Positions 1 to 64,000 of a DNA stretch of 64,000 nt are shown in pieces. Within the stretch, counting starts at the first letter, position 1; each line of letters opens with the position of its first letter. A model generated the notes under the pieces. The model worked only from the letters and a program-made list of their open reading frames with translations, searched no databases and was not told the origin of the DNA. Both the position numbers and the translations under genes were made by a program. Source of the DNA: an uncultured Clostridia bacterium (GTDB taxonomy: Bacteria; Bacillota; Clostridia; Christensenellales; UBA1242); the NCBI GenBank assembly GCA_934747805.1, contig CAKVHC010000002.1, forward strand, positions 80,694 to 144,693, in the 5' to 3' direction.

Positions 1-120
1 AATAGAGTAGTTGTGTTTGATGAAATATGCGCACAAATGACTAAACGTGCAAATTTATCTATAAACTATTCAACAGACGACGAAGTGGTGGATAAAATAT
101 TGATTAAACTTTGTAAATAA
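1..120 (+). CDS. 3' end of an unidentified CDS (partial, continues upstream of window)
   Basis: Frame 1 is open from base 1 to TAA at 118-120 (...VVVFDEICAQMTKRANLSINYSTDDEVVDKILIKLCK*). The stop lies 2 nt before the next ATG. No family recognised. Confidence 0.35.
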   Translation, partial: NRVVVFDEICAQMTKRANLSINYSTDDEVVDKILIKLCK

Positions 121-122
121 TT

Positions 123-1949
123 ATGATGGAAAAACAAAAGATATTAGATCAATTACAATTATTGGCACTCGGTCGTGCTGAAATGATGAACGAAAATGAA
201 TTGGACGTAGCAGAGTTAAATGCTCTCTATGTTTTGTTTAGGTGGCATTTTAAATCGAGTTGCAACGCTAATCAATGGTTCAGTAGGGACAGACTATTAA
301 TGCCGAACGTGGACAACACCAGTTTGGCAATCGCTCTGTACACCTTCGGCTTTTTAAATTATGATAGTGCATATCTTCCGCTTTCGCCGTCGACGCTGAA
401 AAATTGTGTAGACTTTATCAACGAGTCGCAGTCTGGTCGTGAGATGTTAGGGAATGCTATTGGAATGGCTATTGCGGAAACAGTCTTTGATGAAAAGTTT
501 AGTGCTAAAGAGTTGCCCATTTGCAGCCACAAAACTTTTGCAATGTTAAACGACGACATTATCGACGAAAAGGCGTTAAAGGTGAGCGAATATGCTGTGA
601 GTTTAGCGTTGGACAAACTCACGGTAATCTGCACAACAAAAGACTTTCATTTATATAGAAAGTTTTGCGATATGGGGTGGGACACCCATCGTGTTGACGA
701 CGTGACGGACATAAATGTGCTGAAAGAAAGTTTTGATATGTCTGTGCAAAATAATTTGAAACCTTCAATTATTTTTGTAAAAACTAGCAAAATTCCAGTA
801 AAATTCAAGCGAAATTTGCAACACGAATTAAAAATCGATAAAAACAGTTTGTTGTTGGACGATTTTAATTTAGTCATAGATAAATTCAGAGCCATATTTA
901 ATAATGAATATATCAAGAGCAAAATCCAATTAATAGATTATTCTCATGTGCTTCCTAGTTCGGCGAAAGAGTTGAAAATGGTTCAGTCGGGCAAGCTGCT
1001 AAACTTCGACACAAGCTTTTATGATTATGACATATCTACATATGAATGTTTCGTTGTTTTCCTCAATGAATATCTGTCAAAAAATCGAGCATCAATAGTT
1101 GTATCTAATGAAAAAGACCAACTTAAACTCGATGCCTCAAATGATTATTTTGGCGCAACGACTAGATATGGCACAAAGTTGATTATCAACGAGCCATTCG
1201 ACATAATTAATTCAATTGCAAATGGTCTAGCAATGCATCAGCATATGACCACATTTGTAATCACCAACACGAGCGAGCTTGATTGTGCTAGTTTGAGAGT
1301 TACTGCCAGTCAGCATTTGGGTGTAAAATATTTGGTTTTGGATGACAGCATTCTGACTGGTGGCAAACGTCATTCTGTAGAAGGGTATCTCAATATTTCT
1401 AGACAAAAACGCATGCCTACGAGCGCAGTTTTCAAACCTTGCGATTCAGCAGAAATGTATATGTGCTTTGACCATATTTTGCGTTGGCAAGGCGTGGGCT
1501 TGATGTTCGTTACTAATGGTCAGTTGAAATGCATTAATAAATCAACTTTCAGGGTAAACTGGGGCGCATATTTTATGCAAAACAATGTAAAAAATAGGGA
1601 CGGAATTATTTACAGTTCTGGGTTAGAAATGCGTAACAGTTTGCGAGCTAGGAAACGTCTGATTAAGTATGGTCTAAACTTCTTAACAGTTAGTGTTCCG
1701 TGCGTCGAAGTATTTAAAAAACAGCCAGCACACTATTGTTCTCAATTAAAGCCAAATGATAATGATATCGTGCTAATAGTGGATAGCTTGGCAAACAAGA
1801 ATTCGAATGTTTTTTACGGCAAGAATACCACATTAATTACAGTTGAAGAGAACGATGATATCAACTCAGCAAAGCAAAAATTTTCTATAGACAGCATAGT
1901 TAAAACTGTCATTGAACTGTGTAAAAACAAAGATAAAAAAACGGAATAA
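123..1949 (+). CDS. Transketolase-family protein with degenerate cofactor/active-site motifs (possible pseudoenzyme)
   Basis: 608 aa, colinear with transketolase: RDRLLMPNVDNTS (cf. RDRFVLSNGHGS), LGNAIGMAIAE (cf. LGQGIANAVGMAIAE), HKTFAMLNDDIIDEK (cf. HYTYAFMGDGCMMEG), LDDSILTGGKRHSVEG (cf. THDSIGLGEDGPTHQP), FKPCDSAE (cf. WRPCDQVE). Canonical motifs are recalled from E. coli TktA. Confidence 0.6.
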   Translation: MMEKQKILDQLQLLALGRAEMMNENELDVAELNALYVLFRWHFKSSCNANQWFSRDRLLMPNVDNTSLAIALYTFGFLNYDSAYLPLSPSTLKNCVDFINESQSGREMLGNAIGMAIAETVFDEKFSAKELPICSHKTFAMLNDDIIDEKALKVSEYAVSLALDKLTVICTTKDFHLYRKFCDMGWDTHRVDDVTDINVLKESFDMSVQNNLKPSIIFVKTSKIPVKFKRNLQHELKIDKNSLLLDDFNLVIDKFRAIFNNEYIKSKIQLIDYSHVLPSSAKELKMVQSGKLLNFDTSFYDYDISTYECFVVFLNEYLSKNRASIVVSNEKDQLKLDASNDYFGATTRYGTKLIINEPFDIINSIANGLAMHQHMTTFVITNTSELDCASLRVTASQHLGVKYLVLDDSILTGGKRHSVEGYLNISRQKRMPTSAVFKPCDSAEMYMCFDHILRWQGVGLMFVTNGQLKCINKSTFRVNWGAYFMQNNVKNRDGIIYSSGLEMRNSLRARKRLIKYGLNFLTVSVPCVEVFKKQPAHYCSQLKPNDNDIVLIVDSLANKNSNVFYGKNTTLITVEENDDINSAKQKFSIDSIVKTVIELCKNKDKKTE

Positions 1950-1975
1950 TTAATCAAAAAAAACAAAATAAAAAA

Positions 1976-1996
1976 GCGACATTATCGTCGCTTTTT
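1976..1996 (+). terminator. Intrinsic terminator after transketolase-like gene
   Basis: gcgac-attatc-gtcgc stem-loop followed by TTTTT. Confidence 0.7.
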
Positions 1997-2205
1997 ATTT
2001 GAGTGGTTTTTCGCCACATGTGAAGTATTTACTTCACATTATTAATTTGTGAAAAAAAATTAAAAATATTCATAAAATATACTAAAATTTAATAAAAAAT
2101 GCGTTTTTTCACGCATTTTTTATAGGATTTATAAAAATATTAAGCGATTTATTAAATTATTTTTTATTAAATTCTAATAAATTATTTAATTTTTTAATAA
2201 TTATT
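1997..2205. other. Extreme-AT island A (convergent intergenic)
   Basis: By my count only 1 G/C in the 60-nt line 2161-2220. Carries the 16-mer ttaatttgtgaaaaaa at 2042-2057, also present at 11815-11830. Confidence 0.8.
2098..2121. terminator. Bidirectional-type hairpin terminator in convergent gap (serves nifJ and/or upstream gene)
   Basis: aatgcgt-tttttc-acgcatt flanked by an A-run upstream and a T-run downstream. Confidence 0.55.
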
Positions 2206-5200
2206 TTATTTAATAAATTTTTTATAATTTTCACGTCTAGCAAAGGCATCTTGTTCACACATTTTTTGCAAGATTTCCGCTTGTTCAGGTTCGGCACGCT
2301 TTAGTGCTGAAAAACGGTTCTCGGTTTGTAAAAATTCTTGCATCGTAATGGTTGGATCTGGTGAGTCAATTTGCATTTTATGTTCGCTTCTTGGATCATA
2401 TCTAAACAAGGTTAAATAGCCTGAAGAAACTGCGAGCTTTTGATGTAAGTTTGCGTTCTGCATATCGATGCCGTGATTGATGCAAGGAGCATATGCGAAT
2501 ATGATGCTTGGGCCGTCGAAACTCTCTGCTTCGACAAATGCACGCATCAATTGATTTGGATCTGCACCAAGACAAACATTTGCCACATAGACGTCGCCAT
2601 AACTCATGGCAATCATAGGCAAATCTTTTTTCTTAGTTTGCTTGCCATCTGCGCTAAATTTTGCCATTGCACCACGTGGAGTAGATTTGCTCGTCTGACC
2701 ACCAGTGTTGCTGTAAACTTCTGTGTCAAGTACTAAGATATTTACGTTCTCGCCTGATGCTAAAACGTGGTCAAGTCCGCCAAAGCCAATGTCGTAAGCC
2801 CAGCCGTCGCCGCCGATTATCCAAATGCTTGGTTTAACCATGAGGTTGGAACTTTGTATCCATTTTTCTTTTGGACCCAGTTTCAATTCCTGAAGCTGTT
2901 CATAACACTTTTCGCTAATGCCAGCATCTTCGCTATTGGCAACGAATTTGTCTACAATATTTTTCACTTCAGGTGAAAGAGAAGTTTCGTTCTTAAGTCG
3001 ATCGATAAAGCACTTCCTTGCGTTCTTGCGACCTAGAGCTATTCCGAGCCCGTATTCAGCGTTGTCTTCAAACAAACTGTTTGCCCATGCCGGTCCTCGT
3101 CCTTGTTCGTCCTTTGCATATGGGCAGCTAGGGAATGACGCAGAGTAAATGCTGCTGCAGCCTGTTGCGTTGGCAACAATCATTCGGTTGCCGAATAGTT
3201 GGCTCACAAGTTTGATGTATGGAGTTTCGCCACATCCGGCACACGCACCGCTAAACTCGAAATAACTCTTTTCAAATTGACTGCCTTTCACACTAGTGCG
3301 GTCATAAGGATTGGCTGATTTGATTTTGTTAAAGCTATTGTATTTTTCGAGTTCGCTATTTACACATTCAACATAAGGACGCATTTGCAGTGCTTTTTGT
3401 TTGGCTGGGCAGACCTGTGCACACAGTCCACAGCCTGTGCAGTCAAGCGGACTGACTTGCAAAACGAATTTTCCGTCAGCGCCGAACGCATTTCTTTGTG
3501 CCAAACAACTGTCAATTTCTTCACCATTTTTCACAAACTTTGGTCTAATGGCAGAATGTGGACAAACAAATGAACAGCGATTGCACTGAATGCAGTTTTC
3601 ACTAATCCAACAAGGCAATTTGTCTGCAATGCCTCGTTTTTCCAGTTTCGCCGTGTCAGTTGGCATGCTGCCATCCGCATTGAATGTTGAAACCTTGATT
3701 TTGTTTCCCTGACAACTAGCGATTGGCTGCATAATGTCTGTGTAGAATGCCGATTTTCCTTTAGTTTTTTGAGTAGTGGCGTATTCAACCTTGTCATAAT
3801 CCACTTTTTGCAGTAGTCCACGAGCTTTTTCCAGTGCAGAAATGTTGATATTCACCACATCCGAGCCTTTCTTGGCCAATGTTTTCATGATAGAGTTCTT
3901 CAACTCGAGCAGTGCAATCTTGGAGTCAAATTTTCCATTTAGGGCAAAGAACCCTGCAAGCATTATGTTGTTGATTTTGTTGTTCAATCCACATTCGTGG
4001 GCGAGTGTGGTGGCATCAAGCGTGTAGAAATGCACATTTTTTGCCCTTAATGACTCAATTAATTCACGGCTGATAGGTGACTTTGGTGGCATATTTGCCA
4101 GAATTACACCACCGTCCTTAATATACTCGCCATATGGGAACTTGTTTACAAATGCGGAGTTGTTTATCATTAAGAAGTCCACTTTCGCCGAGTTGAAGCT
4201 GTCTATAATAGGTTGGTCGTCTAGACGAATATGGCTAGTTGTCATACTGCCAGATTTTTTGCTGTCGTATTCAAAATAGCCTTGCGAGTATTTGCCAGTG
4301 ATTTTTGACAAAATCTTGCCCAACGTTTTAGAAGCCGACACGCTGCCGTCACTGCCGATGCCATAAATTCGTACGCAATATTGGCTGTCATCCGCCTGAT
4401 AAGAGTTTTCAACCTCAAGCGAGTTGCCACTCAAGTCGTCATCAATGCCCACGCTGAAACGTATTTTGCCGTCCTTGCGCATATTATCATATACGGCATT
4501 TGCCATATTCACGTCGAATTCTTTGCCACCCAGTCCATAGACACCGGCAAACAACTTGGCTTTGATGCCCTGATTGTGACATGCATTCAAAACGGCGTTA
4601 TACAGGCTGTCAGCATTAACGAAATCGGCATTTCGATCGAGAATAGTTATGTTTTTCACTGTCTTAGGCAAGATTTCAGCCAAGCGTTTTTCATCAAACG
4701 GAGCGAACAATCTAATTTGCACAACACCGCATTTTTCACGTTTTTTGCAGGCAAGCACGCAGCTAGACGTAGACGAGCCAAGCGTTACAATTACGTTTTC
4801 GGCCTTAGGGTCGCCAACATAATCGAGAGTATGATAGCTCTTGCCAGTCAACTCATTAATTTTTTCCAATGCGGAATTAAAGTTTTCTATAACATTATTA
4901 TAGGCAGGCGCACTTGCCATGCGGTTTTGGAAAAACACATCAGGGTTCTGAGCTGTGCCTTTGCAAATAGGTTTGATAGGATTCAAGCCTTCGCTTCGGA
5001 ATGCATCCACAAGTGACATCGGCAACGCCGACTTGATTTCTTCTGGTGTGAATTGGTCAATGGTGTTGAGTTCGTGGCTCGTTCTAAAACCGTCAAAGAA
5101 AACTACGAATGGCAGACGACTATTGAGTGCACAGATTTGCGTCGCAAGTGCCAGGTCGTTTACTTCTTGCACACTGTCACAGACGACAAAGTTGTATCCA

Positions 5201-5601
5201 GTCTTTAGGCAGGCGTAAATGTCACCGTGATCGCAAAAAATGTTGAGCGCATGCGTTGCCACACTGCGAGAAGCCACGTACATAACATTAGGCAAATGCT
5301 CACCTGCGATTTTGTACATATTAGGAATCATCAATAGCAGCCCTTGACTAGACGTGAATGTGGTGGCGAGCTGTCCGCTGGTGAGAGCCCCATGCATTGC
5401 TCCGCTAGCGCCAGCTTCACTCTGCATTTCGGTGATAGTCATAGTGTTGCCGAATGCGTTGGGCACCTTTTCGCTGCGCATCAAGTCGCAACTCTCACTC
5501 ATGCTACTGCTAGGAGTAATAGGGTATATAAATGCACTATCGTTGCATTGATAAGCGATATGCGATGCGGCAGTATTGCCGTCAACTGTGATTCTTTTCA
5601 T
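2206..5601 (-). CDS. nifJ: Pyruvate:ferredoxin (flavodoxin) oxidoreductase, single-chain PFOR
   Basis: N-terminus KRITVDGNTAASHIAYQCNDSAFIYPITPSS. Two ferredoxin-type CxxCxxCxxxCP motifs (CIQCNRCSFVCP, CTGCGLCAQVCP). TPP-domain GGDGWAYDIGFGGLDH. I prefer the second ATG (5601) because AAGGA sits 6 nt upstream of it. The ORF track starts at 5607. Confidence 0.95.
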   Translation of the reverse strand: MKRITVDGNTAASHIAYQCNDSAFIYPITPSSSMSESCDLMRSEKVPNAFGNTMTITEMQSEAGASGAMHGALTSGQLATTFTSSQGLLLMIPNMYKIAGEHLPNVMYVASRSVATHALNIFCDHGDIYACLKTGYNFVVCDSVQEVNDLALATQICALNSRLPFVVFFDGFRTSHELNTIDQFTPEEIKSALPMSLVDAFRSEGLNPIKPICKGTAQNPDVFFQNRMASAPAYNNVIENFNSALEKINELTGKSYHTLDYVGDPKAENVIVTLGSSTSSCVLACKKREKCGVVQIRLFAPFDEKRLAEILPKTVKNITILDRNADFVNADSLYNAVLNACHNQGIKAKLFAGVYGLGGKEFDVNMANAVYDNMRKDGKIRFSVGIDDDLSGNSLEVENSYQADDSQYCVRIYGIGSDGSVSASKTLGKILSKITGKYSQGYFEYDSKKSGSMTTSHIRLDDQPIIDSFNSAKVDFLMINNSAFVNKFPYGEYIKDGGVILANMPPKSPISRELIESLRAKNVHFYTLDATTLAHECGLNNKINNIMLAGFFALNGKFDSKIALLELKNSIMKTLAKKGSDVVNINISALEKARGLLQKVDYDKVEYATTQKTKGKSAFYTDIMQPIASCQGNKIKVSTFNADGSMPTDTAKLEKRGIADKLPCWISENCIQCNRCSFVCPHSAIRPKFVKNGEEIDSCLAQRNAFGADGKFVLQVSPLDCTGCGLCAQVCPAKQKALQMRPYVECVNSELEKYNSFNKIKSANPYDRTSVKGSQFEKSYFEFSGACAGCGETPYIKLVSQLFGNRMIVANATGCSSIYSASFPSCPYAKDEQGRGPAWANSLFEDNAEYGLGIALGRKNARKCFIDRLKNETSLSPEVKNIVDKFVANSEDAGISEKCYEQLQELKLGPKEKWIQSSNLMVKPSIWIIGGDGWAYDIGFGGLDHVLASGENVNILVLDTEVYSNTGGQTSKSTPRGAMAKFSADGKQTKKKDLPMIAMSYGDVYVANVCLGADPNQLMRAFVEAESFDGPSIIFAYAPCINHGIDMQNANLHQKLAVSSGYLTLFRYDPRSEHKMQIDSPDPTITMQEFLQTENRFSALKRAEPEQAEILQKMCEQDAFARRENYKKFIK

Positions 5602-5632
5602 AAACATTCCTTTATATGTAGATTTACAAATA

Positions 5633-5661
5633 AGTGTATATATATTGGCTCAAAAAGTCAA
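5633..5661 (-). promoter_or_regulatory. Sigma-70-type promoter for nifJ
   Basis: On the minus strand: TTGACT (5661-5656), 17 nt, TACACT (5638-5633). The leader of about 30 nt contains AAGGA. Confidence 0.5.
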
Positions 5662-5675
5662 ATGTTACAATCGCT

Positions 5676-5703
5676 TTGCAAACTTTTTTTGTTATGTTAT
5701 AAT
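5676..5703 (+). promoter_or_regulatory. Promoter of truA placed for a leaderless transcript
   Basis: TTGCAA (5676-5681), 16 nt, TGtTATAAT (-10 at 5698-5703), 5 nt, ATG at 5709. No usable SD. Confidence 0.6.
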
Positions 5704-5708
5704 AAGGT

Positions 5709-6443
5709 ATGAGATATTTACTACAGTTGGCCTACAAAGGCACAAATTTTAGCGGTTATCAACGTCAACCAGACAAACGCACCGTTCAGGGTGTGCTGGA
5801 AGATGCGATTAATAAGGTTTTTGGTGAAGAAATAGTCAGTTTTGCTTCTGGCAGAACGGATGCAGGCGTGCACGCTCTGGGACAAATGGTGCATTTCGAT
5901 AGCGACAAGTTAATCGATTTTTCCAGTCTTAAATATTCGCTCAATTCCCTTTTGCCGGACGATGTTAGGGTGGTAAAGATTATTGACGGCGGTCAATTGC
6001 ATGCTCGCTATTCCGCCAAGCATAAACGTTATGGCTACACCTTTTATGTGGACGATTGCGAACGTGTCATGCTCGTCGACCGTGCGTATTTTGTCTATGG
6101 TGACTTGAACGTGCGTTTGATGAGGCGTGCGTGTAGGCTTTTCAAGGGCGAGCATGATTTCAAGTCCTTTCAGGCCACAGGCAGCACGGCAAAAACGACC
6201 GTGCGCACAATCTACGATTGCCGAATTGTGTATGACCGAATGAATGACACCTATCGCATCGAGGTGGAAGGCAATGGCTTTCTATATAAAATGGTGCGTT
6301 TTATCGCAGGTAGCCTTATCAAAGTGGGCAAAGGCAAACTCTCACTTGAACAACTGAAAGACGCTCTTGACGGCGGAGACCTGCCAAAAAACATTGTCCT
6401 GCCATCCCATGCACTCACTCTTTTAAACGTAAAATACGACTAA
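5709..6443 (+). CDS. truA: tRNA pseudouridine(38-40) synthase TruA
   Basis: MRYLLQLAYKGTNFSGYQRQP...GRTDAGVHALGQ catalytic Asp motif; 244 aa. Confidence 0.93.
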   Translation: MRYLLQLAYKGTNFSGYQRQPDKRTVQGVLEDAINKVFGEEIVSFASGRTDAGVHALGQMVHFDSDKLIDFSSLKYSLNSLLPDDVRVVKIIDGGQLHARYSAKHKRYGYTFYVDDCERVMLVDRAYFVYGDLNVRLMRRACRLFKGEHDFKSFQATGSTAKTTVRTIYDCRIVYDRMNDTYRIEVEGNGFLYKMVRFIAGSLIKVGKGKLSLEQLKDALDGGDLPKNIVLPSHALTLLNVKYD

Positions 6444-6468
6444 CACGGCAACTCTCGCCGTGTTTTTT
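6444..6468 (+). terminator. Intrinsic terminator after truA
   Basis: cacggc-aactctc-gccgtg followed by TTTTTT. Confidence 0.8.
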
Positions 6469-6486
6469 GTTAAACTGAAATGCATT

Positions 6487-6957
6487 AATGACGGATAAAA
6501 CGACAAATTGCTCCAAAATAAACAATTTGGTCAGATTTCGATACTTATTGGGTAATTGATGAGAAAATAAACAATGGTTATCCAATGTTGAAAAAAAATT
6601 ATTCAAGTCGCCAAAGTAACAGGCTTTTAAGGAAAAGCTAGTGCATATCACCCATACCTTGTTAAAACGCACCAAGACTTATTGGGTGTAGTTGGCAGAG
6701 TGCTGGCAGACGGATATTTGCGAGACTGCAACCTTAGCGGAAGCATAATCGGCGTGCTTAACACCAAAGCGACCAATGAGTGCAGCGGCGTAGTGGGTAA
6801 GTAAGAAATAAATGGTGCGATTGACTGCACAACTACCTACACCGAACTTAAATATGCCAAGATTGGTGGCACTACTGAATCACCAACTTATACATACTAT
6901 CTGTACGATTGGACATACATCACAACCACTTTGTACAACAAAAAGGTGCAGGCGTAA
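6487..6957 (+). pseudogene. Decayed fragment of a surface-protein gene, paralogous in motif content to the N-terminal domain of the 3,239-aa protein
   Basis: No intact ORF, but three plus-strand frames give characteristic pieces broken by stops: ...TNCSKINNLV..., ...INNGYPMLKKN..., SAYHPYLVKTHQDLLGVVGRVLADGYLRDCNLSGSIIGVLNTKATNECSGVVGK*, GAIDCTTTYTELKYAKIGGTTESP.... Compare EPYLIQSASDL, IGGIVGLSGGSDVSDCYSRGSI and VNDGLPV in the giant ORF. Confidence 0.5.
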
Positions 6958-7083
6958 ATATCGTTTTCCATTGTGTGCGGTCAGCGTTTTCAAAGGCTAA
7001 GATGCGACAATTAAACGTGTGAAAACTATAATATCGTAGCGCATAAAAAATGCAAAATTGCGACACATTTTCAAAAAATACGC

Positions 7084-7112
7084 TTGACACACGGACGGAT
7101 TTATTATATAAT
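7084..7112 (+). promoter_or_regulatory. Consensus sigma-70 promoter of rplM-rpsI
   Basis: TTGACA (7084-7089), 17 nt, TATAAT (7107-7112). Leaves a 5' leader of about 75 nt before the GGGAG SD. Confidence 0.8.
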
Positions 7113-7192
7113 AACAAACGAATTGATAATCTTAGTTTAGGTATCCACACGCTTAAAGGGGGATTTAGGTTCAAATTTTTAGGGAGAAAAAT

Positions 7193-7633
7193 ATGAATAC
7201 TATTTCAGCAAACAAATCGACCGTCAACAAGAAATGGTACATCATTGATGCTAATGGCAAAGTTTTGGGCCGTGTTGCAAGCGAAGCAGCAGCTATTCTT
7301 CGTGGCAAGCACAAAACCAACTTCACACCAAACGTGGATTGTGGCGACTATGTCATCATCATTAATAGTGACAAAGCTGTTTTGACTGGCGATAAACTTA
7401 CACAGAAAAATTTTAAAACATATTCAGGATATGTAGGCGGACTTAAACTTACTCCATATAAGACAATGATGGCAGAGAAATCTGACGTTGCAATGTTGAG
7501 AGCAGTTAGAGGAATGCTTCCAAAGAACTCACTTGGACGTAAAATGTTGACACACTGTCACGTTTACAAAGACGAAAAGCACGACCAAGAAGCACAAAAA
7601 CCAGAAGTATGGACATTGAAGGGGGATAAATAA
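7193..7633 (+). CDS. rplM: 50S ribosomal protein L13
   Basis: [29 protein letters not shown]...; 146 aa; strong SD. Confidence 0.97.
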
Positions 7634-7635
7634 TC

Positions 7636-8214
7636 ATGTCAGAAGAAATTAAGACTGTTGAAACTAGTGAAGAACTAGTTGAAAAGAAAGCCCCTGCAAA
7701 GCGTACACGCAAGACTGCAGTTAAGGCTGAAGCAGAAGTTGCTGCTACTGAAACTGTAGAAGTTGCACCAAAGGCTAAGAAAGCCCCTGTAAAGAAAACT
7801 ACTAGCAAGAAAGTGGCTACAAACAAAGAACAAGTTTTCTGCGCAACTGGTAAACGTAAACGTTCAATCGCAAGAGTGCGTTTGACTGTCGGCACTGGCA
7901 AGATTACAATCAATGGCAGAGATATTGAAGAATATTTGCCACTTGCCACTCTTCGTATCGTCGCTCGTCAACCATTGACATTGACTGGCACTGACAAGAG
8001 TGTTGACGTTGAAGCCAACATCGTTGGTGGCGGTTTCACAGGTCAAGCAGGCGCATTGCGTCACGGCATTACACGTGCTTTGATGCTTTACAACCCAACT
8101 TTGAGAACTGAACTTAAGAAAGCAGGCTTCGTAACTCGTGATGCTCGCATTAAGGAACGTAAGAAGTACGGTTTGAAGAAAGCTCGTAAAGCTCCACAAT
8201 TCAGCAAACGTTAA
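7636..8214 (+). CDS. rpsI: 30S ribosomal protein S9 with an N-terminal Lys/Ala-rich extension of about 65 aa
   Basis: C-terminal 125 aa is canonical S9 ([14 protein letters not shown]...[19 protein letters not shown]...[12 protein letters not shown]). The ATG at 7636 has SD GGGGGA and follows the rplM stop by 2 nt. No internal ATG lies before the S9 core. Confidence 0.93.
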
Positions 8215-8227
8215 TATGAACAAAAAA

Positions 8228-8253
8228 GAGTGTATTCTTACACTCTTTTTTTT
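8228..8253 (+). terminator. Intrinsic terminator after rpsI
   Basis: gagtgta-ttct-tacactc followed by a T8 run. Confidence 0.85.
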
Positions 8254-8325
8254 GTCATAATTTACACTCGTTTTATAGTATTATACGCAATCGAATCTTT
8301 ATCCGATAATTAAATAACTGTCCGT

Positions 8326-8997
8326 CTACTTTTTAATAGACATTACTTTGCCTGTGGATGCACTAATCAATACACCATAAGTTTGGTCTTTGCACGCAAA
8401 CCCTATATACCAATAATATTCACTCTGTTCACTAGAAAAGTCTTTCCAAATTTTAATGTACACTTCACCGCATAGTTCACCCTTTGAAATATGTGAGTCA
8501 AACTGGTTTTTCAGTGCGTTGTATGCAATTTTGATTGCTTCGCTTTGGTTTGTGGCAAAGTCTTTTGACACGCACACAAGATTGGCTTGTGCTTCAAAGT
8601 GGTCTTTGAACACTCGTACGCTAACAGTGGCAGTTTGTGGCACGTATATTTCTAGGTCGACAACATAGCCTGTTGAATAATCACTCTTCTCTATGTCGCC
8701 CTCGTACTCAATGTTGTCCACCACAACGAAATAGTGTAGGGAAGTGTACGGAAGCGATTTGGCTGGCTCAAAACTAAACAGTGCAAAGTCGACCAATTTT
8801 TCCACCACCCCGTCTGTCTGATATGGGTCTTCACGTCTGCCAGAAACAAGGGTGAAAAGGTTGTCCTTATCCTGACTGACGAAATATGAGTCACGGCTCT
8901 CCACAATATTTTTTTGCAATATCTTTAAGTTATCTTGTCCGCATCCACCTAGCATAAGTACCAGTGCGAGCATTGGTAATAAAAAAAACTTTTTCAT
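8326..8997 (-). CDS. Lipoprotein, unknown function (C-terminal PepSY-like ending)
   Basis: Signal peptide plus lipobox MKKFFLLPMLALVLMLGGC. C-terminus ...YGVLISASTGKVMSIKK resembles PepSY domain ends. SD GAGG. Confidence 0.6.
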   Translation of the reverse strand: MKKFFLLPMLALVLMLGGCGQDNLKILQKNIVESRDSYFVSQDKDNLFTLVSGRREDPYQTDGVVEKLVDFALFSFEPAKSLPYTSLHYFVVVDNIEYEGDIEKSDYSTGYVVDLEIYVPQTATVSVRVFKDHFEAQANLVCVSKDFATNQSEAIKIAYNALKNQFDSHISKGELCGEVYIKIWKDFSSEQSEYYWYIGFACKDQTYGVLISASTGKVMSIKK

Positions 8998-9042
8998 AAA
9001 AACCTCATTGTATTTTATGAAAAAGTCAGTTTTAATAGAACA

Positions 9043-9474
9043 CTATTTGTCTAACAAATCGTTACGCTTTTGATAATGTCCACCATTGAAACGAGTGGTG
9101 ATAAACGTTGCCGTTCTAATCTCAGCAGCAGTTTTGCCAGTCTGTCTTGCACCCAAGCATAGAACATTGGCATCGTTGTGCATACGTGCAGATTTCACAG
9201 TCTTAGTGTTGTCACCCAACACGGCACGAATGCCTTTAAATCTGTTGGCTTGCATTGTCATTCCGACACCAGAGCCGCATACTAATATCCCTCGATTTTC
9301 CTTGTCCTGCAACACCTTTTTACACAAAAGTTTGGCATAAGTGTTGTAGTCGTCGTCGCTGACGAAATCTTTTGCACCCACATCGATGGCAGAGATGCCA
9401 AACTTAGCGAGATATTTCACCAAACTATCTTTTAATTTCAGACCATTGTGGTCGCACCCAATGTAAACTTTCAT
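9043..9474 (-). CDS. rpiB: Ribose-5-phosphate isomerase B (RpiB/LacAB family)
   Basis: MKVYIGCDHNGLKLKDSL...GILVCGSGVGMTMQANRFKGIRA...; 143 aa; SD AAGGAG. Confidence 0.9.
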   Translation of the reverse strand: MKVYIGCDHNGLKLKDSLVKYLAKFGISAIDVGAKDFVSDDDYNTYAKLLCKKVLQDKENRGILVCGSGVGMTMQANRFKGIRAVLGDNTKTVKSARMHNDANVLCLGARQTGKTAAEIRTATFITTRFNGGHYQKRNDLLDK

Positions 9475-9548
9475 TGATTTCTCCTTACTTTATTATGCCG
9501 TTTTTCAAAACAAAAAGTCAACTAATTTTTAATATGCGAAAAAAACAA

Positions 9549-9577
9549 TTTATTTTTTCTTTTAGATATGCTATAAT
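9549..9577 (+). promoter_or_regulatory. Extended -10 promoter placed for a leaderless transcript of the TM2 gene
   Basis: TGcTATAAT (-10 at 9572-9577), 6 nt, ATG at 9584. Weak -35 TTTATT at 17-nt spacing. No SD. Confidence 0.5.
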
Positions 9578-9583
9578 CTACGT

Positions 9584-10060
9584 ATGAAACAGAAACTGAC
9601 AAAGCGTTGCCCAAGATGCAACACCGAATTACCCATTGGCGTGAGTGTGTGCTATGACTGTGGTCTTAATTTTGACAAATTTAAAAATGCGACTAATGCC
9701 GAAGCAAAAAAAGCAATGCGAGCTGGTGAAAAAGACAGAGTTTTGAACTCACGCATTTTGCCTAGTGATGTTAGCAAAACAAAACTTTTGCTTGCATGCA
9801 TATTCGGTGGGTTGTTTGGTGCACACGAGTTTATGGTGGGCAGATGGTTGAAAGGACTCATTTACACACTATTGACAGTCGTATCTCTAAGTTTGAGTGC
9901 GTTAGAAGTGTTTGGCGGACTAGAATCTCTCGCAATGCAATACGCAACCGAAATCATCTACACAGCATGGGCAATCGTATTTTTGATTTGGTTGGACGAT
10001 TTGATAAGGATCATTTTCAATAGATACAAAGTTCCAGTTTCATTACCATATAAGGATTAA
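9584..10060 (+). CDS. Zinc-ribbon plus TM2-domain membrane protein
   Basis: CPRCNTEL...CYDCG zinc ribbon, then LLACIFGGLFGAHEFMVGRWLKGLIYTLL, typical of the TM2 domain. Confidence 0.65.
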   Translation: MKQKLTKRCPRCNTELPIGVSVCYDCGLNFDKFKNATNAEAKKAMRAGEKDRVLNSRILPSDVSKTKLLLACIFGGLFGAHEFMVGRWLKGLIYTLLTVVSLSLSALEVFGGLESLAMQYATEIIYTAWAIVFLIWLDDLIRIIFNRYKVPVSLPYKD

Positions 10061-10062
10061 TT

Positions 10063-11166
10063 ATGTCAACAATAGTAGTAGGTCTTAGCGGTGGAGTGGA
10101 TTCATCCGTTGCCGCATACCTTTTGAAACAGCAAGGTCACAACGTTATAGGAATGTTTATGCTCAACTGGGAAGACAGTGATGGCTCAGGCAGGTGCAAT
10201 GCACAGGCGGATTTTGAAGATGCTCGCCGTGTGGCAGACAAAATCGGCATTCCATATTACACTGTAAATTATGCGAAAGAGTATTGGGACAAGGTGTTTC
10301 AATATTTCCTAGATGAATATAAGAACGGCTTTACGCCAAACCCTGATGTTCTGTGCAATCGAGAAATCAAGTTTGGACCTTTTTTGCAACACGCAATGGC
10401 AATCGGCGCAGACAAAATTGCCACAGGTCACTATGCAAAACTAGTTGAACGTGACGGTCAGTATTATCTGTACAAGGCAAAGGATCTAAACAAAGACCAG
10501 TCATATTTTTTGCATCAACTCAGCCAAGAGCAATTGTCAAAAACGCTGTTTCCATTGGATGAGATCGAGAAACCAAAGGTGAGAGAAATCGCCAAACAAC
10601 TCGGACTTGTAACGGCTACGAAAAAGGATTCCACAGGCATATGTTTCATAGGGGAACGCAACTTTAGGCAGTTTATGAAGACATTTTTGCCAGCTCAACC
10701 AGGCGAGATTCGTGATTTAAATGACAAAATGGTCGGTCACCACGAAGGCGTGATGTATTACACAATTGGACAACGCCGTGGATTGAACATTGGCGGCACA
10801 GCAGACGGAAATGGCGAGAGATGGTTCGTGGTGAGCAAGGACGTTAAGCGTAACATTCTTTATGTTAATGAAGGTGAATGCAAAGAAATGTTCAGTGACG
10901 GTCTAGTTATCAACAATATGCACTGGATTAACGGCACCCCACAACAAAAAACATTTGCCTGCAACATAAAATGCAGATATCGTCAGCCAGACCAAAAGTG
11001 CAAGGTCGAAGTCATCGATGACAATAAACTGGTCGTTCATTTTGACGAGTCACAACGCTCGGTCGCACTGGGTCAATACGGTGTGCTTTATGCCGATGAC
11101 GGCATGTGCTTTGGTGGTGGCAGAATCGACGAGTTGATTCCTGTTGCCAACTGGACAAAAAAATAA
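10063..11166 (+). CDS. mnmA: tRNA 2-thiouridine(34) synthase MnmA
   Basis: VVGLSGGVDSSVAAYLLKQQGHNVIGMFM PP-loop, NPDVLCNREIKF, ATGHYA; 367 aa. Confidence 0.95.
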   Translation: MSTIVVGLSGGVDSSVAAYLLKQQGHNVIGMFMLNWEDSDGSGRCNAQADFEDARRVADKIGIPYYTVNYAKEYWDKVFQYFLDEYKNGFTPNPDVLCNREIKFGPFLQHAMAIGADKIATGHYAKLVERDGQYYLYKAKDLNKDQSYFLHQLSQEQLSKTLFPLDEIEKPKVREIAKQLGLVTATKKDSTGICFIGERNFRQFMKTFLPAQPGEIRDLNDKMVGHHEGVMYYTIGQRRGLNIGGTADGNGERWFVVSKDVKRNILYVNEGECKEMFSDGLVINNMHWINGTPQQKTFACNIKCRYRQPDQKCKVEVIDDNKLVVHFDESQRSVALGQYGVLYADDGMCFGGGRIDELIPVANWTKK

Positions 11167-11177
11167 TGCAATTGCGA

Positions 11178-11206
11178 AAGTGAATCGTTATGGTTCACTT
11201 TTTTTG
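11178..11206 (+). terminator. Intrinsic terminator after mnmA
   Basis: aagtgaa-tcgttatgg-ttcactt followed by a T run. Confidence 0.75.
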
Positions 11207-11217
11207 TTGCATTATTC

Positions 11218-11559
11218 TTATAAACCAAGACTTATATACAACGCCTGGTCAATGCGATTCATAAACCCATCAGGTAGGTGAGTAACGAAAGTTTGTAAGC
11301 GCATTTTGTCCAACGTGCGAATCTGTTCAAGCAGAATTACGCTATCTTTTTTCAGTCCAAAAGTGCGAGCATCGAGTTCAATGTGTGTTGGCAATTTCGC
11401 CTTAGAAATTTGGCTTGTGATTGCCGCAATTATGACAGTGGGGCTAAACTTGTTGCCGATGTCATTTTGCACAACTAAAACGGGACGTAAACCACCTTGC
11501 TCGCTACCTACTACGGGACTCAAATCAGCATAGAAAATGTCGCCACGTTTTACTGTCAT
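11218..11559 (-). CDS. mazF: MazF/EndoA-type endoribonuclease toxin
   Basis: [62 protein letters not shown] is very close to B. subtilis EndoA (NdoA) as I recall it. SD AGGAG lies inside the upstream ORF. Confidence 0.93.
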
Positions 11560-11775
11560 CTAATCTCCTAAAATAAACTTTTCTGTTAGTGTCAAACTAT
11601 CTACCACATTGTATAGTTGGTCCAACTCACGCATAAGTGATAAATAGTCATTATCAGTGTATGCATAAAGCTGTGAGTTTGAGATTGTGTCAGTTGTGTT
11701 TTTAGAATGTTTTTCCTTTGGTGTTTTGTCTATTTTTGCATATTCATTAGATAATTTATTAACGTTATATTTCAT
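11560..11775 (-). CDS. Putative cognate antitoxin (no recognisable RHH/AbrB/HTH motif)
   Basis: 71 aa. Its TAG stop is immediately followed by the mazF ATG (TAGATG). Own SD GGGTGG. Acidic/aromatic C-terminal half YAYTDNDYLSLMRELDQLYNVVD. Assignment is by position only. Confidence 0.5.
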   Translation of the reverse strand: MKYNVNKLSNEYAKIDKTPKEKHSKNTTDTISNSQLYAYTDNDYLSLMRELDQLYNVVDSLTLTEKFILGD

Positions 11776-12057
11776 ATTTTTACCACCCTTAAATTTTTTA
11801 AACTTTAACTGATTTTAATTTGTGAAAAAATGTAATAAATATGTAAAAATATTTTGTCAAAAAAATAAATTAATTGTAAAAATAAAAGTGGTAAAATTAT
11901 TTTATTAATTATTAAATTGATTAAATATTTTTAAAACAAATAAAAAAATAGCGATAAAATATATTATTTCTTCGCTATTTTATGTATTTTTTAAATCTTT
12001 TAATTAATTTTTAATTTATACTAGTAAAATATTTAATAATTAAAAATAAAACAAAAT
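11776..12057. other. Extreme-AT island B (upstream of the toxin-antitoxin pair, downstream of recX)
   Basis: 5 G/C in the 60-nt line 11881-11940 by my count. Shares the 16-mer ttaatttgtgaaaaaa (11815-11830) with island A. Confidence 0.8.
11941..11978 (-). terminator. Probable recX terminator
   Basis: atagcga...tcgctat stem with an AT-rich loop, followed on the minus strand by TTTTTTA. Confidence 0.5.
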
Positions 12058-12672
12058 TTAATCATCTATTTGATTTTTATAATTTTTCAAACAACTATTA
12101 ATTGTGTCCCATCCGTAGCCTTTATATTGTAAATGGCGAATAAGTTTTTCAATATTTTTTTGCTCAACTGTGTGACATGAAAAATATTTATCTACAATCT
12201 TTTTCGCTGAGTCAATGTCTTCAATTTCTGCTACACTTTCGTTAATGATTTCTGGGCTTATGCCTGCCTCAAAAAGTTTATTTTTGATATACGATTTTGA
12301 CTTGGATTTTTGCATGGAATTTGTGTACATTTTGGCATACGTTTCATCGCTGATAAGATTGTACGAAGACATCTTTTCGACTAGCTTATTTACTGTGTCT
12401 GATGAATATCCTTTTTTATATAAATATGTCCTTAATTGTTTGGCTGTTTTCAGCTGTCTTGACACAAAGTTCATTGCATTCGCACACGCAATCAACCACT
12501 CACTTTTTTCAACTGCATTTATGAACACTTGTGCATCAATCTCTGAGTTAAGTGTAATGCCAAATTCTAGCATAGCGTCAGCATGCAATTCAAATATTTC
12601 GCCCGTTTCACAAGTCGCTTTGAATATGTTGGGCTGTGTCTTTTTTGTGTTTTTTAACGAAATGATTTTCAT
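12058..12672 (-). CDS. recX: Recombination regulator RecX
   Basis: Repeated three-helix units (LRTYLYKKGYSSDTVNKLVEKM..., IKNKLFEAGISPEIINESV..., LIRHLQYKGYGWDTINSCL). Start moved to MKIISLKN (12672) because the track's longer ORF would overlap cmk and its promoter. Confidence 0.8.
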   Translation of the reverse strand: MKIISLKNTKKTQPNIFKATCETGEIFELHADAMLEFGITLNSEIDAQVFINAVEKSEWLIACANAMNFVSRQLKTAKQLRTYLYKKGYSSDTVNKLVEKMSSYNLISDETYAKMYTNSMQKSKSKSYIKNKLFEAGISPEIINESVAEIEDIDSAKKIVDKYFSCHTVEQKNIEKLIRHLQYKGYGWDTINSCLKNYKNQIDD

Positions 12673-12679
12673 ACACAAT

Positions 12680-12708
12680 ATTTTATCAAATGATTTACTT
12701 TTTGTCGA
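12680..12708 (-). promoter_or_regulatory. recX promoter placed for a leaderless transcript
   Basis: Minus strand: TCGACA, 17 nt, TAAAAT, 7 nt (attgtgt), ATG at 12672. No SD. Confidence 0.45.
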
Positions 12709-12757
12709 GCAAAGTGCTATACTTGAGATGAAGATTTTATAAAGGGGTTGATATAAA

Positions 12758-13420
12758 ATGATTACAATAACGATTGACGGGCCGTCAGGTTCAGGCAAGT
12801 CTACAGTTGCCGACGTGTTGGCAAAAAAGTTGGGGATAAACCATTTAAATACGGGTGCTTTGTATCGTGCAGTGACTTACGGTTGTCTGCAGGCGGGTAT
12901 CCGTCCAGATGAGAATGACAAGATATCCGATTACATAGCCAATTGTGGATTGAACGTAAAATTCGTGGGTGACGAACAAAGGGTGTATCTAGGTGAACAA
13001 GACGTTACGCCTTATCTTCGCCAAAACGAAATCAGTGTTCAATCACCATTGTATTCCGTTAGTCCAAGTGTTAGATATGGCTTGACTGATTTCTCACGCA
13101 AGCTTAGCAGCGAAATGAACATAATTTTAGACGGCAGAGATAGTGGCAGTTTTGTCCTGCCAAATGCGGATTACAAGTTCTATCTTGATGCCAGCGTGAC
13201 TGAGCGTGCACGTCGTCGCCAGCTAGAACTCAGAGCCAAAGGCGAAGACGTCAATCTCGACACACTCGTCCAGCAGCTGAGCGAACGTGACGAATTTGAC
13301 AAGCATAAGAAGGTAGCACCGCTCGTTGTTCCAAAGAATGCAATCATCATTGACAACACGCACTTAAACCTTGAGCAAACGGCAGAAGAGATGTTAAAAT
13401 ATATCAAAATGCCAAAATAA
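12758..13420 (+). CDS. cmk: Cytidylate kinase
   Basis: ITIDGPSGSGKSTVADVLAKKLGINHLNTGALYRA; 220 aa. Confidence 0.93.
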   Translation: MITITIDGPSGSGKSTVADVLAKKLGINHLNTGALYRAVTYGCLQAGIRPDENDKISDYIANCGLNVKFVGDEQRVYLGEQDVTPYLRQNEISVQSPLYSVSPSVRYGLTDFSRKLSSEMNIILDGRDSGSFVLPNADYKFYLDASVTERARRRQLELRAKGEDVNLDTLVQQLSERDEFDKHKKVAPLVVPKNAIIIDNTHLNLEQTAEEMLKYIKMPK

Positions 13421-13440
13421 ATACAGTTTTTTCATAAAAA

Positions 13441-13465
13441 ATGGTCTTTTCAGGGCCATTTTTTG
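13441..13465 (+). terminator. Intrinsic terminator after cmk
   Basis: atggtc-ttttcag-ggccat (one G:U pair) followed by TTTTT. Confidence 0.7.
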
Positions 13466-13486
13466 TGTAAATTTTGAAATTAGGTA

Positions 13487-13515
13487 TTGAAAAATGGAAA
13501 ATATGGTGGTATAAT
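13487..13515 (+). promoter_or_regulatory. Consensus-like promoter of the 13550 gene
   Basis: TTGAAA (13487-13492), 17 nt, TATAAT (13510-13515). This argues the real start is the ATG at 13550 (SD AGGAAGGG) and not the track start at 13487. Confidence 0.7.
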
Positions 13516-13549
13516 AGCTCCAGAAAAACAAAAAAAGGAAGGGTATTTT

Positions 13550-14806
13550 ATGGCAAACACAAAGCAGATTAGTGGTCACAAACTCAATCCAGATGGCAGA
13601 ATGCAACCTGCATACAACAGACCTAAGCGTTTTTTCCGCACTCTTTTTAGAAAAGTATTGTTGCCTTCACTCATCACAGCAGGCATTGTTGTGGGCGCAT
13701 TTGCCCTTATTCCAGCACTTTCAACTGCTGTCAGCCTAACTTTTGCTAACGCAGCACTCATTGGCGCAGGCACATTTGCAGCCACTAGCACACTTATTGG
13801 TGGTGGCACTCTCATTCACGAGAAGGCAAGTGCTCGTCGTCGTGTGAAGAGAGCTTTGAAGAAAAACATTCAATTAGAAGCAATGAATTTCATTCAACCT
13901 GAAACAGTATTAAATAACGGCAACCCAGTATACGCCAATGGTCTCAATCCACCACGTCACGGCAAAGGTTTCTGGCGTCGTCGTAACATGCTTTATCAAT
14001 ATCTAAAGCAAAACCGCAACTGCGATCCTGAAAGCCCAACATCAAATCAAGCACTCGTTCAACGCATTATCGACGGCAATGAAACCAATAAATTCATCGA
14101 CTTGGTTGTATTGGCAGCAAAACGTGGCTATCTAGGTGACAAATCTAGGGATGCTGTTAAAAATAGAGAAAATAAGCAAAAACTCAAAAACTTGAGAAAC
14201 CTAAGCGAAAGCGATGCTGATCAATTGATGGAAGACGTGTTTGGCATTGAAAACCATTTCAAGACTTTGGGCGGCTATCAAGCTAGACCAGTCAAGACAT
14301 CTTCACGCAAGTCAACGAAAACTGCACCTGAAATGAATGAAGAAGAAGCATATGCCGACAGCTTGAGTCAACAACCAATAGCTGGCGCTCAGCCTCAGTT
14401 AACACCTGAACAGCTTGCTGCATATATTCAAGCAATGAACTCACAGCCACAACCAGCACCAGCACAACCAACAGCACCAGTCGAACCAAACTCATACACA
14501 TCAGTCCCTGAGGAAAAAGGAAGTTTGGTCAGAGCAGTTCTATCCAACCCAACTCATACCCCTGCTTCTAAACCAGCAGTTGAAGAAGACCATGTAGTAA
14601 TTGACGATAAATCACTCGTCAAGTCAATTGTTGAAGGGACACCAGAGCCAGCACCAGTAGTAAAAAAGGCTGCTGCTACAGCGGATGATGTAATTGCAAA
14701 GAAGAAAAGTCTTGAGGAAGAATTAAGAAAAGCTCAAGCAGAAGCACCAAAACCAGCACCTGAAAAAAGACCTCTTGTAACACTAAGTGGTATAAAATTG
14801 AGATAA
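13550..14806 (+). CDS. Membrane protein of unknown function with a Pro/Gln/Ala-rich C-terminal region
   Basis: 418 aa. Hydrophobic stretch LLPSLITAGIVVGAFALIPALSTAVSLTFANAALIGAGTFAATSTLIGGGTLI, then a basic segment, then a low-complexity tail (QPQPAPAQPTAPVEP...). No family recognised. Confidence 0.6.
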   Translation: MANTKQISGHKLNPDGRMQPAYNRPKRFFRTLFRKVLLPSLITAGIVVGAFALIPALSTAVSLTFANAALIGAGTFAATSTLIGGGTLIHEKASARRRVKRALKKNIQLEAMNFIQPETVLNNGNPVYANGLNPPRHGKGFWRRRNMLYQYLKQNRNCDPESPTSNQALVQRIIDGNETNKFIDLVVLAAKRGYLGDKSRDAVKNRENKQKLKNLRNLSESDADQLMEDVFGIENHFKTLGGYQARPVKTSSRKSTKTAPEMNEEEAYADSLSQQPIAGAQPQLTPEQLAAYIQAMNSQPQPAPAQPTAPVEPNSYTSVPEEKGSLVRAVLSNPTHTPASKPAVEEDHVVIDDKSLVKSIVEGTPEPAPVVKKAAATADDVIAKKKSLEEELRKAQAEAPKPAPEKRPLVTLSGIKLR

Positions 14807-14818
14807 AGTATTGTAAAA

Positions 14819-14842
14819 ATGTCGCCTGTGCGACATTTTTTT
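14819..14842 (+). terminator. Intrinsic terminator
   Basis: atgtcgc-ctgt-gcgacat followed by TTTTTT. Confidence 0.8.
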
Positions 14843-14854
14843 GACACATATCAT

Positions 14855-14883
14855 TTGACAAGCGAATAGAAAGAGAATAAGAT
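14855..14883 (+). promoter_or_regulatory. lgt promoter placed for a leaderless transcript
   Basis: TTGACA (14855-14860), 17 nt, TAAGAT (14878-14883), 6 nt, ATG at 14890. No SD. Confidence 0.55.
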
Positions 14884-14889
14884 TTAGTT

Positions 14890-15669
14890 ATGAAAAATTA
14901 TTTCACCATAGGTTCGTTAGAGATTCATTATTATGGTGTGCTTATGGCATCGGCAATGCTAATTGGCATTTTTTTGGCTTATGGCATCAGCAATCGAAAG
15001 GACATCAAGAGAGAGTCCATCTTCGACCTTGCTCTCATTGTGCTGCCACTTGCCGTGTTGGGTGCACGCACATACTATTGCATCTTCAGTGATTATCATT
15101 ACACATTTGCAGAGTTTTGGCAGATAAACAAAGGCGGTCTTGCCATTTATGGCGGAGTGATAGGCGGTTTTATCGGCGTCGTAATTTTCAGCCTTATCAA
15201 GAAAAAAGATATTCGTTCGGTGTGTGACGTCATCGCTCCGTCACTCATTCTAGGGCAGGCAATCGGTCGTTGGGGCAATTTTATCAACCAAGAGGCCTAC
15301 GGCTATGTAATCAATAACCCAAAATGGCAATTTTTCCCTGCTGGCGTGGAAATCGATGGCGTTTGGCATTTGGCGACTTTCTTCTATGAGTCGATGTGGA
15401 ACTTGGTTGTCTTTGCAATAGTACTTACAATATTTTTCAAAACTAAATCAAAGGGCACGACAACGGCATGGTATCTCATACTTTATGGGCTGGGTCGTAC
15501 CGTCATTGAAGGACTTCGCACCGACAGTCTATACATTGGCAACACAGGCATCCGTGTGTCACAGGCCTTGAGCGTTGTGCTCATTTTGTGCGGAATTGGT
15601 ATGCTTATCTACAATCTTGTCAAAAATAAGAAGACTAAGGTTGTAGAAAGTGACTCGAACAAAGTATAA
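14890..15669 (+). CDS. lgt: Prolipoprotein diacylglyceryl transferase
   Basis: IHYYGVLMASAMLIG..., GQAIGRWGNFINQEAYG, GRTVIEGLRTDSLYIG; 259 aa. Confidence 0.92.
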   Translation: MKNYFTIGSLEIHYYGVLMASAMLIGIFLAYGISNRKDIKRESIFDLALIVLPLAVLGARTYYCIFSDYHYTFAEFWQINKGGLAIYGGVIGGFIGVVIFSLIKKKDIRSVCDVIAPSLILGQAIGRWGNFINQEAYGYVINNPKWQFFPAGVEIDGVWHLATFFYESMWNLVVFAIVLTIFFKTKSKGTTTAWYLILYGLGRTVIEGLRTDSLYIGNTGIRVSQALSVVLILCGIGMLIYNLVKNKKTKVVESDSNKV

Positions 15670-16144
15670 TTTTTATGTCTTATTTACCATTATATTTTGC
15701 ATAAATTTCGCCATAAACTTGGCGATATATTTGATATGGCGACAATCTGAATTGCTCAGATTTGATTATGCGGTGTATCAGATTTTGGCGACGATTTCGG
15801 TTGTGCTTATATTGCGTGGTTTCGCACTAAAAATTGATTCCAGTCTGCTGCTCGGCATATTCTATCTCGGCGTTTCAATAATCGGTTTTTTCAATATCCT
15901 CGCAAGAGTGCCTTATGGCACGTTGTGGCCTTACTATTTTCTGATTTGTGCTTTTGCCAATTTCATCAATAGAATTGTCTTTTTCGACAGACTGCAAGGT
16001 TTTTTTGCCATAATTTGTACATTAATTTTTATAATTTCTTTGTGTTTTAACTTGAAATTATTCGGCTGGTTGTGTTATACTATACTCGTATTGATAACCA
16101 TATCCGCCAGCGTTATGTTTTTGGCATTGCGCACCAAGCGTTAG
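15650..16144 (+). CDS. Polytopic membrane protein, unknown function
   Basis: 164 aa with about 5 hydrophobic helices. GTG start overlaps the lgt 3' end by 20 nt. No family recognised. Confidence 0.5.
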   Translation: MTRTKYNFYVLFTIIFCINFAINLAIYLIWRQSELLRFDYAVYQILATISVVLILRGFALKIDSSLLLGIFYLGVSIIGFFNILARVPYGTLWPYYFLICAFANFINRIVFFDRLQGFFAIICTLIFIISLCFNLKLFGWLCYTILVLITISASVMFLALRTKR

Positions 16145-16156
16145 AAGGAGTTTTTT

Positions 16157-16801
16157 GTGGAGAAGAGTAAACTTTATACAGAAGAGCAAGTGCAAAAACT
16201 GATTAACGAACGTTGTACCGCTTTGTCCAACAAGCTTGACGAACAGCGAGCCACCATTGACCGTCAATCTGCCACCATTTCGCAGATTAGCAGCGAAATC
16301 AATGAGTATAAATCAAAAGATTCCACCATTTCAATGGCAATCATCAGCGCAGTGGAGAAGGCTCAGCAGATTGAATCCACTAGCAAGAAACTCTACCAAA
16401 TGGAGATTGAACGCATACGCCTTTTGTATTTGAAGATGGAAAACGTCTTGAAACAACTCTATGCCAAATATCCAGAGTTGAGAAAGAATAGCGAAGTCAA
16501 CGACATTATGGACAAGGTTGGTTTGGTGCTGAGCAACAACATCTCACCAGTTAGCAGCCAGCCACTTATGAAATACGCCATGAGTAGCACCACTGTCGAA
16601 GACCCGATCAAAAAGTTGTTGAATAAAATCACTACAATATTTGATAAAAACAACGAACAAAAAGTCACCCTCAAGCGTAAAACAATCCCAGAGAGTAGCA
16701 GCGGTTTTGACCTAAAAGAAGCCCTCAACCCAACCGAACAACTCAGCGATATTATGAAGGCATTCAACATTCAGCCTGCCAAAAATAACGGACAAAAATA
16801 A
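16157..16801 (+). CDS. DivIVA-domain-like coiled-coil protein
   Basis: GTG start with SD GAAGGAG. YTEEQVQKLINE...INEYKSKDSTISMAIISAVEKAQQIE resembles the DivIVA/GpsB central region, but the N-terminal F..RGY motif is absent. Confidence 0.4.
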   Translation: MEKSKLYTEEQVQKLINERCTALSNKLDEQRATIDRQSATISQISSEINEYKSKDSTISMAIISAVEKAQQIESTSKKLYQMEIERIRLLYLKMENVLKQLYAKYPELRKNSEVNDIMDKVGLVLSNNISPVSSQPLMKYAMSSTTVEDPIKKLLNKITTIFDKNNEQKVTLKRKTIPESSSGFDLKEALNPTEQLSDIMKAFNIQPAKNNGQK

Positions 16802-16825
16802 CTTGGTTTTCTGCCAAGTTTTTTT
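16802..16825 (+). terminator. Intrinsic terminator
   Basis: cttgg-ttttctg-ccaag followed by T7. Confidence 0.75.
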
Positions 16826-16920
16826 ATTGCTTTTGAGTGAAATTTTTGTAGAATTTTGACTAAATATTTTTCATTTTGTTTGTTGTTTGTTTGATAATTT
16901 TTTTCCTATGTGTTAATCTA

Positions 16921-16939
16921 TTATTAGTATAACTAATAA
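16921..16939 (+). promoter_or_regulatory. Perfect 8-3-8 palindrome in the 5' region of the giant gene (operator or UTR hairpin candidate)
   Basis: ttattagt-ata-actaataa, ending 12 nt before the GGAG SD (16952-16955). Confidence 0.35.
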
Positions 16940-16960
16940 AACGAAAGAATTGGAGAATTT

Positions 16961-19900
16961 ATGGTTAGTTTGAGAAAAAGAAAACTGTCGAGAATTTCAA
17001 TGTTTTTAGCCTTGAGTTTCTGCTTGGCTTTTGTTTCCGCCTTTTCACTTGTGCCTACCACTCAGGCATCTAGTTTCGATGTATGGGACGGCTCAACAGT
17101 GTCTAGCAGTCTGTCAGGCTCAGGTGCGGAAAGTGAGCCTTATTTGATTCAGTCAGCTTCAGATTTGGCGTATTTCAATGCCAATCCTCAATCTGATGCG
17201 TATTACAAACTAACCACTGACATTGATTGCAATGGAATGTCTTGGACGCCAGTCAATGTTGGGTATTTTGACGGCGGCAATCACACCGTCAAGGGTTTTG
17301 AGCCAGGAGATTATATAGAAGACTCATCAAACAGCGTATACACAGGATTTTTCACGAGTGTTAAATCTTTGTCAAATCTAAAGATAGTCTATAGCACTCC
17401 TGTCACAAGGGACATTGGCTCAGTTTATTCAAACTATCGCTTTGGTGGTGCGACAACCAATGCATATTCAGGGGCTCAGGCTGTTATAGATAACGTGCAT
17501 GTCACCATAGACAATTTAGACATAACCAGTTCGGTCGATGGAAATTTCCTTATAGGTGGCATAATTGCTGAAGCAACAGAACATGCGGCCAACGTCACCA
17601 ATTGCTCAGTATATATGAACGCTAACATCACTCCAAGTGGCAGTATAAATTATATCGGCGGTATTGTTGGACTTTCAGGTGGTTCCGACGTGAGCGATTG
17701 CTATTCTAGAGGAAGCATCACTGTTAATAGCGGTTCACATGTTAGTGGCATTGTTAACAACAATACAACTTCCACAGTAAAACGCTGCTACACAACAATG
17801 AGCATCAATGCCGACACCTCCTACACCAAGCAGGGCTCGGAGATATATGAAGAAAAACCCGATGACTGTCGAGGCCACAGTTTTTATAAATGTCTCGGAC
17901 ATTGTCAAGGACATGCAGAAGTAGTTGGCTCTTGTCATGGTGGCATGCATTATATATGCGATCAACCTGAACTAAATGAAGATGAAACTGTGGCAATGTG
18001 TAAAGATGTCGTGGTTAAATTGTTTTGGCGTTGTGAAGGATGTTACTATAGAGAAGAAGCGAAGGAGGGGGCCAAAGAAGGTGATTTCAAAGATGATATA
18101 GAGCCGCATAACTACGTAAATAATGACGGGACAGAATCTTCTGTTACATGCTCGTCCACAAGTGCAGAATGCTGTAAAATTGGGGTAATTTTACATGGCG
18201 CGGGCGGCAAAGGTACAATAACTGAATTAAAAGCCGATGGCTGTAATAATTGGGGAATTATTAGCGAAGTAAAAAATGTTCCATGTGAATGGAAAGACAA
18301 AGGAAAAGTATTCTGTGATGCAGATATTGCTAAGAACAATTATAAATTTGTTTGTCCGAACTGCGGCTCTAAAATAGCGTCAGTTTATGAAGAAGAAGAT
18401 TGTATAGATAAAACTTGCACTGGCTGGAAGACAGAAACAGTTACGAGATATCACAGCAAAAGTGAGATGAGCAGTTGTACAAATGCTAGCTATCATAGTC
18501 CAGGTTACATTAAAGACGGCAACGATTATACGGCAGCTTTGATCGATGGTTGTGACAATCAAGAACTTGTAGATTATGGTGATTGTGGTAATCAACACTT
18601 GTATTTAGATCCAACAGGCCAGTACGAAATAGTTACTGTTAAGACTGGCTACGTGAATGCAATCTCTGATGTGAGTGAAAACAGAGTTTTCTTCTGTAGT
18701 GATAGCTCGTTGGTGGCAAGTAATACACTTAATGCGCCTGCCAAATATGGCCGCACATTGTCACAAATGAAAGTACGATCGACTTACGATAGTTGGCTTG
18801 ACTTTGATGACTATTGGATAATCGATTCCAGCGTAAACGACGGGCTGCCTGTTCAAAAATCGACGGTAAGTTTGGGCGTTAACACTGCACCAATACTGCT
18901 TGATTTAAACGATAATGAAATTACTGCAAAGGACTCAAAGAGTTGGAGCGAAGTGCGAACCACAGGCGACGGCTATTATCTGAGCCTAGACATTGGTGCA
19001 CCTGAAAACGAAACGGTTTCGTTAAACGTAACGTACGACGACGGAAAATATGAGTTTATCGGCTGGGCAAGAAAGAGTGACAATGGCTATTCTATCCTGT
19101 CTGACAGCACTCCATATTCGTTCGAAATGACCAAAGCTAACGAAGGTGGTTGGTATGCACTATTTAGAGAAGTTAAATATGACTTGACCACCAGCCTATG
19201 TGTTATCAAGGCTGACGGCACAGAAATAACTGATGATTCAGTCTTAAAAGAGTATGTTGACCTAAATGTCACTGTTAATGGCTCGACATATGCTGGGGCA
19301 GAGATTGGCGTACTAGACAAACTCAATTTTAGCTACCAGTACAAAAATCCAAACGTAGATTTCTTCACATTCGACCATTGGAGAGTTAACGGCACTAAGG
19401 TGACGGCGGATATTATCAGCACATTGCTGGACAATGGCGAAATAAGTGACGAAGACCATTATCTCTACACCGAGTTTTACGACAATATAATTGCTATCAG
19501 CAAGGATTCTGGTGTGCTCGACATTGTGGCTGTGTTCAGACCTGTAGAGTATAATTTCGTCGTTCACAACATGGATTCAACCAAAGGAACACTTTCCATA
19601 AGCGGTGATTACAGCGGCGAAAGTGAGATCACTAATGGTGGAACGTTGATAATCAAAAACGTTGACGTGTATTCCACAATTCCTGCCATTAGGGCGTATT
19701 CCGAAACAGCTGCGATTTCAGGTTGGAGCTACACTGACGTAGACGGCAACGAAGTTCAGTTGTTTACTTTTGATCAAATATTCAAAGAAAAAATCTCATC
19801 ACAAACAACACTTGTTGAGCAGATTGTTGACGGCAAAATCGCAGTAGAAAGCCATACCCTCAATTACTATGTTTCGTTCACCAATTTGTACACAATCAAA

Positions 19901-22900
19901 GTCGTAACCGAAGTGGATTTCGGCAGTTACACTGACTATGATCAAGATTGTTTGGCGTTTGTTTATAACTCAGACCACACGCAGCGTGAAACAGAAATGA
20001 TTGTTTTTGACGGACAAGAAATCACTTTCAACTATTACGACATGTCAGGCAGAGGTTATGATTTCTTAGGGTTCTATGACAAGAGCGTGGACAACGGCTT
20101 TGCGACATATTCAAAACTGCCAGCCACTGGTAAAATCACTGACGACACAACGGTTTACGGCGTGTATATGCGTAAGGTGGTCGATTTCAGCATCAAGGTG
20201 CTTGACCAAAGCTCAGACACGATTTGCGATTTCGCAGATTACAACAAAGAAATCTTAGACATTGGCGTTAATGCCTACAACAGTAGCTTTATAACTGGTT
20301 ATGAAATTGTCAACCAAGGTGCGAGCGATGAAAAATGGATTTTCACACTTAAGGATAACCAAATTCAGACCACAAGTTCATACCAAAGATACAATGACTA
20401 CGTGAACGTTGCTCTTTCGTTGCAAAACGAAATGAACAAAATATACAAGGTGTTGGGAATGAAGATTCTCAGCCCTGATGCAACTGTTGAGCAAGTGATT
20501 GCCGCATCGTATACAGCGAGTGCCAGCGGTTCAAACACTGCCAATATGATTATGAATGTGAACAACCTTGAAGGTAAGTGCATTTACATGGTTTACACCA
20601 AACTGGATATGTCGGTGCAACTCGCCGTTGAAACGATTGATCCAGGCAAAACGGCAGTCGACGAGCCTAGCGAAAGCTTAGTGATGCACAACACTGAATT
20701 GGTGGTGGGCAACCGTGTGCAAGACATTAAATACGGTGACACAATCTCATTCAAGAGCAAGGCAAAAACAGGCTTCAAATTCTATGGCTGGAAATTGCCA
20801 GACGGAACAGTTATTCAGCATAGCAATATTTCAATCGACGTCAATGGCAGGGTTACAACACTAGCAGACGACGAAGAATACAATATTTTGACATTGTCTG
20901 CATTCGATTCAACGCTCAAGGGCATCTACACAGCAATGTACTCAAAAATTGCTTACAAAATCGTCGTAGACAACCTTGCAGGCGACAGCATCTTTACTAT
21001 TGCAGGCAGTTCGTCCAAGAATGTTATTGAGCAGTTCTATATTAACCAGATTGCATCAATCACGGCAAATATCGATCCTAGCAAAAACTATTTCGGATTA
21101 AGCTCACAGCCTAACAATGTGGCAGAATACTTCAACTCAGTTCAACTTACAGAAACACTCATTGCTTTGGCTGATGAAAACAACACAATCAAACTGTACC
21201 AAGTGTACGAAGATAATTACTTGCTGACAATCAGCATAACAGATCAGGTTCACGGCAAATTTACTTACAAAGTAAATGGCGAAACACGAAACTATTCAGG
21301 TGCGGTGTATGTGACAAAAAATAGTCAAATCGAGATCAATGTTTCAGTTGACGCACACTATCATTTCACAATAACTGGTGTGAGCGAACAGAACGTTAGC
21401 GAAACTGGTGCAGAATTCACAATGTCTGCAAACACTACAGTGAATATCGACGTGGCTATCGACACTCACAAACTCGAATTTGAGTTTGAAGACGGCTACG
21501 AAGATGGTGCAACGCTCACAGGCGCAGGCACGTACAATTATGGTCAAACTGTTAAAATTGGCGCTATTATTAACAAAGGATTTGATTTCGTAAAGTGGAC
21601 GATTGACAACGGCGCTGGATCTGAAATCAAGTTGGTCAGCGAATTTGATTACACCATAACTGCTGACACAAAATGCAAAATTATTTTGCTGCACCGCTAC
21701 ACCATTACAACGCAGGTTAATGACCCACAGGGCGCAGAGATCACTGGCTCATTCGAACTCAACGAAAAGGACAGCGCACAAATCACGGTGACATTGCGTG
21801 CAGGATATAGCCTACAAGGTTGGCAAATCGATGGACAAGACACTGACTTGACTGGCACAACTATCACTGTAATTGGTGAGAAAACATGCACATATACGGC
21901 AGTAATTTCTCAAGACAAATATTACATTAACGTAGACGCAATCGCCGCAGTTTATGGTGAATCTGGCTACACTATCAGTGCTCCACAAAACAATGAATAT
22001 TACACCTACAACGAGCAAGTGGAAATCAAACTCATTACTCCAAAATTCCTACTCAGACTCAACAAGTTGAGTGCAAACAACGTAGTGCTGGCAATAAACA
22101 GTGCGGTGACTAACGAAAGTCAGTTGACAGTCAGTTTAACTGCTGGCAACAAGGAATATTTTGCTGGGGACACAACTGTTATTCGCATTGATTACACTCG
22201 CATTTATGCATTAAATATCATCAAATCTGAAACAGAAGCAGAAGATAGCGTGCTGAATGAAATGTATTATATCAGCAAGCAAACTACTGGTGACACGACT
22301 ACATATCTCATATTGGACGGCACAGTAGTAAATATTGATACAAAAGACAATTCAAAATACATTTTCAGCAAATATGAAATCAATGTAGACGGCAATTTTG
22401 AGACGCTCACGACTGAACGTGAAACTCTGTTCACCGTCGCTGCCGACAGCGAAATCAGAGTAGTGTATCTCGGCAAAGCCTATGATATCGACTTTGTCTA
22501 TCACGTTTTGGACGAAAATGGCGCAGAAATGACCGATTTCAATAAAAAATGGATTTCTAACCGCACTTATTCATTCAAAAATGCAGACGGCGAAGAAACA
22601 CTCGAATTCAGATATGGCAGTGAAATCACTATCACGCCAGCAATTTTACCATATGGTTTGGCGGTCGATCACTTCACATTTGACGGCAACGATTCAGCGT
22701 CTAGCATCACAGTTTTGATGAACAAAGAAGGCAACATTACTGTTGACGTGTACTATATTCGTGTGGCAATCAGCGTGTCAGTTTACAATAGTGAAAATGG
22801 CACAATAACGAAGATTGCAGATAGCGATATAGACAACGGCAACGCAATCTACACTGTAACAGGCGAAGGCCAGTATTATATCGGCGACAGTGTAGTAATT

Positions 22901-25900
22901 AAACTCGCCGCAGTTCAAGCATATAAGGACTATTTCCTAAACAAAGGCTGGTCAATAGGCGACAACAAACTTGATTTTGTCAACTATGCAGCCACATTTA
23001 ACGGAAACACTTACAGAGTAGAAAACAACAACCGCACAATTAAATTCACATTGGTGCCATTCACCAGCGAAACAAGTTTTGTGCTTGCTCCAGAATTAGA
23101 TTTCACCGAATTCAACATTAATGTTGCAATTTATCTAAACCGTGCAGCCTACACTCCAGACGACGTTCCAATGGCCACTGCTTCGATATTCGTAAACGGT
23201 GTCGACACAGAGTCAATGGCGGCAAAAGTTCATTTCAAAGACAGGGTTGAAATTAAGGTAACTTACAACCCAACCAATAGTAACGATTATGTAAATGTGT
23301 ACAAGTTTGACGAAATGACTTGTGTTGGCTACAGCATAGAAAACAATGTGACCATTGGCGACGACCAAAGCGTGACATACACAATTCCAAGCTTTGTCAA
23401 ATCTAACAAGGGCAATTATCGTTTCAAATACGTAAGTAGCACATCGTCATTCTCGCTCACTGCAACGCCTGAAAAGGCTGTGCAAGACGCAGCTTTGTCC
23501 CAGAACAAAACTGAATATGCTCAAGGCGATTCCGTCATCATTAAGGTAGACCAAAACAAGATTAATGCAGGTTTCCGCTTCTTAGGCTGGTATTACAATG
23601 ACGAGCTGAAGAGCAACAACCTAGAGTACAAGTTTGATTATAACGTAAGTTTCTACGGCAACACATTTGAAGCCAGATTTGAAGCATTGGATTATACGTT
23701 TGAATTCGTTCCAACTGTAAATGGCAGCGTAACTAACGCCAATGATATTGATTTGACAGGCACAAGAACATATAATGCACTTAATGGTTTCACTGATGCC
23801 ACTGACCAAAATTCAAAACAAATAATTTTCACACCAGACTCAGCAAATGGTTATTGCATTGATAATGTTGTGTTCTACGCATCAAATGACCAAGAAAACA
23901 CTCACTCAGTTTACGCCATGCTCAACATTGACGATAGCGGCGTAGCTGTATGGAATTTCGACTTTGCATACGTGAGCAATTTGATTTCTCAAGCAAACAT
24001 TGCAGACACTACATTTGTAATAAAAGCCACATTTAAGCACATTGTTTTGAATGTGAACGTGCAAGTTTTCTGCGACGACATTGCCACTACGCAAGACGAC
24101 CTGATTTCATATTCAATCGGGGGTTATGATGAAACGAATATTAAGAATTTTGAAATTGAGTATGGCGAAAGTTTCGTTTTAACAATCACATCACTCAAAG
24201 ACGGATACAAACTTATCAGTTCAAACGCTATCTTGTTTGACGGAGTAAGTCAAAATATTGAGTCATCTAGCACTACTATTCAAGTTAAACAAAACGGCGT
24301 TTTGGAAATCTATATCGAGCGTGTGGAATACACAATCAACCTAAGTTATTTCAAAAAATTCGGCGAAGTAAAAATTGTTGGTAAAGCAAAAGTAGGCGAA
24401 ACTATTGCTTTTGTAAAGACATCTGTCAACACAGGCTATGACTTTACAGGGTTCTACAGAGGGTCAAGCATTGATGAAAACAAACTTTTGTCCACTGAAG
24501 ACCGTTATGAATTCACATTTGAAATTGAATACGACGCCGACGGCAACATTATAACGTCGTACAATTATTACGCAGGTTTTGTACCAAAATCTATTACGTT
24601 TATAGTTAAGTCGTACGACAACAAGGGCAATCTTTTGGAAGATATTGCACCAATCACCTACAAGGTTGGCGGCACAGAATATCCACTTAACAACGCTACA
24701 TTCAAATATGGACAAGAACTAGAACTCGTCGTTAGAAATTTTGAAGGCTATACATTTGAGAGCTTTGCCGATGACAGCGTTATCAAGGGCACAAGAGTTT
24801 CTATCAACGATGAAATGTTAAGGTTTGATGGGGATAAGATAGTTAAATTGATTTACTCAGCCAACAAACACACTATCACCATATACCACAACATGTTGGG
24901 CGCAACCGACAAAAATGGTGAATCACTAAATATCAGCCCAGCATACATGCGTTATTCAACTGGCAACGAGTCAAGAAGCTTTGGCAATATTAAGCGTGAA
25001 GTGGTGGTGACTTACAACTCAAAGATTGGCCTGACAATCAGTGCCATTTCGAGCGATTGGACATTTGTAGGTTTGTACGAAATAATCACTGTGGATGATC
25101 AACAAGTAACAAACACATTGATCGAAGGCTCGAACGCAACAGGATATTCTCCAAGCTATATTGTAAAAGATTACGATGCAGAGATTATCGCATATTTCAC
25201 TCCAAAGATTGAGTTCAAAGATTTCGATGACGTGAACGAGAGAACATATTCATTCGTATACACTTCAAACCCAGTCGGAATTCCAGAAACAAAAGTTAGC
25301 ATGTTGGCAGACAACCCATTGAGAGAGCTAATGAGCATAACATACAACGGCTCAGTCAATGCACCAACAAACGCTGGACAATACACTCTTGCAATTAAGT
25401 TTGATTCTACTCGAATTCCGGGATTGAAGAACTATCCAAGTCCAACCGCCACATTAAGAATTACGCCAATAGAACTGAAATTCGCTTATGACGGCAAGAT
25501 TAGTAAAGTATATGACGGCACATCTTCAATTCTTGTTTACTCAGGGCTTAAGATAGCTGACGGAATATTGCGTGAAAACGACGTAGATTGGTTGACCATT
25601 TCTACATCAGACGCCAATTTCAGTGCAAACTTTGTTCTTGCAGATAAAGGTGTGTATTACAACCGTATCGATGTCGCTGACAATTATAGTGTTCGATTTG
25701 AGAATCTGAAACTGGTCAGCAAAGTTGGCGATTATTCGTCGAAAGTAAACAACTATGTCTTCCCTGACAATTCAAACACAATCATTTTCAACAATATTGG
25801 CAGCATCACCAAGCGTGAAATTGACATGCAAAACGTTCTTGTTGTGAACAAAATTTACGACGGAACTACTGACATCAAGTTTAGAGAAGGCTATTCGTTA

Positions 25901-26680
25901 AATAATGCAGTCTTGAATATTAACCAAATAGTTAAGATTGGAGATTTAATCGATGACGTAGGACTAGACTATGAAAATATTTCCCTTAGTTACTCTACCA
26001 AAGAAGTTGGCGGCAATGTTGGTGTGATCTTTAAGTTGATTAATAATAGCACTGGTCTTATAGGTGCAAAAGCAACTAACTACACACTCAGATTTCCAAC
26101 TTTGACAGGCTATACAATTCATCCAAATCAAGTATCAATTACAGGTGATTATGGGACAATTACAATAGTTGATATAGACAATAATTTGTATCTGCCATTG
26201 GATTTGCAAATCAAAGTAACGCCTATTCGAGAAACAAGCGAAAGCTACGCTTCAATCTATGGAATAATTGAACCAGAACTTTCAAACAACAAGAACTTTG
26301 GCATAGGATATAATATTGCACTATATTCAAATGGTTTTGAGTATAAGATTATTAATAGCGCAGTTAAGGTAATCATTACGCCACCTCAAGATATGAGCAA
26401 TAGTCGAATTGACAATATTTTGAAAGTCATTACTACTCAAGACAACACGTCAGTAGAGCATATGACTATAACCGCAGATTTGCAAACTGTTTCATTCCGC
26501 ACTAGTGAACTCGGAACGTTTGTCCTAGTGGCAACACGTAATCCAGTACCTTTGTGGTTAATAATTGTAATAAGCGTTATCGTCGCACTGGCAATACTAT
26601 TCTTGTGCTTGTACTTATTCGTAATCGTACCTAGAAAACGTGAAAAAGCGTACGCAAACTTTAGCAAACTTGAACCATAA
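16961..26680 (+). CDS. Giant (3,239 aa) membrane-anchored surface repeat protein, adhesin-like
   Basis: Signal peptide (aa 1-36, ...TTQA/SS). N-terminal GLUG/beta-helix-like domain (PYLIQSASDL, FDGGNHTV, IGGIVGLSGGSDVSDCYSRGSI). Cys-rich insert at aa 303-542. At least 14 Listeria-Bacteroides-type repeat units ([YF]xFxGW: YEFIGW, FKFYGW, FDFVKW, YSLQGW, FRFLGW...). C-terminal YDGT 'MBG-like' units (KVYDGTSSI, KIYDGTTDI). Single C-terminal TM at 26552-26632, then RKREKAYANFSKLEP. No LPXTG. Confidence 0.9.
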   Translation: MVSLRKRKLSRISMFLALSFCLAFVSAFSLVPTTQASSFDVWDGSTVSSSLSGSGAESEPYLIQSASDLAYFNANPQSDAYYKLTTDIDCNGMSWTPVNVGYFDGGNHTVKGFEPGDYIEDSSNSVYTGFFTSVKSLSNLKIVYSTPVTRDIGSVYSNYRFGGATTNAYSGAQAVIDNVHVTIDNLDITSSVDGNFLIGGIIAEATEHAANVTNCSVYMNANITPSGSINYIGGIVGLSGGSDVSDCYSRGSITVNSGSHVSGIVNNNTTSTVKRCYTTMSINADTSYTKQGSEIYEEKPDDCRGHSFYKCLGHCQGHAEVVGSCHGGMHYICDQPELNEDETVAMCKDVVVKLFWRCEGCYYREEAKEGAKEGDFKDDIEPHNYVNNDGTESSVTCSSTSAECCKIGVILHGAGGKGTITELKADGCNNWGIISEVKNVPCEWKDKGKVFCDADIAKNNYKFVCPNCGSKIASVYEEEDCIDKTCTGWKTETVTRYHSKSEMSSCTNASYHSPGYIKDGNDYTAALIDGCDNQELVDYGDCGNQHLYLDPTGQYEIVTVKTGYVNAISDVSENRVFFCSDSSLVASNTLNAPAKYGRTLSQMKVRSTYDSWLDFDDYWIIDSSVNDGLPVQKSTVSLGVNTAPILLDLNDNEITAKDSKSWSEVRTTGDGYYLSLDIGAPENETVSLNVTYDDGKYEFIGWARKSDNGYSILSDSTPYSFEMTKANEGGWYALFREVKYDLTTSLCVIKADGTEITDDSVLKEYVDLNVTVNGSTYAGAEIGVLDKLNFSYQYKNPNVDFFTFDHWRVNGTKVTADIISTLLDNGEISDEDHYLYTEFYDNIIAISKDSGVLDIVAVFRPVEYNFVVHNMDSTKGTLSISGDYSGESEITNGGTLIIKNVDVYSTIPAIRAYSETAAISGWSYTDVDGNEVQLFTFDQIFKEKISSQTTLVEQIVDGKIAVESHTLNYYVSFTNLYTIKVVTEVDFGSYTDYDQDCLAFVYNSDHTQRETEMIVFDGQEITFNYYDMSGRGYDFLGFYDKSVDNGFATYSKLPATGKITDDTTVYGVYMRKVVDFSIKVLDQSSDTICDFADYNKEILDIGVNAYNSSFITGYEIVNQGASDEKWIFTLKDNQIQTTSSYQRYNDYVNVALSLQNEMNKIYKVLGMKILSPDATVEQVIAASYTASASGSNTANMIMNVNNLEGKCIYMVYTKLDMSVQLAVETIDPGKTAVDEPSESLVMHNTELVVGNRVQDIKYGDTISFKSKAKTGFKFYGWKLPDGTVIQHSNISIDVNGRVTTLADDEEYNILTLSAFDSTLKGIYTAMYSKIAYKIVVDNLAGDSIFTIAGSSSKNVIEQFYINQIASITANIDPSKNYFGLSSQPNNVAEYFNSVQLTETLIALADENNTIKLYQVYEDNYLLTISITDQVHGKFTYKVNGETRNYSGAVYVTKNSQIEINVSVDAHYHFTITGVSEQNVSETGAEFTMSANTTVNIDVAIDTHKLEFEFEDGYEDGATLTGAGTYNYGQTVKIGAIINKGFDFVKWTIDNGAGSEIKLVSEFDYTITADTKCKIILLHRYTITTQVNDPQGAEITGSFELNEKDSAQITVTLRAGYSLQGWQIDGQDTDLTGTTITVIGEKTCTYTAVISQDKYYINVDAIAAVYGESGYTISAPQNNEYYTYNEQVEIKLITPKFLLRLNKLSANNVVLAINSAVTNESQLTVSLTAGNKEYFAGDTTVIRIDYTRIYALNIIKSETEAEDSVLNEMYYISKQTTGDTTTYLILDGTVVNIDTKDNSKYIFSKYEINVDGNFETLTTERETLFTVAADSEIRVVYLGKAYDIDFVYHVLDENGAEMTDFNKKWISNRTYSFKNADGEETLEFRYGSEITITPAILPYGLAVDHFTFDGNDSASSITVLMNKEGNITVDVYYIRVAISVSVYNSENGTITKIADSDIDNGNAIYTVTGEGQYYIGDSVVIKLAAVQAYKDYFLNKGWSIGDNKLDFVNYAATFNGNTYRVENNNRTIKFTLVPFTSETSFVLAPELDFTEFNINVAIYLNRAAYTPDDVPMATASIFVNGVDTESMAAKVHFKDRVEIKVTYNPTNSNDYVNVYKFDEMTCVGYSIENNVTIGDDQSVTYTIPSFVKSNKGNYRFKYVSSTSSFSLTATPEKAVQDAALSQNKTEYAQGDSVIIKVDQNKINAGFRFLGWYYNDELKSNNLEYKFDYNVSFYGNTFEARFEALDYTFEFVPTVNGSVTNANDIDLTGTRTYNALNGFTDATDQNSKQIIFTPDSANGYCIDNVVFYASNDQENTHSVYAMLNIDDSGVAVWNFDFAYVSNLISQANIADTTFVIKATFKHIVLNVNVQVFCDDIATTQDDLISYSIGGYDETNIKNFEIEYGESFVLTITSLKDGYKLISSNAILFDGVSQNIESSSTTIQVKQNGVLEIYIERVEYTINLSYFKKFGEVKIVGKAKVGETIAFVKTSVNTGYDFTGFYRGSSIDENKLLSTEDRYEFTFEIEYDADGNIITSYNYYAGFVPKSITFIVKSYDNKGNLLEDIAPITYKVGGTEYPLNNATFKYGQELELVVRNFEGYTFESFADDSVIKGTRVSINDEMLRFDGDKIVKLIYSANKHTITIYHNMLGATDKNGESLNISPAYMRYSTGNESRSFGNIKREVVVTYNSKIGLTISAISSDWTFVGLYEIITVDDQQVTNTLIEGSNATGYSPSYIVKDYDAEIIAYFTPKIEFKDFDDVNERTYSFVYTSNPVGIPETKVSMLADNPLRELMSITYNGSVNAPTNAGQYTLAIKFDSTRIPGLKNYPSPTATLRITPIELKFAYDGKISKVYDGTSSILVYSGLKIADGILRENDVDWLTISTSDANFSANFVLADKGVYYNRIDVADNYSVRFENLKLVSKVGDYSSKVNNYVFPDNSNTIIFNNIGSITKREIDMQNVLVVNKIYDGTTDIKFREGYSLNNAVLNINQIVKIGDLIDDVGLDYENISLSYSTKEVGGNVGVIFKLINNSTGLIGAKATNYTLRFPTLTGYTIHPNQVSITGDYGTITIVDIDNNLYLPLDLQIKVTPIRETSESYASIYGIIEPELSNNKNFGIGYNIALYSNGFEYKIINSAVKVIITPPQDMSNSRIDNILKVITTQDNTSVEHMTITADLQTVSFRTSELGTFVLVATRNPVPLWLIIVISVIVALAILFLCLYLFVIVPRKREKAYANFSKLEP

Positions 26681-26704
26681 TACATACACAATACAGGAGT
26701 TTTT

Positions 26705-27622
26705 ATGACAGATTATGATATAGTAGTTGTAGGAGGGGGCCCTGCAGGGCTTTCCTCCGCAATCTACGCCTTGCGTGCTGGCAAGCGTGTTGCACTTATT
26801 GAAAAAGGTTTTTTGGGCGGTCAGGTGGCTTTCACTGCCAATATCAAAAACTATGTTGGTTTTGAAAAGATTTCAGGTATGGAACTTGCGGATAAAATGG
26901 CAAACCACGCACGTGAATATGGGCTGGTTAACATCACGGGTGAAGTGCTTGGCATTGAGAAGCATCGTAATTATTTCACAATTACACACACCAATGGCTC
27001 AGTTAGTTGCAAACGCATTATCTTGTGTATGGGAGTAACAGCCAAATATTTGAATGTTGTTGGAGAACGTGAATTCACAGGCAAAGGCGTCAGTTATTGT
27101 GCTACATGCGACGGCAATCTTTTCAAGAATTTGGACGTGGCAGTCGTGGGCGGTGGCGACACTGCATTTGAGGACATTTTATATCTCTCGTCGTTGTGCC
27201 ACAAGGTTTATGGCATTCACCGAAGCAAACAATATCGTGCAAATGACAAATTGCAAAAGGAAGTCAATAGACTAGTTAAAGAAGGCAAGGTTGAACTAAT
27301 CACCGATAGCGTGGTCAAGGAAATTAAGGGAGATAAACACCTCACCGAACTTGAAATCTTCAACACATTAAATCAGCAAGCATCCACACTTAAGGTTCGT
27401 GGGCTTTTCGTCGCAATAGGTGCTGAGCCACGCACAGACTTCACTCGTGGGCTGGTCGCCACAGACGAGCATGGATATATTAAAGTCAACGCTCGCAAGC
27501 AAACCAGTGTCAAAGGCATTTATGCCGCTGGCGATATCACCAATACAAACCTGCGACAAATCGTCACTGCATGCGCAGATGGTGCGATAGCTGGCAGCGA
27601 ATCTGCAAAATCAATACATTAA
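26705..27622 (+). CDS. trxB: Thioredoxin-disulfide reductase
   Basis: DIVVVGGGPAGLSSAIYALRAG, redox CATCDG, second GGGDTA nucleotide site; 305 aa. Only 24 nt and no hairpin separate it from the giant gene. Confidence 0.93.
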   Translation: MTDYDIVVVGGGPAGLSSAIYALRAGKRVALIEKGFLGGQVAFTANIKNYVGFEKISGMELADKMANHAREYGLVNITGEVLGIEKHRNYFTITHTNGSVSCKRIILCMGVTAKYLNVVGEREFTGKGVSYCATCDGNLFKNLDVAVVGGGDTAFEDILYLSSLCHKVYGIHRSKQYRANDKLQKEVNRLVKEGKVELITDSVVKEIKGDKHLTELEIFNTLNQQASTLKVRGLFVAIGAEPRTDFTRGLVATDEHGYIKVNARKQTSVKGIYAAGDITNTNLRQIVTACADGAIAGSESAKSIH

Positions 27623-27624
27623 AA

Positions 27625-27645
27625 AACACAGCAATGTGTTTTTTA
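27625..27645 (+). terminator. Intrinsic terminator after trxB
   Basis: aacaca-gcaa-tgtgtt followed by TTTT. Confidence 0.7.
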
Positions 27646-27646
27646 T

Positions 27647-27675
27647 TTGTCTATTGGCATGGATTGTGTTATAAT
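27647..27675 (+). promoter_or_regulatory. ung promoter placed for a leaderless transcript
   Basis: TTGTCT (27647-27652), 17 nt, TGtTATAAT (-10 at 27670-27675), 6 nt, ATG at 27682. No SD. Confidence 0.6.
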
Positions 27676-27681
27676 GCAAGT

Positions 27682-28353
27682 ATGAGTAATTATGTTTTGA
27701 ATGAAGATTGGCAAAAAGTTTTGACGCCAGCTTTTACGCAGGAATTTAAACACAAACTGTTTGGCTTTGTAAACGAGCAGTATGCTTCGCACCGCTGTTT
27801 TCCTGCCAAAGAAAACGTCTTCCATGCACTCAATTTGACTCCAGTGGACAAAGTGAAGGTTGTCATAATCGGACAAGATCCATATCACACACCTTTGCAA
27901 GCGGACGGCTTGGCTTTCTCGTGTGCAGATGGCAAGGCTCAACCATCTTTGCAAAACATTTTTAAAGAACTATCCAACGACTTAGGTATTCCGGCACCCA
28001 CCAAAACCACACTTTACGGTTGGGCAGAGCAAGGCGTTCTGCTGTTAAACAGCGTTCTCACTGTGCAAATGGGTATGGCAGGTTCTCACGCAGGACACGG
28101 CTGGGAGGAAGTAACCAAAACCATTATTAAATATTTAGCAAGCCTTGAGCGTCCAATAGTTTTCATACTTTGGGGCGGATATGCTCGAAAGTACGCTAGC
28201 TTGATTGACAAAAATAAGCATCTGGTGATCGAATCGGCACACCCAAGTCCACTTTCTGCATACAACGGCTTCTTTGGTAGCAAACCATTCAGCCGTTGCA
28301 ACGATTATCTGGTGAAATATGGTTTGTCACCAATAAAATGGGAGAATAATTAG
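27682..28353 (+). CDS. ung: Uracil-DNA glycosylase (family 1)
   Basis: GQDPYHTPLQADGLAFS, LLLNSVLTV, ESAHPSPLSA. Start set at MSNYVLNEDW. The track's upstream extension overlaps trxB and the promoter. Confidence 0.93.
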   Translation: MSNYVLNEDWQKVLTPAFTQEFKHKLFGFVNEQYASHRCFPAKENVFHALNLTPVDKVKVVIIGQDPYHTPLQADGLAFSCADGKAQPSLQNIFKELSNDLGIPAPTKTTLYGWAEQGVLLLNSVLTVQMGMAGSHAGHGWEEVTKTIIKYLASLERPIVFILWGGYARKYASLIDKNKHLVIESAHPSPLSAYNGFFGSKPFSRCNDYLVKYGLSPIKWENN

Positions 28354-28361
28354 GAGAAAAT

Positions 28362-28895
28362 ATGTTCACAAAATACATTTTACCTGCGCTTATTATTGTT
28401 GGAGCCATAACCATTAGCACGATATTTATCGTAACCAGCAAGCGTAATGCCAAGCGCTCCGACCACACATTCAGTTCGTCTGACGGCTATATTGCAAAAC
28501 CAAGATTTATCAAATCGCAATACATTGAAATGTACCGAGCAATCAAGTCCGTTTTGCCGGAAAACATTGTTATTCAAACCAAAGTCACACTTGACACTTT
28601 CATTATGTATAACGGCTACGAAATCGACAAGAAAAAGTTGCTAACCAAATATGTAGATATGGTGATATTTGCTGAGAGTGACTTTATGCCGATTTTAGCA
28701 TTAGATTTGTACAATTATGACACTACGCTAGAGTCAATGCAAGTGCTGAGAAAAGATATTGTAGGGCTGCTCAATTCGTGCGGGATTCCTTGCATATCTT
28801 TGCCAGTCGAAATGGCAAAAGACCCAGCCAATTTGCAAAAGACATTGCTTGGTGCAATGAAAGAATCTGACCTAAACAAAATAGGAGTGAATTAA
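28362..28895 (+). CDS. N-terminally membrane-anchored DUF2726-like (restriction-endonuclease-fold) protein
   Basis: TM ILPALIIVGAITISTIFIV, then YIEMYRAIKSVLPENIVIQTKVTLDTF...KYVDMVIFAESDFMPILALDL, which matches the DUF2726 pattern as I recall it (E..FY..L.....V..QV.L...//VDFVI.D....P.LAIEL). Confidence 0.5.
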   Translation: MFTKYILPALIIVGAITISTIFIVTSKRNAKRSDHTFSSSDGYIAKPRFIKSQYIEMYRAIKSVLPENIVIQTKVTLDTFIMYNGYEIDKKKLLTKYVDMVIFAESDFMPILALDLYNYDTTLESMQVLRKDIVGLLNSCGIPCISLPVEMAKDPANLQKTLLGAMKESDLNKIGVN

Positions 28896-29971
28896 TGACA
28901 AACAAAACCAAATGCGTAATAGTTGCAGGTTACACAAAACAAGACAACATAGAATACAACTTGCAAGAGATAACAGAGCTTGCTTTGTCTTGCGGCCTTG
29001 ACGTTGTAGGCAAAATTTATCAAATTATAACCACTCCAGATATCCGCACATTCATTGGCAAAGGAAAAGTAGAAGAACTGGCAAACCTAGTCGGCCAAAC
29101 AGACGCCGAATTGGTGATTGTGGACAACCAACTCACAGGCAGCCAACTCAATAATATTGAAGACGTCGTCAATGTACGAACTATTGACCGAAATATGCTA
29201 ATACTAGACATTTTTGCTGGTCGAGCTCAGTCACAAGAAGGCAAACTACAGGTTAAGCTTGCACAATTAAAATACAGTTTGCCAAGACTAGCCTCAATCA
29301 GCGGCAGTCAAGGTCGATTTGGCTCAGCTGGTGTTGGCTCACGCGGGCCAGGCGAAAGTAAACTAGAACTGGATCGCAGAAGAGTGAAATATGAGATATC
29401 TGCTGTGGAGAAGGACTTAAACGATATCGCCAAAGCTCGTCAAGTGCAATCTTACAAACGAAAGACAACAATGAAAAATGTTGCAATTGTAGGCTACACC
29501 AACGCAGGCAAAAGCACGCTTATCAATAATATTACAAAGGCCAACACATATGCTGATGACCGTTTGTTTGCCACGCTTGATGTGTTGTCCAAGAAGGTCT
29601 GGGATGATGGGATTGAATATATCCTCACAGACACAGTCGGTTTTGTTAGCCGCCTGCCACACGAACTGACGAAAGCTTTTAGTGCCACGCTGGGCGAGGC
29701 AAAAGATGCGGACATCATTCTTCTGGTGTTCGACTTGACCGATGATTTGTGGTACAACAAGTTGCAGGTTGTAGAGAATGTCTTGAATGATCTTGGGGTG
29801 GACAAAAATCGTATCATTTATGTGGGAAATAAAATTGACAGTGCACCTAGTGAATATTTGATAGGTGCAAGAGAAATCTTGAAAGAAAATTTAATAATGA
29901 TTTCCGCACGTAAAAACTCTAATATTGACGAATTGAAAAATGCAATAAAAATTCGTTTGCAAAACACTTAA
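28895..29971 (+). CDS. hflX: GTPase HflX
   Basis: LILDIFAGRAQSQEGKLQVKLAQLKYSLPRL, G1 VGYTNAGKSTL, DTVGF. Its ATG overlaps the upstream stop (TAATG). Confidence 0.93.
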   Translation: MTNKTKCVIVAGYTKQDNIEYNLQEITELALSCGLDVVGKIYQIITTPDIRTFIGKGKVEELANLVGQTDAELVIVDNQLTGSQLNNIEDVVNVRTIDRNMLILDIFAGRAQSQEGKLQVKLAQLKYSLPRLASISGSQGRFGSAGVGSRGPGESKLELDRRRVKYEISAVEKDLNDIAKARQVQSYKRKTTMKNVAIVGYTNAGKSTLINNITKANTYADDRLFATLDVLSKKVWDDGIEYILTDTVGFVSRLPHELTKAFSATLGEAKDADIILLVFDLTDDLWYNKLQVVENVLNDLGVDKNRIIYVGNKIDSAPSEYLIGAREILKENLIMISARKNSNIDELKNAIKIRLQNT

Positions 29972-29996
29972 CATAATTTTCATAGAAAGATATAAT
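29968..29996 (+). promoter_or_regulatory. Promoter upstream of mcsA-mcsB-clpC giving a 5' UTR of about 150 nt
   Basis: TTAACA (29968-29973, overlapping the hflX stop), 17 nt, TATAAT (29991-29996), 5 nt, then ATG GAA ATA CTA TAT TAA (30002-30019). Confidence 0.5.
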
Positions 29997-30154
29997 CAAA
30001 TATGGAAATACTATATTAACAGTAGTTTTGCCTGCAAACGACGATGTCATTCACAAACAAAACTGACTTTATTTAATCCGTGAGTTTACGTAAGTAAATA
30101 GAAATTTTGACTTGTTTAAAGTTTACATTAAATAAAATTTATTGAGAGGGAACT

Positions 30155-30628
30155 ATGAAATGCGACAATTGTGAAAATTCTGCAACATACACAAGCATAC
30201 TGGTGGAAAACGGCAAAAAAACCGAAGTTCACCTTTGCACCGATTGTGCAATCAAGGCTGGCGTTTTGAAAAAAATTGGGGGTTTTCCGTTTGCCAACTT
30301 TTTCGAAGCATTGGAACCGAAACTAAAATCAGTAGACAAACAGCTGTCGTGTTCTCGCTGTCACACCACTGCCACCGAGTTTTTGAACACAGGCAGAGTG
30401 GGGTGCAGCCAGTGTTATAACGACCTGCGTGAAGTCATAGCACCGATGGTCAAAAGATTTAATTCTGATTGCGGACACAAGCCAAATGCACACACTATGA
30501 CGGACAAGCAAAAGCAACTTTTCTCACTCAAAAATCAACTCAAAACTGCTATTGCAGAAGAGCGATATGAAGACGCCGGCGAAATAAATAAGCAAATAAA
30601 GATTTTGGAGGCAGAGAATGAACAATAA
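30155..30628 (+). CDS. mcsA: McsA (zinc-finger/UVR-domain activator of protein arginine kinase)
   Basis: CDNC...CTDC, CSRC...CSQC zinc-finger pairs and a UVR-like KNQLKTAIAEERYEDAGEINKQIKILE. Confidence 0.85.
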   Translation: MKCDNCENSATYTSILVENGKKTEVHLCTDCAIKAGVLKKIGGFPFANFFEALEPKLKSVDKQLSCSRCHTTATEFLNTGRVGCSQCYNDLREVIAPMVKRFNSDCGHKPNAHTMTDKQKQLFSLKNQLKTAIAEERYEDAGEINKQIKILEAENEQ

Positions 30629-31580
30629 CGGAATTTTTATTTCCACCAAAATCCAAGTTTTACGCAACCTAAAAGATTACAAGTTTGTTAGCAAAATAGG
30701 TTTGGATGAAGCCAAACAAGTGGTCGAAAAAGTGACATCACTAATTACTTCTGGGTTTAAATTTAGACCGACCAATCAAATTAATGAAAGAGAATTAAAT
30801 TATCTCTTGAAAAAACAGCTTATCACCAAACCGCTCATCTCACATAATGAGTTTAGTGCGGTTGGCGTTAGCAAAGACGGCAATATGAGCATTATGCTCA
30901 ACGAACAAGACCACATTGTTACGACGGCTGTTGCATACGGGCTGGACACATCAAGTTTGTATGAACATATGAAACCAACTCTTGACCAGATTGAAAACGG
31001 TTTGTCGCTCGCATACGATGACGAATATGGATATCTGTGTTCTTCGTTGACAGACATCGGGTCAGCACTACATGTTTCTGTAACCATGTGCCTTAGCGGG
31101 CTAGTACAACTTGGTGAATTGGACAAAATTGTATCACGTCTAACACAAGTCGGATTTTCAGTGCGTGCTATAAATCTGCCAAATGCTCATCTTTTTGAGC
31201 TGGAAAATTCGACCTGTCTTGGCCAAAACGAACAGGACATACTCAATAGCATTCAAGCTGTGGTTATGAAATTGCAAGAATACGAGATGAACGCTCGACG
31301 AATCATTTATGATGACCAACCTGTTGCGCTAACAGATTTGGTTCGCCGTGCTTACGGAGTTGTGAAGAATTGTTATCGCATTTCGTATCGTGAATTAAAC
31401 GAACTCGCCACACAACTTCGACTGGGTGCAAGTTTAGGGCTAGTAGAAATCGATGTGGCTGCACTCGACCACTCAATCGTAGAAAATAGTGTGGAAGCAC
31501 TATATTTCAAGGGTGACAATGTGCAAGATTATGAAATCACCCTTGCAAAAAACATTCAAAACGCATTAAAGGAGAACTAA
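30618..31580 (+). CDS. mcsB: Protein arginine kinase McsB (ATP:guanido phosphotransferase family)
   Basis: ISTKIQVLRNLKDYKF, MLNEQDHIV (NEEDH motif), SSLTDIGSALHVSVTMCLSGL; 320 aa, shorter than the roughly 360 aa I recall for B. subtilis. Confidence 0.85.
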   Translation: MNNNGIFISTKIQVLRNLKDYKFVSKIGLDEAKQVVEKVTSLITSGFKFRPTNQINERELNYLLKKQLITKPLISHNEFSAVGVSKDGNMSIMLNEQDHIVTTAVAYGLDTSSLYEHMKPTLDQIENGLSLAYDDEYGYLCSSLTDIGSALHVSVTMCLSGLVQLGELDKIVSRLTQVGFSVRAINLPNAHLFELENSTCLGQNEQDILNSIQAVVMKLQEYEMNARRIIYDDQPVALTDLVRRAYGVVKNCYRISYRELNELATQLRLGASLGLVEIDVAALDHSIVENSVEALYFKGDNVQDYEITLAKNIQNALKEN

Positions 31581-34054
31581 TGTACAATCTTACAGATTTG
31601 GCGCAAGTCGCAATAAAGAATGCCACTATAGTTGCCAGTAAGCAAGGCTACATAGTCGGAACAGAGCATATTTTGTATGGACTGGCGAGTGTTGGTGAGA
31701 GTAAGGCAAGCAAACTGCTTTCAAGTTTTGGTGTAAAGGAAGAAGAATTGTATGATATTCTTATGTCAAACCAAGAAAGTATGCAAATTTCCAATTCTCT
31801 TGAATACACTCCACGCACCAAAAAACTTTTTGCAATCGCAGACATGATTGCTAAGAAAATGCGTCAGTCATTTATCAGCACAGAGCATATGCTTTTGGCG
31901 CTTTTGTCACAGAATGATAGCGTAGCAATTAAAATTTTGGCAGGCATCTACAAGCTAAACGTGTTTGAAATGCGTAACAAACTCGTCCGCATTCTTGCCA
32001 ACAGTCCAACAGCTGAAGCTAGACAGACGAATGATGTTAACTATGGCGGCTTTGAACAGGTCGGCAATGTAAAGAATCGTCAATTTGACCCTACACCTGA
32101 GCCTGTAGCCGAAAGCAATCTGCCGAAAGAACTTTTAGATATGGGAAGTGACGTTACTTTGCGTGCAAGACTTGGCAAAATCGATCCGATTATTGGACGT
32201 GAAAATGAAATCGAACGTGTAATAGAGATCTTGTGCCGCAAGACTAAGAACAACCCTGTGCTTATAGGCGAGGCTGGTGTAGGCAAGTCGGCAATAGTTG
32301 AGGGCTTGGCATTGAAAATCGTCAAAAATGACGTGCCACAAATTTTGCGTGGCAAAACTATATACTCGCTTGACATTGGTGGACTAATGGCTGGCACGAA
32401 ATATCGTGGCACAATGGAAGAAAAACTTAAAAACGCCATAGAAACAATCATTAGTGACAAAAATATTATTGTTTTCATAGATGAAATCCACACTCTTGCA
32501 ATGGCAGGCAGTGACAAAGGCGACGTCAACCCAGCTGATATGCTCAAACCATATCTTGCACGTGGTGAAATGCAAACAATCGGTGCGACCACCACTGACG
32601 AGTATCGCAAATATATTGAAAAGGACAAGGCACTCGAACGCCGATTCCAACCAATTATGGTAAATCCGCCATCGGTTGAAGACACAATCGCCATTCTAAA
32701 GGGCTTACGTGATAGTTACGAAGCATTCCACAATGTGAAAATAAGCGACGAAGCAATTATTTCCGCAGTCAAACTCTCAGATAAATATATTCTCGATAGA
32801 AGCCTGCCTGACAAGGCGATTGACCTTATTGACGAGGCTTCTAGCCGTGCCAAAGTGATGAACAATTATGACAGCAAGGACACAGTTGAGATTGAGAAGC
32901 GTCTGCAAACACTGGAAGCCAATAAGCAAGACGCCATAGTGCAGGAAGATTTTGAAAAGGCAACACGTCTTCGTGATGAAATTAACAAGGCAAAACAAGA
33001 TTTAACGGATTTGCGTAACCAAAACAAACCGAACGAGCGTAACGAAATCGTGATCGATGAAAACGCAATTGCTGAAGTGGTTAGCAAGTGGACACAGATT
33101 CCGCTCACCAAACTTACCGAAACAGAGAGTGAGCGACTTTTGAATTTGGAAAGCAAATTGTCCTCACGTGTGATAGGTCAGGACGAAGCAATTACTCAGA
33201 TTGCACGTGCCATTCGTCGTAGCCGTATGGGCATACGTGACGATCGCAGACCAATTGGCAGTTTCTTGTTCTTGGGCAGCACGGGCGTGGGCAAAACTGA
33301 ACTATGCAAAGCACTTGCCGATGCACTCTATGATAATGAAAGCCAAATGATTCGCTTAGACATGAGCGAGTTTATGGAGCCGCATTCTGTTTCCAAACTT
33401 ATCGGAGCTCCACCAGGATATGTTGGCTTTGATGATGGCGGCCAACTCACTGAACAGGTTCGCCGCAAACCTTACAGCATTGTGCTCTTTGACGAAATCG
33501 AAAAGGCTCATCCAGATGTGCTTAATATTCTGCTCCAAATTTTAGATGACGGCAGACTAACAGACACACAAGGCCGAACTGTAAGTTTCCAAAATTGCGT
33601 TATAATTCTGACCAGCAATATTGGCAGTGATAAACTTGCAAGCAAGCGTATTGATTTTGGATTCAATCAGAATAGCGAAACCAGTCGCAACGAAGCAATT
33701 ATGGACGAACTGAAACGAAGATTCAGACCAGAATTTATCAACCGACTAGATAATATTATCATCTTCAACAGACTCACAAAAGAGAATATGGTGCAAATTA
33801 CCAAGAATATGCTTATCAAGGTGTCTAAGTCACTCAAGGAGCGTGGCATCAGCTTGCGTCTAACTGACAAAGCAGTCGATTATCTCGTCGACAAAGGTAG
33901 CAATGAAGAATATGGCGCTCGTCCGATGCGACGACTCATCACCACCGAAATCGAAGACGAGCTCGCAGATATGATGCTTCGTGGTGACTTATTGGGTAAA
34001 ACAGAAGTGCTGATTGATTGCGTCAATAAAAAATTAGTTTTTAACACAAAATAA
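31580..34054 (+). CDS. clpC: ATP-dependent Clp protease ATP-binding subunit ClpC
   Basis: Two Clp_N repeats, Walker [10 protein letters not shown] and [12 protein letters not shown] insert [13 protein letters not shown], sensor motifs; 824 aa. Confidence 0.95.
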
Positions 34055-34056
34055 AA

Positions 34057-34085
34057 TTGACAATATAAAGAAAATATAGTAATAT
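34057..34085 (+). promoter_or_regulatory. Promoter of the 34112 gene
   Basis: TTGACA (34057-34062), 17 nt, TAATAT (34080-34085). SD AAAGGAG follows. Confidence 0.6.
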
Positions 34086-34111
34086 AAAATTACAGATTAA
34101 AGGAGAACAGT

Positions 34112-34420
34112 ATGAACAGTCCAGAAAGATTAATTGAAAAATTCGCAAAACGTGAGTGCCAAGATATCAACGTTACGTACAAAGTAGTTAGCGGTAAACC
34201 CGAAGATAGCATCGTAGCCACAGTATCATGCATTTATCATGGTAAAAATATTACAGCTAAAGGTGAAGGCAAGAACAACTATGTCGCAGCTGCAGCTGCA
34301 TTCAAAGTGCTTGAAGGTCAAGTAAAACTAGTTAAAGGCAAAGACAGCCCAAAAGGCAAACGCAAACCAATTGCAAAAGCCGCTGACGTTCAAGTTGTTG
34401 ATGATGAAATAAGTCGTTAG
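34112..34420 (+). CDS. Small protein with a dsRBD-like pattern and a basic tail
   Basis: 102 aa. PERLIEKFAKRE...VTYKVVSG...AKGEGKNNYVAAAAAFKVLEG follows the alpha-beta3-alpha dsRBD signature (G.G.sKK.A...AA..aL) loosely. Tail KGKDSPKGKRKPIAK. Confidence 0.35.
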   Translation: MNSPERLIEKFAKRECQDINVTYKVVSGKPEDSIVATVSCIYHGKNITAKGEGKNNYVAAAAAFKVLEGQVKLVKGKDSPKGKRKPIAKAADVQVVDDEISR

Positions 34421-34421
34421 T

Positions 34422-34450
34422 AAAAAAGAACTCATTTGAGTTCTTTTTTT
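34422..34450. terminator. Bidirectional intrinsic terminator between convergent genes
   Basis: A-run, gaactc-attt-gagttc, T-run. The last codons of the minus-strand ORF (KKELK*) lie within it. Confidence 0.8.
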
Positions 34451-35034
34451 ATGCTTCCATTTGCAATATTCAATTCAAGGCTAGTGCCTAGTTCAGTCTT
34501 GTTTGTGGTGGCAATCATACACATATTACAATCCTTCACCAAATCTTTTACAATTTTTTGTGCCTTTTCGTTTGGAAAATAGTCAATGAGTAGTAGGCAA
34601 ACTTTTCGCACGCATAAACGCAGTAAAGATACGATGTATTTTTCTTCATCATTTAGACTGCTCGCCATTCTGTCCACCAAATAGTCCATATCGTATTTGT
34701 TTAAAACGGACAATGCAATATTCTCACTTTCGATTGCTGTCAAGTGACGAATTAAGTTCGGATAGCACAAGTTGTACAGCACGCTTTTGTTTTCAAATAG
34801 TGTTGGCACTTTTGGAGCATAGCCAATGTCGTGGCGGTCAATATCCGTCCTAATCTTACCAGAGTAAAATTTGTCTATGCCAGCCACAGCACGCAAAACA
34901 AACGAATTGCCAGACATTTCGTCGCCAATCAACTGGAGTTTGTCACCATCATTTAACTCCACGCAAAAATTGTACAGCGAGTAAAACTGTTTCACGTATT
35001 TAATGGACAAATGTTCAATCTTTAACACGACCAC
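34432..35034 (-). CDS. ABC-transporter ATPase homolog with all catalytic motifs degenerate
   Basis: 200 aa, colinear with an ABC NBD. LKIEHLSIKY; Walker A position GDEMSGNS (no GK[ST]); signature position LNDEEK (not LSGGQ); Walker B LLLIDYF (Glu replaced); H-loop position ATTNK. GTG start, no clear SD. Confidence 0.55.
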   Translation of the reverse strand: MVVLKIEHLSIKYVKQFYSLYNFCVELNDGDKLQLIGDEMSGNSFVLRAVAGIDKFYSGKIRTDIDRHDIGYAPKVPTLFENKSVLYNLCYPNLIRHLTAIESENIALSVLNKYDMDYLVDRMASSLNDEEKYIVSLLRLCVRKVCLLLIDYFPNEKAQKIVKDLVKDCNMCMIATTNKTELGTSLELNIANGSIKKELK

Positions 35035-35064
35035 ATTTTAGCATAAATTATTCTACAGTGCAAA

Positions 35065-35349
35065 TCATTTTTTGTTCAATGTGTCCATGATATTATGTAA
35101 CATATTTTTTTGCTCGTCATTTAAGTAGGGCATAAGTGTATCAGTCATCTTTTGCATATTCTGTTCATCCCATTTACCTTGACTTTTCATTGTTTGCGTC
35201 TGACGTAAAAGTTCGGTCATCAACTCTTGCTGGCTCAAGTCCTTGTATTTGTTGATAGTTTGCTCATAGTCCTGAGTTGTCTGATCAGTGTTTTGTTTTG
35301 GTTCGTTCTTTGGTGGGGTGTAATTGTTTGAAAAAGTTTTAAAATCCAT
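35065..35349 (-). CDS. Small Gln/Asn/Lys-rich hypothetical protein
   Basis: 94 aa; SD GAAGGTG; no family recognised. Confidence 0.5.
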   Translation of the reverse strand: MDFKTFSNNYTPPKNEPKQNTDQTTQDYEQTINKYKDLSQQELMTELLRQTQTMKSQGKWDEQNMQKMTDTLMPYLNDEQKNMLHNIMDTLNKK

Positions 35350-35409
35350 AAATCACCTTCACTAATAAATGTATGCTTGCATATAAATAAGTGTGTAAAG
35401 GGGTGAATT

Positions 35410-35913
35410 ATGGATATTGCGACACTTTTGCCGTTGATAAATATGCTCAATCAAGCCAACAACAGTCAACCAGCCAGCGTCAAACCATCCGAGCAGCCAC
35501 CAGTGATGTCGCAAGCCGACAAGGAGTTTATCAAGCAAAACACATCAATGTTTCCGGCCTCATTTGTTCCACCTAAAGACTTCCCACAAGCTCAATCGGC
35601 ACAGACGTCTGCAAACCCCAACAATGCAACCGAATTTTCTCAACCAGTGAATGCACAGCCTTCGCCGCCGAAACAGTCTGCACCGAATATGGATTTAAAT
35701 GCATTACTGCCACTTTTAAACAACATGGCTGGCAACGGCGTGAACACCGAACAAATCACCAAACTTATGTCTGGATTTAATGGCTCAGGTGATATTGGCG
35801 GACTTATAAATCTTGTTTCATCGCTCAGTCAAAACAAACTAAAAAACAATAAGTCTAAGCAAACGAAACAGATAATCAACAATCGCAACCAAAACATTAT
35901 ATTTACAGATTAA
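35410..35913 (+). CDS. Gln/Pro/Asn-rich hypothetical protein with an internally repeated MD[IL]xxLLPL[IL]N motif
   Basis: 167 aa; SD AAAGGGGTG. MDIATLLPLINML at aa 1 and MDLNALLPLLNNM at about aa 104. Confidence 0.5.
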   Translation: MDIATLLPLINMLNQANNSQPASVKPSEQPPVMSQADKEFIKQNTSMFPASFVPPKDFPQAQSAQTSANPNNATEFSQPVNAQPSPPKQSAPNMDLNALLPLLNNMAGNGVNTEQITKLMSGFNGSGDIGGLINLVSSLSQNKLKNNKSKQTKQIINNRNQNIIFTD

Positions 35914-35939
35914 AAAAAGAACAATTTAGTTCTTTTTTT
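35912..35939. terminator. Bidirectional intrinsic terminator
   Basis: A7, agaac-aattta-gttct, T7. Confidence 0.8.
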
Positions 35940-35942
35940 GTG

Positions 35943-36233
35943 TTACAAAACATGCTTTAAATTTTTCTTGTCGCTCAACTTGTAGAAAATAATTTTTTTG
36001 CCAATTGTACACACGACGTCTGCTCCAAGTTTAGTTGCGATGGCACATAGCTCGTCTTCGTTAGGCATTTGCACCGACTGTAAAAGACTTACTTTTACGA
36101 GTTCGTGATTGTAAAGTGCCTCGCTTATTGCACCAATAGTATTCTCTCCGAATCCGTCTTTGCCTACATTTACAACAGGCTTCAATGTGCTAGCCATACT
36201 ACGAAGCTTGATTCTATCTTTTTTATTTAACAT
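35943..36233 (-). CDS. yhbY: YhbY-like CRM-domain RNA-binding protein
   Basis: LNKKDRIKLRSMASTLKPVVNVGKDGFGENTIGAISEALYNHELVKV; 96 aa. Confidence 0.85.
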   Translation of the reverse strand: MLNKKDRIKLRSMASTLKPVVNVGKDGFGENTIGAISEALYNHELVKVSLLQSVQMPNEDELCAIATKLGADVVCTIGKKIIFYKLSDKKNLKHVL

Positions 36234-36243
36234 AAATCACTCC

Positions 36244-37512
36244 TTAATCCACCATTTCGAATTGCTGGTCACCGAATAGAACAGTGTCGCCTTCGACAGC
36301 ACCCTTTTCTTTCAGCATATCAAAAATGCCTTTTTCTTTGACCTTTGACATAAAGTATCCAAGTGATGCCGTGTCAGTAAACACGATGCCACGTTGCAAT
36401 TCGTCAATGTATCCGCCACTAACTCGATAGGTGTGTGGCTCAACCATTTCAATGTTGACACTGGTTACATCTCTAATGTCGATTCGCTCAATTTCAGGTT
36501 TGATAGGTTCTGGCACCGGCAAATCTTTCAATTCGTTCCAAGTAGTTTTCAAAAGTTCATCCACGCCCTGATTTATGATTGCACAAATAGGAACGATAGG
36601 ATATTTTGTCTTTGTTTTAGATTTAAACGACTTTATGCGCTCATCCAAATTGTCCACCATGTCAATTTTTGTTAGAGCGATTATTTGTGGCAGTGTTGCA
36701 AGACGAGTGTTGAACTTCTTTAACTCGTCATTTACTATGTTATAGTCTGCAACAGGGTCGTTACCATTAACTCCGCTAATGTCCACTACGTGAATGAGTA
36801 GGCGAGTGCGCTCAATATGTGACAGAAAGTCGTGACCAAGTCCCACGCCTTCACTTGCACCTTCAATCAATCCCGGAATGTCCGCCACGACAAAACTATT
36901 GTCGTAATATTTTGCGATTCCAATGTTTGGAGTTAATGTAGTAAATTCGTAATTCGCAATTTTAGGCTTGGCACTGGTGATGATAGATAGAATTGTGCTC
37001 TTGCCAACGTTTGGCTTGCCGATGAGGGCAACGTCTGCAATCATTTTCAATTCCAATTGCACTTGATAAGGCTTGCATACTTCACCCAATTGCGAAAATT
37101 GTGGAGCTTGACGAGTAGGCGTTTTAAAGAAAGCGTTGCCACGACCACCACGACCGCCTTGCAAAATGACCGCACGTTCGCCGTCCGCATACATATCAGC
37201 TACGACTTTGCCTGTTTCTACGTCACGAATGACAGTGCCGCAAGGTACTTCAATTACAATGTCCTGCCCATCTTTGCCGTTGCGAAGTCCACCATCACCG
37301 TTCTCACCATTCTCAGCCACGAATTTGCGTTTGTACTGAAAATCTATGAGAGTGTTCTTATTTCGACTTGCCACGAAAACAACGCTGCCGCCTTTACCAC
37401 CATCACCGCCGGATGGTCCACCGTTTGCGACATATTTTTCTCTGCGCCAACGCACAACACCATCACCGCCGTTGCCAGCCTTTATACTAATTTTTACTTT
37501 ATCTATGCTCAT
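36244..37512 (-). CDS. obg: GTPase Obg/CgtA
   Basis: MSIDKVKISIKAGNGGDGVVRWRREKYVANGGPSGGDGGKGGSVVF, G1 GKPNVGKST, C-terminal OCT-like domain. Start set at 37512 (SD AAGGA, 5 nt upstream). The track's longer ORF is a spurious 5' extension. Confidence 0.93.
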   Translation of the reverse strand: MSIDKVKISIKAGNGGDGVVRWRREKYVANGGPSGGDGGKGGSVVFVASRNKNTLIDFQYKRKFVAENGENGDGGLRNGKDGQDIVIEVPCGTVIRDVETGKVVADMYADGERAVILQGGRGGRGNAFFKTPTRQAPQFSQLGEVCKPYQVQLELKMIADVALIGKPNVGKSTILSIITSAKPKIANYEFTTLTPNIGIAKYYDNSFVVADIPGLIEGASEGVGLGHDFLSHIERTRLLIHVVDISGVNGNDPVADYNIVNDELKKFNTRLATLPQIIALTKIDMVDNLDERIKSFKSKTKTKYPIVPICAIINQGVDELLKTTWNELKDLPVPEPIKPEIERIDIRDVTSVNIEMVEPHTYRVSGGYIDELQRGIVFTDTASLGYFMSKVKEKGIFDMLKEKGAVEGDTVLFGDQQFEMVD

Positions 37513-38137
37513 ACTTGTCCTTATAATATTTACAATATTTTTGCATTTTACACTCTTCACATTTTGGTTTTCTGCTAATGCAGTGATATCTGCCAAAGAG
37601 TATTAAACGCAAATGAAGTTTGTCCAAACAATTTTTGTCGAAGGCTTGATAGATTTTTTTCTCCACTTCCAAAGGTGAATCTTTTTCCTCGCTGATGCCA
37701 AGTCGGTCACACACACGATGAACGTGCGTGTCCACAGCCACGACAGGAAACCCAAAGCATTCGTTCAAAACAACATTTGCTGTCTTACGTCCCACACCGC
37801 TCAGTGTTTGCAAAACGTCACGGTCAGTTGGCATCTCGCCATTGTATTTTTCCACAATTTCTCGAGAACATTCTTTTATCGCTTTTGCTTTTGAATTGTA
37901 GAATCCACAAGAATGAATAATATCCTTCAACTCATCTTCGTTAAGCTCAGCCATTTTGTCTGGAGTGGGTGCTAGAGCAAAGAGTCTCGGCGTCACCATA
38001 TTAACACGCTTGTCCGTACATTGCGCTGACAATATTGTCGCAATCAAAAGTTGAAACGGTGTTTCATAATTCAGTTCACAACGAGCGACAGGAAACATTT
38101 CTTCCAAATACGCTAACAACTCTTTTTGTTTTTCCAT
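37499..38137 (-). CDS. nth: Endonuclease III
   Basis: ELNYETPFQLLIATILSAQCTDKRVN, HhH-GPD LSGVGRKTANVVL, 4Fe-4S CxxxxxxCxxCxxxxxC at the C-terminus. Start set at MEKQKELL (38137) from promoter geometry. Confidence 0.92.
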   Translation of the reverse strand: MEKQKELLAYLEEMFPVARCELNYETPFQLLIATILSAQCTDKRVNMVTPRLFALAPTPDKMAELNEDELKDIIHSCGFYNSKAKAIKECSREIVEKYNGEMPTDRDVLQTLSGVGRKTANVVLNECFGFPVVAVDTHVHRVCDRLGISEEKDSPLEVEKKIYQAFDKNCLDKLHLRLILFGRYHCISRKPKCEECKMQKYCKYYKDKYEHR

Positions 38138-38143
38138 AAGAGT

Positions 38144-38172
38144 ATTATAACACATTAGATACGCATTTTCAA
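38144..38172 (-). promoter_or_regulatory. Consensus promoter of nth(-obg-yhbY) placed for a leaderless transcript
   Basis: Minus strand: TTGAAA (38172-38167), 17 nt, TGtTATAAT (-10 at 38149-38144), 6 nt (actctt), ATG at 38137. No SD. Confidence 0.65.
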
Positions 38173-38493
38173 TAATTTACGAATATGTTTGTAATTAATT
38201 TACGAACATATTTGTAATTAATTTACAAATAATTTTTGTGCTTATATACAAAAAATTTTTGTGTATATTTATAAATAATATTTTAAATAATTTGTTAAAT
38301 ATATTGTATTTTTTAAATATTTTTAATTATTAATTAAATATAATTATTGAAAAATAAATAAAATATTTTTTATATAAATCATTTTGAATATAATTTTAAA
38401 TTAATTTGCGATTATTTTATATATAAAAATCGTAAAAATAATTTTTTTTGCAATTATTCTTTTTATAGAAAAAAATAATCTAGTTATTAATAT
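38156..38493. other. Extreme-AT island C (338-bp intergenic)
   Basis: Only 2, 3 and 8 G/C in the 60-nt lines starting 38281, 38341 and 38401 by my count. Confidence 0.8.
38173..38241. repeat. Three tandem 23-bp repeats directly upstream of the nth -35
   Basis: taatttacgaatatgtttgtaat (38173-38195) and taatttacgaacatatttgtaat (38196-38218) match at 21/23. taatttacaaataatttttgtgc (38219-38241) matches at about 15/23. Units 1-2 contain the imperfect inverted repeat TTACGAA-N4-TTTGTAA. Confidence 0.85.
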
Positions 38494-38757
38494 TTAATAT
38501 ATTCGACGGATAATATCCCGTTGACCATAGTTTGAATCAATCACGTACATTCCGTTAAAGCCTGACATATTTCTTCTTGCCAAAATTGACTGTGCCGTGT
38601 ACACATCATTAGGATTTATCATTACAGCCAAACTGCAGCTGGAGACAATACTTTTTGGTGCATTAACCATTGAAGAATATACTCCATAACTTTGCAGAAT
38701 ATTTCTAAAATTCATTAGTTCATTTCTCGACCTAAAAAGCATATAGGCGTTTTTCAT
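38494..38757 (-). CDS. DUF3343-like small protein (putative S/Se-carrier-like)
   Basis: 87 aa. MLFRSRNELMNFRNILQSYGVYSSMVNAPKSIVSSCSLAVMI fits the DUF3343 pattern (beta-alpha-beta with a conserved Cys). Divergent from a cysteine desulfurase. Confidence 0.55.
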   Translation of the reverse strand: MKNAYMLFRSRNELMNFRNILQSYGVYSSMVNAPKSIVSSCSLAVMINPNDVYTAQSILARRNMSGFNGMYVIDSNYGQRDIIRRIY

Positions 38758-38825
38758 GTTATACCTCTCACAAAAAGCGTTTGTTCATAATACATAATAT
38801 ATAGAAAGGTAAAAAATGGTGAATA

Positions 38826-39962
38826 ATGATTTATTTAGATAATTCAGCAACAACATATTTCAAACCACAGATTGTGAAGTCGAGTGTGATTAATGCAGTC
38901 AACAACTACACGGGAAACGCAGGCAGAAGCGGACACAAAATCGCACTTGCGGCTGGTGAGCAGGTCATGAAAGCACGTCAAGTTGTGGCCTCATTTTTTG
39001 AGGCAAGTTTTGACAGGGTTGTGTTTACTCATAACTGCACCACAGCACTCAATATGGCAATACTCGGAAGTGTCGAAAAGGGAATGCATGTAATTACAAC
39101 AACCATGGAACACAATTCAGTTTTGCGTCCATTAAATCGTTTGCAAGAAAATGGGGATATTGAATTGACAATTGTAAATATGAATGACGAAGGCTGTGTG
39201 TCAGTTGACGACATCAAGAATGCCGTAAAGCCGAATACAAAGTTGGTCGTTATAACCCAAACATCTAATGTCACTGGTGCATCGAATGACGTGAAAGCGA
39301 TTGGTGAGTTTTGTCATCAAAATGGAATAAAAATAATAGTTGATTGTGCACAGTCTGCAGGCCATAAAAAGATATCCATGCGTGATGATAACATTGATAT
39401 AATTTGCTTTGCGGGACATAAGGGTTTGTATGCTCTGACAGGCATAGGAGGCATGGTGTTAGCCGACAATGTTCATCTGCGACCAGTGATACTGGGTGGC
39501 ACAGGTGTTGACAGCATCTCTCTCAAACAAGAAGAATTGTTTCCAGATAATTTTGAAAGCGGAACAGTGCCTGTGATGCAAATAATTTCATTAGGTGCAG
39601 GCGTAGAATATGTTAGTAAGAATTTTGAATATATTAATTTTCGTACACAAGATTTAACGAAATACGCATTAAATAGGTTAAAATATTTAAAAAATATAAA
39701 AATTTATTCAAATATTAATAATTGTTCAGGAGTTATTTCGTTTAATATAGATAATTATGATTGTAATGATGTCGCCAATTTTTTAGATGAAAAATATAAT
39801 ATCGCAGTCAGAAGCGGACTGCACTGTGCTCCATTAATTCACAAACAATTGAATACGTTAGAACAAGGTGGAGCAATTAGAATTTCGCTCACGCACCAAA
39901 ACAACGCAAACGAGATTGATAAATTAATTGATGCATTGGTCGACTATCAGAAGAACAACTAG
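38826..39962 (+). CDS. Cysteine desulfurase (class V aminotransferase fold)
   Basis: IYLDNSATT, PLP-Lys FAGHKGLYA, catalytic-loop VRSGLHCAP; 378 aa. Confidence 0.88.
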   Translation: MIYLDNSATTYFKPQIVKSSVINAVNNYTGNAGRSGHKIALAAGEQVMKARQVVASFFEASFDRVVFTHNCTTALNMAILGSVEKGMHVITTTMEHNSVLRPLNRLQENGDIELTIVNMNDEGCVSVDDIKNAVKPNTKLVVITQTSNVTGASNDVKAIGEFCHQNGIKIIVDCAQSAGHKKISMRDDNIDIICFAGHKGLYALTGIGGMVLADNVHLRPVILGGTGVDSISLKQEELFPDNFESGTVPVMQIISLGAGVEYVSKNFEYINFRTQDLTKYALNRLKYLKNIKIYSNINNCSGVISFNIDNYDCNDVANFLDEKYNIAVRSGLHCAPLIHKQLNTLEQGGAIRISLTHQNNANEIDKLIDALVDYQKNN

Positions 39963-40798
39963 TCCAACCAATTTTTGCTAATTGATTTTTTCCACAATGG
40001 GCGAATCAAACATAAGAAACTTAGACCCAATAATAGACTGCCCCAAACGATATAATAATTTCTAAATGGCACAACCAAACTAACAAACAAAATCAGTAGG
40101 CCAGCCCAAAAATATCTGAACCAATTTTTCTTTTGCAAGCACATATCCAACACGTCCTTAAACTTAACCTTTGGCTTGGACTTGTATGCGATTTCGCTTT
40201 CAGGGTAGGAATTGGTTTTGGTGTATAAGAGTTGATACATCTGTTCTTTGTCTAGTAGCACGACATTGAAATTTAAATTGCTTGCAATAGAACGAACATC
40301 GCTCTTCCAAACACTAGCAACCAATATAATTTTGTCACAGCCATTTCTGTGTGTTGACAAAATCTCAAACAATTTTTCTGGCTCGGAATCTTCACAATAA
40401 ATCATTTTAATTTTTTTGTTATTAAGTTTGAACGCTAAGTAATTTTTGTAGGCATGTTTGTTGACTGCGTCTGGAAAAAGAGTCGCAAAAAATTTTGTGC
40501 GAATATTTGCATCCATTGTGGCAAGCTTGAACGCACACTCTTCAATTTTTGCCTGCTCTTGCGCATTAGATTTTTTTATGTTGTTTCTGTGATTTGATAT
40601 GGCAGAAATTAGCGTGTTCGTTGCAATGGAAATTGCAAACGCAATCAGCGCACAAACTACGCCGTCATAAATATAGAATCTCAGCCATGCGAAAGCTATG
40701 AAAAAAATGATTATATATCTAAACGCAATGTCCAAAATGTATGCCAAACGAGATTTATTCATGCAACTATTTTTGCCAATAAACAAAAAGCCAAACAA
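39959..40798 (-). CDS. Membrane protein, unknown function (TM pairs at both ends, cytoplasmic middle)
   Basis: 279 aa in the track. The start is uncertain: TTG at 40798 or ATG at 40762 (MNKSRLAYILD). Its stop overlaps the convergent desulfurase stop in a shared CTAG (39959-39962). Confidence 0.5.
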   Translation of the reverse strand: MFGFLFIGKNSCMNKSRLAYILDIAFRYIIIFFIAFAWLRFYIYDGVVCALIAFAISIATNTLISAISNHRNNIKKSNAQEQAKIEECAFKLATMDANIRTKFFATLFPDAVNKHAYKNYLAFKLNNKKIKMIYCEDSEPEKLFEILSTHRNGCDKIILVASVWKSDVRSIASNLNFNVVLLDKEQMYQLLYTKTNSYPESEIAYKSKPKVKFKDVLDMCLQKKNWFRYFWAGLLILFVSLVVPFRNYYIVWGSLLLGLSFLCLIRPLWKKSISKNWLD

Positions 40799-40861
40799 AT
40801 AATAACTGTTTTGCGTGTTTTAAGGTTTGACAACACGGCTATAATGTTTTAAAATAATAGT

Positions 40862-42157
40862 ATGAACATCTTAGCAATAATTAATAAGAAACGTTGTGGC
40901 AAAGCTTTGACCACTGAAGAGATAGAATTTGTAATCAAGGCATACACAAGAGGCAAAATACCTGATTACCAGATGAGTTCGCTTCTTATGGCAATATGTA
41001 CTAAAGGAATGAACTACGAAGAAACGCTTGCCATGACGCTTGCTATGAAAAATAGTGGCAAGGTTTACACCTTTGACAAATCACGCAATTTTATCCTTGA
41101 CAAACATAGCACAGGTGGAGTGGGCGATTCGACCACATTTATTGTGATGAGCACACTCGCCAGTCTTGGCTACAAAATGGTGAAAATGAGCGGTCGTGGT
41201 CTCGGTCACACAGGCGGCACTTTGGACAAACTTGAAGTATTTCCAAAAGTGAAGCATAACTATTCGATTGACCAAGTGGAAGAGTTTTTAGACAAGAACA
41301 ACGCTGTCATTATCGGCGCACAGGCTGTTGCCCCAGCGGATAAGAAAATTTATTTGCTTCGTGACGTCAGTTCAACAGTAGAAAGCATTCCGTTGATTTG
41401 TGCTAGCATTCTGTCCAAGAAATTATCTTGTGGCGCACATGGAATAGTGTTTGATATCACCTGTGGTGACGGTGCCTTTATGCACAATTTGAAAGATGCT
41501 CAGACGCTGGCACATTTGATGCGTAAGATTACGCAGCATGAAAAGGTGCGTGCCTCATTCGTGATTACGGATATGGATTCGCCGCTTAGTCGTGGAATTG
41601 GCAGAGAGTACGAAATCGCAGATGTTGTTCGTGTTTTGAACGGCGAGCGTTGTGCTCTACGTGAAGTTTCACTAAAATTGATAGTGGAAGCAATGCGTCT
41701 TCAGAAACCAGAACTTAACGAAAAATATGCCTACATCCAAGCAAGCCAAGCAATCGATAACGGACTAGCCAAGCAAAACTTCGTTGACATACTTCGAGCA
41801 CAAGGGGCTAATCTAGATAACATAGATGACTATCAAACTGTGCCAAAGACAAAGTTTGAAACGAAAATTTATGCTTCCACTTCAGGCAGAGTAAGGCGTG
41901 TGTCCGCACGTGCTCTAGGCGATGCCGTTCGCATCTTGGGTGGCGGTCGATTGGTGGAAACCGATACTATTACGCCAAATGTGGGCATGGAAATTAATTG
42001 CCGCATTGGCGACAAGGTTAAGAAAGGCGATTGCCTAGCAATAGTTCACTACGAAGACAAGAAAAAGTTTAAGCAAGTGGAATCGCAAATCAAGAATGCA
42101 TTTCAAATTGGTTGTTTCGCCTTAAAACCTAAGCTTATTATTCAGGAAATAAAATGA
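40862..42157 (+). CDS. pdp: Pyrimidine-nucleoside (thymidine) phosphorylase
   Basis: KIPDYQMSSLLMAICTKGMNYEE, DKHSTGGVGD, SGRGLGHTGGTLDKLE; 431 aa. Confidence 0.93.
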   Translation: MNILAIINKKRCGKALTTEEIEFVIKAYTRGKIPDYQMSSLLMAICTKGMNYEETLAMTLAMKNSGKVYTFDKSRNFILDKHSTGGVGDSTTFIVMSTLASLGYKMVKMSGRGLGHTGGTLDKLEVFPKVKHNYSIDQVEEFLDKNNAVIIGAQAVAPADKKIYLLRDVSSTVESIPLICASILSKKLSCGAHGIVFDITCGDGAFMHNLKDAQTLAHLMRKITQHEKVRASFVITDMDSPLSRGIGREYEIADVVRVLNGERCALREVSLKLIVEAMRLQKPELNEKYAYIQASQAIDNGLAKQNFVDILRAQGANLDNIDDYQTVPKTKFETKIYASTSGRVRRVSARALGDAVRILGGGRLVETDTITPNVGMEINCRIGDKVKKGDCLAIVHYEDKKKFKQVESQIKNAFQIGCFALKPKLIIQEIK

Positions 42158-42570
42158 TAAAACTAAAAAATGAAGAACAAACAAAAAAAGTGGCAATCGA
42201 TTTTGCCAACAAACTAAAACCGGGCGACCTCGTTTTGCTCAACGGCGACTTAGGAGCAGGCAAAACCACTTTCACACGTTATACTTTCGAGGCTCTTGGT
42301 GCAAAAGGCGTGGTGAACAGCCCAACCTTTGCTATTGTGAAGGTGTACGAAAGCCCTGTTGCTGAGCTGTATCACTTTGACACCTATCGCATTGACGTAA
42401 ATGAGGCGATTGAGTCAGGCTTCGACGAAATTTTGTCCAATAGACAGGGTAAAATTATTTTTATTGAGTGGAGCGAAAATATTGCACCGCTTTTACAAAA
42501 TGTTTCATACATTGTCAACTTAAAATATGTAACCGAAACTGAACGAGAAATAGAGATTTTGAAAAAATGA
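42154..42570 (+). CDS. tsaE: tRNA t6A37 biosynthesis ATPase TsaE
   Basis: LNGDLGAGKTTFTR, SPTFAIV, HFDTYR; overlaps the pdp stop by 4 nt. Confidence 0.9.
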   Translation: MIKLKNEEQTKKVAIDFANKLKPGDLVLLNGDLGAGKTTFTRYTFEALGAKGVVNSPTFAIVKVYESPVAELYHFDTYRIDVNEAIESGFDEILSNRQGKIIFIEWSENIAPLLQNVSYIVNLKYVTETEREIEILKK

Positions 42571-43613
42571 ACAAACTGATAATTAACACTGTATTGCCGC
42601 AATTACAAGCCGTTCTGACAAAAGATGAACATATCTTTTCTACCGTACTTGATGCTGACAAAAATCATAACGAGAAATTGCTCGGCGAAATTGACAAACT
42701 CTTGCAAGAATCTGATCTAAAAATGCAAGATATTGATGCTTGCTTTTGTTTCGTGGGCCCAGGAAGTTTTACAGGAATTAGAGTAGGGGTTGCCACCATA
42801 AAGGGCTTTAGAGATGCGCTGGGCATCAAAGCGTTTGGCATAAACACGCTTGAATACTTGTCACGTTTAGCAGTCAAGAAAGACTCGACCGCACAAGTGT
42901 TCGCTTTGTACGGCAGTTTGAATAGTTATTTTGTCGCACACATAGAAAACGGAGAACTTGTTTACGAATCCACTAATCAAACATTGGACCAACTGCTTGC
43001 AATTGCAAATGGCAGGGACATTTATGTTTTCAGTGGAAGCAATCATTGTGAATTTGCACGCAATGTAGATTTGAATGCGGATGAGTTGGTTTTGCTTGCC
43101 AATGATGTATATGCTCGTGGTGACGAACGACTTACACCAGTATATTTTCAACTTTCGCAAGCCGAAGCACAAAAAATCAGCCGCAACGTTGACATATCCC
43201 TTGCAACTGTTGATGATGCTAAAGAAATAACAAATATAGACAATCAAATTTTTGAAGATAAGTGGAACGAAGACTCGTATATTCGTGAGATAAGAAATAA
43301 CAAACTATTTGTTGCCAAACTCTTAGACAAAATTATCGGCTTTGTTGACCTTGAAATTGTCGCAGACGAAATGAACATTGTGAAAATTGGCGTCTTACCA
43401 GATTATCGACGAAACAGAGTGGCCATTCAGCTCATCAATCACGCCACTGATTATGCAAGGCAGAGCAACATTGCTAGCATTGGACTAGAAGTGTCGTCAA
43501 ACAATGCTCCAGCCAAAAATCTATACAAGAAAATGGGCTTTGAACCAACCAGAATCAGAAAGCATTATTACAAGGATCACAGCGATGCAATAGAGATGCG
43601 AAAGCAAGTTTAA
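42567..43613 (+). CDS. tsaB: TsaB (YeaZ) fused to a RimI-type GNAT acetyltransferase
   Basis: N-terminal half: FCFVGPGSFTGIRVGVATIKG. C-terminal ~140 aa: IVKIGVLPDYRRNRVAIQLINHA...LEVSSNNAPAKNLYKKMGFEP (acetyl-CoA motif). One continuous 348-aa ORF. Confidence 0.85.
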   Translation: MNKLIINTVLPQLQAVLTKDEHIFSTVLDADKNHNEKLLGEIDKLLQESDLKMQDIDACFCFVGPGSFTGIRVGVATIKGFRDALGIKAFGINTLEYLSRLAVKKDSTAQVFALYGSLNSYFVAHIENGELVYESTNQTLDQLLAIANGRDIYVFSGSNHCEFARNVDLNADELVLLANDVYARGDERLTPVYFQLSQAEAQKISRNVDISLATVDDAKEITNIDNQIFEDKWNEDSYIREIRNNKLFVAKLLDKIIGFVDLEIVADEMNIVKIGVLPDYRRNRVAIQLINHATDYARQSNIASIGLEVSSNNAPAKNLYKKMGFEPTRIRKHYYKDHSDAIEMRKQV

Positions 43614-45148
43614 TTGTAATCGTCTGGCAGGTCGTTAAGAATTAGTAGGCAATCACCGGCACGCAGAAGTTTTGTGAATATGCCTTGCGCCATAGCCAAA
43701 TTTTTTGCATATATGATATTTTCAAATCCTACTGAAAGCAATCCGTCTGAGATTGCTTTTTTGTTGGTGTCATTTACGATTATGAAATAGTCTACAAACT
43801 TGCCAGCAGCTACTCCAAAGTGATAGTTGATATCATATTGCATCTTGCCACCTTCCACCATTCCGGGTGATGCGATTATTTTACGAGTGCCAATAGACTT
43901 TAACACTTCGAGTGCTACACGAATGCTGTCTGCACTAGCATTATAGCTATCGTCGATAATAATCACACCATTTTGGTTTTTAATCAGTTCGAGTCGGTGT
44001 GGCTCGGCTTTAACATTTTCAATCTTTGGCAAAATGTTCTCAATGTCATCATAAAGGCAGGCACACGCAATCGCAAGAGTCAAATTAACTACATTGTGTT
44101 CGCCGATTAGCCTTGTATGAACTTCATATTTTTTATCGCCAACATGCAGAGTAAAACTACTACCTGATAAATCAAATTTTATATCACTCGCAAAATAATC
44201 TGCCTTTTGCCTTGTGGAAACTGAAATTTTGCTTAATTTTCTTTCATCATACATTTTTTTCACATACTCATTATCTATATTGAAAATGACTGTGCCTATG
44301 CAATAGTCAGACAATTCTTTTTTAGTTTTGTAAATATTTTCCACCGAACCAAACGATTCAATGTGTGCTGGGCTAACGTTTGTAATTATTGCATTGGTCG
44401 GATTTGTCAGGTGGCACAATTCGTCAATTTGATAACGTTTTCTCGCACCCATTTCGGCAACAAATATTTTGCAATTGTCATCCAAATCGTTAATCGCTTT
44501 TGTCAATCCGAGTGGGGTGTTGTAACTACGAGGACTAGCCACTGCATTTTGTCCGCCAAGTAAAGTGGACAGATAGTTTTTCACGCTAGTTTTTCCAACG
44601 CTTCCCGTGATGCCAATCACCTCGATATTGCGAGCCGTTAGTTTGTGTTTTGCTCGGTCCATATATTTTCTATTAACACGTTTTTCATACGGCAGCCAAC
44701 TCACATTCACCACGAAAATAATTGTATCTTTATATAGCATTGACGCACATGCAAAAATTACGAACACCTTGCTCGGCACAAATAATAGCATTAATATATC
44801 TACAGCAAAAATCAAAAATATATTTGCAATAAATAATCTTTTAATTTTTTGCGTAAAATTTAATTTAATTTTCTTCGGTGCAAAATAATCCACAACCTCG
44901 AAAATAATGTAAAAAATAACCAAAAAACACGAAAATATAGTGTAAATTATTACATTTTTTATAAAAATTAAGCATAAACATGCCAAAACGCTTATCAAAC
45001 TATTAATTATTATTCGTTTTTTATTTTTGCAAAATTGCAAATAATTTTTTAATTTATAATTTTTTAATTGGTAAAAATATAAATTATTTAATATGAAAAA
45101 AATATTTAGTGGCAATAAAAGAGTGAATAAAATAATTTTAGTAATCAT
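43610..45148 (-). CDS. murF: MurF-type Mur ligase with an N-terminal polytopic membrane segment of about 150 aa
   Basis: IGITGSVGKTSVKNYL, VAEMGARKRYQIDELCHLTNPTNAIITNVSPAHIESFGS, IIDDSYNASADS. aa 1-150 are hydrophobic/Lys-rich (ILFTLLLPLNIFFIL..., IINSLISVLACLCLIFI..., IFLIFAVDILMLLFV...) in place of the usual soluble N-domain. Confidence 0.8.
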   Translation of the reverse strand: MITKIILFTLLLPLNIFFILNNLYFYQLKNYKLKNYLQFCKNKKRIIINSLISVLACLCLIFIKNVIIYTIFSCFLVIFYIIFEVVDYFAPKKIKLNFTQKIKRLFIANIFLIFAVDILMLLFVPSKVFVIFACASMLYKDTIIFVVNVSWLPYEKRVNRKYMDRAKHKLTARNIEVIGITGSVGKTSVKNYLSTLLGGQNAVASPRSYNTPLGLTKAINDLDDNCKIFVAEMGARKRYQIDELCHLTNPTNAIITNVSPAHIESFGSVENIYKTKKELSDYCIGTVIFNIDNEYVKKMYDERKLSKISVSTRQKADYFASDIKFDLSGSSFTLHVGDKKYEVHTRLIGEHNVVNLTLAIACACLYDDIENILPKIENVKAEPHRLELIKNQNGVIIIDDSYNASADSIRVALEVLKSIGTRKIIASPGMVEGGKMQYDINYHFGVAAGKFVDYFIIVNDTNKKAISDGLLSVGFENIIYAKNLAMAQGIFTKLLRAGDCLLILNDLPDDYN

Positions 45149-45895
45149 TTATTTTTCTCCCAAAAATGTTTTAAGTCGGTAACAAAAATTTTGTTTGTTT
45201 TCCAGATAGGCAAAATGTCCGTAATCAACAACATGGCATTCGGCATTTGGAATGTGTTTATGAAAATATGAGCACATATACATAGGTGTTTCTTTATCGA
45301 GTTTGCCCCAATAAATAAGCGTTGGACACGTGACGCATTTTATTAAGTTTTTCAAGTTTAGATTTACAACGTTTTTAAATGTGGTTCGGTCAATGTCTGC
45401 AAGTGCCATGTAGTCGGTCGAGCCAATTGCATTGTTGAAATGTAAGTCACGATTGTCTAGCCATTTTTTCGTCTGATTTAAGTCCCTTATTTTTTTATAT
45501 CTCGGTTTTATGCCAGCCCCAGAACAGATAACCAGTTTTTTTAGTTTAATCCGCTTATTTAAAATTAGTGCCACTCGGCAACCGAAACTGTGGCACACGA
45601 CAATAGGGTCATTTATGTTAAGCAATTGCAAAATGTTGCACACAATGTTTACGTAGTCAAACATGGACAGAGGTTGTAGTGACGAGCATTCTTTGTAAGG
45701 CGGAAAACTAATTTTTAGTGTAGAAAATTTCTTTACAAAAGGGTCGCACACATCGAACGACCTTTTGTTGCCGCCCCAACCATGCAAAAATAACACGCAG
45801 TCATTCCCACGTTTCTCGTAGTCGTAGTCAATTATAAAACTCTTATAAATATATTTCACATATTCATATATGCGTGTGCGTGTGTTTTCGCCCAA
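45149..45895 (-). CDS. Alpha/beta-fold hydrolase
   Basis: VLFLHGWGGNKRSF, nucleophile elbow VCHSFGCRV, C-terminal HVVDYGHFAY. TTG start per track. Its stop abuts the murF ATG. Confidence 0.7.
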   Translation of the reverse strand: MGENTRTRIYEYVKYIYKSFIIDYDYEKRGNDCVLFLHGWGGNKRSFDVCDPFVKKFSTLKISFPPYKECSSLQPLSMFDYVNIVCNILQLLNINDPIVVCHSFGCRVALILNKRIKLKKLVICSGAGIKPRYKKIRDLNQTKKWLDNRDLHFNNAIGSTDYMALADIDRTTFKNVVNLNLKNLIKCVTCPTLIYWGKLDKETPMYMCSYFHKHIPNAECHVVDYGHFAYLENKQNFCYRLKTFLGEK

Positions 45896-46039
45896 TGTTC
45901 ATTGCATTACAACTTTTGCTTCGTCAACACAAAAGAGTTCGGATAAATTTAGTGATTTAAGTAGTGTTCTACGATTTACAACTTATATTTAGCCTCAAAA
46001 GTTTGTATCAGCTAGCGAATACGTGACATATAACCTTAT

Positions 46040-47092
46040 ATGAAAAAAATTGGAATCGTATTTGGCGGCGAGTCGGTTGAACACGACGTATCTGTTATCA
46101 CCGCCTTGCAATGCTATCAAATGATAAAATCTGATTTTATAGTCAAGTTAATCTATCTTACACGAGATAATGAGTTTTATTTCGTGCCTAACAATGTTCG
46201 CCCCAGCGACTTTGTTCGCCTGCCAAAACATGCCAAACGTGTCAAGAACATGCATTTTGGCGTAGACACAATAGTCAACTGCTGTCACGGTGGGATAGGC
46301 GAAGACGGTCAGCTTTCGGCAATGTTCTCCATGTTGAAAATCAACTACACCAACGCCGACTGTATTCCGAGCATGATCGCAATGGATAAGATGCTAACAA
46401 AACTTGCACTAAAGTCCACCAAAATTAAAACCTTGCCAGCTAAGACATTTTTCTCCCTAACTGATAGGAGTGAATTAAAAAAGTTTTCCTATCCGGTGAT
46501 TGTCAAGCCGAGAAGTCTAGGCAGTAGCATAGGTGTTGTTAGGTGTGATAATGAAACTGAACTATTTCAAGCCATAGAATCAGACCTGATGTACGACCGA
46601 GCTTGCATTGTGGAAAGATGCATTGACCCGCTAATCGAGTACAACTGTGCTATCTATAAACGTGGCGACGACTTGATTGTCAGCGAAATAGAGCAACCTA
46701 TCAAGCACGACTTGACCTTAAGTTTTGCAGATAAATATTTATCAAACTCAGAAAAAGGAATGAAAAGTTCCTCTCGCATTTTGCCTGCCGAAATCGACGA
46801 CGCTCTCCGTGAAAAGATTCACATTTGGACGCTCACAGCATACAAAGTTCTTGACCTAAAAGGCGTCGTGAGAGTGGATTATCTCTTTGACCCAACGACA
46901 AAATCTCTTTATCTCAACGAAATCAACACAATTCCTGGCTCTCTTGCATTTTATTTGTTTGAGCCGTTGGGAATCAGCTATGTGGAACTGGTAAAAGACC
47001 TAATCTACGACTGCCAAAATTCGCACATAACGGACAACAAAATTACCAGATTTGACTCGCAAATACTTGATATTGCTTTACATAAAAATTGA
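46040..47092 (+). CDS. ddl: D-alanine--D-alanine ligase
   Basis: KKIGIVFGGESVEHDVSVITA, GGIGEDGQL, ATP-grasp VRVDYLFD...LYLNEINTIPGS; 350 aa. Confidence 0.92.
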   Translation: MKKIGIVFGGESVEHDVSVITALQCYQMIKSDFIVKLIYLTRDNEFYFVPNNVRPSDFVRLPKHAKRVKNMHFGVDTIVNCCHGGIGEDGQLSAMFSMLKINYTNADCIPSMIAMDKMLTKLALKSTKIKTLPAKTFFSLTDRSELKKFSYPVIVKPRSLGSSIGVVRCDNETELFQAIESDLMYDRACIVERCIDPLIEYNCAIYKRGDDLIVSEIEQPIKHDLTLSFADKYLSNSEKGMKSSSRILPAEIDDALREKIHIWTLTAYKVLDLKGVVRVDYLFDPTTKSLYLNEINTIPGSLAFYLFEPLGISYVELVKDLIYDCQNSHITDNKITRFDSQILDIALHKN

Positions 47093-47132
47093 CTTATGCT
47101 AAACTAAAACTGTATTTAGGAGAGTATCGGCA

Positions 47133-47531
47133 ATGACGAATAGCGAACTAATAAATATTGCCAAATCGACTTTACAGTCGGTTTTGGACAACCCCTATGA
47201 CAGCGAATGTCCAACCTTTGTGGCGGCGGCTGTTTTGGGCAAGTCGGGCAGAGTATACACAGGCGTCAATGTCCATTGGTGGCATTCCAGCTGTGCGGAG
47301 CAAGTTGCTATAGGTTCGGCTTTCGCCAATGGCGAGAGAGAGTTTGAACGCATCGTTTCCGTATCTCGTGACGTGGACGGCAAAATTAAAATTGTCACGC
47401 CTTGCGGCATTTGCAGACAGATGTTTTCAATCCACGCACCCAACATTAAGGTGATTATTAAGGACGGCAACAAAACAGTGACCAAGTCGGTTGATGACCT
47501 GTTGCCATATTGTTACAGAGGAGAGTATTAA
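47133..47531 (+). CDS. cdd: Cytidine deaminase (homotetrameric type)
   Basis: Zinc ligand motifs SSCAEQVAIGSA and TPCGICRQM; 132 aa. Its stop overlaps the parE ATG (TAATG). Confidence 0.8.
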   Translation: MTNSELINIAKSTLQSVLDNPYDSECPTFVAAAVLGKSGRVYTGVNVHWWHSSCAEQVAIGSAFANGEREFERIVSVSRDVDGKIKIVTPCGICRQMFSIHAPNIKVIIKDGNKTVTKSVDDLLPYCYRGEY

Positions 47532-49477
47532 TGGCATACGGAGCAAAAGACCTAGTCGTATTGGAAGGATTGGATGCAGTGAGAATGCGTCCTGGCATGT
47601 ATATTGGCAGCACAGGCAATCGTGGAATGCACCACATTTTGTGGGAGATTATTGACAACTCAATCGACGAGCTTGCCAACGGCTATGGCAACAAAATTAC
47701 AGTGAAATTGCACAAAGACGGCTCAGCAACGGTCAGCGACAATGGTCGTGGCGTGCCGGTTGACCCACATCCAAAGTTGAAAATCTCAGGCGTCGAAGTT
47801 GTATACACCCAACTCCACGCTGGCGGCAAATTTGGCGACGGCAACTATCAATATTCGGGCGGTTTGCACGGCGTAGGTGCATCTGTCACCAATGCTCTCA
47901 GTCGTTATTTGGAAGTGACTGTCTGCCGTGAAGGGAAGAAATATTATGCAAGGTTTGAAAGCATTGAGAAGGGTGGCAAGATTCACAGCGGACAAACAGT
48001 GCAAAAACTTATTTGCGTTGGCGACACTAAGGAAACAGGCACAACAGTTCACTTTTTGCCTGATGACCGTGTGTTCGGCGACAACACATTTGACCTAGAA
48101 CTTATAACCAAAAAACTGCGTGAAGATGCTTACTTAAACCGTGGAATTATTGTAGATTTGGTGGACGAACGTACAAATGTTAAACAACAATTCTGTTACG
48201 AAGGTGGCATAAAAGATTATGTCAGCTATCTAAACGAAGGCAAAAATACACAATACTTCCCTCCAATTTTCATCGAAGGCGAGAGCGATGGCGTGTATGT
48301 GCAACTATCTATGCAACACACGGACGGCTTTAGCGAGAACATCTTTAGCTTCGTTAACAATATCCCAACACCAGAAGGCGGATGGCACGAAGTGGGCTTT
48401 AAAACTGCCCTCACCAAAGTGCTTAACGACAACGCTCGTAAGCAAGGTTTCCTGAAGGAAAAAGATGAAAACCTGCTCGGTGAAGACTATCGAGAGGGCA
48501 TCACGGCCGTGCTTAGCATTAAAATGAAAAATGTTCAGTTTGAAGGACAGACCAAGACAAAACTCGGCAATGTAGACGTCAAACCAAAAGTTGAAGCCGT
48601 TTGCTCGCAGAAACTTGACGAATTTTTCAATAGCATTAAGAATTTACCTATATTGCAAGCCATATGCGACAAGGCAAAAGGTGCACAAAAGGCACGTATG
48701 GCGAGCCGACGTGCGAAAGATTTGGCTCGTGCAAAGAATAGTATTGAGGGCTCCAATCTTGTGGGCAAGTTTGCCAATTGCAGCGGCAGGGATTACAAGC
48801 GAAACGAACTTTTCATTGTGGAAGGTAAGTCGGCAGGCGGTTCGGCGAAAGGCGGCCGTGATCGTATGTTCCAAGCCATTTTGGCATTGCGTGGCAAGCC
48901 TATAAATGCTGAGAAAAAACGTATCGATCAAGTATTACAGAACGAAGAAATCCGCACCATTATAGGTGCACTCGGCACAGGCATCGGAGACAATTTTAAA
49001 ATTGACAATTTGAAGTTCGACAAAGTAATCATTCTGAGTGATGCCGACGAAGACGGTGCACATATTAGATCGATTTTGATTACATTCTTCTTTAGATATA
49101 TGAAAGAGCTCATCACGGAAGGGCATGTCTATTGTGGAATGCCACCTTTGTACAAGGTGTCTTACAAGGACAAGCATGAGTACGTGTACAGTGACCGTGA
49201 ATTGCCAGAAGCAATTGAGCGTGCGGGCAAAGTCTACGAGTTGCAACGCTATAAAGGTCTAGGCGAGATGAATGCTGACCAATTGCGAGAGACCACCATG
49301 AATCCCGCTCGTCGCAATCTGATGAAAATCACTATTGACGACGCAGTCGAGGCCGACAAAGCAATTACAACATGGATGGGCGATGAAGTGGAAGCTCGCA
49401 AGGACTATATTACGAGAAATGCCAACTTTAATAAAGTGGACGAACTATTAACAAAGAACAACGACAATAACGATTAG
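47531..49477 (+). CDS. parE: Type IIA topoisomerase B subunit, probably topoisomerase IV ParE
   Basis: [21 protein letters not shown] ATPase motifs, Toprim [15 protein letters not shown] and DADEDGAHI. ParE rather than GyrB is inferred from the partner gene. Start moved to 47531. Confidence 0.75.
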
Positions 49478-49485
49478 GAAGATTT

Positions 49486-51987
49486 ATGGCAAGAGATGAC
49501 GAAAAGCAAGTAAATATGTTTGACAAAAACGAGAAACATAAGCCAAAAAAGGCTAAGAATATGGACGAAACACCAGCTGATGAAACTGGACTTGTTTTCA
49601 CACGCACAGTTGAAGATGTGATGAATTCAAGTATGCTACCTTATTCCGAATGTGTCATTTTGGATCGTGCCTTGCCAAGAGTGGAAGACGGCTTGAAACC
49701 AGTGCAAAGGCGTATCCTATATGCAATGCTTGAAGCAGGTCTGACTCCGGATAAACCATACAAAAAATGTGCCGCAACGGTCGGCGACGTGTTGGGTAAA
49801 TATCACCCACATGGTGACACGTCAGTTTATGACGCAATGGTGCGTATGGCACAGGATTTTACCATAAACACGCCGCTTATTGACGGTCACGGCAACTTTG
49901 GTTCGGTCGACGGCGACCCAGCCGCTGCCTATCGTTATACCGAAGCCCGACTCAGCAAACTTGCAGTTGAACTTATGCAAGACATTGACAAAGACACTGT
50001 CAATTTCAGCCTAAGTTTCGATGACAAACGCAAAGAGCCAGACTATTTGCCGGGACGTTTTCCAAACTTGCTTGTCAACGGTGCCAGTGGTATTGCCGTT
50101 GGTCTTGCCACAAATATTCCGCCACACAATTTGGGCGAAGTGATTGACGCCACTGTGGCATATATTGACGACGAGAATATTGATTTAGGCGGATTGCTCA
50201 AACATATCAAGGGGCCAGATTTTCCAACAGGCGCAATGGTGCTTAAGAACCAAAATATGATAGATGCTTACGCCACCGGTCGTGGCAAGGTGCAAGTGCG
50301 TGCGGTTTGGAATTTGGAAGAACTGCCAAATGGCAAGACTAATATCGTCATCACCGAATTGCCTTATCAGGTTAACAAGGCAGAATTTTTGACTCATATT
50401 GTCGATGTCAAAGATAAATACAAGGGCTGTTTGAATGCAATATCCGAAATTCAAGACGAATCGGATATGAACGGCATGCGTGCGGTCATCACTGTTCGCA
50501 AGGACGGTGACGTTCAGGGCATAATCAGCGAACTGTTGAAACGTACCGAAATGCAGGCCAGTTTCAGCTATAATGTGGTGGCAATTGCAGACGGCAAACC
50601 TAAACTTTTGCCATTGTTAGATATAATTAGATATTATGTCAATTTCCAAGTTGACGTAATCGTGCGTCGTACCAAGTTCAATTTGGAAAAGGCGGAAGCA
50701 CGTGCACACATTCTAGAAGGACTTTTAATTGCGATTCAGAACATTGATGAAGTAATCCGAATCATCAAGGGAAGCAAAAGTGTTCAAGATGCAAAAGCTG
50801 AACTAATGTCACGCTTTGGTCTCACCGAAGTGCAAGCTGTTGCCATTTTGGATATGAAATTGTCAAGGCTCACCAACCTTGAAACATATAAGATTGAAGA
50901 AGAACTGGCAGATTTGAATAAGAAAATCAAGAAATACAAACATATTTTGTCTGCTAGGAAATATCAACTTGAAGTGGTTAGGGCGGAACTATTGTCAATC
51001 AAAGAACGCTATCCATTGCCTCGTAAAACGCAAGTGGTACGCAGCTTTGACGAATATGTCGCCACTCCTATTGAAAAGGCCATTGAGAACGAAGAGTGCG
51101 TTTTGTATGTAACGACCGACGGCCTAAGAGTGAAGAATGTTCCGTTCAAGTCAATCAAGGACGGAGATAACAGTTTCAGTGCGACCAAGAATGTCAATTT
51201 GTTGTTTAGAGATAGTGCACATGCATACTCCAACGACACCATTTTGGCGTTTACTAATCTTGGCAATGTGTACAAGTTTACAGCACGTTTCATCGAACAG
51301 TGCAAACTCAATGGCAAAGGCACTCAGTTGTCACAGATTTGTAAGTGCGAGGCACATGAACAGATTGTTAATATATTTAACATGGCGGAAACGAATGTTG
51401 CCAATGACTTATTCTTCTTCACTCGTGATGGCTATATCCGTAAATGCCCAGTAAGTGAATTTGACATTGCCAAGTCTAGTGCAAGTGCTATCAAATTGAA
51501 ACTTGGCGACGAAGTGATTCGTGTGCAGGACAATCTATATATGCCAAGTGCGGTTTGCGTAACCAAGAATGGCATGGTGCTAAATTGCGAACTCGGTTCA
51601 GTGCCTAGCCAGAAACGTGGTGCGTCAGGAGTGATTGGCATTCAACTATCGCAAGGCGACGAAGTGGTGTTTGCAGGACAAGTGATGTCGAGTGATAAAC
51701 TTATTGTGATGACAGACAACAACCATATCAAGCGAGTAAACATGGCAGAGATTCCAATGAGTGCACGCAATCGAAAAGGTCTGCAGATATGTGTTGCCAA
51801 AGAAAAAGTAGACTTTGCCATTGCACCAGTTGTCAGTGGCGAGTTTGTGGCAGTATTCAAGTCTGGCACAGTTGATGTGCTTGACGTAAGCAAAATAGAC
51901 GTTTTGCCACGCAACAAAACTGGCAAGCCAATGCAAAATGTGAAAAATGATGATAAATTGTTGTTGGCAACCATATATAATATTTAG
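49486..51987 (+). CDS. parC: Type IIA topoisomerase A subunit, probably topoisomerase IV ParC
   Basis: [22 protein letters not shown] (Gln as in ParC; GyrA has His as I recall), catalytic [11 protein letters not shown]. No QRRGGKG GyrA-box at the start of the C-terminal domain. Basic N-terminal extension of about 30 aa. Confidence 0.7.
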
Positions 51988-51994
51988 GTGATTT

Positions 51995-53077
51995 ATGCAA
52001 TACATAATTAGATTTATTAAGGGAATACTGATTGGCTGTGTCAACATTATTCCAGGTGTCAGCGCAGGCACAATCGCAGTCGTGACCAACGTTTACGATG
52101 AGATTATCACTGCAATGAGCCTTGATTTCAAGTTTATCAAGAAAAACTTTTGGAAGTTGTTGGCACTTGGACTTGGCGTTATAGTCGGCATATTACTCTT
52201 CAGTAAAGCGATTGAATTTTTGTTCGACCATTGTTTCCGCAGCACCATGAATTTCTTTGGCGGATTGGTTATCGGCTCTATACCTTTGCTGATTAAGAAT
52301 GCCACCAAAATGCCCGAAGATAGCAAAAAATGGGTGAAATGGGTTGTCTTCGCTGTATGTTTTGTCGGCGTTCTGTGTTATTCTTTCTTTTGCAAAAAGG
52401 CAGCGGATGCTGAAATCATTACATCAATAGATGTCAAATCGTTTTTCAAAATAGCAGGGCTTCTCGCCATTGCCAGCATTGCCATGATTTTGCCTGGACT
52501 CAGCGGCTCGCTTATGATGATGTTCTTCGGCATTTATGACACGGTGATTGCTGCCATTGCACACTTCAATTTTGCCGTTTTGTCAACTGTTGCTGTTGGC
52601 GTAATCATTGGCGTTGTGGTTGGCTCAATTGCTCTAAAATATTTGCTCAAACATTTCGGCAAGACGACCAACTTTGGCATTATTGCACTCGTCTTGTCGT
52701 CTTTAATTGGCGTGTATGTGGTCTACGTCATTCCAAAAATGGCTTTCGACTGGGTTCTTATTGCCGATATCTGTGCTTTGGCAGCAGGTCTTTTGGGCGG
52801 ATATGGTTTGTGTTATGTTAGCCAAAAGAAATCTAAATATGAAGCACAAGAGAGTGATAACCTTGTGGGATTCAAAGAATATGTGGCTGATGAAAAATCT
52901 GCATCATCTAGCTCACAAAGTGAAACCAAACCTACTGTTGAGGATAAAAATGAACAAGTCAAGGCAAGTGACAACGCAAATGCCACACCGCCTTTGTCGA
53001 CAGACAATAGAAACGATGTCGAATCAACGGAAACAGAGAAAAACTTATCTAATGAAGAGCAAAAAACTGACAAATAG
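51995..53077 (+). CDS. DUF368-family membrane protein (family reported as polyprenyl-phosphate transporter PopT) with an acidic/Ser-rich tail of about 85 aa
   Basis: IKGILIGCVNIIPGVSAGTIAV and a second LPGLSGSLMMMFFG half-repeat. C-terminus SSSSQSETKPTVEDKNEQ... is low complexity. Confidence 0.75.
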   Translation: MQYIIRFIKGILIGCVNIIPGVSAGTIAVVTNVYDEIITAMSLDFKFIKKNFWKLLALGLGVIVGILLFSKAIEFLFDHCFRSTMNFFGGLVIGSIPLLIKNATKMPEDSKKWVKWVVFAVCFVGVLCYSFFCKKAADAEIITSIDVKSFFKIAGLLAIASIAMILPGLSGSLMMMFFGIYDTVIAAIAHFNFAVLSTVAVGVIIGVVVGSIALKYLLKHFGKTTNFGIIALVLSSLIGVYVVYVIPKMAFDWVLIADICALAAGLLGGYGLCYVSQKKSKYEAQESDNLVGFKEYVADEKSASSSSQSETKPTVEDKNEQVKASDNANATPPLSTDNRNDVESTETEKNLSNEEQKTDK

Positions 53078-53110
53078 TCAGTTTTTTTGTGTAAATTTGA
53101 TTTTATTTTA

Positions 53111-53139
53111 TTGACAGCATAAATTCGTTGTGCTAGAAT
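53111..53139 (+). promoter_or_regulatory. Dedicated promoter of tRNA-Leu
   Basis: TTGACA (53111-53116), 17 nt, TAGAAT (53134-53139). The tRNA 5' end lies 11 nt downstream. Confidence 0.75.
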
Positions 53140-53149
53140 ACAAGCACAT

Positions 53150-53232
53150 GGGGGAGTGGCGGAATTGGCATACGCGCACGTTTGAGGGGCGTGTGGGCAA
53201 CCTTGTGAGTTCAAATCTCATCTTCCCCACCA
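53150..53232 (+). tRNA. tRNA-Leu (anticodon GAG), type II with long variable arm, encoded CCA
   Basis: Acceptor gggggag/cttcccc (one G:U). D-arm gcg-gaattggcata-cgc. Anticodon stem cacgt/gcgtg with loop ttGAGgg. Variable arm tgggcaaccttg. T-arm gtgag-ttcaaat-ctcat. Discriminator A plus CCA. Confidence 0.9.
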
Positions 53233-53239
53233 TATATTA

Positions 53240-53265
53240 AACCTAGTTTCTAGGTTTTTATTTTT
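53240..53265 (+). terminator. Intrinsic terminator after tRNA-Leu
   Basis: aacctag-ttt-ctaggtt followed by a TTTTATTTTT run. Confidence 0.8.
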
Positions 53266-53286
53266 CTAGTAGTGGGAGATAGGGGA

Positions 53287-53457
53287 ATGTTGATAGAAGA
53301 GAAATTAAAAGAAAATAAGCAGCGTGAAATGTTTTACGAACTGCTTGATGAGTGTTTTGATATGTCCTACAGATATCGCCGTGTGAATGCGAACAATGAC
53401 TGTGACAAAAACAAACAACCAAAACATGATGAAAAAGAAACCATAATTGAGAAATAA
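53287..53457 (+). CDS. Small hypothetical protein (56 aa)
   Basis: ATG at 53287 with GGGAGA about 6 nt upstream. Bracketed by two terminators. No family recognised (MLIEEKLKENKQREMFYELLDECFDMSYRYRRV...). Confidence 0.4.
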   Translation: MLIEEKLKENKQREMFYELLDECFDMSYRYRRVNANNDCDKNKQPKHDEKETIIEK

Positions 53458-53483
53458 AAAATACCCAATCGGGTATTTTTTTG
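53456..53483. terminator. Bidirectional intrinsic terminator
   Basis: A-run, ataccc-aatc-gggtat, T7. Confidence 0.85.
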
Positions 53484-54755
53484 TTAAATTTTGCGTTCGC
53501 CAGTGACGCCTTCTTTAAATCCGCAAGGTTTGGAACACTTATAGTCAGGGAAAGTGCAGCGAGAGCCGTGGGTGTATTTTTCTAGCATTTCGGCTTGTGG
53601 GTGACCTTTGCGTTTTAGCTCAGTCACATATTTGTTGAGTGTGTCATTAGTTTGGTTATCAATTTCCAGTTGAGCAGCAGCACATTTACGTTCTTTCATC
53701 TTCAAAATGAATTTGTCTAAACTGCCGTATTCGTTGATGTTTACGAGCAGACCTTGTGGGAATACGCTTGCTTGACTTTCGCAGTCGTTCTTCCATTCAC
53801 GAGTGAGTTCGTCACTCATACGAATAATCTTTGGCACATAAAACTCAGGTGTGTCGAGCAATGTCATATCGTAACCGAGTGTGCGGTGGCGCTGTGCTTC
53901 TGCCATTTGGGCAAGTGAGCCCTTGTAACTGGTGCAATACACATCACCAAAATAGGTTTCTGGTGCGATAGAGCGCTTGATGAGTGACAAGTGTGAGTTC
54001 TTGGCATTGACACCTTCGGCAAGGTCTTTGTCATAATACACACGATTGACATTGCCGTCCTTGATGTAGTCAAACAAAATGCGTCTGTGCACTGGGTCGT
54101 CGTCTTGACTGAGTTTTTGCTCCCAAACTTCCGTTTTGAGTCCGTTTTGAATGCTGGTGACGAAATCACTCATTGCTGGCACTAGCGCCTTGTAGAAGTC
54201 GTTGGACGGATTATCAATTTCACGTTGCATCATAGCACACAAATAATTGAGTTGACGGAGTGACACAGTGTAGACCATTGTAGTAGGGGTGAACACCGAA
54301 ATTAGATAACGTGCATTTTCTAGCGCCAATTTTTCAATCTTTTTATCGGTAAAGTAGTTTGGATATTTGGCTTGATATTCGTCACGAATAAGATTTTTAT
54401 ATGTGTCGAGCCATTTGTCGAACAACTTTTGTTCACCTTCTTTCAACACCATTTTGGTGTAGCGAGCAGATTTTTCGCTGGTGTTGTAGAATTGCTCATT
54501 GTTGAGCACCATTGCCAAGCCCTTTGGAATGTTCTCCAGTGACAAGTTGATGAATGCGTGGTCAAACACGCTGTGGTGACCGCTGGCTTTCGTTCCATTG
54601 GCACGGCGCATCGTTTTTTCTGCTGGTTCAGTCATAAGAGCGCCAAAAGTGTCTGTCATGTAGCACACGCCAGCAGCGTGACCGCTGAGCTTAGTCAAGT
54701 CCTCCATTGACGCAGCCATATTAGGCATGGTAGTCCCAATAATAGATATTTTCAT
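53484..54755 (-). CDS. Tandem-duplicated ThyX (Thy1)-fold protein, N-terminal half lacking the RHR motif
   Basis: aa ~55-110: SGHHSVFDHAFINLSLENIPKGLAMVLNNEQFYNTSEKSARY (cf. ThyX GHETPFEH..F.F.....SR....Q..RHR..S....S.RY). aa ~270-390: second copy with AQRHRTLGYDM...FYVPKI...RKCAAAQLEIDNQT (cf. R....AQWEIR). Cys-rich C-terminus. SD GGGAGGGG. Confidence 0.5.
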   Translation of the reverse strand: MKISIIGTTMPNMAASMEDLTKLSGHAAGVCYMTDTFGALMTEPAEKTMRRANGTKASGHHSVFDHAFINLSLENIPKGLAMVLNNEQFYNTSEKSARYTKMVLKEGEQKLFDKWLDTYKNLIRDEYQAKYPNYFTDKKIEKLALENARYLISVFTPTTMVYTVSLRQLNYLCAMMQREIDNPSNDFYKALVPAMSDFVTSIQNGLKTEVWEQKLSQDDDPVHRRILFDYIKDGNVNRVYYDKDLAEGVNAKNSHLSLIKRSIAPETYFGDVYCTSYKGSLAQMAEAQRHRTLGYDMTLLDTPEFYVPKIIRMSDELTREWKNDCESQASVFPQGLLVNINEYGSLDKFILKMKERKCAAAQLEIDNQTNDTLNKYVTELKRKGHPQAEMLEKYTHGSRCTFPDYKCSKPCGFKEGVTGERKI

Positions 54756-54779
54756 TTTCCCCTCCCAAATTTTGCATTG

Positions 54780-54808
54780 AATATATCACTTGAGAACAGG
54801 TTTGTCAA
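54780..54808 (-). promoter_or_regulatory. Promoter of the ThyX-like gene
   Basis: Minus strand: TTGACA (54808-54803), 17 nt, TATATT (54785-54780). Confidence 0.6.
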
Positions 54809-54854
54809 CTTAATTAAAGTCATATTTGCGACAAAAAAATAATACATAATTAAT

Positions 54855-55082
54855 ATGAAAACAAGATTGGACAAGGCATATTTGGGCAAGTCGTATACAA
54901 TCGTAGATTTAGAACTGGATGATCCCAAGATGACCACAAGGCTCAAAGAATTGGGCTTTATTTCGGGCAGTGAAATCATGGTAAAAGCCATCTCTCCGCA
55001 CCATAAAACGATTATAGTGGCCTTGCTCGGCAGTATGTTCGCAATGAAGACGAATATAGCAAAAAAAGTGGTGATAGAATGA
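54855..55082 (+). CDS. feoA: Ferrous iron transport protein A
   Basis: 75 aa SH3-like FeoA: LGKSYTIVDLELDDPKMTTRLKELGFISGSEIMV. Confidence 0.88.
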   Translation: MKTRLDKAYLGKSYTIVDLELDDPKMTTRLKELGFISGSEIMVKAISPHHKTIIVALLGSMFAMKTNIAKKVVIE

Positions 55083-56947
55083 AAAATGTGACAATAATAG
55101 GCAATCCAAACACGGGCAAGAGTACGCTCTTTAACGCCATAACCAAAAGCGACTTGCACACTGGCAACTGGCACGGCGTAACCGTTGATGCCAGCAATAA
55201 GGTGGTTGAACTCGGTGGCGAGAAATATACATTCACCGACCTGCCGGGCTTTTATAGTATGACGGCATACTCGTTTGAAGAGCAGGTGAGCATTGATTAC
55301 GTCCACAGCCACAAAGACGACCATTACATATACGTTCTTGACGCCAACAGCTTAAGGCGTAATTTATATTTAGCCGTTCAACTGCTCGCCACAGGCATAA
55401 ATATGGTTATATATATTAATAACTATGATATGTTTACTAAACACGGCGGTCAGATAGACATCAAAACTCTGTCCGCACTTCTCGGCACACGTGTTGTGAT
55501 AGGCAACGCTCTAAAACAGCGTTTTGACCCAAAACTCATTGCCGAAACGAACGACTCCAAAGTTCCACTGCTTGCTACGAGCGAACAAATATACAAATTT
55601 ATATCCAATATTTACGACAAATGCGTGAAAATAGACAAAAGTTACACCTATGGAGTTAGTCGTTGGGACAAAATTTTACTCAATAAATGGCTGTTTTTGC
55701 CCTTATTTTTACTATCTAGTTTTGCAATTATGTATCTCACATTTTTCAGTTTTGGTGGCTTTTTGTCGGACAAATTCGTCGCACTGTTTGAACTCATAGT
55801 CGAAAAGCCGATTTCATATCTGCTTTCACTCATAACACGTTCGCAGTGGCTGCTTGACCTATTCAATGACGGCATATTTGATGCTTTCAATTCGGTATTG
55901 TCTTTTATTGTGCCGGTGTGCTTGTTGTACATTTTCATAGGGTTGATTGAAGACAGCGGAATAATGGCTCGCATGGCGTTTATGTTGGATGACAGCCTGT
56001 CCAAGATTGGACTTAACGGCAAGTCTGCCTATACACTGTTGCTCGGATTTGGATGTAATACGACGGCGGTCGTCACGGCGCAGGGAATGGCAAACAAGAA
56101 TGCGAAGATAAAGACGGCGCTAATGACCCCATATATGACTTGCACGGCGAAACTCCCGATTTATAGCGTAATTGCTGGTGCATTGTTTGGCGCAAAATCT
56201 ATTTTCGTCATTTTTGGACTGTATTTGCTGGGCATTCTGGTGTCAATCACCGTGGCTGGCGTGCTGGAAAAGACAATTCTGCCTACGCACGACGATAGTT
56301 TTCTGCTTGAATTTCCAGCAATTCGACGCCCAAGCATCAAAAAAGTGACCAAAAATGCCCTGAAATCCGCCAAAACCTTTTTGTCCAAAGTGGTGACTAT
56401 TGTCGTTGGCGTGTCGGTTATCGTTTGGGTGCTAAACAACTTTAATTTTAGATTCAGTTATCTGCCGAATAATGACACCAATATTTTGCCAACCATAGCC
56501 AAGTTTATTGCGCCTGTGTTCAGTCCACTAGGGTTTGCCAGTGTGGGTGCGGTCACGGCGTTAATAGTCGGCATTTTGGCGAAAGAACTCGTGCTTTCCA
56601 GCCTAGTTTTGACTGGTGCACTCGCCACGCTCACAGGGGCAAGTGGGGTGGCATTCTTGGTGTTTGTCGCACTTTATGCGCCTTGCATTTCAACTATCGC
56701 TGTGCTTAAAGATTTCGTCGGCAAAAAATGGACGGCATTTTCCGTCATATCTCAGATTGCCATTGCATACGCCATGTCACGATTAATTTTCGTGTTGCTA
56801 ACTGGCGAATTGGCGATAGTTGACCTAATTTTATCACTCATTGTAGCAACGGTGGTCATAATAACGCTGGTGCGAGCCAAAAGAAACAAATTTTGTGCTT
56901 GTTCGTCAAGTTGCACTAATCGAATTTGTAAAAAATGTCAAAAATGA
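55079..56947 (+). CDS. feoB: Ferrous iron transport protein B
   Basis: N-terminal G domain IIGNPNTGKSTLFNAIT, DLPGFYS, then a polytopic membrane domain. C-terminus is Cys-rich (CACSSSCTNRICKKC). Confidence 0.95.
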   Translation: MKNVTIIGNPNTGKSTLFNAITKSDLHTGNWHGVTVDASNKVVELGGEKYTFTDLPGFYSMTAYSFEEQVSIDYVHSHKDDHYIYVLDANSLRRNLYLAVQLLATGINMVIYINNYDMFTKHGGQIDIKTLSALLGTRVVIGNALKQRFDPKLIAETNDSKVPLLATSEQIYKFISNIYDKCVKIDKSYTYGVSRWDKILLNKWLFLPLFLLSSFAIMYLTFFSFGGFLSDKFVALFELIVEKPISYLLSLITRSQWLLDLFNDGIFDAFNSVLSFIVPVCLLYIFIGLIEDSGIMARMAFMLDDSLSKIGLNGKSAYTLLLGFGCNTTAVVTAQGMANKNAKIKTALMTPYMTCTAKLPIYSVIAGALFGAKSIFVIFGLYLLGILVSITVAGVLEKTILPTHDDSFLLEFPAIRRPSIKKVTKNALKSAKTFLSKVVTIVVGVSVIVWVLNNFNFRFSYLPNNDTNILPTIAKFIAPVFSPLGFASVGAVTALIVGILAKELVLSSLVLTGALATLTGASGVAFLVFVALYAPCISTIAVLKDFVGKKWTAFSVISQIAIAYAMSRLIFVLLTGELAIVDLILSLIVATVVIITLVRAKRNKFCACSSSCTNRICKKCQK

Positions 56948-56976
56948 TTGCCGAGAACAAATCTTTGTGATATATT
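56948..56976 (+). promoter_or_regulatory. der promoter placed for a leaderless transcript
   Basis: TTGCCG (56948-56953), 17 nt, TGaTATATT (-10 at 56971-56976), 6 nt, ATG at 56983. No SD. Confidence 0.5.
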
Positions 56977-56982
56977 TAAGCT

Positions 56983-58302
56983 ATGAGAAAACCTGTTGTA
57001 GCCATAGTAGGCACTCCAAATGTGGGCAAGAGCACATTTTTCAATAAAATTGCTGGCAGACGAATCAGCATTGTAGACGACCAACCAGGCGTGACACGTG
57101 ACCGTATTTACGCAGATGCTGACTGGAACGGCTACGCTTTTTCCATTGTCGATACAGGCGGTTTGGATTTTAGCAAAGACGACGAAATGTATCACAATAT
57201 TTTGAATCAAGCACAGATTGCCATTGATTTGGCGGACGTGATTGTGTTTTTTGTGGACGGCAAAAAGGGCTTGACCCACGCAGATATGGAAGTGGCGAAT
57301 ATGCTCCGCAAGTGCAAAGCGCCAAAGATTGTGGCTGTTAACAAACTGGATAACAACGAGATTGAAAAGACGTACGAGTTTTATGAACTCCAACTCGGCG
57401 ATCCAATGCCATTGTCGGCTTCGCATGGCAAGGGAATAGGTGACTTGCTCGACGCTATTACACGCCATTTGGAGCAGATTTCACCTGAGGAATTCGCTGA
57501 CACGCTCAAGATTGCCATTGTGGGCAAGCCAAACGCTGGCAAGAGTAGTTTGACGAATAGGCTCATAGGCGAAGACCGAATGGTTGTCAGCAATGTGGCA
57601 GGCACAACACGTGATGCCATCGACATTCCTTTCAAATATAACGGCAAAAACTATACACTTATTGACACCGCCGGCTTGCGTAAAAAGGGTAAAATCGCTC
57701 CAGATAGCATAGAGCGATATAGTGCATTAAGGTCTATTGATGCAGTAGAACGCTGTGACATTGCACTTATGGTAATTGATGCCACCGAAGGCATCACTGA
57801 GCAAGATTCCAAAGTGGCTGGACTTATTCACGACGAAGGCAAACCTAGTGTTATTGTGGTGAACAAGTGGGATAAGGTCGACAAGACCAAAATGTCTACT
57901 GAGAAATTTAAAAAACTGATTGAGACCGAACTGCCATTTATGAAATATTACGTGCCTGTTTTCATCTCTTGCGAGAGCGGACAACGCATAGGAAAGGTGA
58001 TGGAAATGGCAGAAATGGTCTATGCTAACGCCAGTCGTGAGATTACTATGGGCGTTTTCAACTCCATTTTGCAGAATGCGACGGCGGTCAATGAACCACC
58101 TATTCACAATGGCCGTAAACTCAAAGTGCTTTATGGCAGACAGTCAGGCAAGAATCCTCCGACCTTTACAATCTTCTGCAATCGTGCGGAGCTTATGGAT
58201 TTTGCTTATTCAAGATATTTGGAAAACAGCATTAGAAACGCTTTTGATTTCAAAGGCACTCCTATCAAACTGATATTCAAGAACAAAGGAGAAAAAGAAT
58301 AA
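56983..58302 (+). CDS. der: Ribosome-associated GTPase Der (EngA)
   Basis: Two G domains (IVGTPNVGKST; IVGKPNAGKSS) plus a KH-like C-terminus; 439 aa. Confidence 0.95.
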   Translation: MRKPVVAIVGTPNVGKSTFFNKIAGRRISIVDDQPGVTRDRIYADADWNGYAFSIVDTGGLDFSKDDEMYHNILNQAQIAIDLADVIVFFVDGKKGLTHADMEVANMLRKCKAPKIVAVNKLDNNEIEKTYEFYELQLGDPMPLSASHGKGIGDLLDAITRHLEQISPEEFADTLKIAIVGKPNAGKSSLTNRLIGEDRMVVSNVAGTTRDAIDIPFKYNGKNYTLIDTAGLRKKGKIAPDSIERYSALRSIDAVERCDIALMVIDATEGITEQDSKVAGLIHDEGKPSVIVVNKWDKVDKTKMSTEKFKKLIETELPFMKYYVPVFISCESGQRIGKVMEMAEMVYANASREITMGVFNSILQNATAVNEPPIHNGRKLKVLYGRQSGKNPPTFTIFCNRAELMDFAYSRYLENSIRNAFDFKGTPIKLIFKNKGEKE

Positions 58303-59099
58303 TGGTCGCTATCATATTAGAAATGACGGCACTCGTGATTTGTGGCTATTTATTAGGCAACGTATTCGGTGCAAAAATTTTATGCAAAATCACGGGCGAT
58401 GACCTAAGCAAAAAGGGTAGTGGTAACTACGGCACAATGAACACCCTACGATCAATAGGTGCGTTTCAAGGTTTGGCTGTACTATTGTTTGACGCATTGA
58501 AAGGCAGTTTGATCGCTTTTCTCGGCTATCTAGTGTGCGGACAACTTGGGCTTTATATTGGCGGACTCTCAGTGGTCATTGGACACATTTATCCCGTGTT
58601 CTATCACTTTAAGGGTGGCAAGGGATTTGCCACATTTATCGGCGTAGTGTGTGTGGCAAACTGGATTGTGGGCGTTCCACTTTTCATATTGCTGGTGGTA
58701 ATGATTTGCATAACCAAGCAAGGCGCAATCTGCGACCTGTCTTATGCACTCATAATGGCAATCGTCAACAGCATCATGAGCGGCAGCAAAAACGCTTTTG
58801 TCTACATTTTGCTATGGGGTATGACAGCACTTGTTTTCTGGGCACATAGAACCAATATTGTTCGCATAATACAGCACAAAGAAAACAAGACGGAGCTGGC
58901 TAGCCAGATCAAGAAAGCCTTTACACACAAGCACACGGACAAACAAGCCACAGAAAAAACTGCGACCGAGCCTAATGCGAATATTTCACAACAACAAACA
59001 GAAAACATCAACGACACAACTGCTGGCGTTGAAGAAATGGCCGGCGTGTCAGAACAAAACAATGAACAAACAGATGTTGAAAATAATGGAGAGAAATAA
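58302..59099 (+). CDS. plsY: Acyl-phosphate:glycerol-3-phosphate acyltransferase PlsY with a polar C-terminal tail of about 65 aa
   Basis: KKGSGNYGTMNTLR, GHIYPVFYHFKGGKGFAT. The tail KHTDKQATEKTATEPNANISQQQTENINDTT... is not part of canonical PlsY. Confidence 0.9.
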   Translation: MVAIILEMTALVICGYLLGNVFGAKILCKITGDDLSKKGSGNYGTMNTLRSIGAFQGLAVLLFDALKGSLIAFLGYLVCGQLGLYIGGLSVVIGHIYPVFYHFKGGKGFATFIGVVCVANWIVGVPLFILLVVMICITKQGAICDLSYALIMAIVNSIMSGSKNAFVYILLWGMTALVFWAHRTNIVRIIQHKENKTELASQIKKAFTHKHTDKQATEKTATEPNANISQQQTENINDTTAGVEEMAGVSEQNNEQTDVENNGEK

Positions 59100-59938
59100 T
59101 GGATAAGAAAGAATATATAATTTCAGCAGATAGTGCATGCGACTTGCCAGAAGGTTATGCCAAGTCACACGGCATAGAAATTGTCACTCTCGCCACCATA
59201 CTTAATGGTGTAGAGTATGAAACCTTAGACAATCACAAGGTTTTGCAATATGTCAAAGAAACTGGCGAAATTCCAAAGACAGCTGCTCCAAGCATTGAAA
59301 TTATGGAAGAATTTTTTGCCAGACTCTCCAGTCGTGCTGAACACGTAATTCATTTTTCAATGAGTAGTGGCATTTCTTCCACATACAACAGTGCTGTCAA
59401 GGCGGCGGAAAAGTTTGAGAACGTGACCGTTATTGACTCACTAAGTTTGTCAAGCGGCATTGCATTGCAAGTTATGAATGCAGAAAGACTTATTAATGAA
59501 GGCAAGACTTTTGAACAGGTCATTGAAGGCGTTCGCAATGCGGTTGAGAAGACACGTGCTAGTTTCGTGATTGACAGCCTCAAACTTTTGTATAAGGGTG
59601 GCAGATGCTCGAAGTTGGCTTTGTTCGGTGCCAATCTTATGATGATTAAGCCGTCAATCGTGGTTAAAAATGGCACAATGGGTGTGGGCAAGAAATATCG
59701 TAAAAATATTAAGCTAGTAGCACAAAATTATGTCGCCGACCAACTTAATAATGGTGAAGAAAAGGATATGACAAACTGCTTTATCACTTACACCACTTTC
59801 GACCAGCCAACAGTTGATATATTGGTGCAAATGGCAAAAGATGCAGGCTTTAAAAATGTGTACACATCTGTTGCAAGTGCGACAATCACTTGTCACTGCG
59901 GTGCTAATACTATTGGTATTCTCTATATTGCGAAATAA
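59099..59938 (+). CDS. DegV-family fatty-acid-binding protein
   Basis: IISADSACDLPEGYAKSHGIEIV..., SMSSGISSTYNSA; 279 aa. Confidence 0.88.
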   Translation: MDKKEYIISADSACDLPEGYAKSHGIEIVTLATILNGVEYETLDNHKVLQYVKETGEIPKTAAPSIEIMEEFFARLSSRAEHVIHFSMSSGISSTYNSAVKAAEKFENVTVIDSLSLSSGIALQVMNAERLINEGKTFEQVIEGVRNAVEKTRASFVIDSLKLLYKGGRCSKLALFGANLMMIKPSIVVKNGTMGVGKKYRKNIKLVAQNYVADQLNNGEEKDMTNCFITYTTFDQPTVDILVQMAKDAGFKNVYTSVASATITCHCGANTIGILYIAK

Positions 59939-59939
59939 A

Positions 59940-59967
59940 ATATGCGATCAAAGCATATTTTTTTTTG
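59940..59967 (+). terminator. Intrinsic terminator after degV
   Basis: atatgc-gatcaaa-gcatat followed by T9. Confidence 0.85.
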
Positions 59968-60009
59968 TTCGCTCATAAGTTATAGCAAAGTAAACTTGTT
60001 GGAGGACTT

Positions 60010-61488
60010 ATGGATAGAACTTTTGATATTTATAATGATATCGAAACTCGTACAAATGGTGACATTTACATAGGCGTTGTTGGGCCAGTGAGAGTGGGTA
60101 AATCTACTTTTATTTCCAAATTTATGGATAATTTTGTTTTGCCAAATATCGCCAATGCTAGTGAAAGAAAGCGTGCGGAAGACGAAATGCCACAATCATC
60201 GGACGGCAAAACAGTGATGACCACTCAGCCAAAATTTGTGCCTAGTGAAGCAGTGAATGTGAGCGTTAAAAACATTTCAATGCGTGCTAGACTCATTGAT
60301 TGTGTCGGCTTTATGGCGGACGGCGCTCTTGGTGGTGCTGAAGACAAAAAACCTCGTATGGTGAAAACTCCATGGTCGGACGAAAAAATGCCGTTTGACC
60401 AGGCTGCCAGAATAGGTACTGAAAAGGTGATAAAAGACCACAGTACTCTCGGCATTGTTGTGACAACTGACGGCAGTTTTGGTGATCTGCCACGTGAGAA
60501 TTTTGTGTCTGCTGAAGCGGAGAGCGTGCAGACTATGAAGTCGTCAGGCAAACCTTTTGTTGTGGTACTTAACACTAGCAAACCTGACGCAGAAGAAACA
60601 GCTACGCTTGCCAATAAAATAAAGGCAGACTATGACGTTCCAGTGCTTGCTTTGGATGTGTCGAAACTTAGTTCAAACGACGTTGAAAACATTTTCTCTA
60701 CACTTACTACACAATTCCCACTCAACTCAATTGACATCATTGCACCAAATTGGCTCAAGGCGTTGCCAATGGACAGCGACCTAATCCAAAACTTGCTCGG
60801 TGAAGTGGTTGATAAAACGCAAAGTGTGGCAAAGATTGGCGACTATAAAAACGACCAAATTTTGTTTGAAAACAGCGATGATTTCGAATCTATAATTTCT
60901 AGCAATGTTGACATAGGCAAGGGCAGCATAACTTTTGAAATTGTGCCTAAAGACAACTTATTCTACAAAGTGCTGTCAATTCAAAGTGGCACTCAAATTA
61001 GTAACGACTTGGAACTCGTTGAATTTATCAAAGATTTGAATGTGGCAAAACATAAATATGACCAGCTCAAATCAGCGCTTGACTCGGTGGACGAAACCGG
61101 TTATGGCATAGTTGTTCCAAGCGTGAATGACATGGAATTGAAAGCCCCTGAAATTGTGAAACAAGGCAATCGTTGTGGCATTAAACTACGTGCCAGTGCT
61201 CCAAGTTTGCACATTATAAAAGTGGACGTAGAAGCCGAAGTAAATCCAATTATGGCGGAAGAACAACAGAGTGCAGATATGGTTGAATATTTGCAAAATG
61301 AGTTTGAAGAAAACCCACAAAAACTTTGGTCAACTAACATGTTTGGCAAAAGTCTGGAAGAAATGGTTGGCGATAGTTTGAAGAATAAAATCACGGCCGT
61401 TCCACAGGGCGTTCAGAACAAAATGCGTCGCACAATGTCACGCATTGTAAACGAAGGAAAAGGCGGAGTTATATGCATTTTGTTGTAA
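60010..61488 (+). CDS. spoIVA: Stage IV sporulation protein A (spore coat morphogenetic ATPase)
   Basis: DIYNDIETRTNGDIYIGVVGPVRVGKSTFISKFM...LPNI...ERKRAEDEMPQSSDGKTVMTTQPKFVP is colinear with B. subtilis SpoIVA as I recall it; 492 aa, same length class. Confidence 0.93.
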   Translation: MDRTFDIYNDIETRTNGDIYIGVVGPVRVGKSTFISKFMDNFVLPNIANASERKRAEDEMPQSSDGKTVMTTQPKFVPSEAVNVSVKNISMRARLIDCVGFMADGALGGAEDKKPRMVKTPWSDEKMPFDQAARIGTEKVIKDHSTLGIVVTTDGSFGDLPRENFVSAEAESVQTMKSSGKPFVVVLNTSKPDAEETATLANKIKADYDVPVLALDVSKLSSNDVENIFSTLTTQFPLNSIDIIAPNWLKALPMDSDLIQNLLGEVVDKTQSVAKIGDYKNDQILFENSDDFESIISSNVDIGKGSITFEIVPKDNLFYKVLSIQSGTQISNDLELVEFIKDLNVAKHKYDQLKSALDSVDETGYGIVVPSVNDMELKAPEIVKQGNRCGIKLRASAPSLHIIKVDVEAEVNPIMAEEQQSADMVEYLQNEFEENPQKLWSTNMFGKSLEEMVGDSLKNKITAVPQGVQNKMRRTMSRIVNEGKGGVICILL

Positions 61489-61583
61489 TCAAAATTTTTG
61501 AAAAAAAACTAAAAATGTATAAAAATTAGTTGCTATAAAAAATTTTGTATTATATAATCAAGGCATAAAACGAAGGAGAGATT

Positions 61584-62390
61584 ATGTCAAGTTTATTAAA
61601 TTTTTTCGAAAATAACTGGTACTGGATTGTTGGCGCAGTAGTATTGATGATAATTGTTTTGCTCATTATGCTTGTTGTGCTTGACAAGAAAGACATTAGA
61701 TTGCAAGATGCAATCGAAGAGAAGCGTGTTCAAAAGGAAGCAGATAAGAACGCCGCTAAAGCAGAAGTAATCGAGAACGAAACAGTCGCTGCAACTGAAG
61801 AAACAGTTGAAGAGAAACCTGTTGAAAAGAAAGCCCCTGCTAAAAAATCTGCAAAAAAGCCTGCAGCTAAAAAGCCAGCAGCAAAGAAAACAACAGCTAA
61901 GAAAGCAGAACCAGCAGTAGTAGCACCTGTTGCCACTGTTGAAACCGCTCCAAAAGCAGAGCCAAAGAAAGCTCCTGCTAAGAAATCTGCTGCTAAAAAA
62001 TCTGCTAAGAAACCTGCAGCAAAAAAGGCAGCTCCAAAGGCAGAAGTTAAAGACGAACCTGTACTCGCAGAAGACGTTGTAAAGGCAATTGCTGAACCAG
62101 AAGTTAAGAAGGTTGAAGCAAAGAAACCTGCAACTAAGAAAACACCTGCTAAGAAATCTGCAAAAAAGACTACAGCCAAAAAGCCAGCCGCTAAAAAAGC
62201 AGAACCTAAAACTGCACCAAAAGCAGAAGTGAAGACTCCAGTTGTAAAGGCTGCTCCTAAGGCAGAAGCTAAGAAACCTGCAGCTAAGAAGCCAGCTACT
62301 AAACCTGCAGCTAAAAAGCCAGCAGCAAAGAAAACAACTGCTAAAAAACCTGCAACTAAGAAAACACCTGCTAAAAAATCTGCAAAATAA
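61584..62390 (+). CDS. Single-pass membrane protein with a long AKKP/AKKPAAKK-repeat polycationic (histone-H1-like) tail
   Basis: N-terminal TM WYWIVGAVVLMIIVLLIMLVVL followed by KKD (positive-inside rule suggests a cytoplasmic tail). About 200 aa of (P/A)AKK repeats. SD AAGGAG. Confidence 0.75.
   Translation: MSSLLNFFENNWYWIVGAVVLMIIVLLIMLVVLDKKDIRLQDAIEEKRVQKEADKNAAKAEVIENETVAATEETVEEKPVEKKAPAKKSAKKPAAKKPAAKKTTAKKAEPAVVAPVATVETAPKAEPKKAPAKKSAAKKSAKKPAAKKAAPKAEVKDEPVLAEDVVKAIAEPEVKKVEAKKPATKKTPAKKSAKKTTAKKPAAKKAEPKTAPKAEVKTPVVKAAPKAEAKKPAAKKPATKPAAKKPAAKKTTAKKPATKKTPAKKSAK
61860..61900 (+). repeat. 41-nt intragenic direct repeat (second copy at 62304-62344, 1 mismatch)
   Basis: cctgcagctaaaaagccagcagcaaagaaaacaac[a/t]gctaa, read directly in both places. 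Confidence 0.9.
62125..62166 (+). repeat. 42-nt intragenic direct repeat (second copy at 62346-62387, 1 mismatch)
   Basis: aaacctgcaactaagaaaacacctgctaa[g/a]aaatctgcaaaa, read directly in both places. Confidence 0.9.
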
Positions 62391-62416
62391 TTAGCAAAAA
62401 ATTTATTTTAGAATAT

Positions 62417-62441
62417 AAAAACACCGAAAGGTGTTTTTTTT
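62417..62441 (+). terminator. Intrinsic terminator whose T-run ends at the alr ATG
   Basis: aaaacacc-gaaa-ggtgtttt followed by Ts up to 62441. ATG at 62442. Confidence 0.8.
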
Positions 62442-63401
62442 ATGTTTAATAAACTTGTAATCCATTTATCCAAAATAAGAAAAAATGTATTGGCAGTGAA
62501 ATCCGTTACGAACAAAAAAATCATATCAGTTGTCAAAGCAAACGCCTATGGACACAATGCAATAAGAGTTGCCAACTCATTGCTAGACATAGTAGATATG
62601 TTTGCTGTGGCAAATATGCGTGAAGCAAAATTGCTCGCAACTAACGGCATAAAAAAAGATATTTTAGTGCTATCTAAAACCACCGAATATGATACTAGTT
62701 TTTCAAACATTATCTACATGGTTGATGACAAAAATTACATTCCCAATCATGCTCGTGTGCATATTGCAGTCAACAGCGGTATGAACCGATATGGTGTTGA
62801 CTCACGCAAAGAATTTTTAACTCTTTGCAAAAAATTAAAACGCAACAAAAACTCTATTGAAGGGGTGTTTAGTCATTTCTATTCGGTGAACAAAGAAAAC
62901 TGCAATCGTCAGATTAATCGATTCAAAAATATCGTTGGCGACATAGACTTGCCAGTTCACTTTTCCAGCAGTCATTCGCTCGACATAGATTTGCCACAAA
63001 CATATGTGCGGCTTGGCATTTGTCAGTATTATGCTAGCAAAGAGATACATACTCAAGTGGTTGACTTGCACAGTGTGAAAAAGGGTGAACACATTGGTTA
63101 TGGGCAAATGCGTGCAAAAGATGATTGCGTGGTTGCTGTGTTACCAATAGGTTATGCTGACGGACTTGATTTGCGTCTGGGCAACAATTGGCAGGTGACG
63201 ATTAACGGCAGAGATTATCAGATTGTAGGCAAAATATGTATGGATTGTTGTTTTGCTGTTGTTGACAGAAAAGTCAAATTAGGAGACAAGGTCATATTTT
63301 TCGATGGTGACATAACGAAAATTGCGAGAGCAGTTGGCTCAACCGAGTACGAACAAATGTGTAGACTTTATGGCGATAGATATGACATAGTTTTTGATTA
63401 A
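62442..63401 (+). CDS. alr: Alanine racemase (short form, 319 aa)
   Basis: PLP-Lys motif VVKANAYGHNA; HIAVNSGMNRYG; LPIGYADGL; GKICMDCC. Confidence 0.88.
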   Translation: MFNKLVIHLSKIRKNVLAVKSVTNKKIISVVKANAYGHNAIRVANSLLDIVDMFAVANMREAKLLATNGIKKDILVLSKTTEYDTSFSNIIYMVDDKNYIPNHARVHIAVNSGMNRYGVDSRKEFLTLCKKLKRNKNSIEGVFSHFYSVNKENCNRQINRFKNIVGDIDLPVHFSSSHSLDIDLPQTYVRLGICQYYASKEIHTQVVDLHSVKKGEHIGYGQMRAKDDCVVAVLPIGYADGLDLRLGNNWQVTINGRDYQIVGKICMDCCFAVVDRKVKLGDKVIFFDGDITKIARAVGSTEYEQMCRLYGDRYDIVFD

Positions 63402-63490
63402 GATTTGATTTTGAATAAATGAGCACTTGTTATAGAGCTCCGGATGATAGGTTTATGGTTTGTCGAACATATATTCGTCACACATTCTGC

Positions 63491-63519
63491 TTGATTTACA
63501 ACGAATATTTTGATATAAT
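63491..63519 (+). promoter_or_regulatory. rsmD promoter placed for a leaderless transcript
   Basis: TTGATT (63491-63496), 17 nt, TGaTATAAT (-10 at 63514-63519), 6 nt, ATG at 63526. No SD. Confidence 0.6.
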
Positions 63520-63525
63520 GCAATC

Positions 63526-64000
63526 ATGAGAATTGTGGCAGGAAAATTTAGGGGTACACATTTAGCAGATTTTGACCTTGACACCACCAAGCCGACACTT
63601 GATAGAGTGCGTGTTAGCATTGGCAATATTTTGCAGTGCAACTTTGGCGGTGCGATCGCCGTCGACCTATTTTCAGGCAGCGGTTGGTTCGGTCTAGAGG
63701 CTCTTTCACGTGGTGCATCCAAGGTGTATTGTGTGGACAGCAATAAACAAGCCGTTAAAATAATTCGTTCCAACTTTACTCGTTTAAAGCAGAACGAAAG
63801 TCAAATAGTGAATAGCGATTATATGGACTTTTTGTGCACTGCCAAAAATAGCGGTTTGAAATTTGACATTGTTTTCCTTGACCCACCTTACGCTACCGAT
63901 TACGCACAAAAAGCCGTCGACTTTTTGATTGCACATCAGATGATCAACGATGGCGGAGTAATCATGCGTGAGAGCGATTCGTCCACCTCGCCGCTTATTG
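63526..64000 (+). CDS. rsmD: 16S rRNA (guanine966-N2)-methyltransferase RsmD (partial, runs off window end)
   Basis: My translation: MRIVAGKFRGTHL...KPTLDRVRVSIGNIL...AVDLFSGSGWFGLEALSRGASKVYCVD...DIVFLDPPY. Not in the ORF track because there is no stop inside the window. Confidence 0.88.
   Translation, partial: MRIVAGKFRGTHLADFDLDTTKPTLDRVRVSIGNILQCNFGGAIAVDLFSGSGWFGLEALSRGASKVYCVDSNKQAVKIIRSNFTRLKQNESQIVNSDYMDFLCTAKNSGLKFDIVFLDPPYATDYAQKAVDFLIAHQMINDGGVIMRESDSSTSPLI

Follow-up and report, generated by a model that had tools for sequence, protein, structure and literature searches.

Predicted leaderless mRNAs from promoters abutting ATG start codons, a minority class in a Shine-Dalgarno-using genome of gut Clostridia

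Introduction

The mRNA transcribed from PRM for the phage lambda cI gene and those of Streptomyces resistance genes are leaderless: transcription starts on the A of the AUG, and translation proceeds without a Shine-Dalgarno (SD) sequence by direct recognition of the 5'-terminal AUG. These are single regulatory or resistance genes, in contrast to the genome-wide class of housekeeping-enzyme genes that we describe here. Within the Firmicutes, leaderless genes have been reported in 56 of 209 genomes, from Lactobacillales and Mycoplasma, at 2.4-16.6% of genes (mean 4.2%) (PMC3160421). The TA-led genes of the low-GC Firmicutes Lactococcus-Streptococcus, Oenococcus-Leuconostoc and Mycoplasma carry a TGnTAtAAT signal (Zheng et al. 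2011, PMC3160421). Among 1064 Firmicutes only 36 fell into group C of GeneMarkS-2, in which a Pribnow box lies 6-8 nt from gene starts (Lomsadze et al. 2018, PMC6028130), and in Clostridioides difficile dRNA-seq placed 6 of 1646 mapped start sites in the leaderless position (bioRxiv 10.1101/2020.08.10.244764).

The genome analysed here is a small one, a 966-kb MAG of an uncultured human-gut Clostridia bacterium with 40% GC. Like the TA-led genes, its candidate leaderless genes have a box of the TANNNT/TAtAAT type about 12 bp (counted from its first T) before the start, frequently accompanied by a TG peak, and they coexist with dominant SD use, their share of 6.5% falling within the published 2.4-16.6%; they belong, however, to a different lineage, that survey naming no Clostridia (PMC3160421). 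Group C, with Mycobacterium, Streptomyces and Deinococcus, is similar in that the first genes of operons start 6-8 nt from a Pribnow box and the remaining genes rely on SD sites that are equally far from the start, but its leaderless operons amount to about 25-50% (PMC6028130), whereas this genome is SD-dominant, is predicted to use the leaderless mode in a minority of about 9-18% of its transcription units, and has AT-rich consensus promoters with TG and -35 elements. C. difficile is also a member of class Clostridia, with the SD consensus aGGAGg and mostly short 5' UTRs, but against its 6 leaderless sites of 1646 stand 43 of 232 promoter-assigned genes here, predicted from sequence (10.1101/2020.08.10.244764). 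We found no report of this architecture for Clostridia, nor any paper pairing 'leaderless' with the name of the order.

Results

Candidate leaderless promoters in the window

The original prediction had proposed nine promoters that end just before ATG codons in a 64,000-nucleotide stretch of the genome (the window). When the sequence was re-read, the hexamers, spacers and ATGs of all nine were as proposed. They are given below as -35, spacer, -10, distance N from the -10 box to the start codon, and ATG, together with a site at 40862, before pdp, that was missing from the earlier list.

5676..5711, plus strand, truA (PseudoU_synth_1): TTGCAA-16-TGtTATAAT-5-ATG, ATG at 5709; classed strong
9569..9586, plus strand, TM2-domain gene (TM2 domain): TGcTATAAT-6-ATG, ATG at 9584; poor -35, TTTATT; classed medium
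12670..12708, minus strand, recX (RecX three-helix domains): TCGACA-17-TGaTAAAAT-7-ATG, A of ATG at 12672
14855..14892, plus strand, lgt: TTGACA-17-TAAGAT-6-ATG, ATG at 14890; LGT profile from residue 4
27647..27684, plus strand, ung: TTGTCT-17-TGtTATAAT-6-ATG, ATG at 27682; promoter scan 10/12 with TG
38135..38172, minus strand, nth: TTGAAA-17-TGtTATAAT-6-ATG, A of ATG at 38137; promoter scan 11/12 with TG
40827..40864, plus strand, pdp (pyrimidine-nucleoside phosphorylase): TTGACA-17-TAAAAT-6-ATG, ATG at 40862; promoter scan 11/12
46029..46042, plus strand, ddl: TATAAC-5-ATG; no -35, no TG, no SD; class 'none'
56948..56985, plus strand, der (engA): TTGCCG-17-TGaTATATT-6-ATG, ATG at 56983
63491..63528, plus strand, rsmD: TTGATT-17-TGaTATAAT-6-ATG, ATG at 63526; Cons_hypoth95 position 1 is residue 1

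Pfam confirmed the identities of truA, the TM2 gene, recX, lgt, ung, nth, ddl, der and rsmD; pdp encodes Glycos_transf_3 and PYNP_C domains, with the profile beginning at residue 6. A -10 box lies about 5-8 nt before the start at eight of the nine originally listed sites and at pdp. The exception is ddl, already called a weaker case in the original prediction: its TATAAC lacks the invariant last T of a -10, it falls outside our promoter criteria, and its standing as a leaderless promoter is doubtful. Since the N-terminal profile of Ddl begins at residue 3, the ATG itself is probably correct. The lgt site is also a weaker case, with a perfect TTGACA and a 17-nt spacer but a -10 matching at only 4/6 positions, and stricter criteria class it as 'none'. 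The der promoter fills the 35-nt gap behind the upstream gene.

Three starts of the ORF track were changed, in agreement with the corrections that had been suggested. For ung, 27571 was replaced by 27682, and for nth, 38155 by 38137; both new positions coincide with the N-termini of orthologues. The longer recX start at 12798 is unsupported and would overlap the divergent gene at 12758.

Strong promoters peak 6-7 nt before ATG start codons

Genome-wide, 843 genes were obtained with our own simple gene caller, on which all gene starts rest. The 16S anti-SD of the source genome is canonical, and a gene was counted as SD-led when its duplex energy with the canonical 16S tail was -5.5 kcal/mol or lower. 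By this measure 626 of the 843 genes (74%) are SD-led and about 55 (6.5%) are leaderless-type, that is, they have a promoter abutting an SD-less ATG, which supports the proposal that two initiation modes coexist; the other 162 carry neither signal, and the true leaderless share is uncertain accordingly. Leaderless-type genes account for 18.5% of promoter-assigned genes (43/232) and 9% of crude operon heads (45/509). The window is enriched for them: 8 of its 57 genes belong to the class, compared with 55 of the 843 in the whole genome.

Strong promoters were defined by a -10 of at least 5/6 plus a -35 of at least 5/6, or of at least 4/6 with TG. Across the genome, 29 of them lie at N=6 and 13 at N=7 before ATG start candidates, compared with 0-3 at each offset from N=0 to 5 and from N=8 to 15; a separate broad hump at N=17-30 corresponds to leadered genes. 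No N=6-7 peak was seen for GTG/TTG start candidates (3 and 0 strong promoters, the background level), and internal ATGs gave no spacing peak. This offset profile is the decisive evidence beyond chance.

The original prediction had also proposed a comparison with shuffled sequence, and here the outcome depended on the motif. The loose count suggested there, of any TANNNT 5-7 nt before the 5'-most ATG, gave 68 and was not significant, since dinucleotide shuffles yielded 62.7 +/- 7.4 (z 0.7); SD-led genes deplete TANNNT at this position, and AT-rich shuffles create it. In contrast, TATAAT matching at least 5/6 at exactly N=6 occurred 31 times against 6.5 +/- 2.4 (z 10.2). The leaderless class is visible only with strict motifs or offset profiles, and the excess of the strict geometry is specific to true gene starts.

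Could the class have arisen by coincidence, given a GC content of 40%, and have been inflated by motif-guided choice of starts? The classifier does pick the start partly by motif, and its floor of false leaderless-type calls is 0.8%. This floor is the share found in G024, which belongs to the same order and has 37% GC, and in which the same analysis placed 0 strong promoters at N=6; the share was 6.5% in the source genome, 8.2% in G012 and 4.9% in G034. G024 took the place of G027, which was dropped as a negative control owing to its 60% GC and few consensus promoters. However, the peak is already present at 5'-most ATGs chosen blind to the motif, both for TANNNT (45 at the peak versus 6-19) and for the strict motif (31 versus 3-7). 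For 5'-most starts, in-frame TAA/TAG raises the number of TANNNT words at every third offset (N=0, 3, 6 and onward), and with non-stop hexamers the peak persists (23 versus 3-10). ATG is, moreover, the commonest triplet at N=6 after strong promoters in the whole genome, and the geometry recurs in orthologues. Having tested the chance reading against these blind ATGs, the shuffles and the orthologues, we reject it as scarcely credible.

The elements have the features of promoters

Among -10 boxes in the leaderless position, 68% have a -35 of at least 4/6, against 34% at other offsets and 19% genome-wide, and the extended -10 TG is found in 43%, against 17% and 7%, respectively. When 19.5 kb were scanned independently for promoter-like sites, those of nth, pdp and ung ranked within the top five. 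A T precedes the ATG (position -1) in 50 of the 55 leaderless-type genes but in 396 of the 626 SD genes (p 1e-5), as expected if start-site selection prefers a pyrimidine at -1 and a purine at +1. In these respects the elements act like promoters and unlike AT-rich filler.

These results bear on the idea that the TATAAT-like words are AT-rich, unstructured initiation regions (SD-independent, standby or S1-type) on longer mRNAs. The upstream regions are indeed AT-rich, loose TANNNT is no more frequent than in shuffles, and read-through is possible into 10 of the 55 genes, each of which follows a co-directional gene at a distance below 50 nt. An enhancer of this kind, however, needs neither the exact N=6 spacing nor a TTGACA-like hexamer 16-18 nt upstream nor TG at -15/-14, all of which are enriched, and an equal-GC genome showed no peak in the same analysis. 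We regard such enhancers as a very unlikely source of the pattern. As an Rfam search of the window found one tRNA only, no leader RNA families explain the upstream regions.

The promoter reading agrees with the lack of SD sequences: a 6-nt spacer leaves no room for one, and at the called leaderless ATGs the duplex energies with the 16S tail were all above -6.5 kcal/mol and mostly above -3. An alternative SD-led start within +/-150 nt is mostly absent at leaderless-type ATGs, and protein family profiles begin at residues 1-8 of the proposed products of lgt, ddl, rsmD, pdp, deoB, recF, mnmE, tatD, the 5'-3' exonuclease gene and uvrC. The 55 starts are all ATG by construction of the class; the exclusive use of ATG is only a tendency on the source genome alone (binomial p 0.09), and two nth orthologues have GTG at N=6.

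Granted that the promoters are real, transcription might start a few bases off the A, leaving a stub leader of 1-5 nt, or within the codon, in which case translation would use a start further downstream; part of the set would then not be leaderless in the strict sense. A wobble of 1-2 nt is known for start-site selection, and the spacing in the 55 genes is not uniform (N=6 in 39, N=7 in 14 and N=5 in 2); with truA at N=5, the usual start position would fall on the T of its ATG. Yet the T(-1)A(+1) context favours a start on the A, family profiles align from the first residues of the proposed proteins, and few candidates have a downstream SD-led alternative, while a 5' UTR of at most 5 nt is too short for an SD, and transcripts of this kind are by convention counted as leaderless. 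A displaced start is improbable in our view.

We consider it probable, from the promoter geometry, that housekeeping-sigma promoters abutting ATGs give rise to leaderless mRNAs as a minority mode in this SD-using genome. The proposal builds on the observed geometry, its excess, the promoter features, the absence of SD sequences, the positions of start codons and the recurrence in relatives. The promoters would be of the sigma-70/SigA type, many with an extended -10 (TGnTATAAT), the -10 ending 6 nt (sometimes 7, rarely 5) before the ATG. The A of the ATG, in most cases preceded by T (T(-1)A(+1)), would be the first nucleotide transcribed by RNA polymerase, and the resulting mRNA would have neither a 5' untranslated region nor an SD sequence. 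By analogy with leaderless mRNAs elsewhere, for which direct binding of the 5'-terminal AUG is established, ribosome and initiator tRNA would bind this AUG directly.

The geometry recurs in relatives and varies across the order

The leaderless geometry was found at 9 of 20 loci of ung orthologues and, within the family, at 12 of 30 truA and 10 of 30 nth loci (36-54% identity for the three proteins). It recurs across many genera whose upstream DNA can no longer be aligned, the TGnTATAAT-N6/7-ATG arrangement of ung being present in the source genus and about seven others. A same-species MAG and a sister species with 91% identity keep the der -10 and its spacing unaltered, with changes in the discriminator and -35; where identity is down to 51%, relatives carry a GGAGG SD instead, and in another family (G024) the truA orthologue is SD-led. 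Among reciprocal-best-hit orthologues, 7 of 28 were leaderless-type for leaderless-type genes versus 7 of 214 for SD genes (p 3e-4). Conservation of state is partial, most orthologues of leaderless-type genes being SD-led in other genera, and over evolutionary time individual genes appear to alternate between having no leader and having a very short one with an SD.

We followed the trait through the family of ~1-Mb gut genomes and 42 families of the order. It is common, to varying degree, to the whole family and to several other families of the order; in a family relative the N=6-7 peak is sharper than in the source genome, and the share of N=6-7 spacings ranges from 0.02 to 0.39 across families of the order, against a null of 0.125. 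Leaderless frequency rises modestly with smaller genomes (Spearman rho -0.39, uncorrected for phylogeny or GC).

Discussion

The original prediction held that leaderless initiation at this frequency is not typical of Bacillota. For frequency this stands, as the motif density is above that of every one of 150 genomes sampled from the same GTDB phylum and eight times their median; as to its presence in the phylum, the 56 Firmicutes genomes of the published survey came earlier (PMC3160421). The arrangement is a known architecture and not a new mechanism; judged from sequence, it is unusually frequent here for the phylum.

Leaderless-type genes seem to be preferentially low-bias housekeeping genes, for DNA repair and replication, tRNA/rRNA modification and nucleoside salvage. 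The suggestive evidence is that 23 of the 55 (tool-verified) encode maintenance enzymes, while in a random set of 30 SD genes only 3-6 did (assessed partly by eye). A wider reading, which we offer tentatively and would rate at somewhat below even, is that in this family of genome-reduced gut Clostridia (0.8-1.4 Mb) leaderless initiation may be a regular second channel. It would preferentially serve low-abundance nucleic-acid maintenance enzymes (DNA repair/SOS genes including lexA, tRNA/rRNA modification, nucleoside salvage) and expand as genomes shrink, with genes entering or leaving it when small indels delete or insert an SD-bearing leader of 10-20 nt downstream of a promoter that otherwise stays fixed. 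If this were true, the family would be the most leaderless-rich lineage so far seen in the phylum, and the retention of leaderless genes by SD-using bacteria could be studied in it as a natural system.

For annotation, standard gene callers extend or misplace such starts; the shift is 37 codons for ung, 42 for recX and 6 for nth, and about one gene in fifteen would be affected in the family. For the biology of the group, an SD-proficient lineage of Clostridia retains a sizeable predicted leaderless class apparently concentrated in repair and RNA-modification genes, and the variation between families, with the modest genome-size trend, offers a comparative handle on leaderless gain and loss.

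Predicted leaderless genes and their start codons

All nine sites of the original prediction, which had proposed leaderless mRNAs for truA, a TM2 gene, recX, lgt, ung, nth, der and rsmD, with ddl as a weaker case, read exactly as it had given them, and Pfam confirmed the gene identities (the TM2 gene encodes a TM2-domain protein). We call a gene leaderless-type when a sigma-70-type promoter abuts an ATG lacking a Shine-Dalgarno (SD) sequence, with transcription predicted to begin on the A; N is the number of nucleotides between the -10 hexamer and the start codon, and TG an extended -10 (TGnTATAAT). In the window, truA, the TM2 gene, recX, ung, nth, der and rsmD fell into this class. The lgt promoter kept its perfect -35 with a weak -10, and ddl, with a TATAAC box, failed to qualify. 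One gene absent from the original list was added:

ATG at 40862, pdp (pyrimidine-nucleoside phosphorylase), TTGACA-17-TAAAAT-6-ATG

In a consensus promoter scan of positions 27000-46500, the nth, pdp and ung sites were among the five best matches. The window also carries a single 3239-aa ORF (16961-26680, plus strand) with a good SD and the top coding score in the window, presumably encoding a giant surface protein.

Orthologue alignments placed the N-termini of ung and nth at the proposed ATGs and not at the longer ORF starts, as the prediction had held in correcting them. If the leaderless ATGs are right, three longest ORFs begin too early:

12058-12798, minus strand, recX, 42 codons too long
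27571-28353, plus strand, ung, 37 codons too long
37499-38155, minus strand, nth, 6 codons too long

For recX, the longer start would create an overlap with the divergent gene at 12758. Profile alignments began at or near the first residue of the proposed proteins: residue 1 for rsmD, deoB, the 5'-3' exonuclease, tatD and spoIIGA, 1-3 for recF, 2 for mnmE, 3 for ddl, 4 for lgt, 4-8 for uvrC and 6 for pdp.

Two predicted initiation modes in a small genome

The genome (G000), in which the window occupies C2:80694-144693, comprises 966,584 bp in 17 contigs at 40% GC, and its 16S rRNA has the canonical 3' end GATCACCTCCTTT. The Der protein of the window shares 99% identity with its counterpart in the MAG 'Clostridia bacterium HGM11372' and 91% with that of a second Clostridia MAG, the next matches being Oscillospiraceae-type MAGs at only ~51%. 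Genome size was 0.8-1.4 Mb in 41/41 sampled genomes of its GTDB family, 38 of which are at least 90% complete, and the small size is therefore real. For gut Clostridia, genome size is reduced throughout this family (f1, G001-G018 and G031-G053), where the density of the leaderless motif is also highest.

Genes were called from hexamer log-odds scores, with overlaps resolved greedily, which gave 843 genes at a coding density of 88%. Taking a duplex of -5.5 kcal/mol or lower as an SD, we found the signals of the two proposed modes side by side: 626 SD genes (74%) and 55 leaderless-type genes (6.5%; 43 with strong and 12 with medium promoters), the remaining 162 (19%) having neither signal. Leaderless-type genes made up 45/509 (9%) of crude operon heads. 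A strong promoter (a -10 with 5/6 matches or more, plus a -35 with 5/6 or more, or with 4/6 or more if TG is present) lay within 200 nt upstream of 232 genes, at N=5-7 in 43 (18.5%) and at N=16-40 in 110. The leaders of leadered genes are very short, with promoter, SD and ATG within about 30-50 nt (for example, 34057-34114 of the window).

The spacing peak and its promoter character

Among 643 genes with ATG as the 5'-most start, TANNNT hexamers ended 6 nt upstream in 45, each of the offsets N=1-5 and N=7-10 giving 6-19, and matches to TATAAT of at least 5/6 numbered 31 at N=6 against 3-7 at other offsets. In-frame TAA/TAG stops inflate TANNNT counts at in-frame offsets; this artefact was rejected as the source of the N=6 peak, non-stop hexamers still numbering 23 against 3-10. 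The loose test originally suggested, any TANNNT at N=5-7, did not separate from shuffles (68 versus 62.7 +/- 7.4), and a strict test gave 31 versus 6.5 +/- 2.4 (z = 10.2). When every candidate ATG in the early part of each ORF was profiled, strong promoters numbered 29 at N=6, 13 at N=7 and 0-3 per offset at N=0-5 and N=8-15, followed by a broad hump of 5-12 per offset at N=16-30 that corresponds to short-leader SD genes. GTG and TTG candidates gave no offset peak for strong promoters. Genome-wide, ATG occurred more often than any other triplet 6 nt downstream of strong promoters (37/536).

The -10 hexamers at this spacing were compared with the same hexamers elsewhere.

Promoter features of -10 hexamers by position
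Position; -35 at least 4/6; -35 at least 5/6; TG
N=6-7; 68%; 49%; 43%
Other offsets 0-40; 34%; 18%; 17%
Same hexamers genome-wide; 19%; 5%; 7%

A T directly precedes the ATG in 50/55 leaderless-type versus 396/626 SD genes (p 1e-5), which fits a start on the A because start-site selection favours a pyrimidine at -1 and a purine at +1.

Relatives and wider distribution

The same pipeline was applied to samples of roughly 400 kb from four further genomes.

Leaderless-type genes in related genomes
Genome; relation; GC; strong promoters at N=6; leaderless-type share
G012; same family, other genus; 35%; 18 (background 0-3); 8.2%
G034; same family; 38%; 5; 4.9%
G024; same order, other family; 37%; 0; 0.8%
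G027; same order; 60%; 0 (promoters scarce overall); -

The G024 and G027 samples contained no strong promoter at N=6. Among reciprocal-best-hit orthologues, 5/15 leaderless-type and 5/98 SD genes were leaderless-type in G012, as were 2/13 and 2/116 in G034 (pooled p = 3e-4). truA has the leaderless-type arrangement in G000, G012 and G034 and an SD in G024. The geometry recurs in about 9/20 ung, 12/30 truA and 10/30 nth orthologues of the family, at protein identities of 36-54% and with upstream DNA no longer alignable; many SD-led orthologues at these loci keep TGnTATAAT, just 15-25 nt from the ATG. For der, one same-species and one sister-species MAG preserve the -10 and spacing while the discriminator and -35 drift, and relatives at 51% identity have a GGAGG SD. 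Two nth orthologues, L150 (G038) and L166 (G052), show the leaderless geometry on GTG (TGgTATAAT-N6-GTG and TGcTATAAT-N6-GTG), which would be unusual outside Actinobacteria if translation really begins at those GTGs.

We measured wider spread as the fraction of TGNTATAAT-N(0-15)-ATG matches with N=6-7 (null 0.125).

Share of matches at N=6-7
G000; 0.475
Sister species, same genus; 0.56
Family of G000, 41 genomes; median 0.28, range 0.13-0.56
Remainder of the order, 116 genomes; median 0.20
Family pools within the order; 0.02 to 0.39

The density of TGNTATAAT-N6/7-ATG was 19.7 per Mb in G000, about 14 in the family and 5.8 elsewhere in the order; across 150 genomes from the phylum the median was 2.45, the 90th percentile 5.7 and the maximum 10.4 per Mb, and the density in G000 is the highest in this phylum sample. 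Within the order, larger genomes had a lower share (Spearman rho -0.39, p 1e-5; -0.34 without the family of G000), both values being uncorrected for phylogeny and GC.

Functions of the leaderless-type genes

Leaderless-type genes whose identities were verified computationally include:

DNA repair and replication: ung, nth, recX, recF, uvrC, lexA, a RarA-type ATPase, holB, the 5'-3' exonuclease, tatD, yraN, a DEDD exonuclease
RNA modification and processing: truA, rsmD, mnmE, miaB, rlmD, two SpoU/TrmH-type methyltransferases, dusB, a TtcA-like enzyme, a CCA/PcnB-family enzyme, RNase R
Other: der, whiA, spoIIGA; nucleoside salvage pdp, deoB, deoD

Nucleic-acid maintenance enzymes account for 23/55 of the class versus 3-6/30 random SD genes, the latter partly identified by eye. 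Coding-bias scores were below those of SD genes (p 7e-5 in G000, 0.007 in G012), consistent with low expression.

Words resembling the Cheo/SOS box (CGAAC-N4-GTTCG type) occur near the leaderless-type lexA, rsmD and nth promoters:

CGAACAAATGTTTG, genome C12:5570-5583, overlapping the lexA -35
CGAACATATATTCG, window 63464-63477, ~14 nt upstream of the rsmD -35 hexamer
ACGAATATGTTTGT and ACGAACATATTTGT, window 38179-38215, two imperfect copies arranged as an inverted or direct repeat (18-bp stem) immediately upstream of the nth promoter

LexA may control some of the leaderless repair genes.

Relation to known systems

The geometry is that of the TA-led genes found in 56/209 Firmicutes genomes, where they averaged 4.2% of genes (2.4-16.6%), mainly in Lactobacillales and Mycoplasma and with a TGnTAtAAT signal, in a study that leaves Clostridia unmentioned (Zheng et al. 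2011, PMC3160421). In GeneMarkS-2, leaderless starts have their Pribnow box at a distance of 6-8 nt, and its group C, with 25-50% of operons leaderless, holds only 36/1064 Firmicutes (PMC6028130); the leaderless share in G000 lies below that range. In C. difficile, dRNA-seq assigned leaderless transcripts to 6/1646 start sites (bioRxiv 10.1101/2020.08.10.244764). Our literature search found no description of this architecture for the lineage of G000. Judged from its sequence signals, the predicted leaderless-type class is a real, statistically robust and comparatively supported case of a known architecture.

What the first reader, a model, noticed from the sequence alone, without database searches (positions are those of the whole stretch)
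17867..18586. Unrecognised Cys/His-rich module of about 240 aa inserted inside the N-terminal beta-helix-like domain of the giant surface protein
The N-terminal domain opens with a pattern I associate with GLUG/beta-helix adhesin heads: EPYLIQSASDL, YKLTTDIDCNG..W.P, FDGGNHTV, then GG[IV][IV][AG]...xC[SY] rungs. It closes with GRTLSQMK...YDSWLDFDDYWIIDSSVNDGLPV. Between the rung VKRCYTTMSINAD (aa ~273-285) and GYVNAISDVSENRVFFCSDSS (aa ~563-583) lies a segment, aa 303-542, with 21 cysteines by my count and many histidines. It includes paired motifs CLGHCQGH, SCHGGMHYIC, CEGCYY, CPNCGS and CIDKTC. The other ~3,000 aa are Cys-poor. Composition also looks different: I count 18 and 22 G+C in lines 18301-18360 and 18361-18420, against 28 in 19561-19620. 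That would fit a module acquired separately. I cannot place it in any family. On the surface of a likely anaerobe, such a cluster suggests a metal-binding (Zn/Fe) or disulfide-knotted ligand-binding insert.
Basis: partly seen in the sequence, partly recalled or inferred. Interest (0 to 1): 0.7.

Follow-up and report, generated by a model that had tools for sequence, protein, structure and literature searches.

The report
Orphan Cys/His-rich domain in adhesin head
A giant surface protein of an uncultured gut Clostridia bacterium has a roughly 285-residue domain wedged into its beta-helix head; the domain matches no known family, keeps 17 cysteines and 7 histidines fixed while the rest varies, and is most likely a metal-stabilised binding knob, though this is untested.

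Summary
Residues 303-542 of the 3,239-aa ORF (16961-26680, +) hold 21 of its 37 cysteines (p about 7e-15) and 9 of its 35 histidines.

- **Placement.** The segment lies between the GLUG-type beta-helix rungs (confident AF2 model; best fold matches are IgA1-protease beta-helices) and a C-terminal cap. In a homologous head, P0007, that cap follows the rungs directly.
- **Family.** Nothing matches in Pfam, NCBIfam, PHROGs or PDB. An exhaustive phmmer search of 1.84 billion representatives found only the protein itself and one ortholog.
- **Conservation.** All recovered orthologs carry the insert at the same site: five assemblies, three species-level lineages. Within it, Cys is 81% and His 80% invariant, against 20% for other insert residues and 49% for the rest of the protein. 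Histidine conserved as strongly as cysteine favours metal (probably Zn) sites over disulfides alone.
- **Composition.** Total GC is ordinary. GC3 is the lowest in the gene (0.283 vs 0.424, z about -5 to -6).
- **Strain divergence.** Against a same-species strain, divergence jumps to 8.2% vs 1.45% exactly over aa 296-580. A second same-species pair shows no such excess, so this looks like one recombination import, not hypermutation.

AF2 could not fold the insert (pLDDT 27.5), so its function is inferred. Moderately interesting.

The parts
16961..26680 (+). Giant surface-protein gene, 3,239 aa: signal peptide, beta-helix head with the insert, long stalk of InlB-B-repeat-like (Flg_new_2), MBG and YDG domains, and a C-terminal membrane anchor.
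   Evidence: ORF list and translation. Pfam Flg_new_2 1.3e-13, YDG 8.3e-8; MBG_3 5.1e-4 is below its cut-off, 20.5 vs 25 bits. Syntenic orthologs in L001-L005.
16802..16826 (+). Terminator-like hairpin (cttgg/ccaag plus a T-run) right after the upstream ORF. It suggests the giant gene is a separate transcription unit.
   Evidence: Read directly from the sequence. Inference only.
16961..17068 (+). Sec-type signal peptide, aa 1-36: basic N-region, hydrophobic core, TQA|SS.
   Evidence: Sequence read. 100% identical in L002. Inference from sequence features.
17072..17845 (+). N-cap and rungs of the GLUG-type right-handed beta-helix head, aa 38-295.
   Evidence: AF2 head model: pLDDT about 80-95 to aa ~230-240, falling to 55-73 by aa ~287, all-beta. 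Foldseek top hits are S. pneumoniae and G. haemolysans IgA1 proteases, prob 0.98-1.0. BLASTP to GLUG-type heads P0002, P0003 and P0010 at 29-33% identity, ending at aa 282-300. Pfam GLUG scores 18.6 bits, just below its 20.5 cut-off.
17846..18700 (+). The inserted module as an evolutionary unit, aa 296-580. Its borders come from the strain-level divergence patch and coincide with the GC3 dip.
   Evidence: Maximum chi-square patch, window vs L002: 17846-18701, 8.2% vs 1.45% nt divergence. GC3 falls over codons ~301-565. Exhaustive phmmer hits only self and ortholog P0022.
17867..18598 (+). Cys/His core of the module, aa 303-546. Invariant in four orthologs: 17 Cys (303, 311, 315, 325, 333, 347, 358, 361, 397, 428, 465, 468, 481, 486, 506, 531, 542) and 7 His (306, 314, 318, 330, 498, 512, 546).
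   Evidence: Alignment A3 and column table. Invariance is 81% for Cys and 80% for His vs 20% for other insert residues.
17867..17959 (+). Dense Cys/His cluster, aa 303-333: CxGH-x4-CxGH-CxGH-x6-C-x4-H-x2-C. That is 5 Cys and 4 His in 31 residues, all invariant.
17999..18043 (+). C347-x10-C358-x2-C361: the first CxxC knuckle, invariant.
18284..18418 (+). Zinc-ribbon-like stretch, aa 442-486: C442, C452, C465-P-N-C468-G, C481-x4-C486.
   Evidence: The only (sub-threshold) profile hits of the insert fall here and are all zinc ribbons: Pfam HVO_2753_ZBP 15.1 bits (cut-off 33.2), NCBIfam PRK14890 14.8 bits, PDB Kti11/Dph3 CSL zinc finger E about 0.8. A lead, not a membership.
18452..18598 (+). C-terminal conserved block of the module, aa 498-546: YHS...C506...H512..GY...IDGC531DNQ...C542G..H546.
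18758..18856 (+). C-terminal cap of the beta-helix head, aa 600-632: SQMKVRSTYDSWLDFDDYWIIDSSVNDGLPV.
   Evidence: Aligns to P0007 aa 429-465 (49% identity, E = 7e-10). There the cap directly ends a Cys/His-poor head and is followed by a second head.
26552..26629 (+). C-terminal transmembrane anchor, aa 3198-3223, followed by a basic cytoplasmic tail (PRKREK...). No LPXTG motif.
   Evidence: Sequence read.

Best explanation
The segment is a genuine, self-contained domain of about 285 aa (aa 296-580, Cys/His core 303-546). It is nested between the last rungs and the C-terminal cap of the GLUG-type beta-helix head of a Sec-exported, membrane-anchored, adhesin-like giant protein. The host is an uncultured gut Clostridia lineage.

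Shown: the domain exists, it lies inside the head module, it is confined to this small clade, and it has a fixed skeleton of 17 Cys and 7 His under fast-changing other positions.

Inferred: the skeleton ligates structural metal ions, most likely Zn. Twenty-four ligands would fill up to six tetrahedral sites, including CxGH knuckles and a CPxCG zinc-ribbon-like element. Some disulfides may contribute. The metal-pinned fold projects sideways from the head as a knob, and its variable loops form a binding and/or antigenic surface. Its low GC3 and a strain-level recombination patch with the same borders show that it evolves, and can be exchanged between strains, as a unit.
For: - **Cys/His clustering.** p about 7e-15.
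- **Same insertion site in every ortholog.** Window/L005, L002, L003, L004 and L001 all carry it there.
- **Skeleton conservation.** Cys 17/21 and His 8/10 invariant across three species-level lineages, vs 42/213 other insert residues (Fisher 2.5e-8 and 1.2e-4) and 49% invariance outside the insert.
- **Metal rather than disulfide alone.** His is conserved as strongly as Cys, which disulfides do not explain. Cys counts in alignment A3 (the insert plus about 20 flanking residues) are odd: 21, 23, 19, 19.
- **Zinc-ribbon hints.** The only weak profile hits are zinc-ribbon families at the CPNCG knuckle.
- **Anaerobic host.** PFOR and SpoIVA are in the window, and the ortholog record is titled 'Clostridia bacterium HGM11372'.
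- **Head context.** The AF2 head model is a confident beta-helix, pLDDT about 80-95 over roughly aa 38-240 and declining towards the insert. Its best PDB fold matches are IgA1-protease beta-helices. N-cap and C-cap both align to head 1 of P0007, which has no such insert.
- **Unit behaviour.** GC3 0.283 vs 0.424, z -5.3 to -6.0. The same dip appears in L002 and L003. The divergence patch spans aa 296-580 at 8.2% vs 1.45%, with 43 nonsynonymous and 15 synonymous codon differences vs 46 and 70 elsewhere (p = 2e-5).
- **Literature.** GLUG/Flg_new membrane proteins of gut microbes are regarded as putative adhesins (PMC9723798).
Against: - No structure. AF2 gave pLDDT 27.5 for the insert alone and below 50 within the head model. 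The fold, the ligand geometry and even whether the two ends of the insert meet are unknown.
- No zinc-finger or other metal-binding family reaches significance.
- The protein is extracellular, where disulfides are the usual role of conserved cysteines.
- Only five sequences from three lineages exist, so 'invariant' rests on a shallow sample.
- The variable-loop idea is weakened by the second same-species pair. L003 vs L004 shows 1 nonsynonymous and 0 synonymous differences in aa 301-540.
- No ligand is known, and adhesion itself is only inferred from the domain architecture.
Confidence: 0.5

Rival explanations
1. A purely disulfide-knotted extracellular domain with no metal. The conserved cysteines pair into about 8-9 disulfides that rigidify a small binding domain.
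For: The protein is exported: signal peptide and C-terminal anchor. There are 17-18 conserved Cys, and L001 has 18 in the core. Cys-rich extracellular domains are usually disulfide-bonded (general knowledge).
Against: Seven His are as invariant as the Cys and interleave with them at C-x2-H spacing. The invariant Cys number 17, and totals in three of the four orthologs are odd. The host is an anaerobic gut Clostridia. Such organisms commonly lack extracytoplasmic disulfide-forming systems; this is general knowledge and was not tested on this genome.
Confidence: 0.25
2. A recently acquired foreign module. The segment was horizontally inserted into the gene from a lower-GC donor, which would explain its deviant codon usage.
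For: GC3 is 0.283 vs 0.424. Cys codons are TGT:TGC 16:5 in the insert vs 4:12 in the rest. C-ending two-fold codons are 0.30 vs 0.55. The divergence patch has sharp borders.
Against: The module is at the same position in all orthologs of three lineages whose synonymous sites are saturated. Insertion into the gene therefore predates their split. No homolog exists anywhere else that could serve as a donor: 1.84 billion representatives, GTDB genomes, JGI metagenomes and IMG/VR were searched. The dip also appears in L003, where it extends over much of the head. What remains possible is an ancient acquisition, or allele exchange among close relatives.
Confidence: 0.1
3. A targeted hypervariation system acts on the module: a diversity-generating retroelement or cassette-based antigenic variation.
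For: Window vs L002: dN is 8.5 times higher in the module and dN/dS is 0.68 vs 0.19. Differences are spread evenly over codon positions, 28/22/24.
Against: No template repeat or silent cassette was found in the window or in L001-L004. The substitution spectrum is not adenine-specific. dS is also raised, as expected for an imported divergent allele. The second same-species pair, L003 vs L004, has almost no differences in the module.
Confidence: 0.03
4. An enzymatic or redox module: a metalloprotease-like, Hint/intein-like, heme-binding or Fe-S domain carried by the adhesin.
For: The closest structural relatives of the head are IgA1 proteases, which combine a GLUG beta-helix with a catalytic domain. 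Conserved Cys and His could be catalytic.
Against: The insert has no HExxH and no CxxCH heme motif; the two CxxC are CEGCY and CPNCG. There are no Pfam hits to peptidase, Hint/intein or cytochrome families even at E <= 1. There are no PDB sequence hits. Twenty-four conserved Cys/His are far more than a catalytic site needs.
Confidence: 0.07

Closest known systems
GLUG-motif beta-helix N-terminal domain of streptococcal-type IgA1 proteases (PDB 6XJA, 7UVK, 6XJB) and GLUG-motif adhesin-like proteins of gut microbes
   Same: The host domain, aa 38-~295 plus the cap 600-632, is of this kind. The AF2 model is a confident beta-helix and these proteases are its best fold matches, prob 0.98-1.0. It has GG[IV][IV]G...C[YS] rungs and a DPYLI N-cap. 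Homologs P0005, P0009, P0010, P0012 and P0017 carry PF07581.
   Different: None of the homologs has anything between the rungs and the cap that resembles the Cys/His module. The window's own Pfam GLUG score is just under the cut-off. There is no protease domain.
Zinc ribbons and zinc knuckles (for example the HVO_2753-type small zinc-finger proteins and the Kti11/Dph3 CSL zinc finger)
   Same: The CPNCG knuckle, flanked by further Cys at spacings typical of zinc ribbons (aa 442-486). A second CxxC at 358-361. His interleaved with Cys.
   Different: All scores are sub-threshold: 15.1 bits vs a 33.2 cut-off, and E about 0.8-0.9. Those proteins are small and cytoplasmic. Here the element is one part of a 285-aa extracellular domain with about 24 candidate ligands.
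Globular domains inserted into beta-helix stems of surface or tail proteins, such as the side domains of autotransporter passengers (Hbp, Pet) and the 'fin' of phage tailspikes. This comparison is from general knowledge.
   Same: The architectural principle: a beta-helix scaffold interrupted by a separately folding domain that adds function. Beta-helix passengers and tailspikes appear among the weaker fold hits (4om9, CBA120 and P22 tailspikes).
   Different: There is no sequence or fold relation of the insert itself. Those inserts are not Cys/His-rich. Whether the module here folds back so that the helix continues is not shown.
Cys-rich, CxxC-bearing variable surface proteins that bind zinc, such as the Giardia VSPs. 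This analogy is from memory.
   Same: An extracellular Cys-rich scaffold with a conserved Cys pattern and a variable remainder, living in an anaerobic gut niche.
   Different: No homology. Only two CxxC motifs here. This is a single-copy domain inside one gene, and there is no evidence of a switching repertoire.

Membership tests
GLUG-motif beta-helix head (Pfam PF07581) - host domain only | Match to the GLUG profile at or above Pfam's gathering score | tested here: inconclusive
   18.6 bits, E = 0.0025, two stretches, against a cut-off of 20.5 bits.
GLUG-motif beta-helix head (Pfam PF07581) - host domain only | Right-handed beta-helix fold like the IgA1-protease N-terminal domain, and homology to proteins carrying PF07581 | tested here: met
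   AF2 pLDDT about 80-95 over roughly aa 38-240, declining towards the insert. Foldseek top hits 6xja, 7uvk, 6xjb and 7jgj, prob 0.98-1.0, although E is only 5e-3 to 9e-2 because over half of the model is unstructured. Homologs P0005, P0009, P0010, P0012 and P0017 carry PF07581.
Zinc ribbon / small zinc-finger families (PF07754 HVO_2753_ZBP, NF011481, CSL zinc finger) | Profile match above the curated threshold | tested here: not met
   15.1 bits vs 33.2; 14.8 bits vs 61; PDB Kti11 E about 0.8.
Zinc ribbon / small zinc-finger families | Two Cys knuckles (CxxC ... CxxC) that bind one Zn | not testable with these tools
   CxxC at 358-361 and 465-468, plus C481-x4-C486, are invariant. Metal binding needs chemistry or a structure.
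Diversity-generating retroelement target (variable region) | A template repeat near the variable region, and adenine-specific substitutions | tested here: not met
   No repeat of the region in the 64-kb window and no tblastn copy in the window or L001-L004. The substitution spectrum is mixed: G>A 15, A>G 11, A>T 9, T>C 9 and others. A reverse transcriptase was not searched for exhaustively.
Intein / bacterial intein-like (Hint) domain | Hint-fold profile match and terminal splicing motifs: N-terminal Cys/Ser, C-terminal His-Asn | tested here: not met
   No Hint or intein Pfam hit at E <= 1. There is no HN[CST] at the C-terminal border in any ortholog.
c-type (multi)heme cytochrome domain | CxxCH heme-attachment motifs | tested here: not met
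   The two CxxC motifs read CEGCY and CPNCG, and the position after the second Cys is never His in any ortholog.
Zinc metalloprotease (as in IgA1 proteases, M26) | HExxH motif and a peptidase profile match | tested here: not met
   No HExxH in aa 286-600. No peptidase family in Pfam or NCBIfam.

The most novel reading that the evidence does not exclude
The module founds a previously undescribed fold family: an extracellular multi-zinc domain with about six Cys/His sites, built partly from CxGH knuckles. It is nested in a beta-helix adhesin head and swapped between strains of gut Clostridia as an allelic cassette to change binding specificity or escape host or phage recognition.
Probability: 0.3. 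Interest if true: 0.6.

Novelty: new variant of a known kind. Interest (0 to 1): 0.45.

Why it matters
Giant adhesin-like proteins are among the least understood gene products of gut anaerobes. Their heads presumably decide what the cell sticks to.

Here a well-known scaffold, the GLUG beta-helix, carries an orphan domain seen in only three lineages among about 15 billion predicted proteins. Its conservation pattern points to several metal sites outside the cell. If confirmed, that would add a new extracellular metal-stabilised domain type and a concrete handle on the ligand specificity of this protein family, since the domain can be expressed, its metal measured and its binding screened.

The practical reach is limited. 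The organism is uncultured, the clade is tiny, and no phenotype is attached.

Tried and rejected
- **Family searches on the insert found nothing significant.** Pfam, NCBIfam and PHROGs. PDB sequence searches with the profile and with sub-segments. The midkine hit (E = 0.19) is chance. The T-antigen pilin hit reaches 3e-4 only because the chain is a tandem fusion; the single chain scores 0.64, so it is also chance.
- **Word-indexed homolog searches.** The insert alone and the four-sequence alignment both gave nothing.
- **Exhaustive phmmer.** Only self, ortholog P0022 and P0023. P0023, a Bacteroidota-like repeat protein, was rejected by profile comparison (prob 0.5%, E = 0.12). It aligns to the least conserved part of the insert.
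- **Collection scans with the insert profile.** GTDB genomes, JGI metagenomes and IMG/VR all gave nothing.
- **AF2 on the insert alone.** pLDDT 27.5, unusable, so no fold search was run on it. In the head model the insert and the cap also stay below 50.
- **Internal repeats in the insert.** None beyond shuffles.
- **DGR or cassette variation.** Rejected.
- **Steady diversifying selection on the insert.** I first inferred this from window vs L002. The L003 vs L004 control made me drop it.
- **Total-GC anomaly.** Rejected; only third positions deviate.
- **Literature.** Nothing on this domain. The only context found was GLUG/Flg_new proteins as putative gut adhesins.
- **PDB sequence searches with the beta-helix part and with the cap.** No hits.
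- **L003 in the structure alignment.** The structure tool turned it away, so the head model used 16 rows without it.
Full report
**Observation**

The window has one very long ORF, 16961-26680 on the + strand, encoding 3,239 aa. Residues 303-542 (nt 17867-18586) contain 21 Cys and 9 His. The remaining 2,999 residues contain 16 Cys and 26 His. The chance of 21 or more of 37 Cys falling in one 240-aa segment is 7e-15, or about 2e-11 after correcting for all window positions. No ORF of 80 aa or more overlaps the segment on the other strand.

**Context**

The protein starts with a Sec-type signal peptide. It ends in a hydrophobic helix (aa 3198-3223) followed by a basic tail, with no LPXTG motif. 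Downstream of the head, Pfam finds InlB-B-repeat-like Flg_new_2 (1.3e-13) and YDG (8.3e-8). An MBG_3 match (5.1e-4) is below its cut-off.

Neighbouring genes are housekeeping ones: lgt, a thioredoxin-reductase-like flavoprotein, UDG, hflX, mcsB, clpC, obg, gyrB/gyrA-type topoisomerase subunits, PFOR and spoIVA. The region is therefore chromosomal DNA of a spore-forming anaerobic Firmicute. The one ortholog found in the GTDB genome collection is titled 'Clostridia bacterium HGM11372'. The other copies come from gut-type metagenome assemblies. A hairpin plus T-run at 16802-16826 separates the gene from the upstream ORF.

**The head is a GLUG-type beta-helix and the segment interrupts it**

- AF2 on aa 38-640 with 16 aligned sequences gives pLDDT about 80-95 to roughly aa 240 and 55-73 from there to about aa 287, all beta-strand.
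- Foldseek's best PDB matches are the beta-helices of S. pneumoniae and G. haemolysans IgA1 proteases, prob 0.98-1.0. E-values are weak because more than half of the model is unstructured.
- Remote homologs, several carrying Pfam GLUG, align at 29-33% identity from the N-cap (SGSG..[DE]PYLI) to aa 282-300 and then stop.
- The window's own Pfam GLUG score is just below the cut-off, 18.6 vs 20.5 bits.
- The closing motif MKVRSTYDSWLDFDDYWIIDSSVNDGLPV (aa 603-639) aligns at 49% identity (E = 7e-10) with P0007 aa 429-465. In P0007 this motif ends a first head whose N-cap also aligns with the window (P0007 60-199). That head has no Cys/His-rich stretch and is followed immediately by a second head.
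- N-cap to cap is about 390 aa in P0007 and about 580 aa here.

'Inserted inside the head module' is therefore supported at the level of sequence architecture. It is not shown structurally, because the cap and the insert have pLDDT below 50.

**The module matches nothing known and is confined to a tiny clade**

- Pfam, NCBIfam and PHROGs give no hit better than E about 0.02.
- PDB sequence searches with a profile and with sub-segments give nothing significant.
- An exhaustive phmmer pass over 1.84 billion cluster representatives of about 15 billion proteins returned only the protein itself, one ortholog (P0022, 41% identity over the whole insert) and a weak repeat-protein hit (P0023). Profile comparison rejected P0023.
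- Scans of GTDB genomes, JGI metagenomes and IMG/VR with the insert profile found nothing.
- Using the conserved stalk as bait recovered L003 and L004.

Five assemblies representing three species-level lineages are now in hand: window = L005; L002, same species; L003 and L004, same species; and L001.

**Conservation pattern**

All orthologs carry the module at the same position. In the four-way alignment, 17 Cys and 7 His are invariant.

Invariance across the three lineages:

| Residue class | Invariant |
|---|---|
| Cys in the insert | 17/21 (81%) |
| His in the insert | 8/10 (80%) |
| Other residues in the insert | 42/213 (20%) |
| Non-Cys/His residues outside the insert | 49% |

Fisher tests of Cys and His against the other insert residues give 2.5e-8 and 1.2e-4. 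Non-Cys/His positions are invariant less often inside the insert than outside it (Fisher 1e-16). Cys and His outside the insert are not specially conserved, at 46-47%.

The module is therefore a fixed Cys/His skeleton under an otherwise fast-changing sequence. It has no internal repeats.

**Metal or disulfide?**

This step is inference. Four points favour metal:

- The histidines are as invariant as the cysteines and are interleaved with them: CxGH-x4-CxGH-CxGH-x6-C-x4-H-x2-C at aa 303-333.
- There are two invariant CxxC knuckles. One is a CPxCG, at which the only sub-threshold profile hits fall, and those hits are all zinc ribbons.
- Cys counts in the four aligned segments (the insert plus about 20 flanking residues) are odd: 21, 23, 19, 19.
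- The host is an anaerobe.

Seventeen Cys plus seven His would fill six tetrahedral sites. Against this, the location is extracellular, no metal-binding family is significant, and there is no structure. I put metal sites, possibly alongside some disulfides, at about 0.55 and a purely disulfide-knotted domain at about 0.25.

**Composition**

Total GC of the module is unremarkable, 0.393 vs 0.404. Third positions are not:

- GC3 is 0.283 vs 0.424, the lowest of all 240-codon windows in the gene.
- After conditioning on amino acids, z = -6.0 against the rest of the gene and -5.3 against 19 other ORFs of the window. The rest of the giant gene matches those ORFs (z = 0.4).
- The deficit lies mainly in C-ending two-fold codons: 0.30 vs 0.55. 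Cys codons are TGT:TGC 16:5 vs 4:12 (p = 0.003).

The dip recurs in L002 (z = -5.5) and in L003 (0.347 vs 0.491, where much of the head is also low). It is not significant in the lower-GC L001 (0.295 vs 0.344). The module's C-ending fraction is about 0.3 in all three lineages whatever the background. I cannot explain this fully. Weaker codon selection on a fast-turnover segment, or repeated allele import from lower-GC relatives, are both possible.

**Strain-level divergence**

Window vs L002 (98% aa identity elsewhere) shows a sharply bounded patch at 17846-18701, aa 296-580:

- Nucleotide divergence is 8.2% inside the patch vs 1.45% outside.
- dN is 0.068 vs 0.008, dS is 0.10 vs 0.043, and dN/dS is 0.68 vs 0.19.
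- Codon differences are 43 nonsynonymous and 15 synonymous inside vs 46 and 70 elsewhere (p = 2e-5).
- Differences are spread evenly over codon positions.

I first read this as diversifying selection. The control pair L003 vs L004 has similar overall identity (98.3%) but only one nonsynonymous and no synonymous change in aa 301-540. The patch in the first pair is therefore best explained by a single recombination import of a diverged allele whose borders coincide with the module.

It is not a DGR. There is no template repeat or silent copy, and there is no adenine bias.

Three independent signals delimit the same unit: the Cys/His skeleton at 303-546, the GC3 dip at about 301-565, and the divergence patch at 296-580.

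The reading as an unrecognised inserted module is supported, and its stated refutation conditions are not met: no described family matches, Cys spacing is conserved, and codon usage is non-uniform. 'Acquired separately' holds only in the weaker sense that the module is an evolutionary unit of its own. It is ancestral to all known orthologs, so it is not a recent insertion. Metal binding is favoured but unproven, and ligand binding is inferred from the architecture. GLUG/Flg_new membrane proteins of gut microbes are regarded as putative adhesins (PMC9723798).

**Novelty and interest**

The host scaffold and the principle of decorating a beta-helix with an extra domain are known. The domain itself is an orphan with an unusual Cys/His pattern. 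I rate it a new variant of a known kind, with interest 0.45. Metal analysis, a structure and a deeper ortholog sample would decide the open questions.

Noticed in passing
window 17846-18701 vs L002 5752-6606: A sharply bounded mosaic patch between two strains of the same species (8.2% vs 1.45% nt divergence). Its borders coincide with the Cys/His module. A second same-species pair (L003 vs L004) shows no such patch, so this looks like a single recombination import.
   Followed up: yes
window 15650-16144 and 16157-16801: Two small ORFs with no family match lie directly upstream of the giant gene: a 164-aa multi-pass membrane protein and a 214-aa coiled-coil-looking protein. Both are syntenic in L001, L002, L003 and L005. 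A link to export or anchoring of the giant protein is possible.
   Followed up: partly
window 61584-62390 (repeats 61813-62395): A 268-aa ORF with tandem 15-nt and ~138-nt periodic repeats encodes a Lys/Ala/Pro/Glu-rich protein. It has a sub-threshold match to histone-H1-like HC2 (31.6 bits vs a cut-off of 40) and sits just downstream of spoIVA.
   Followed up: no
P0007 (metagenomic protein, 678 aa): It carries two GLUG-type heads in tandem. The first ends with a cap motif nearly identical to the window's (STYADWTDFDGHWIIDPNINNGYPML). This is useful as an uninterrupted reference head.
   Followed up: partly
window 27571-28353: The mechanical 260-aa UDG-family ORF overlaps the preceding trxB-like gene by 52 nt. 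The orthologous gene is called at 239 aa in L002 and L003, so the true start is probably an internal start codon, about 21 codons downstream if the gene has the same length here.
   Followed up: no
L003 8333-10100 (head of the ortholog): In the HGM11372 ortholog, GC3 is depressed over much of the beta-helix head (0.23-0.45) as well as the insert, against about 0.5 in the stalk. The low-GC3 zone therefore tracks the fast-evolving head more broadly in that lineage.
   Followed up: partly
L002 insert (aa 357 and 539 of its protein): The sister strain has gained two extra Cys next to existing ones (WCCQGC, and YCNDCG creating a new CxxC). The window has a vicinal CC (404-405) that is absent from the other species. 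The number of Cys around the fixed skeleton is plastic.
   Followed up: no
window 53150-53229: A single tRNA gene. It is the only Rfam match in the 64-kb window.
   Followed up: no
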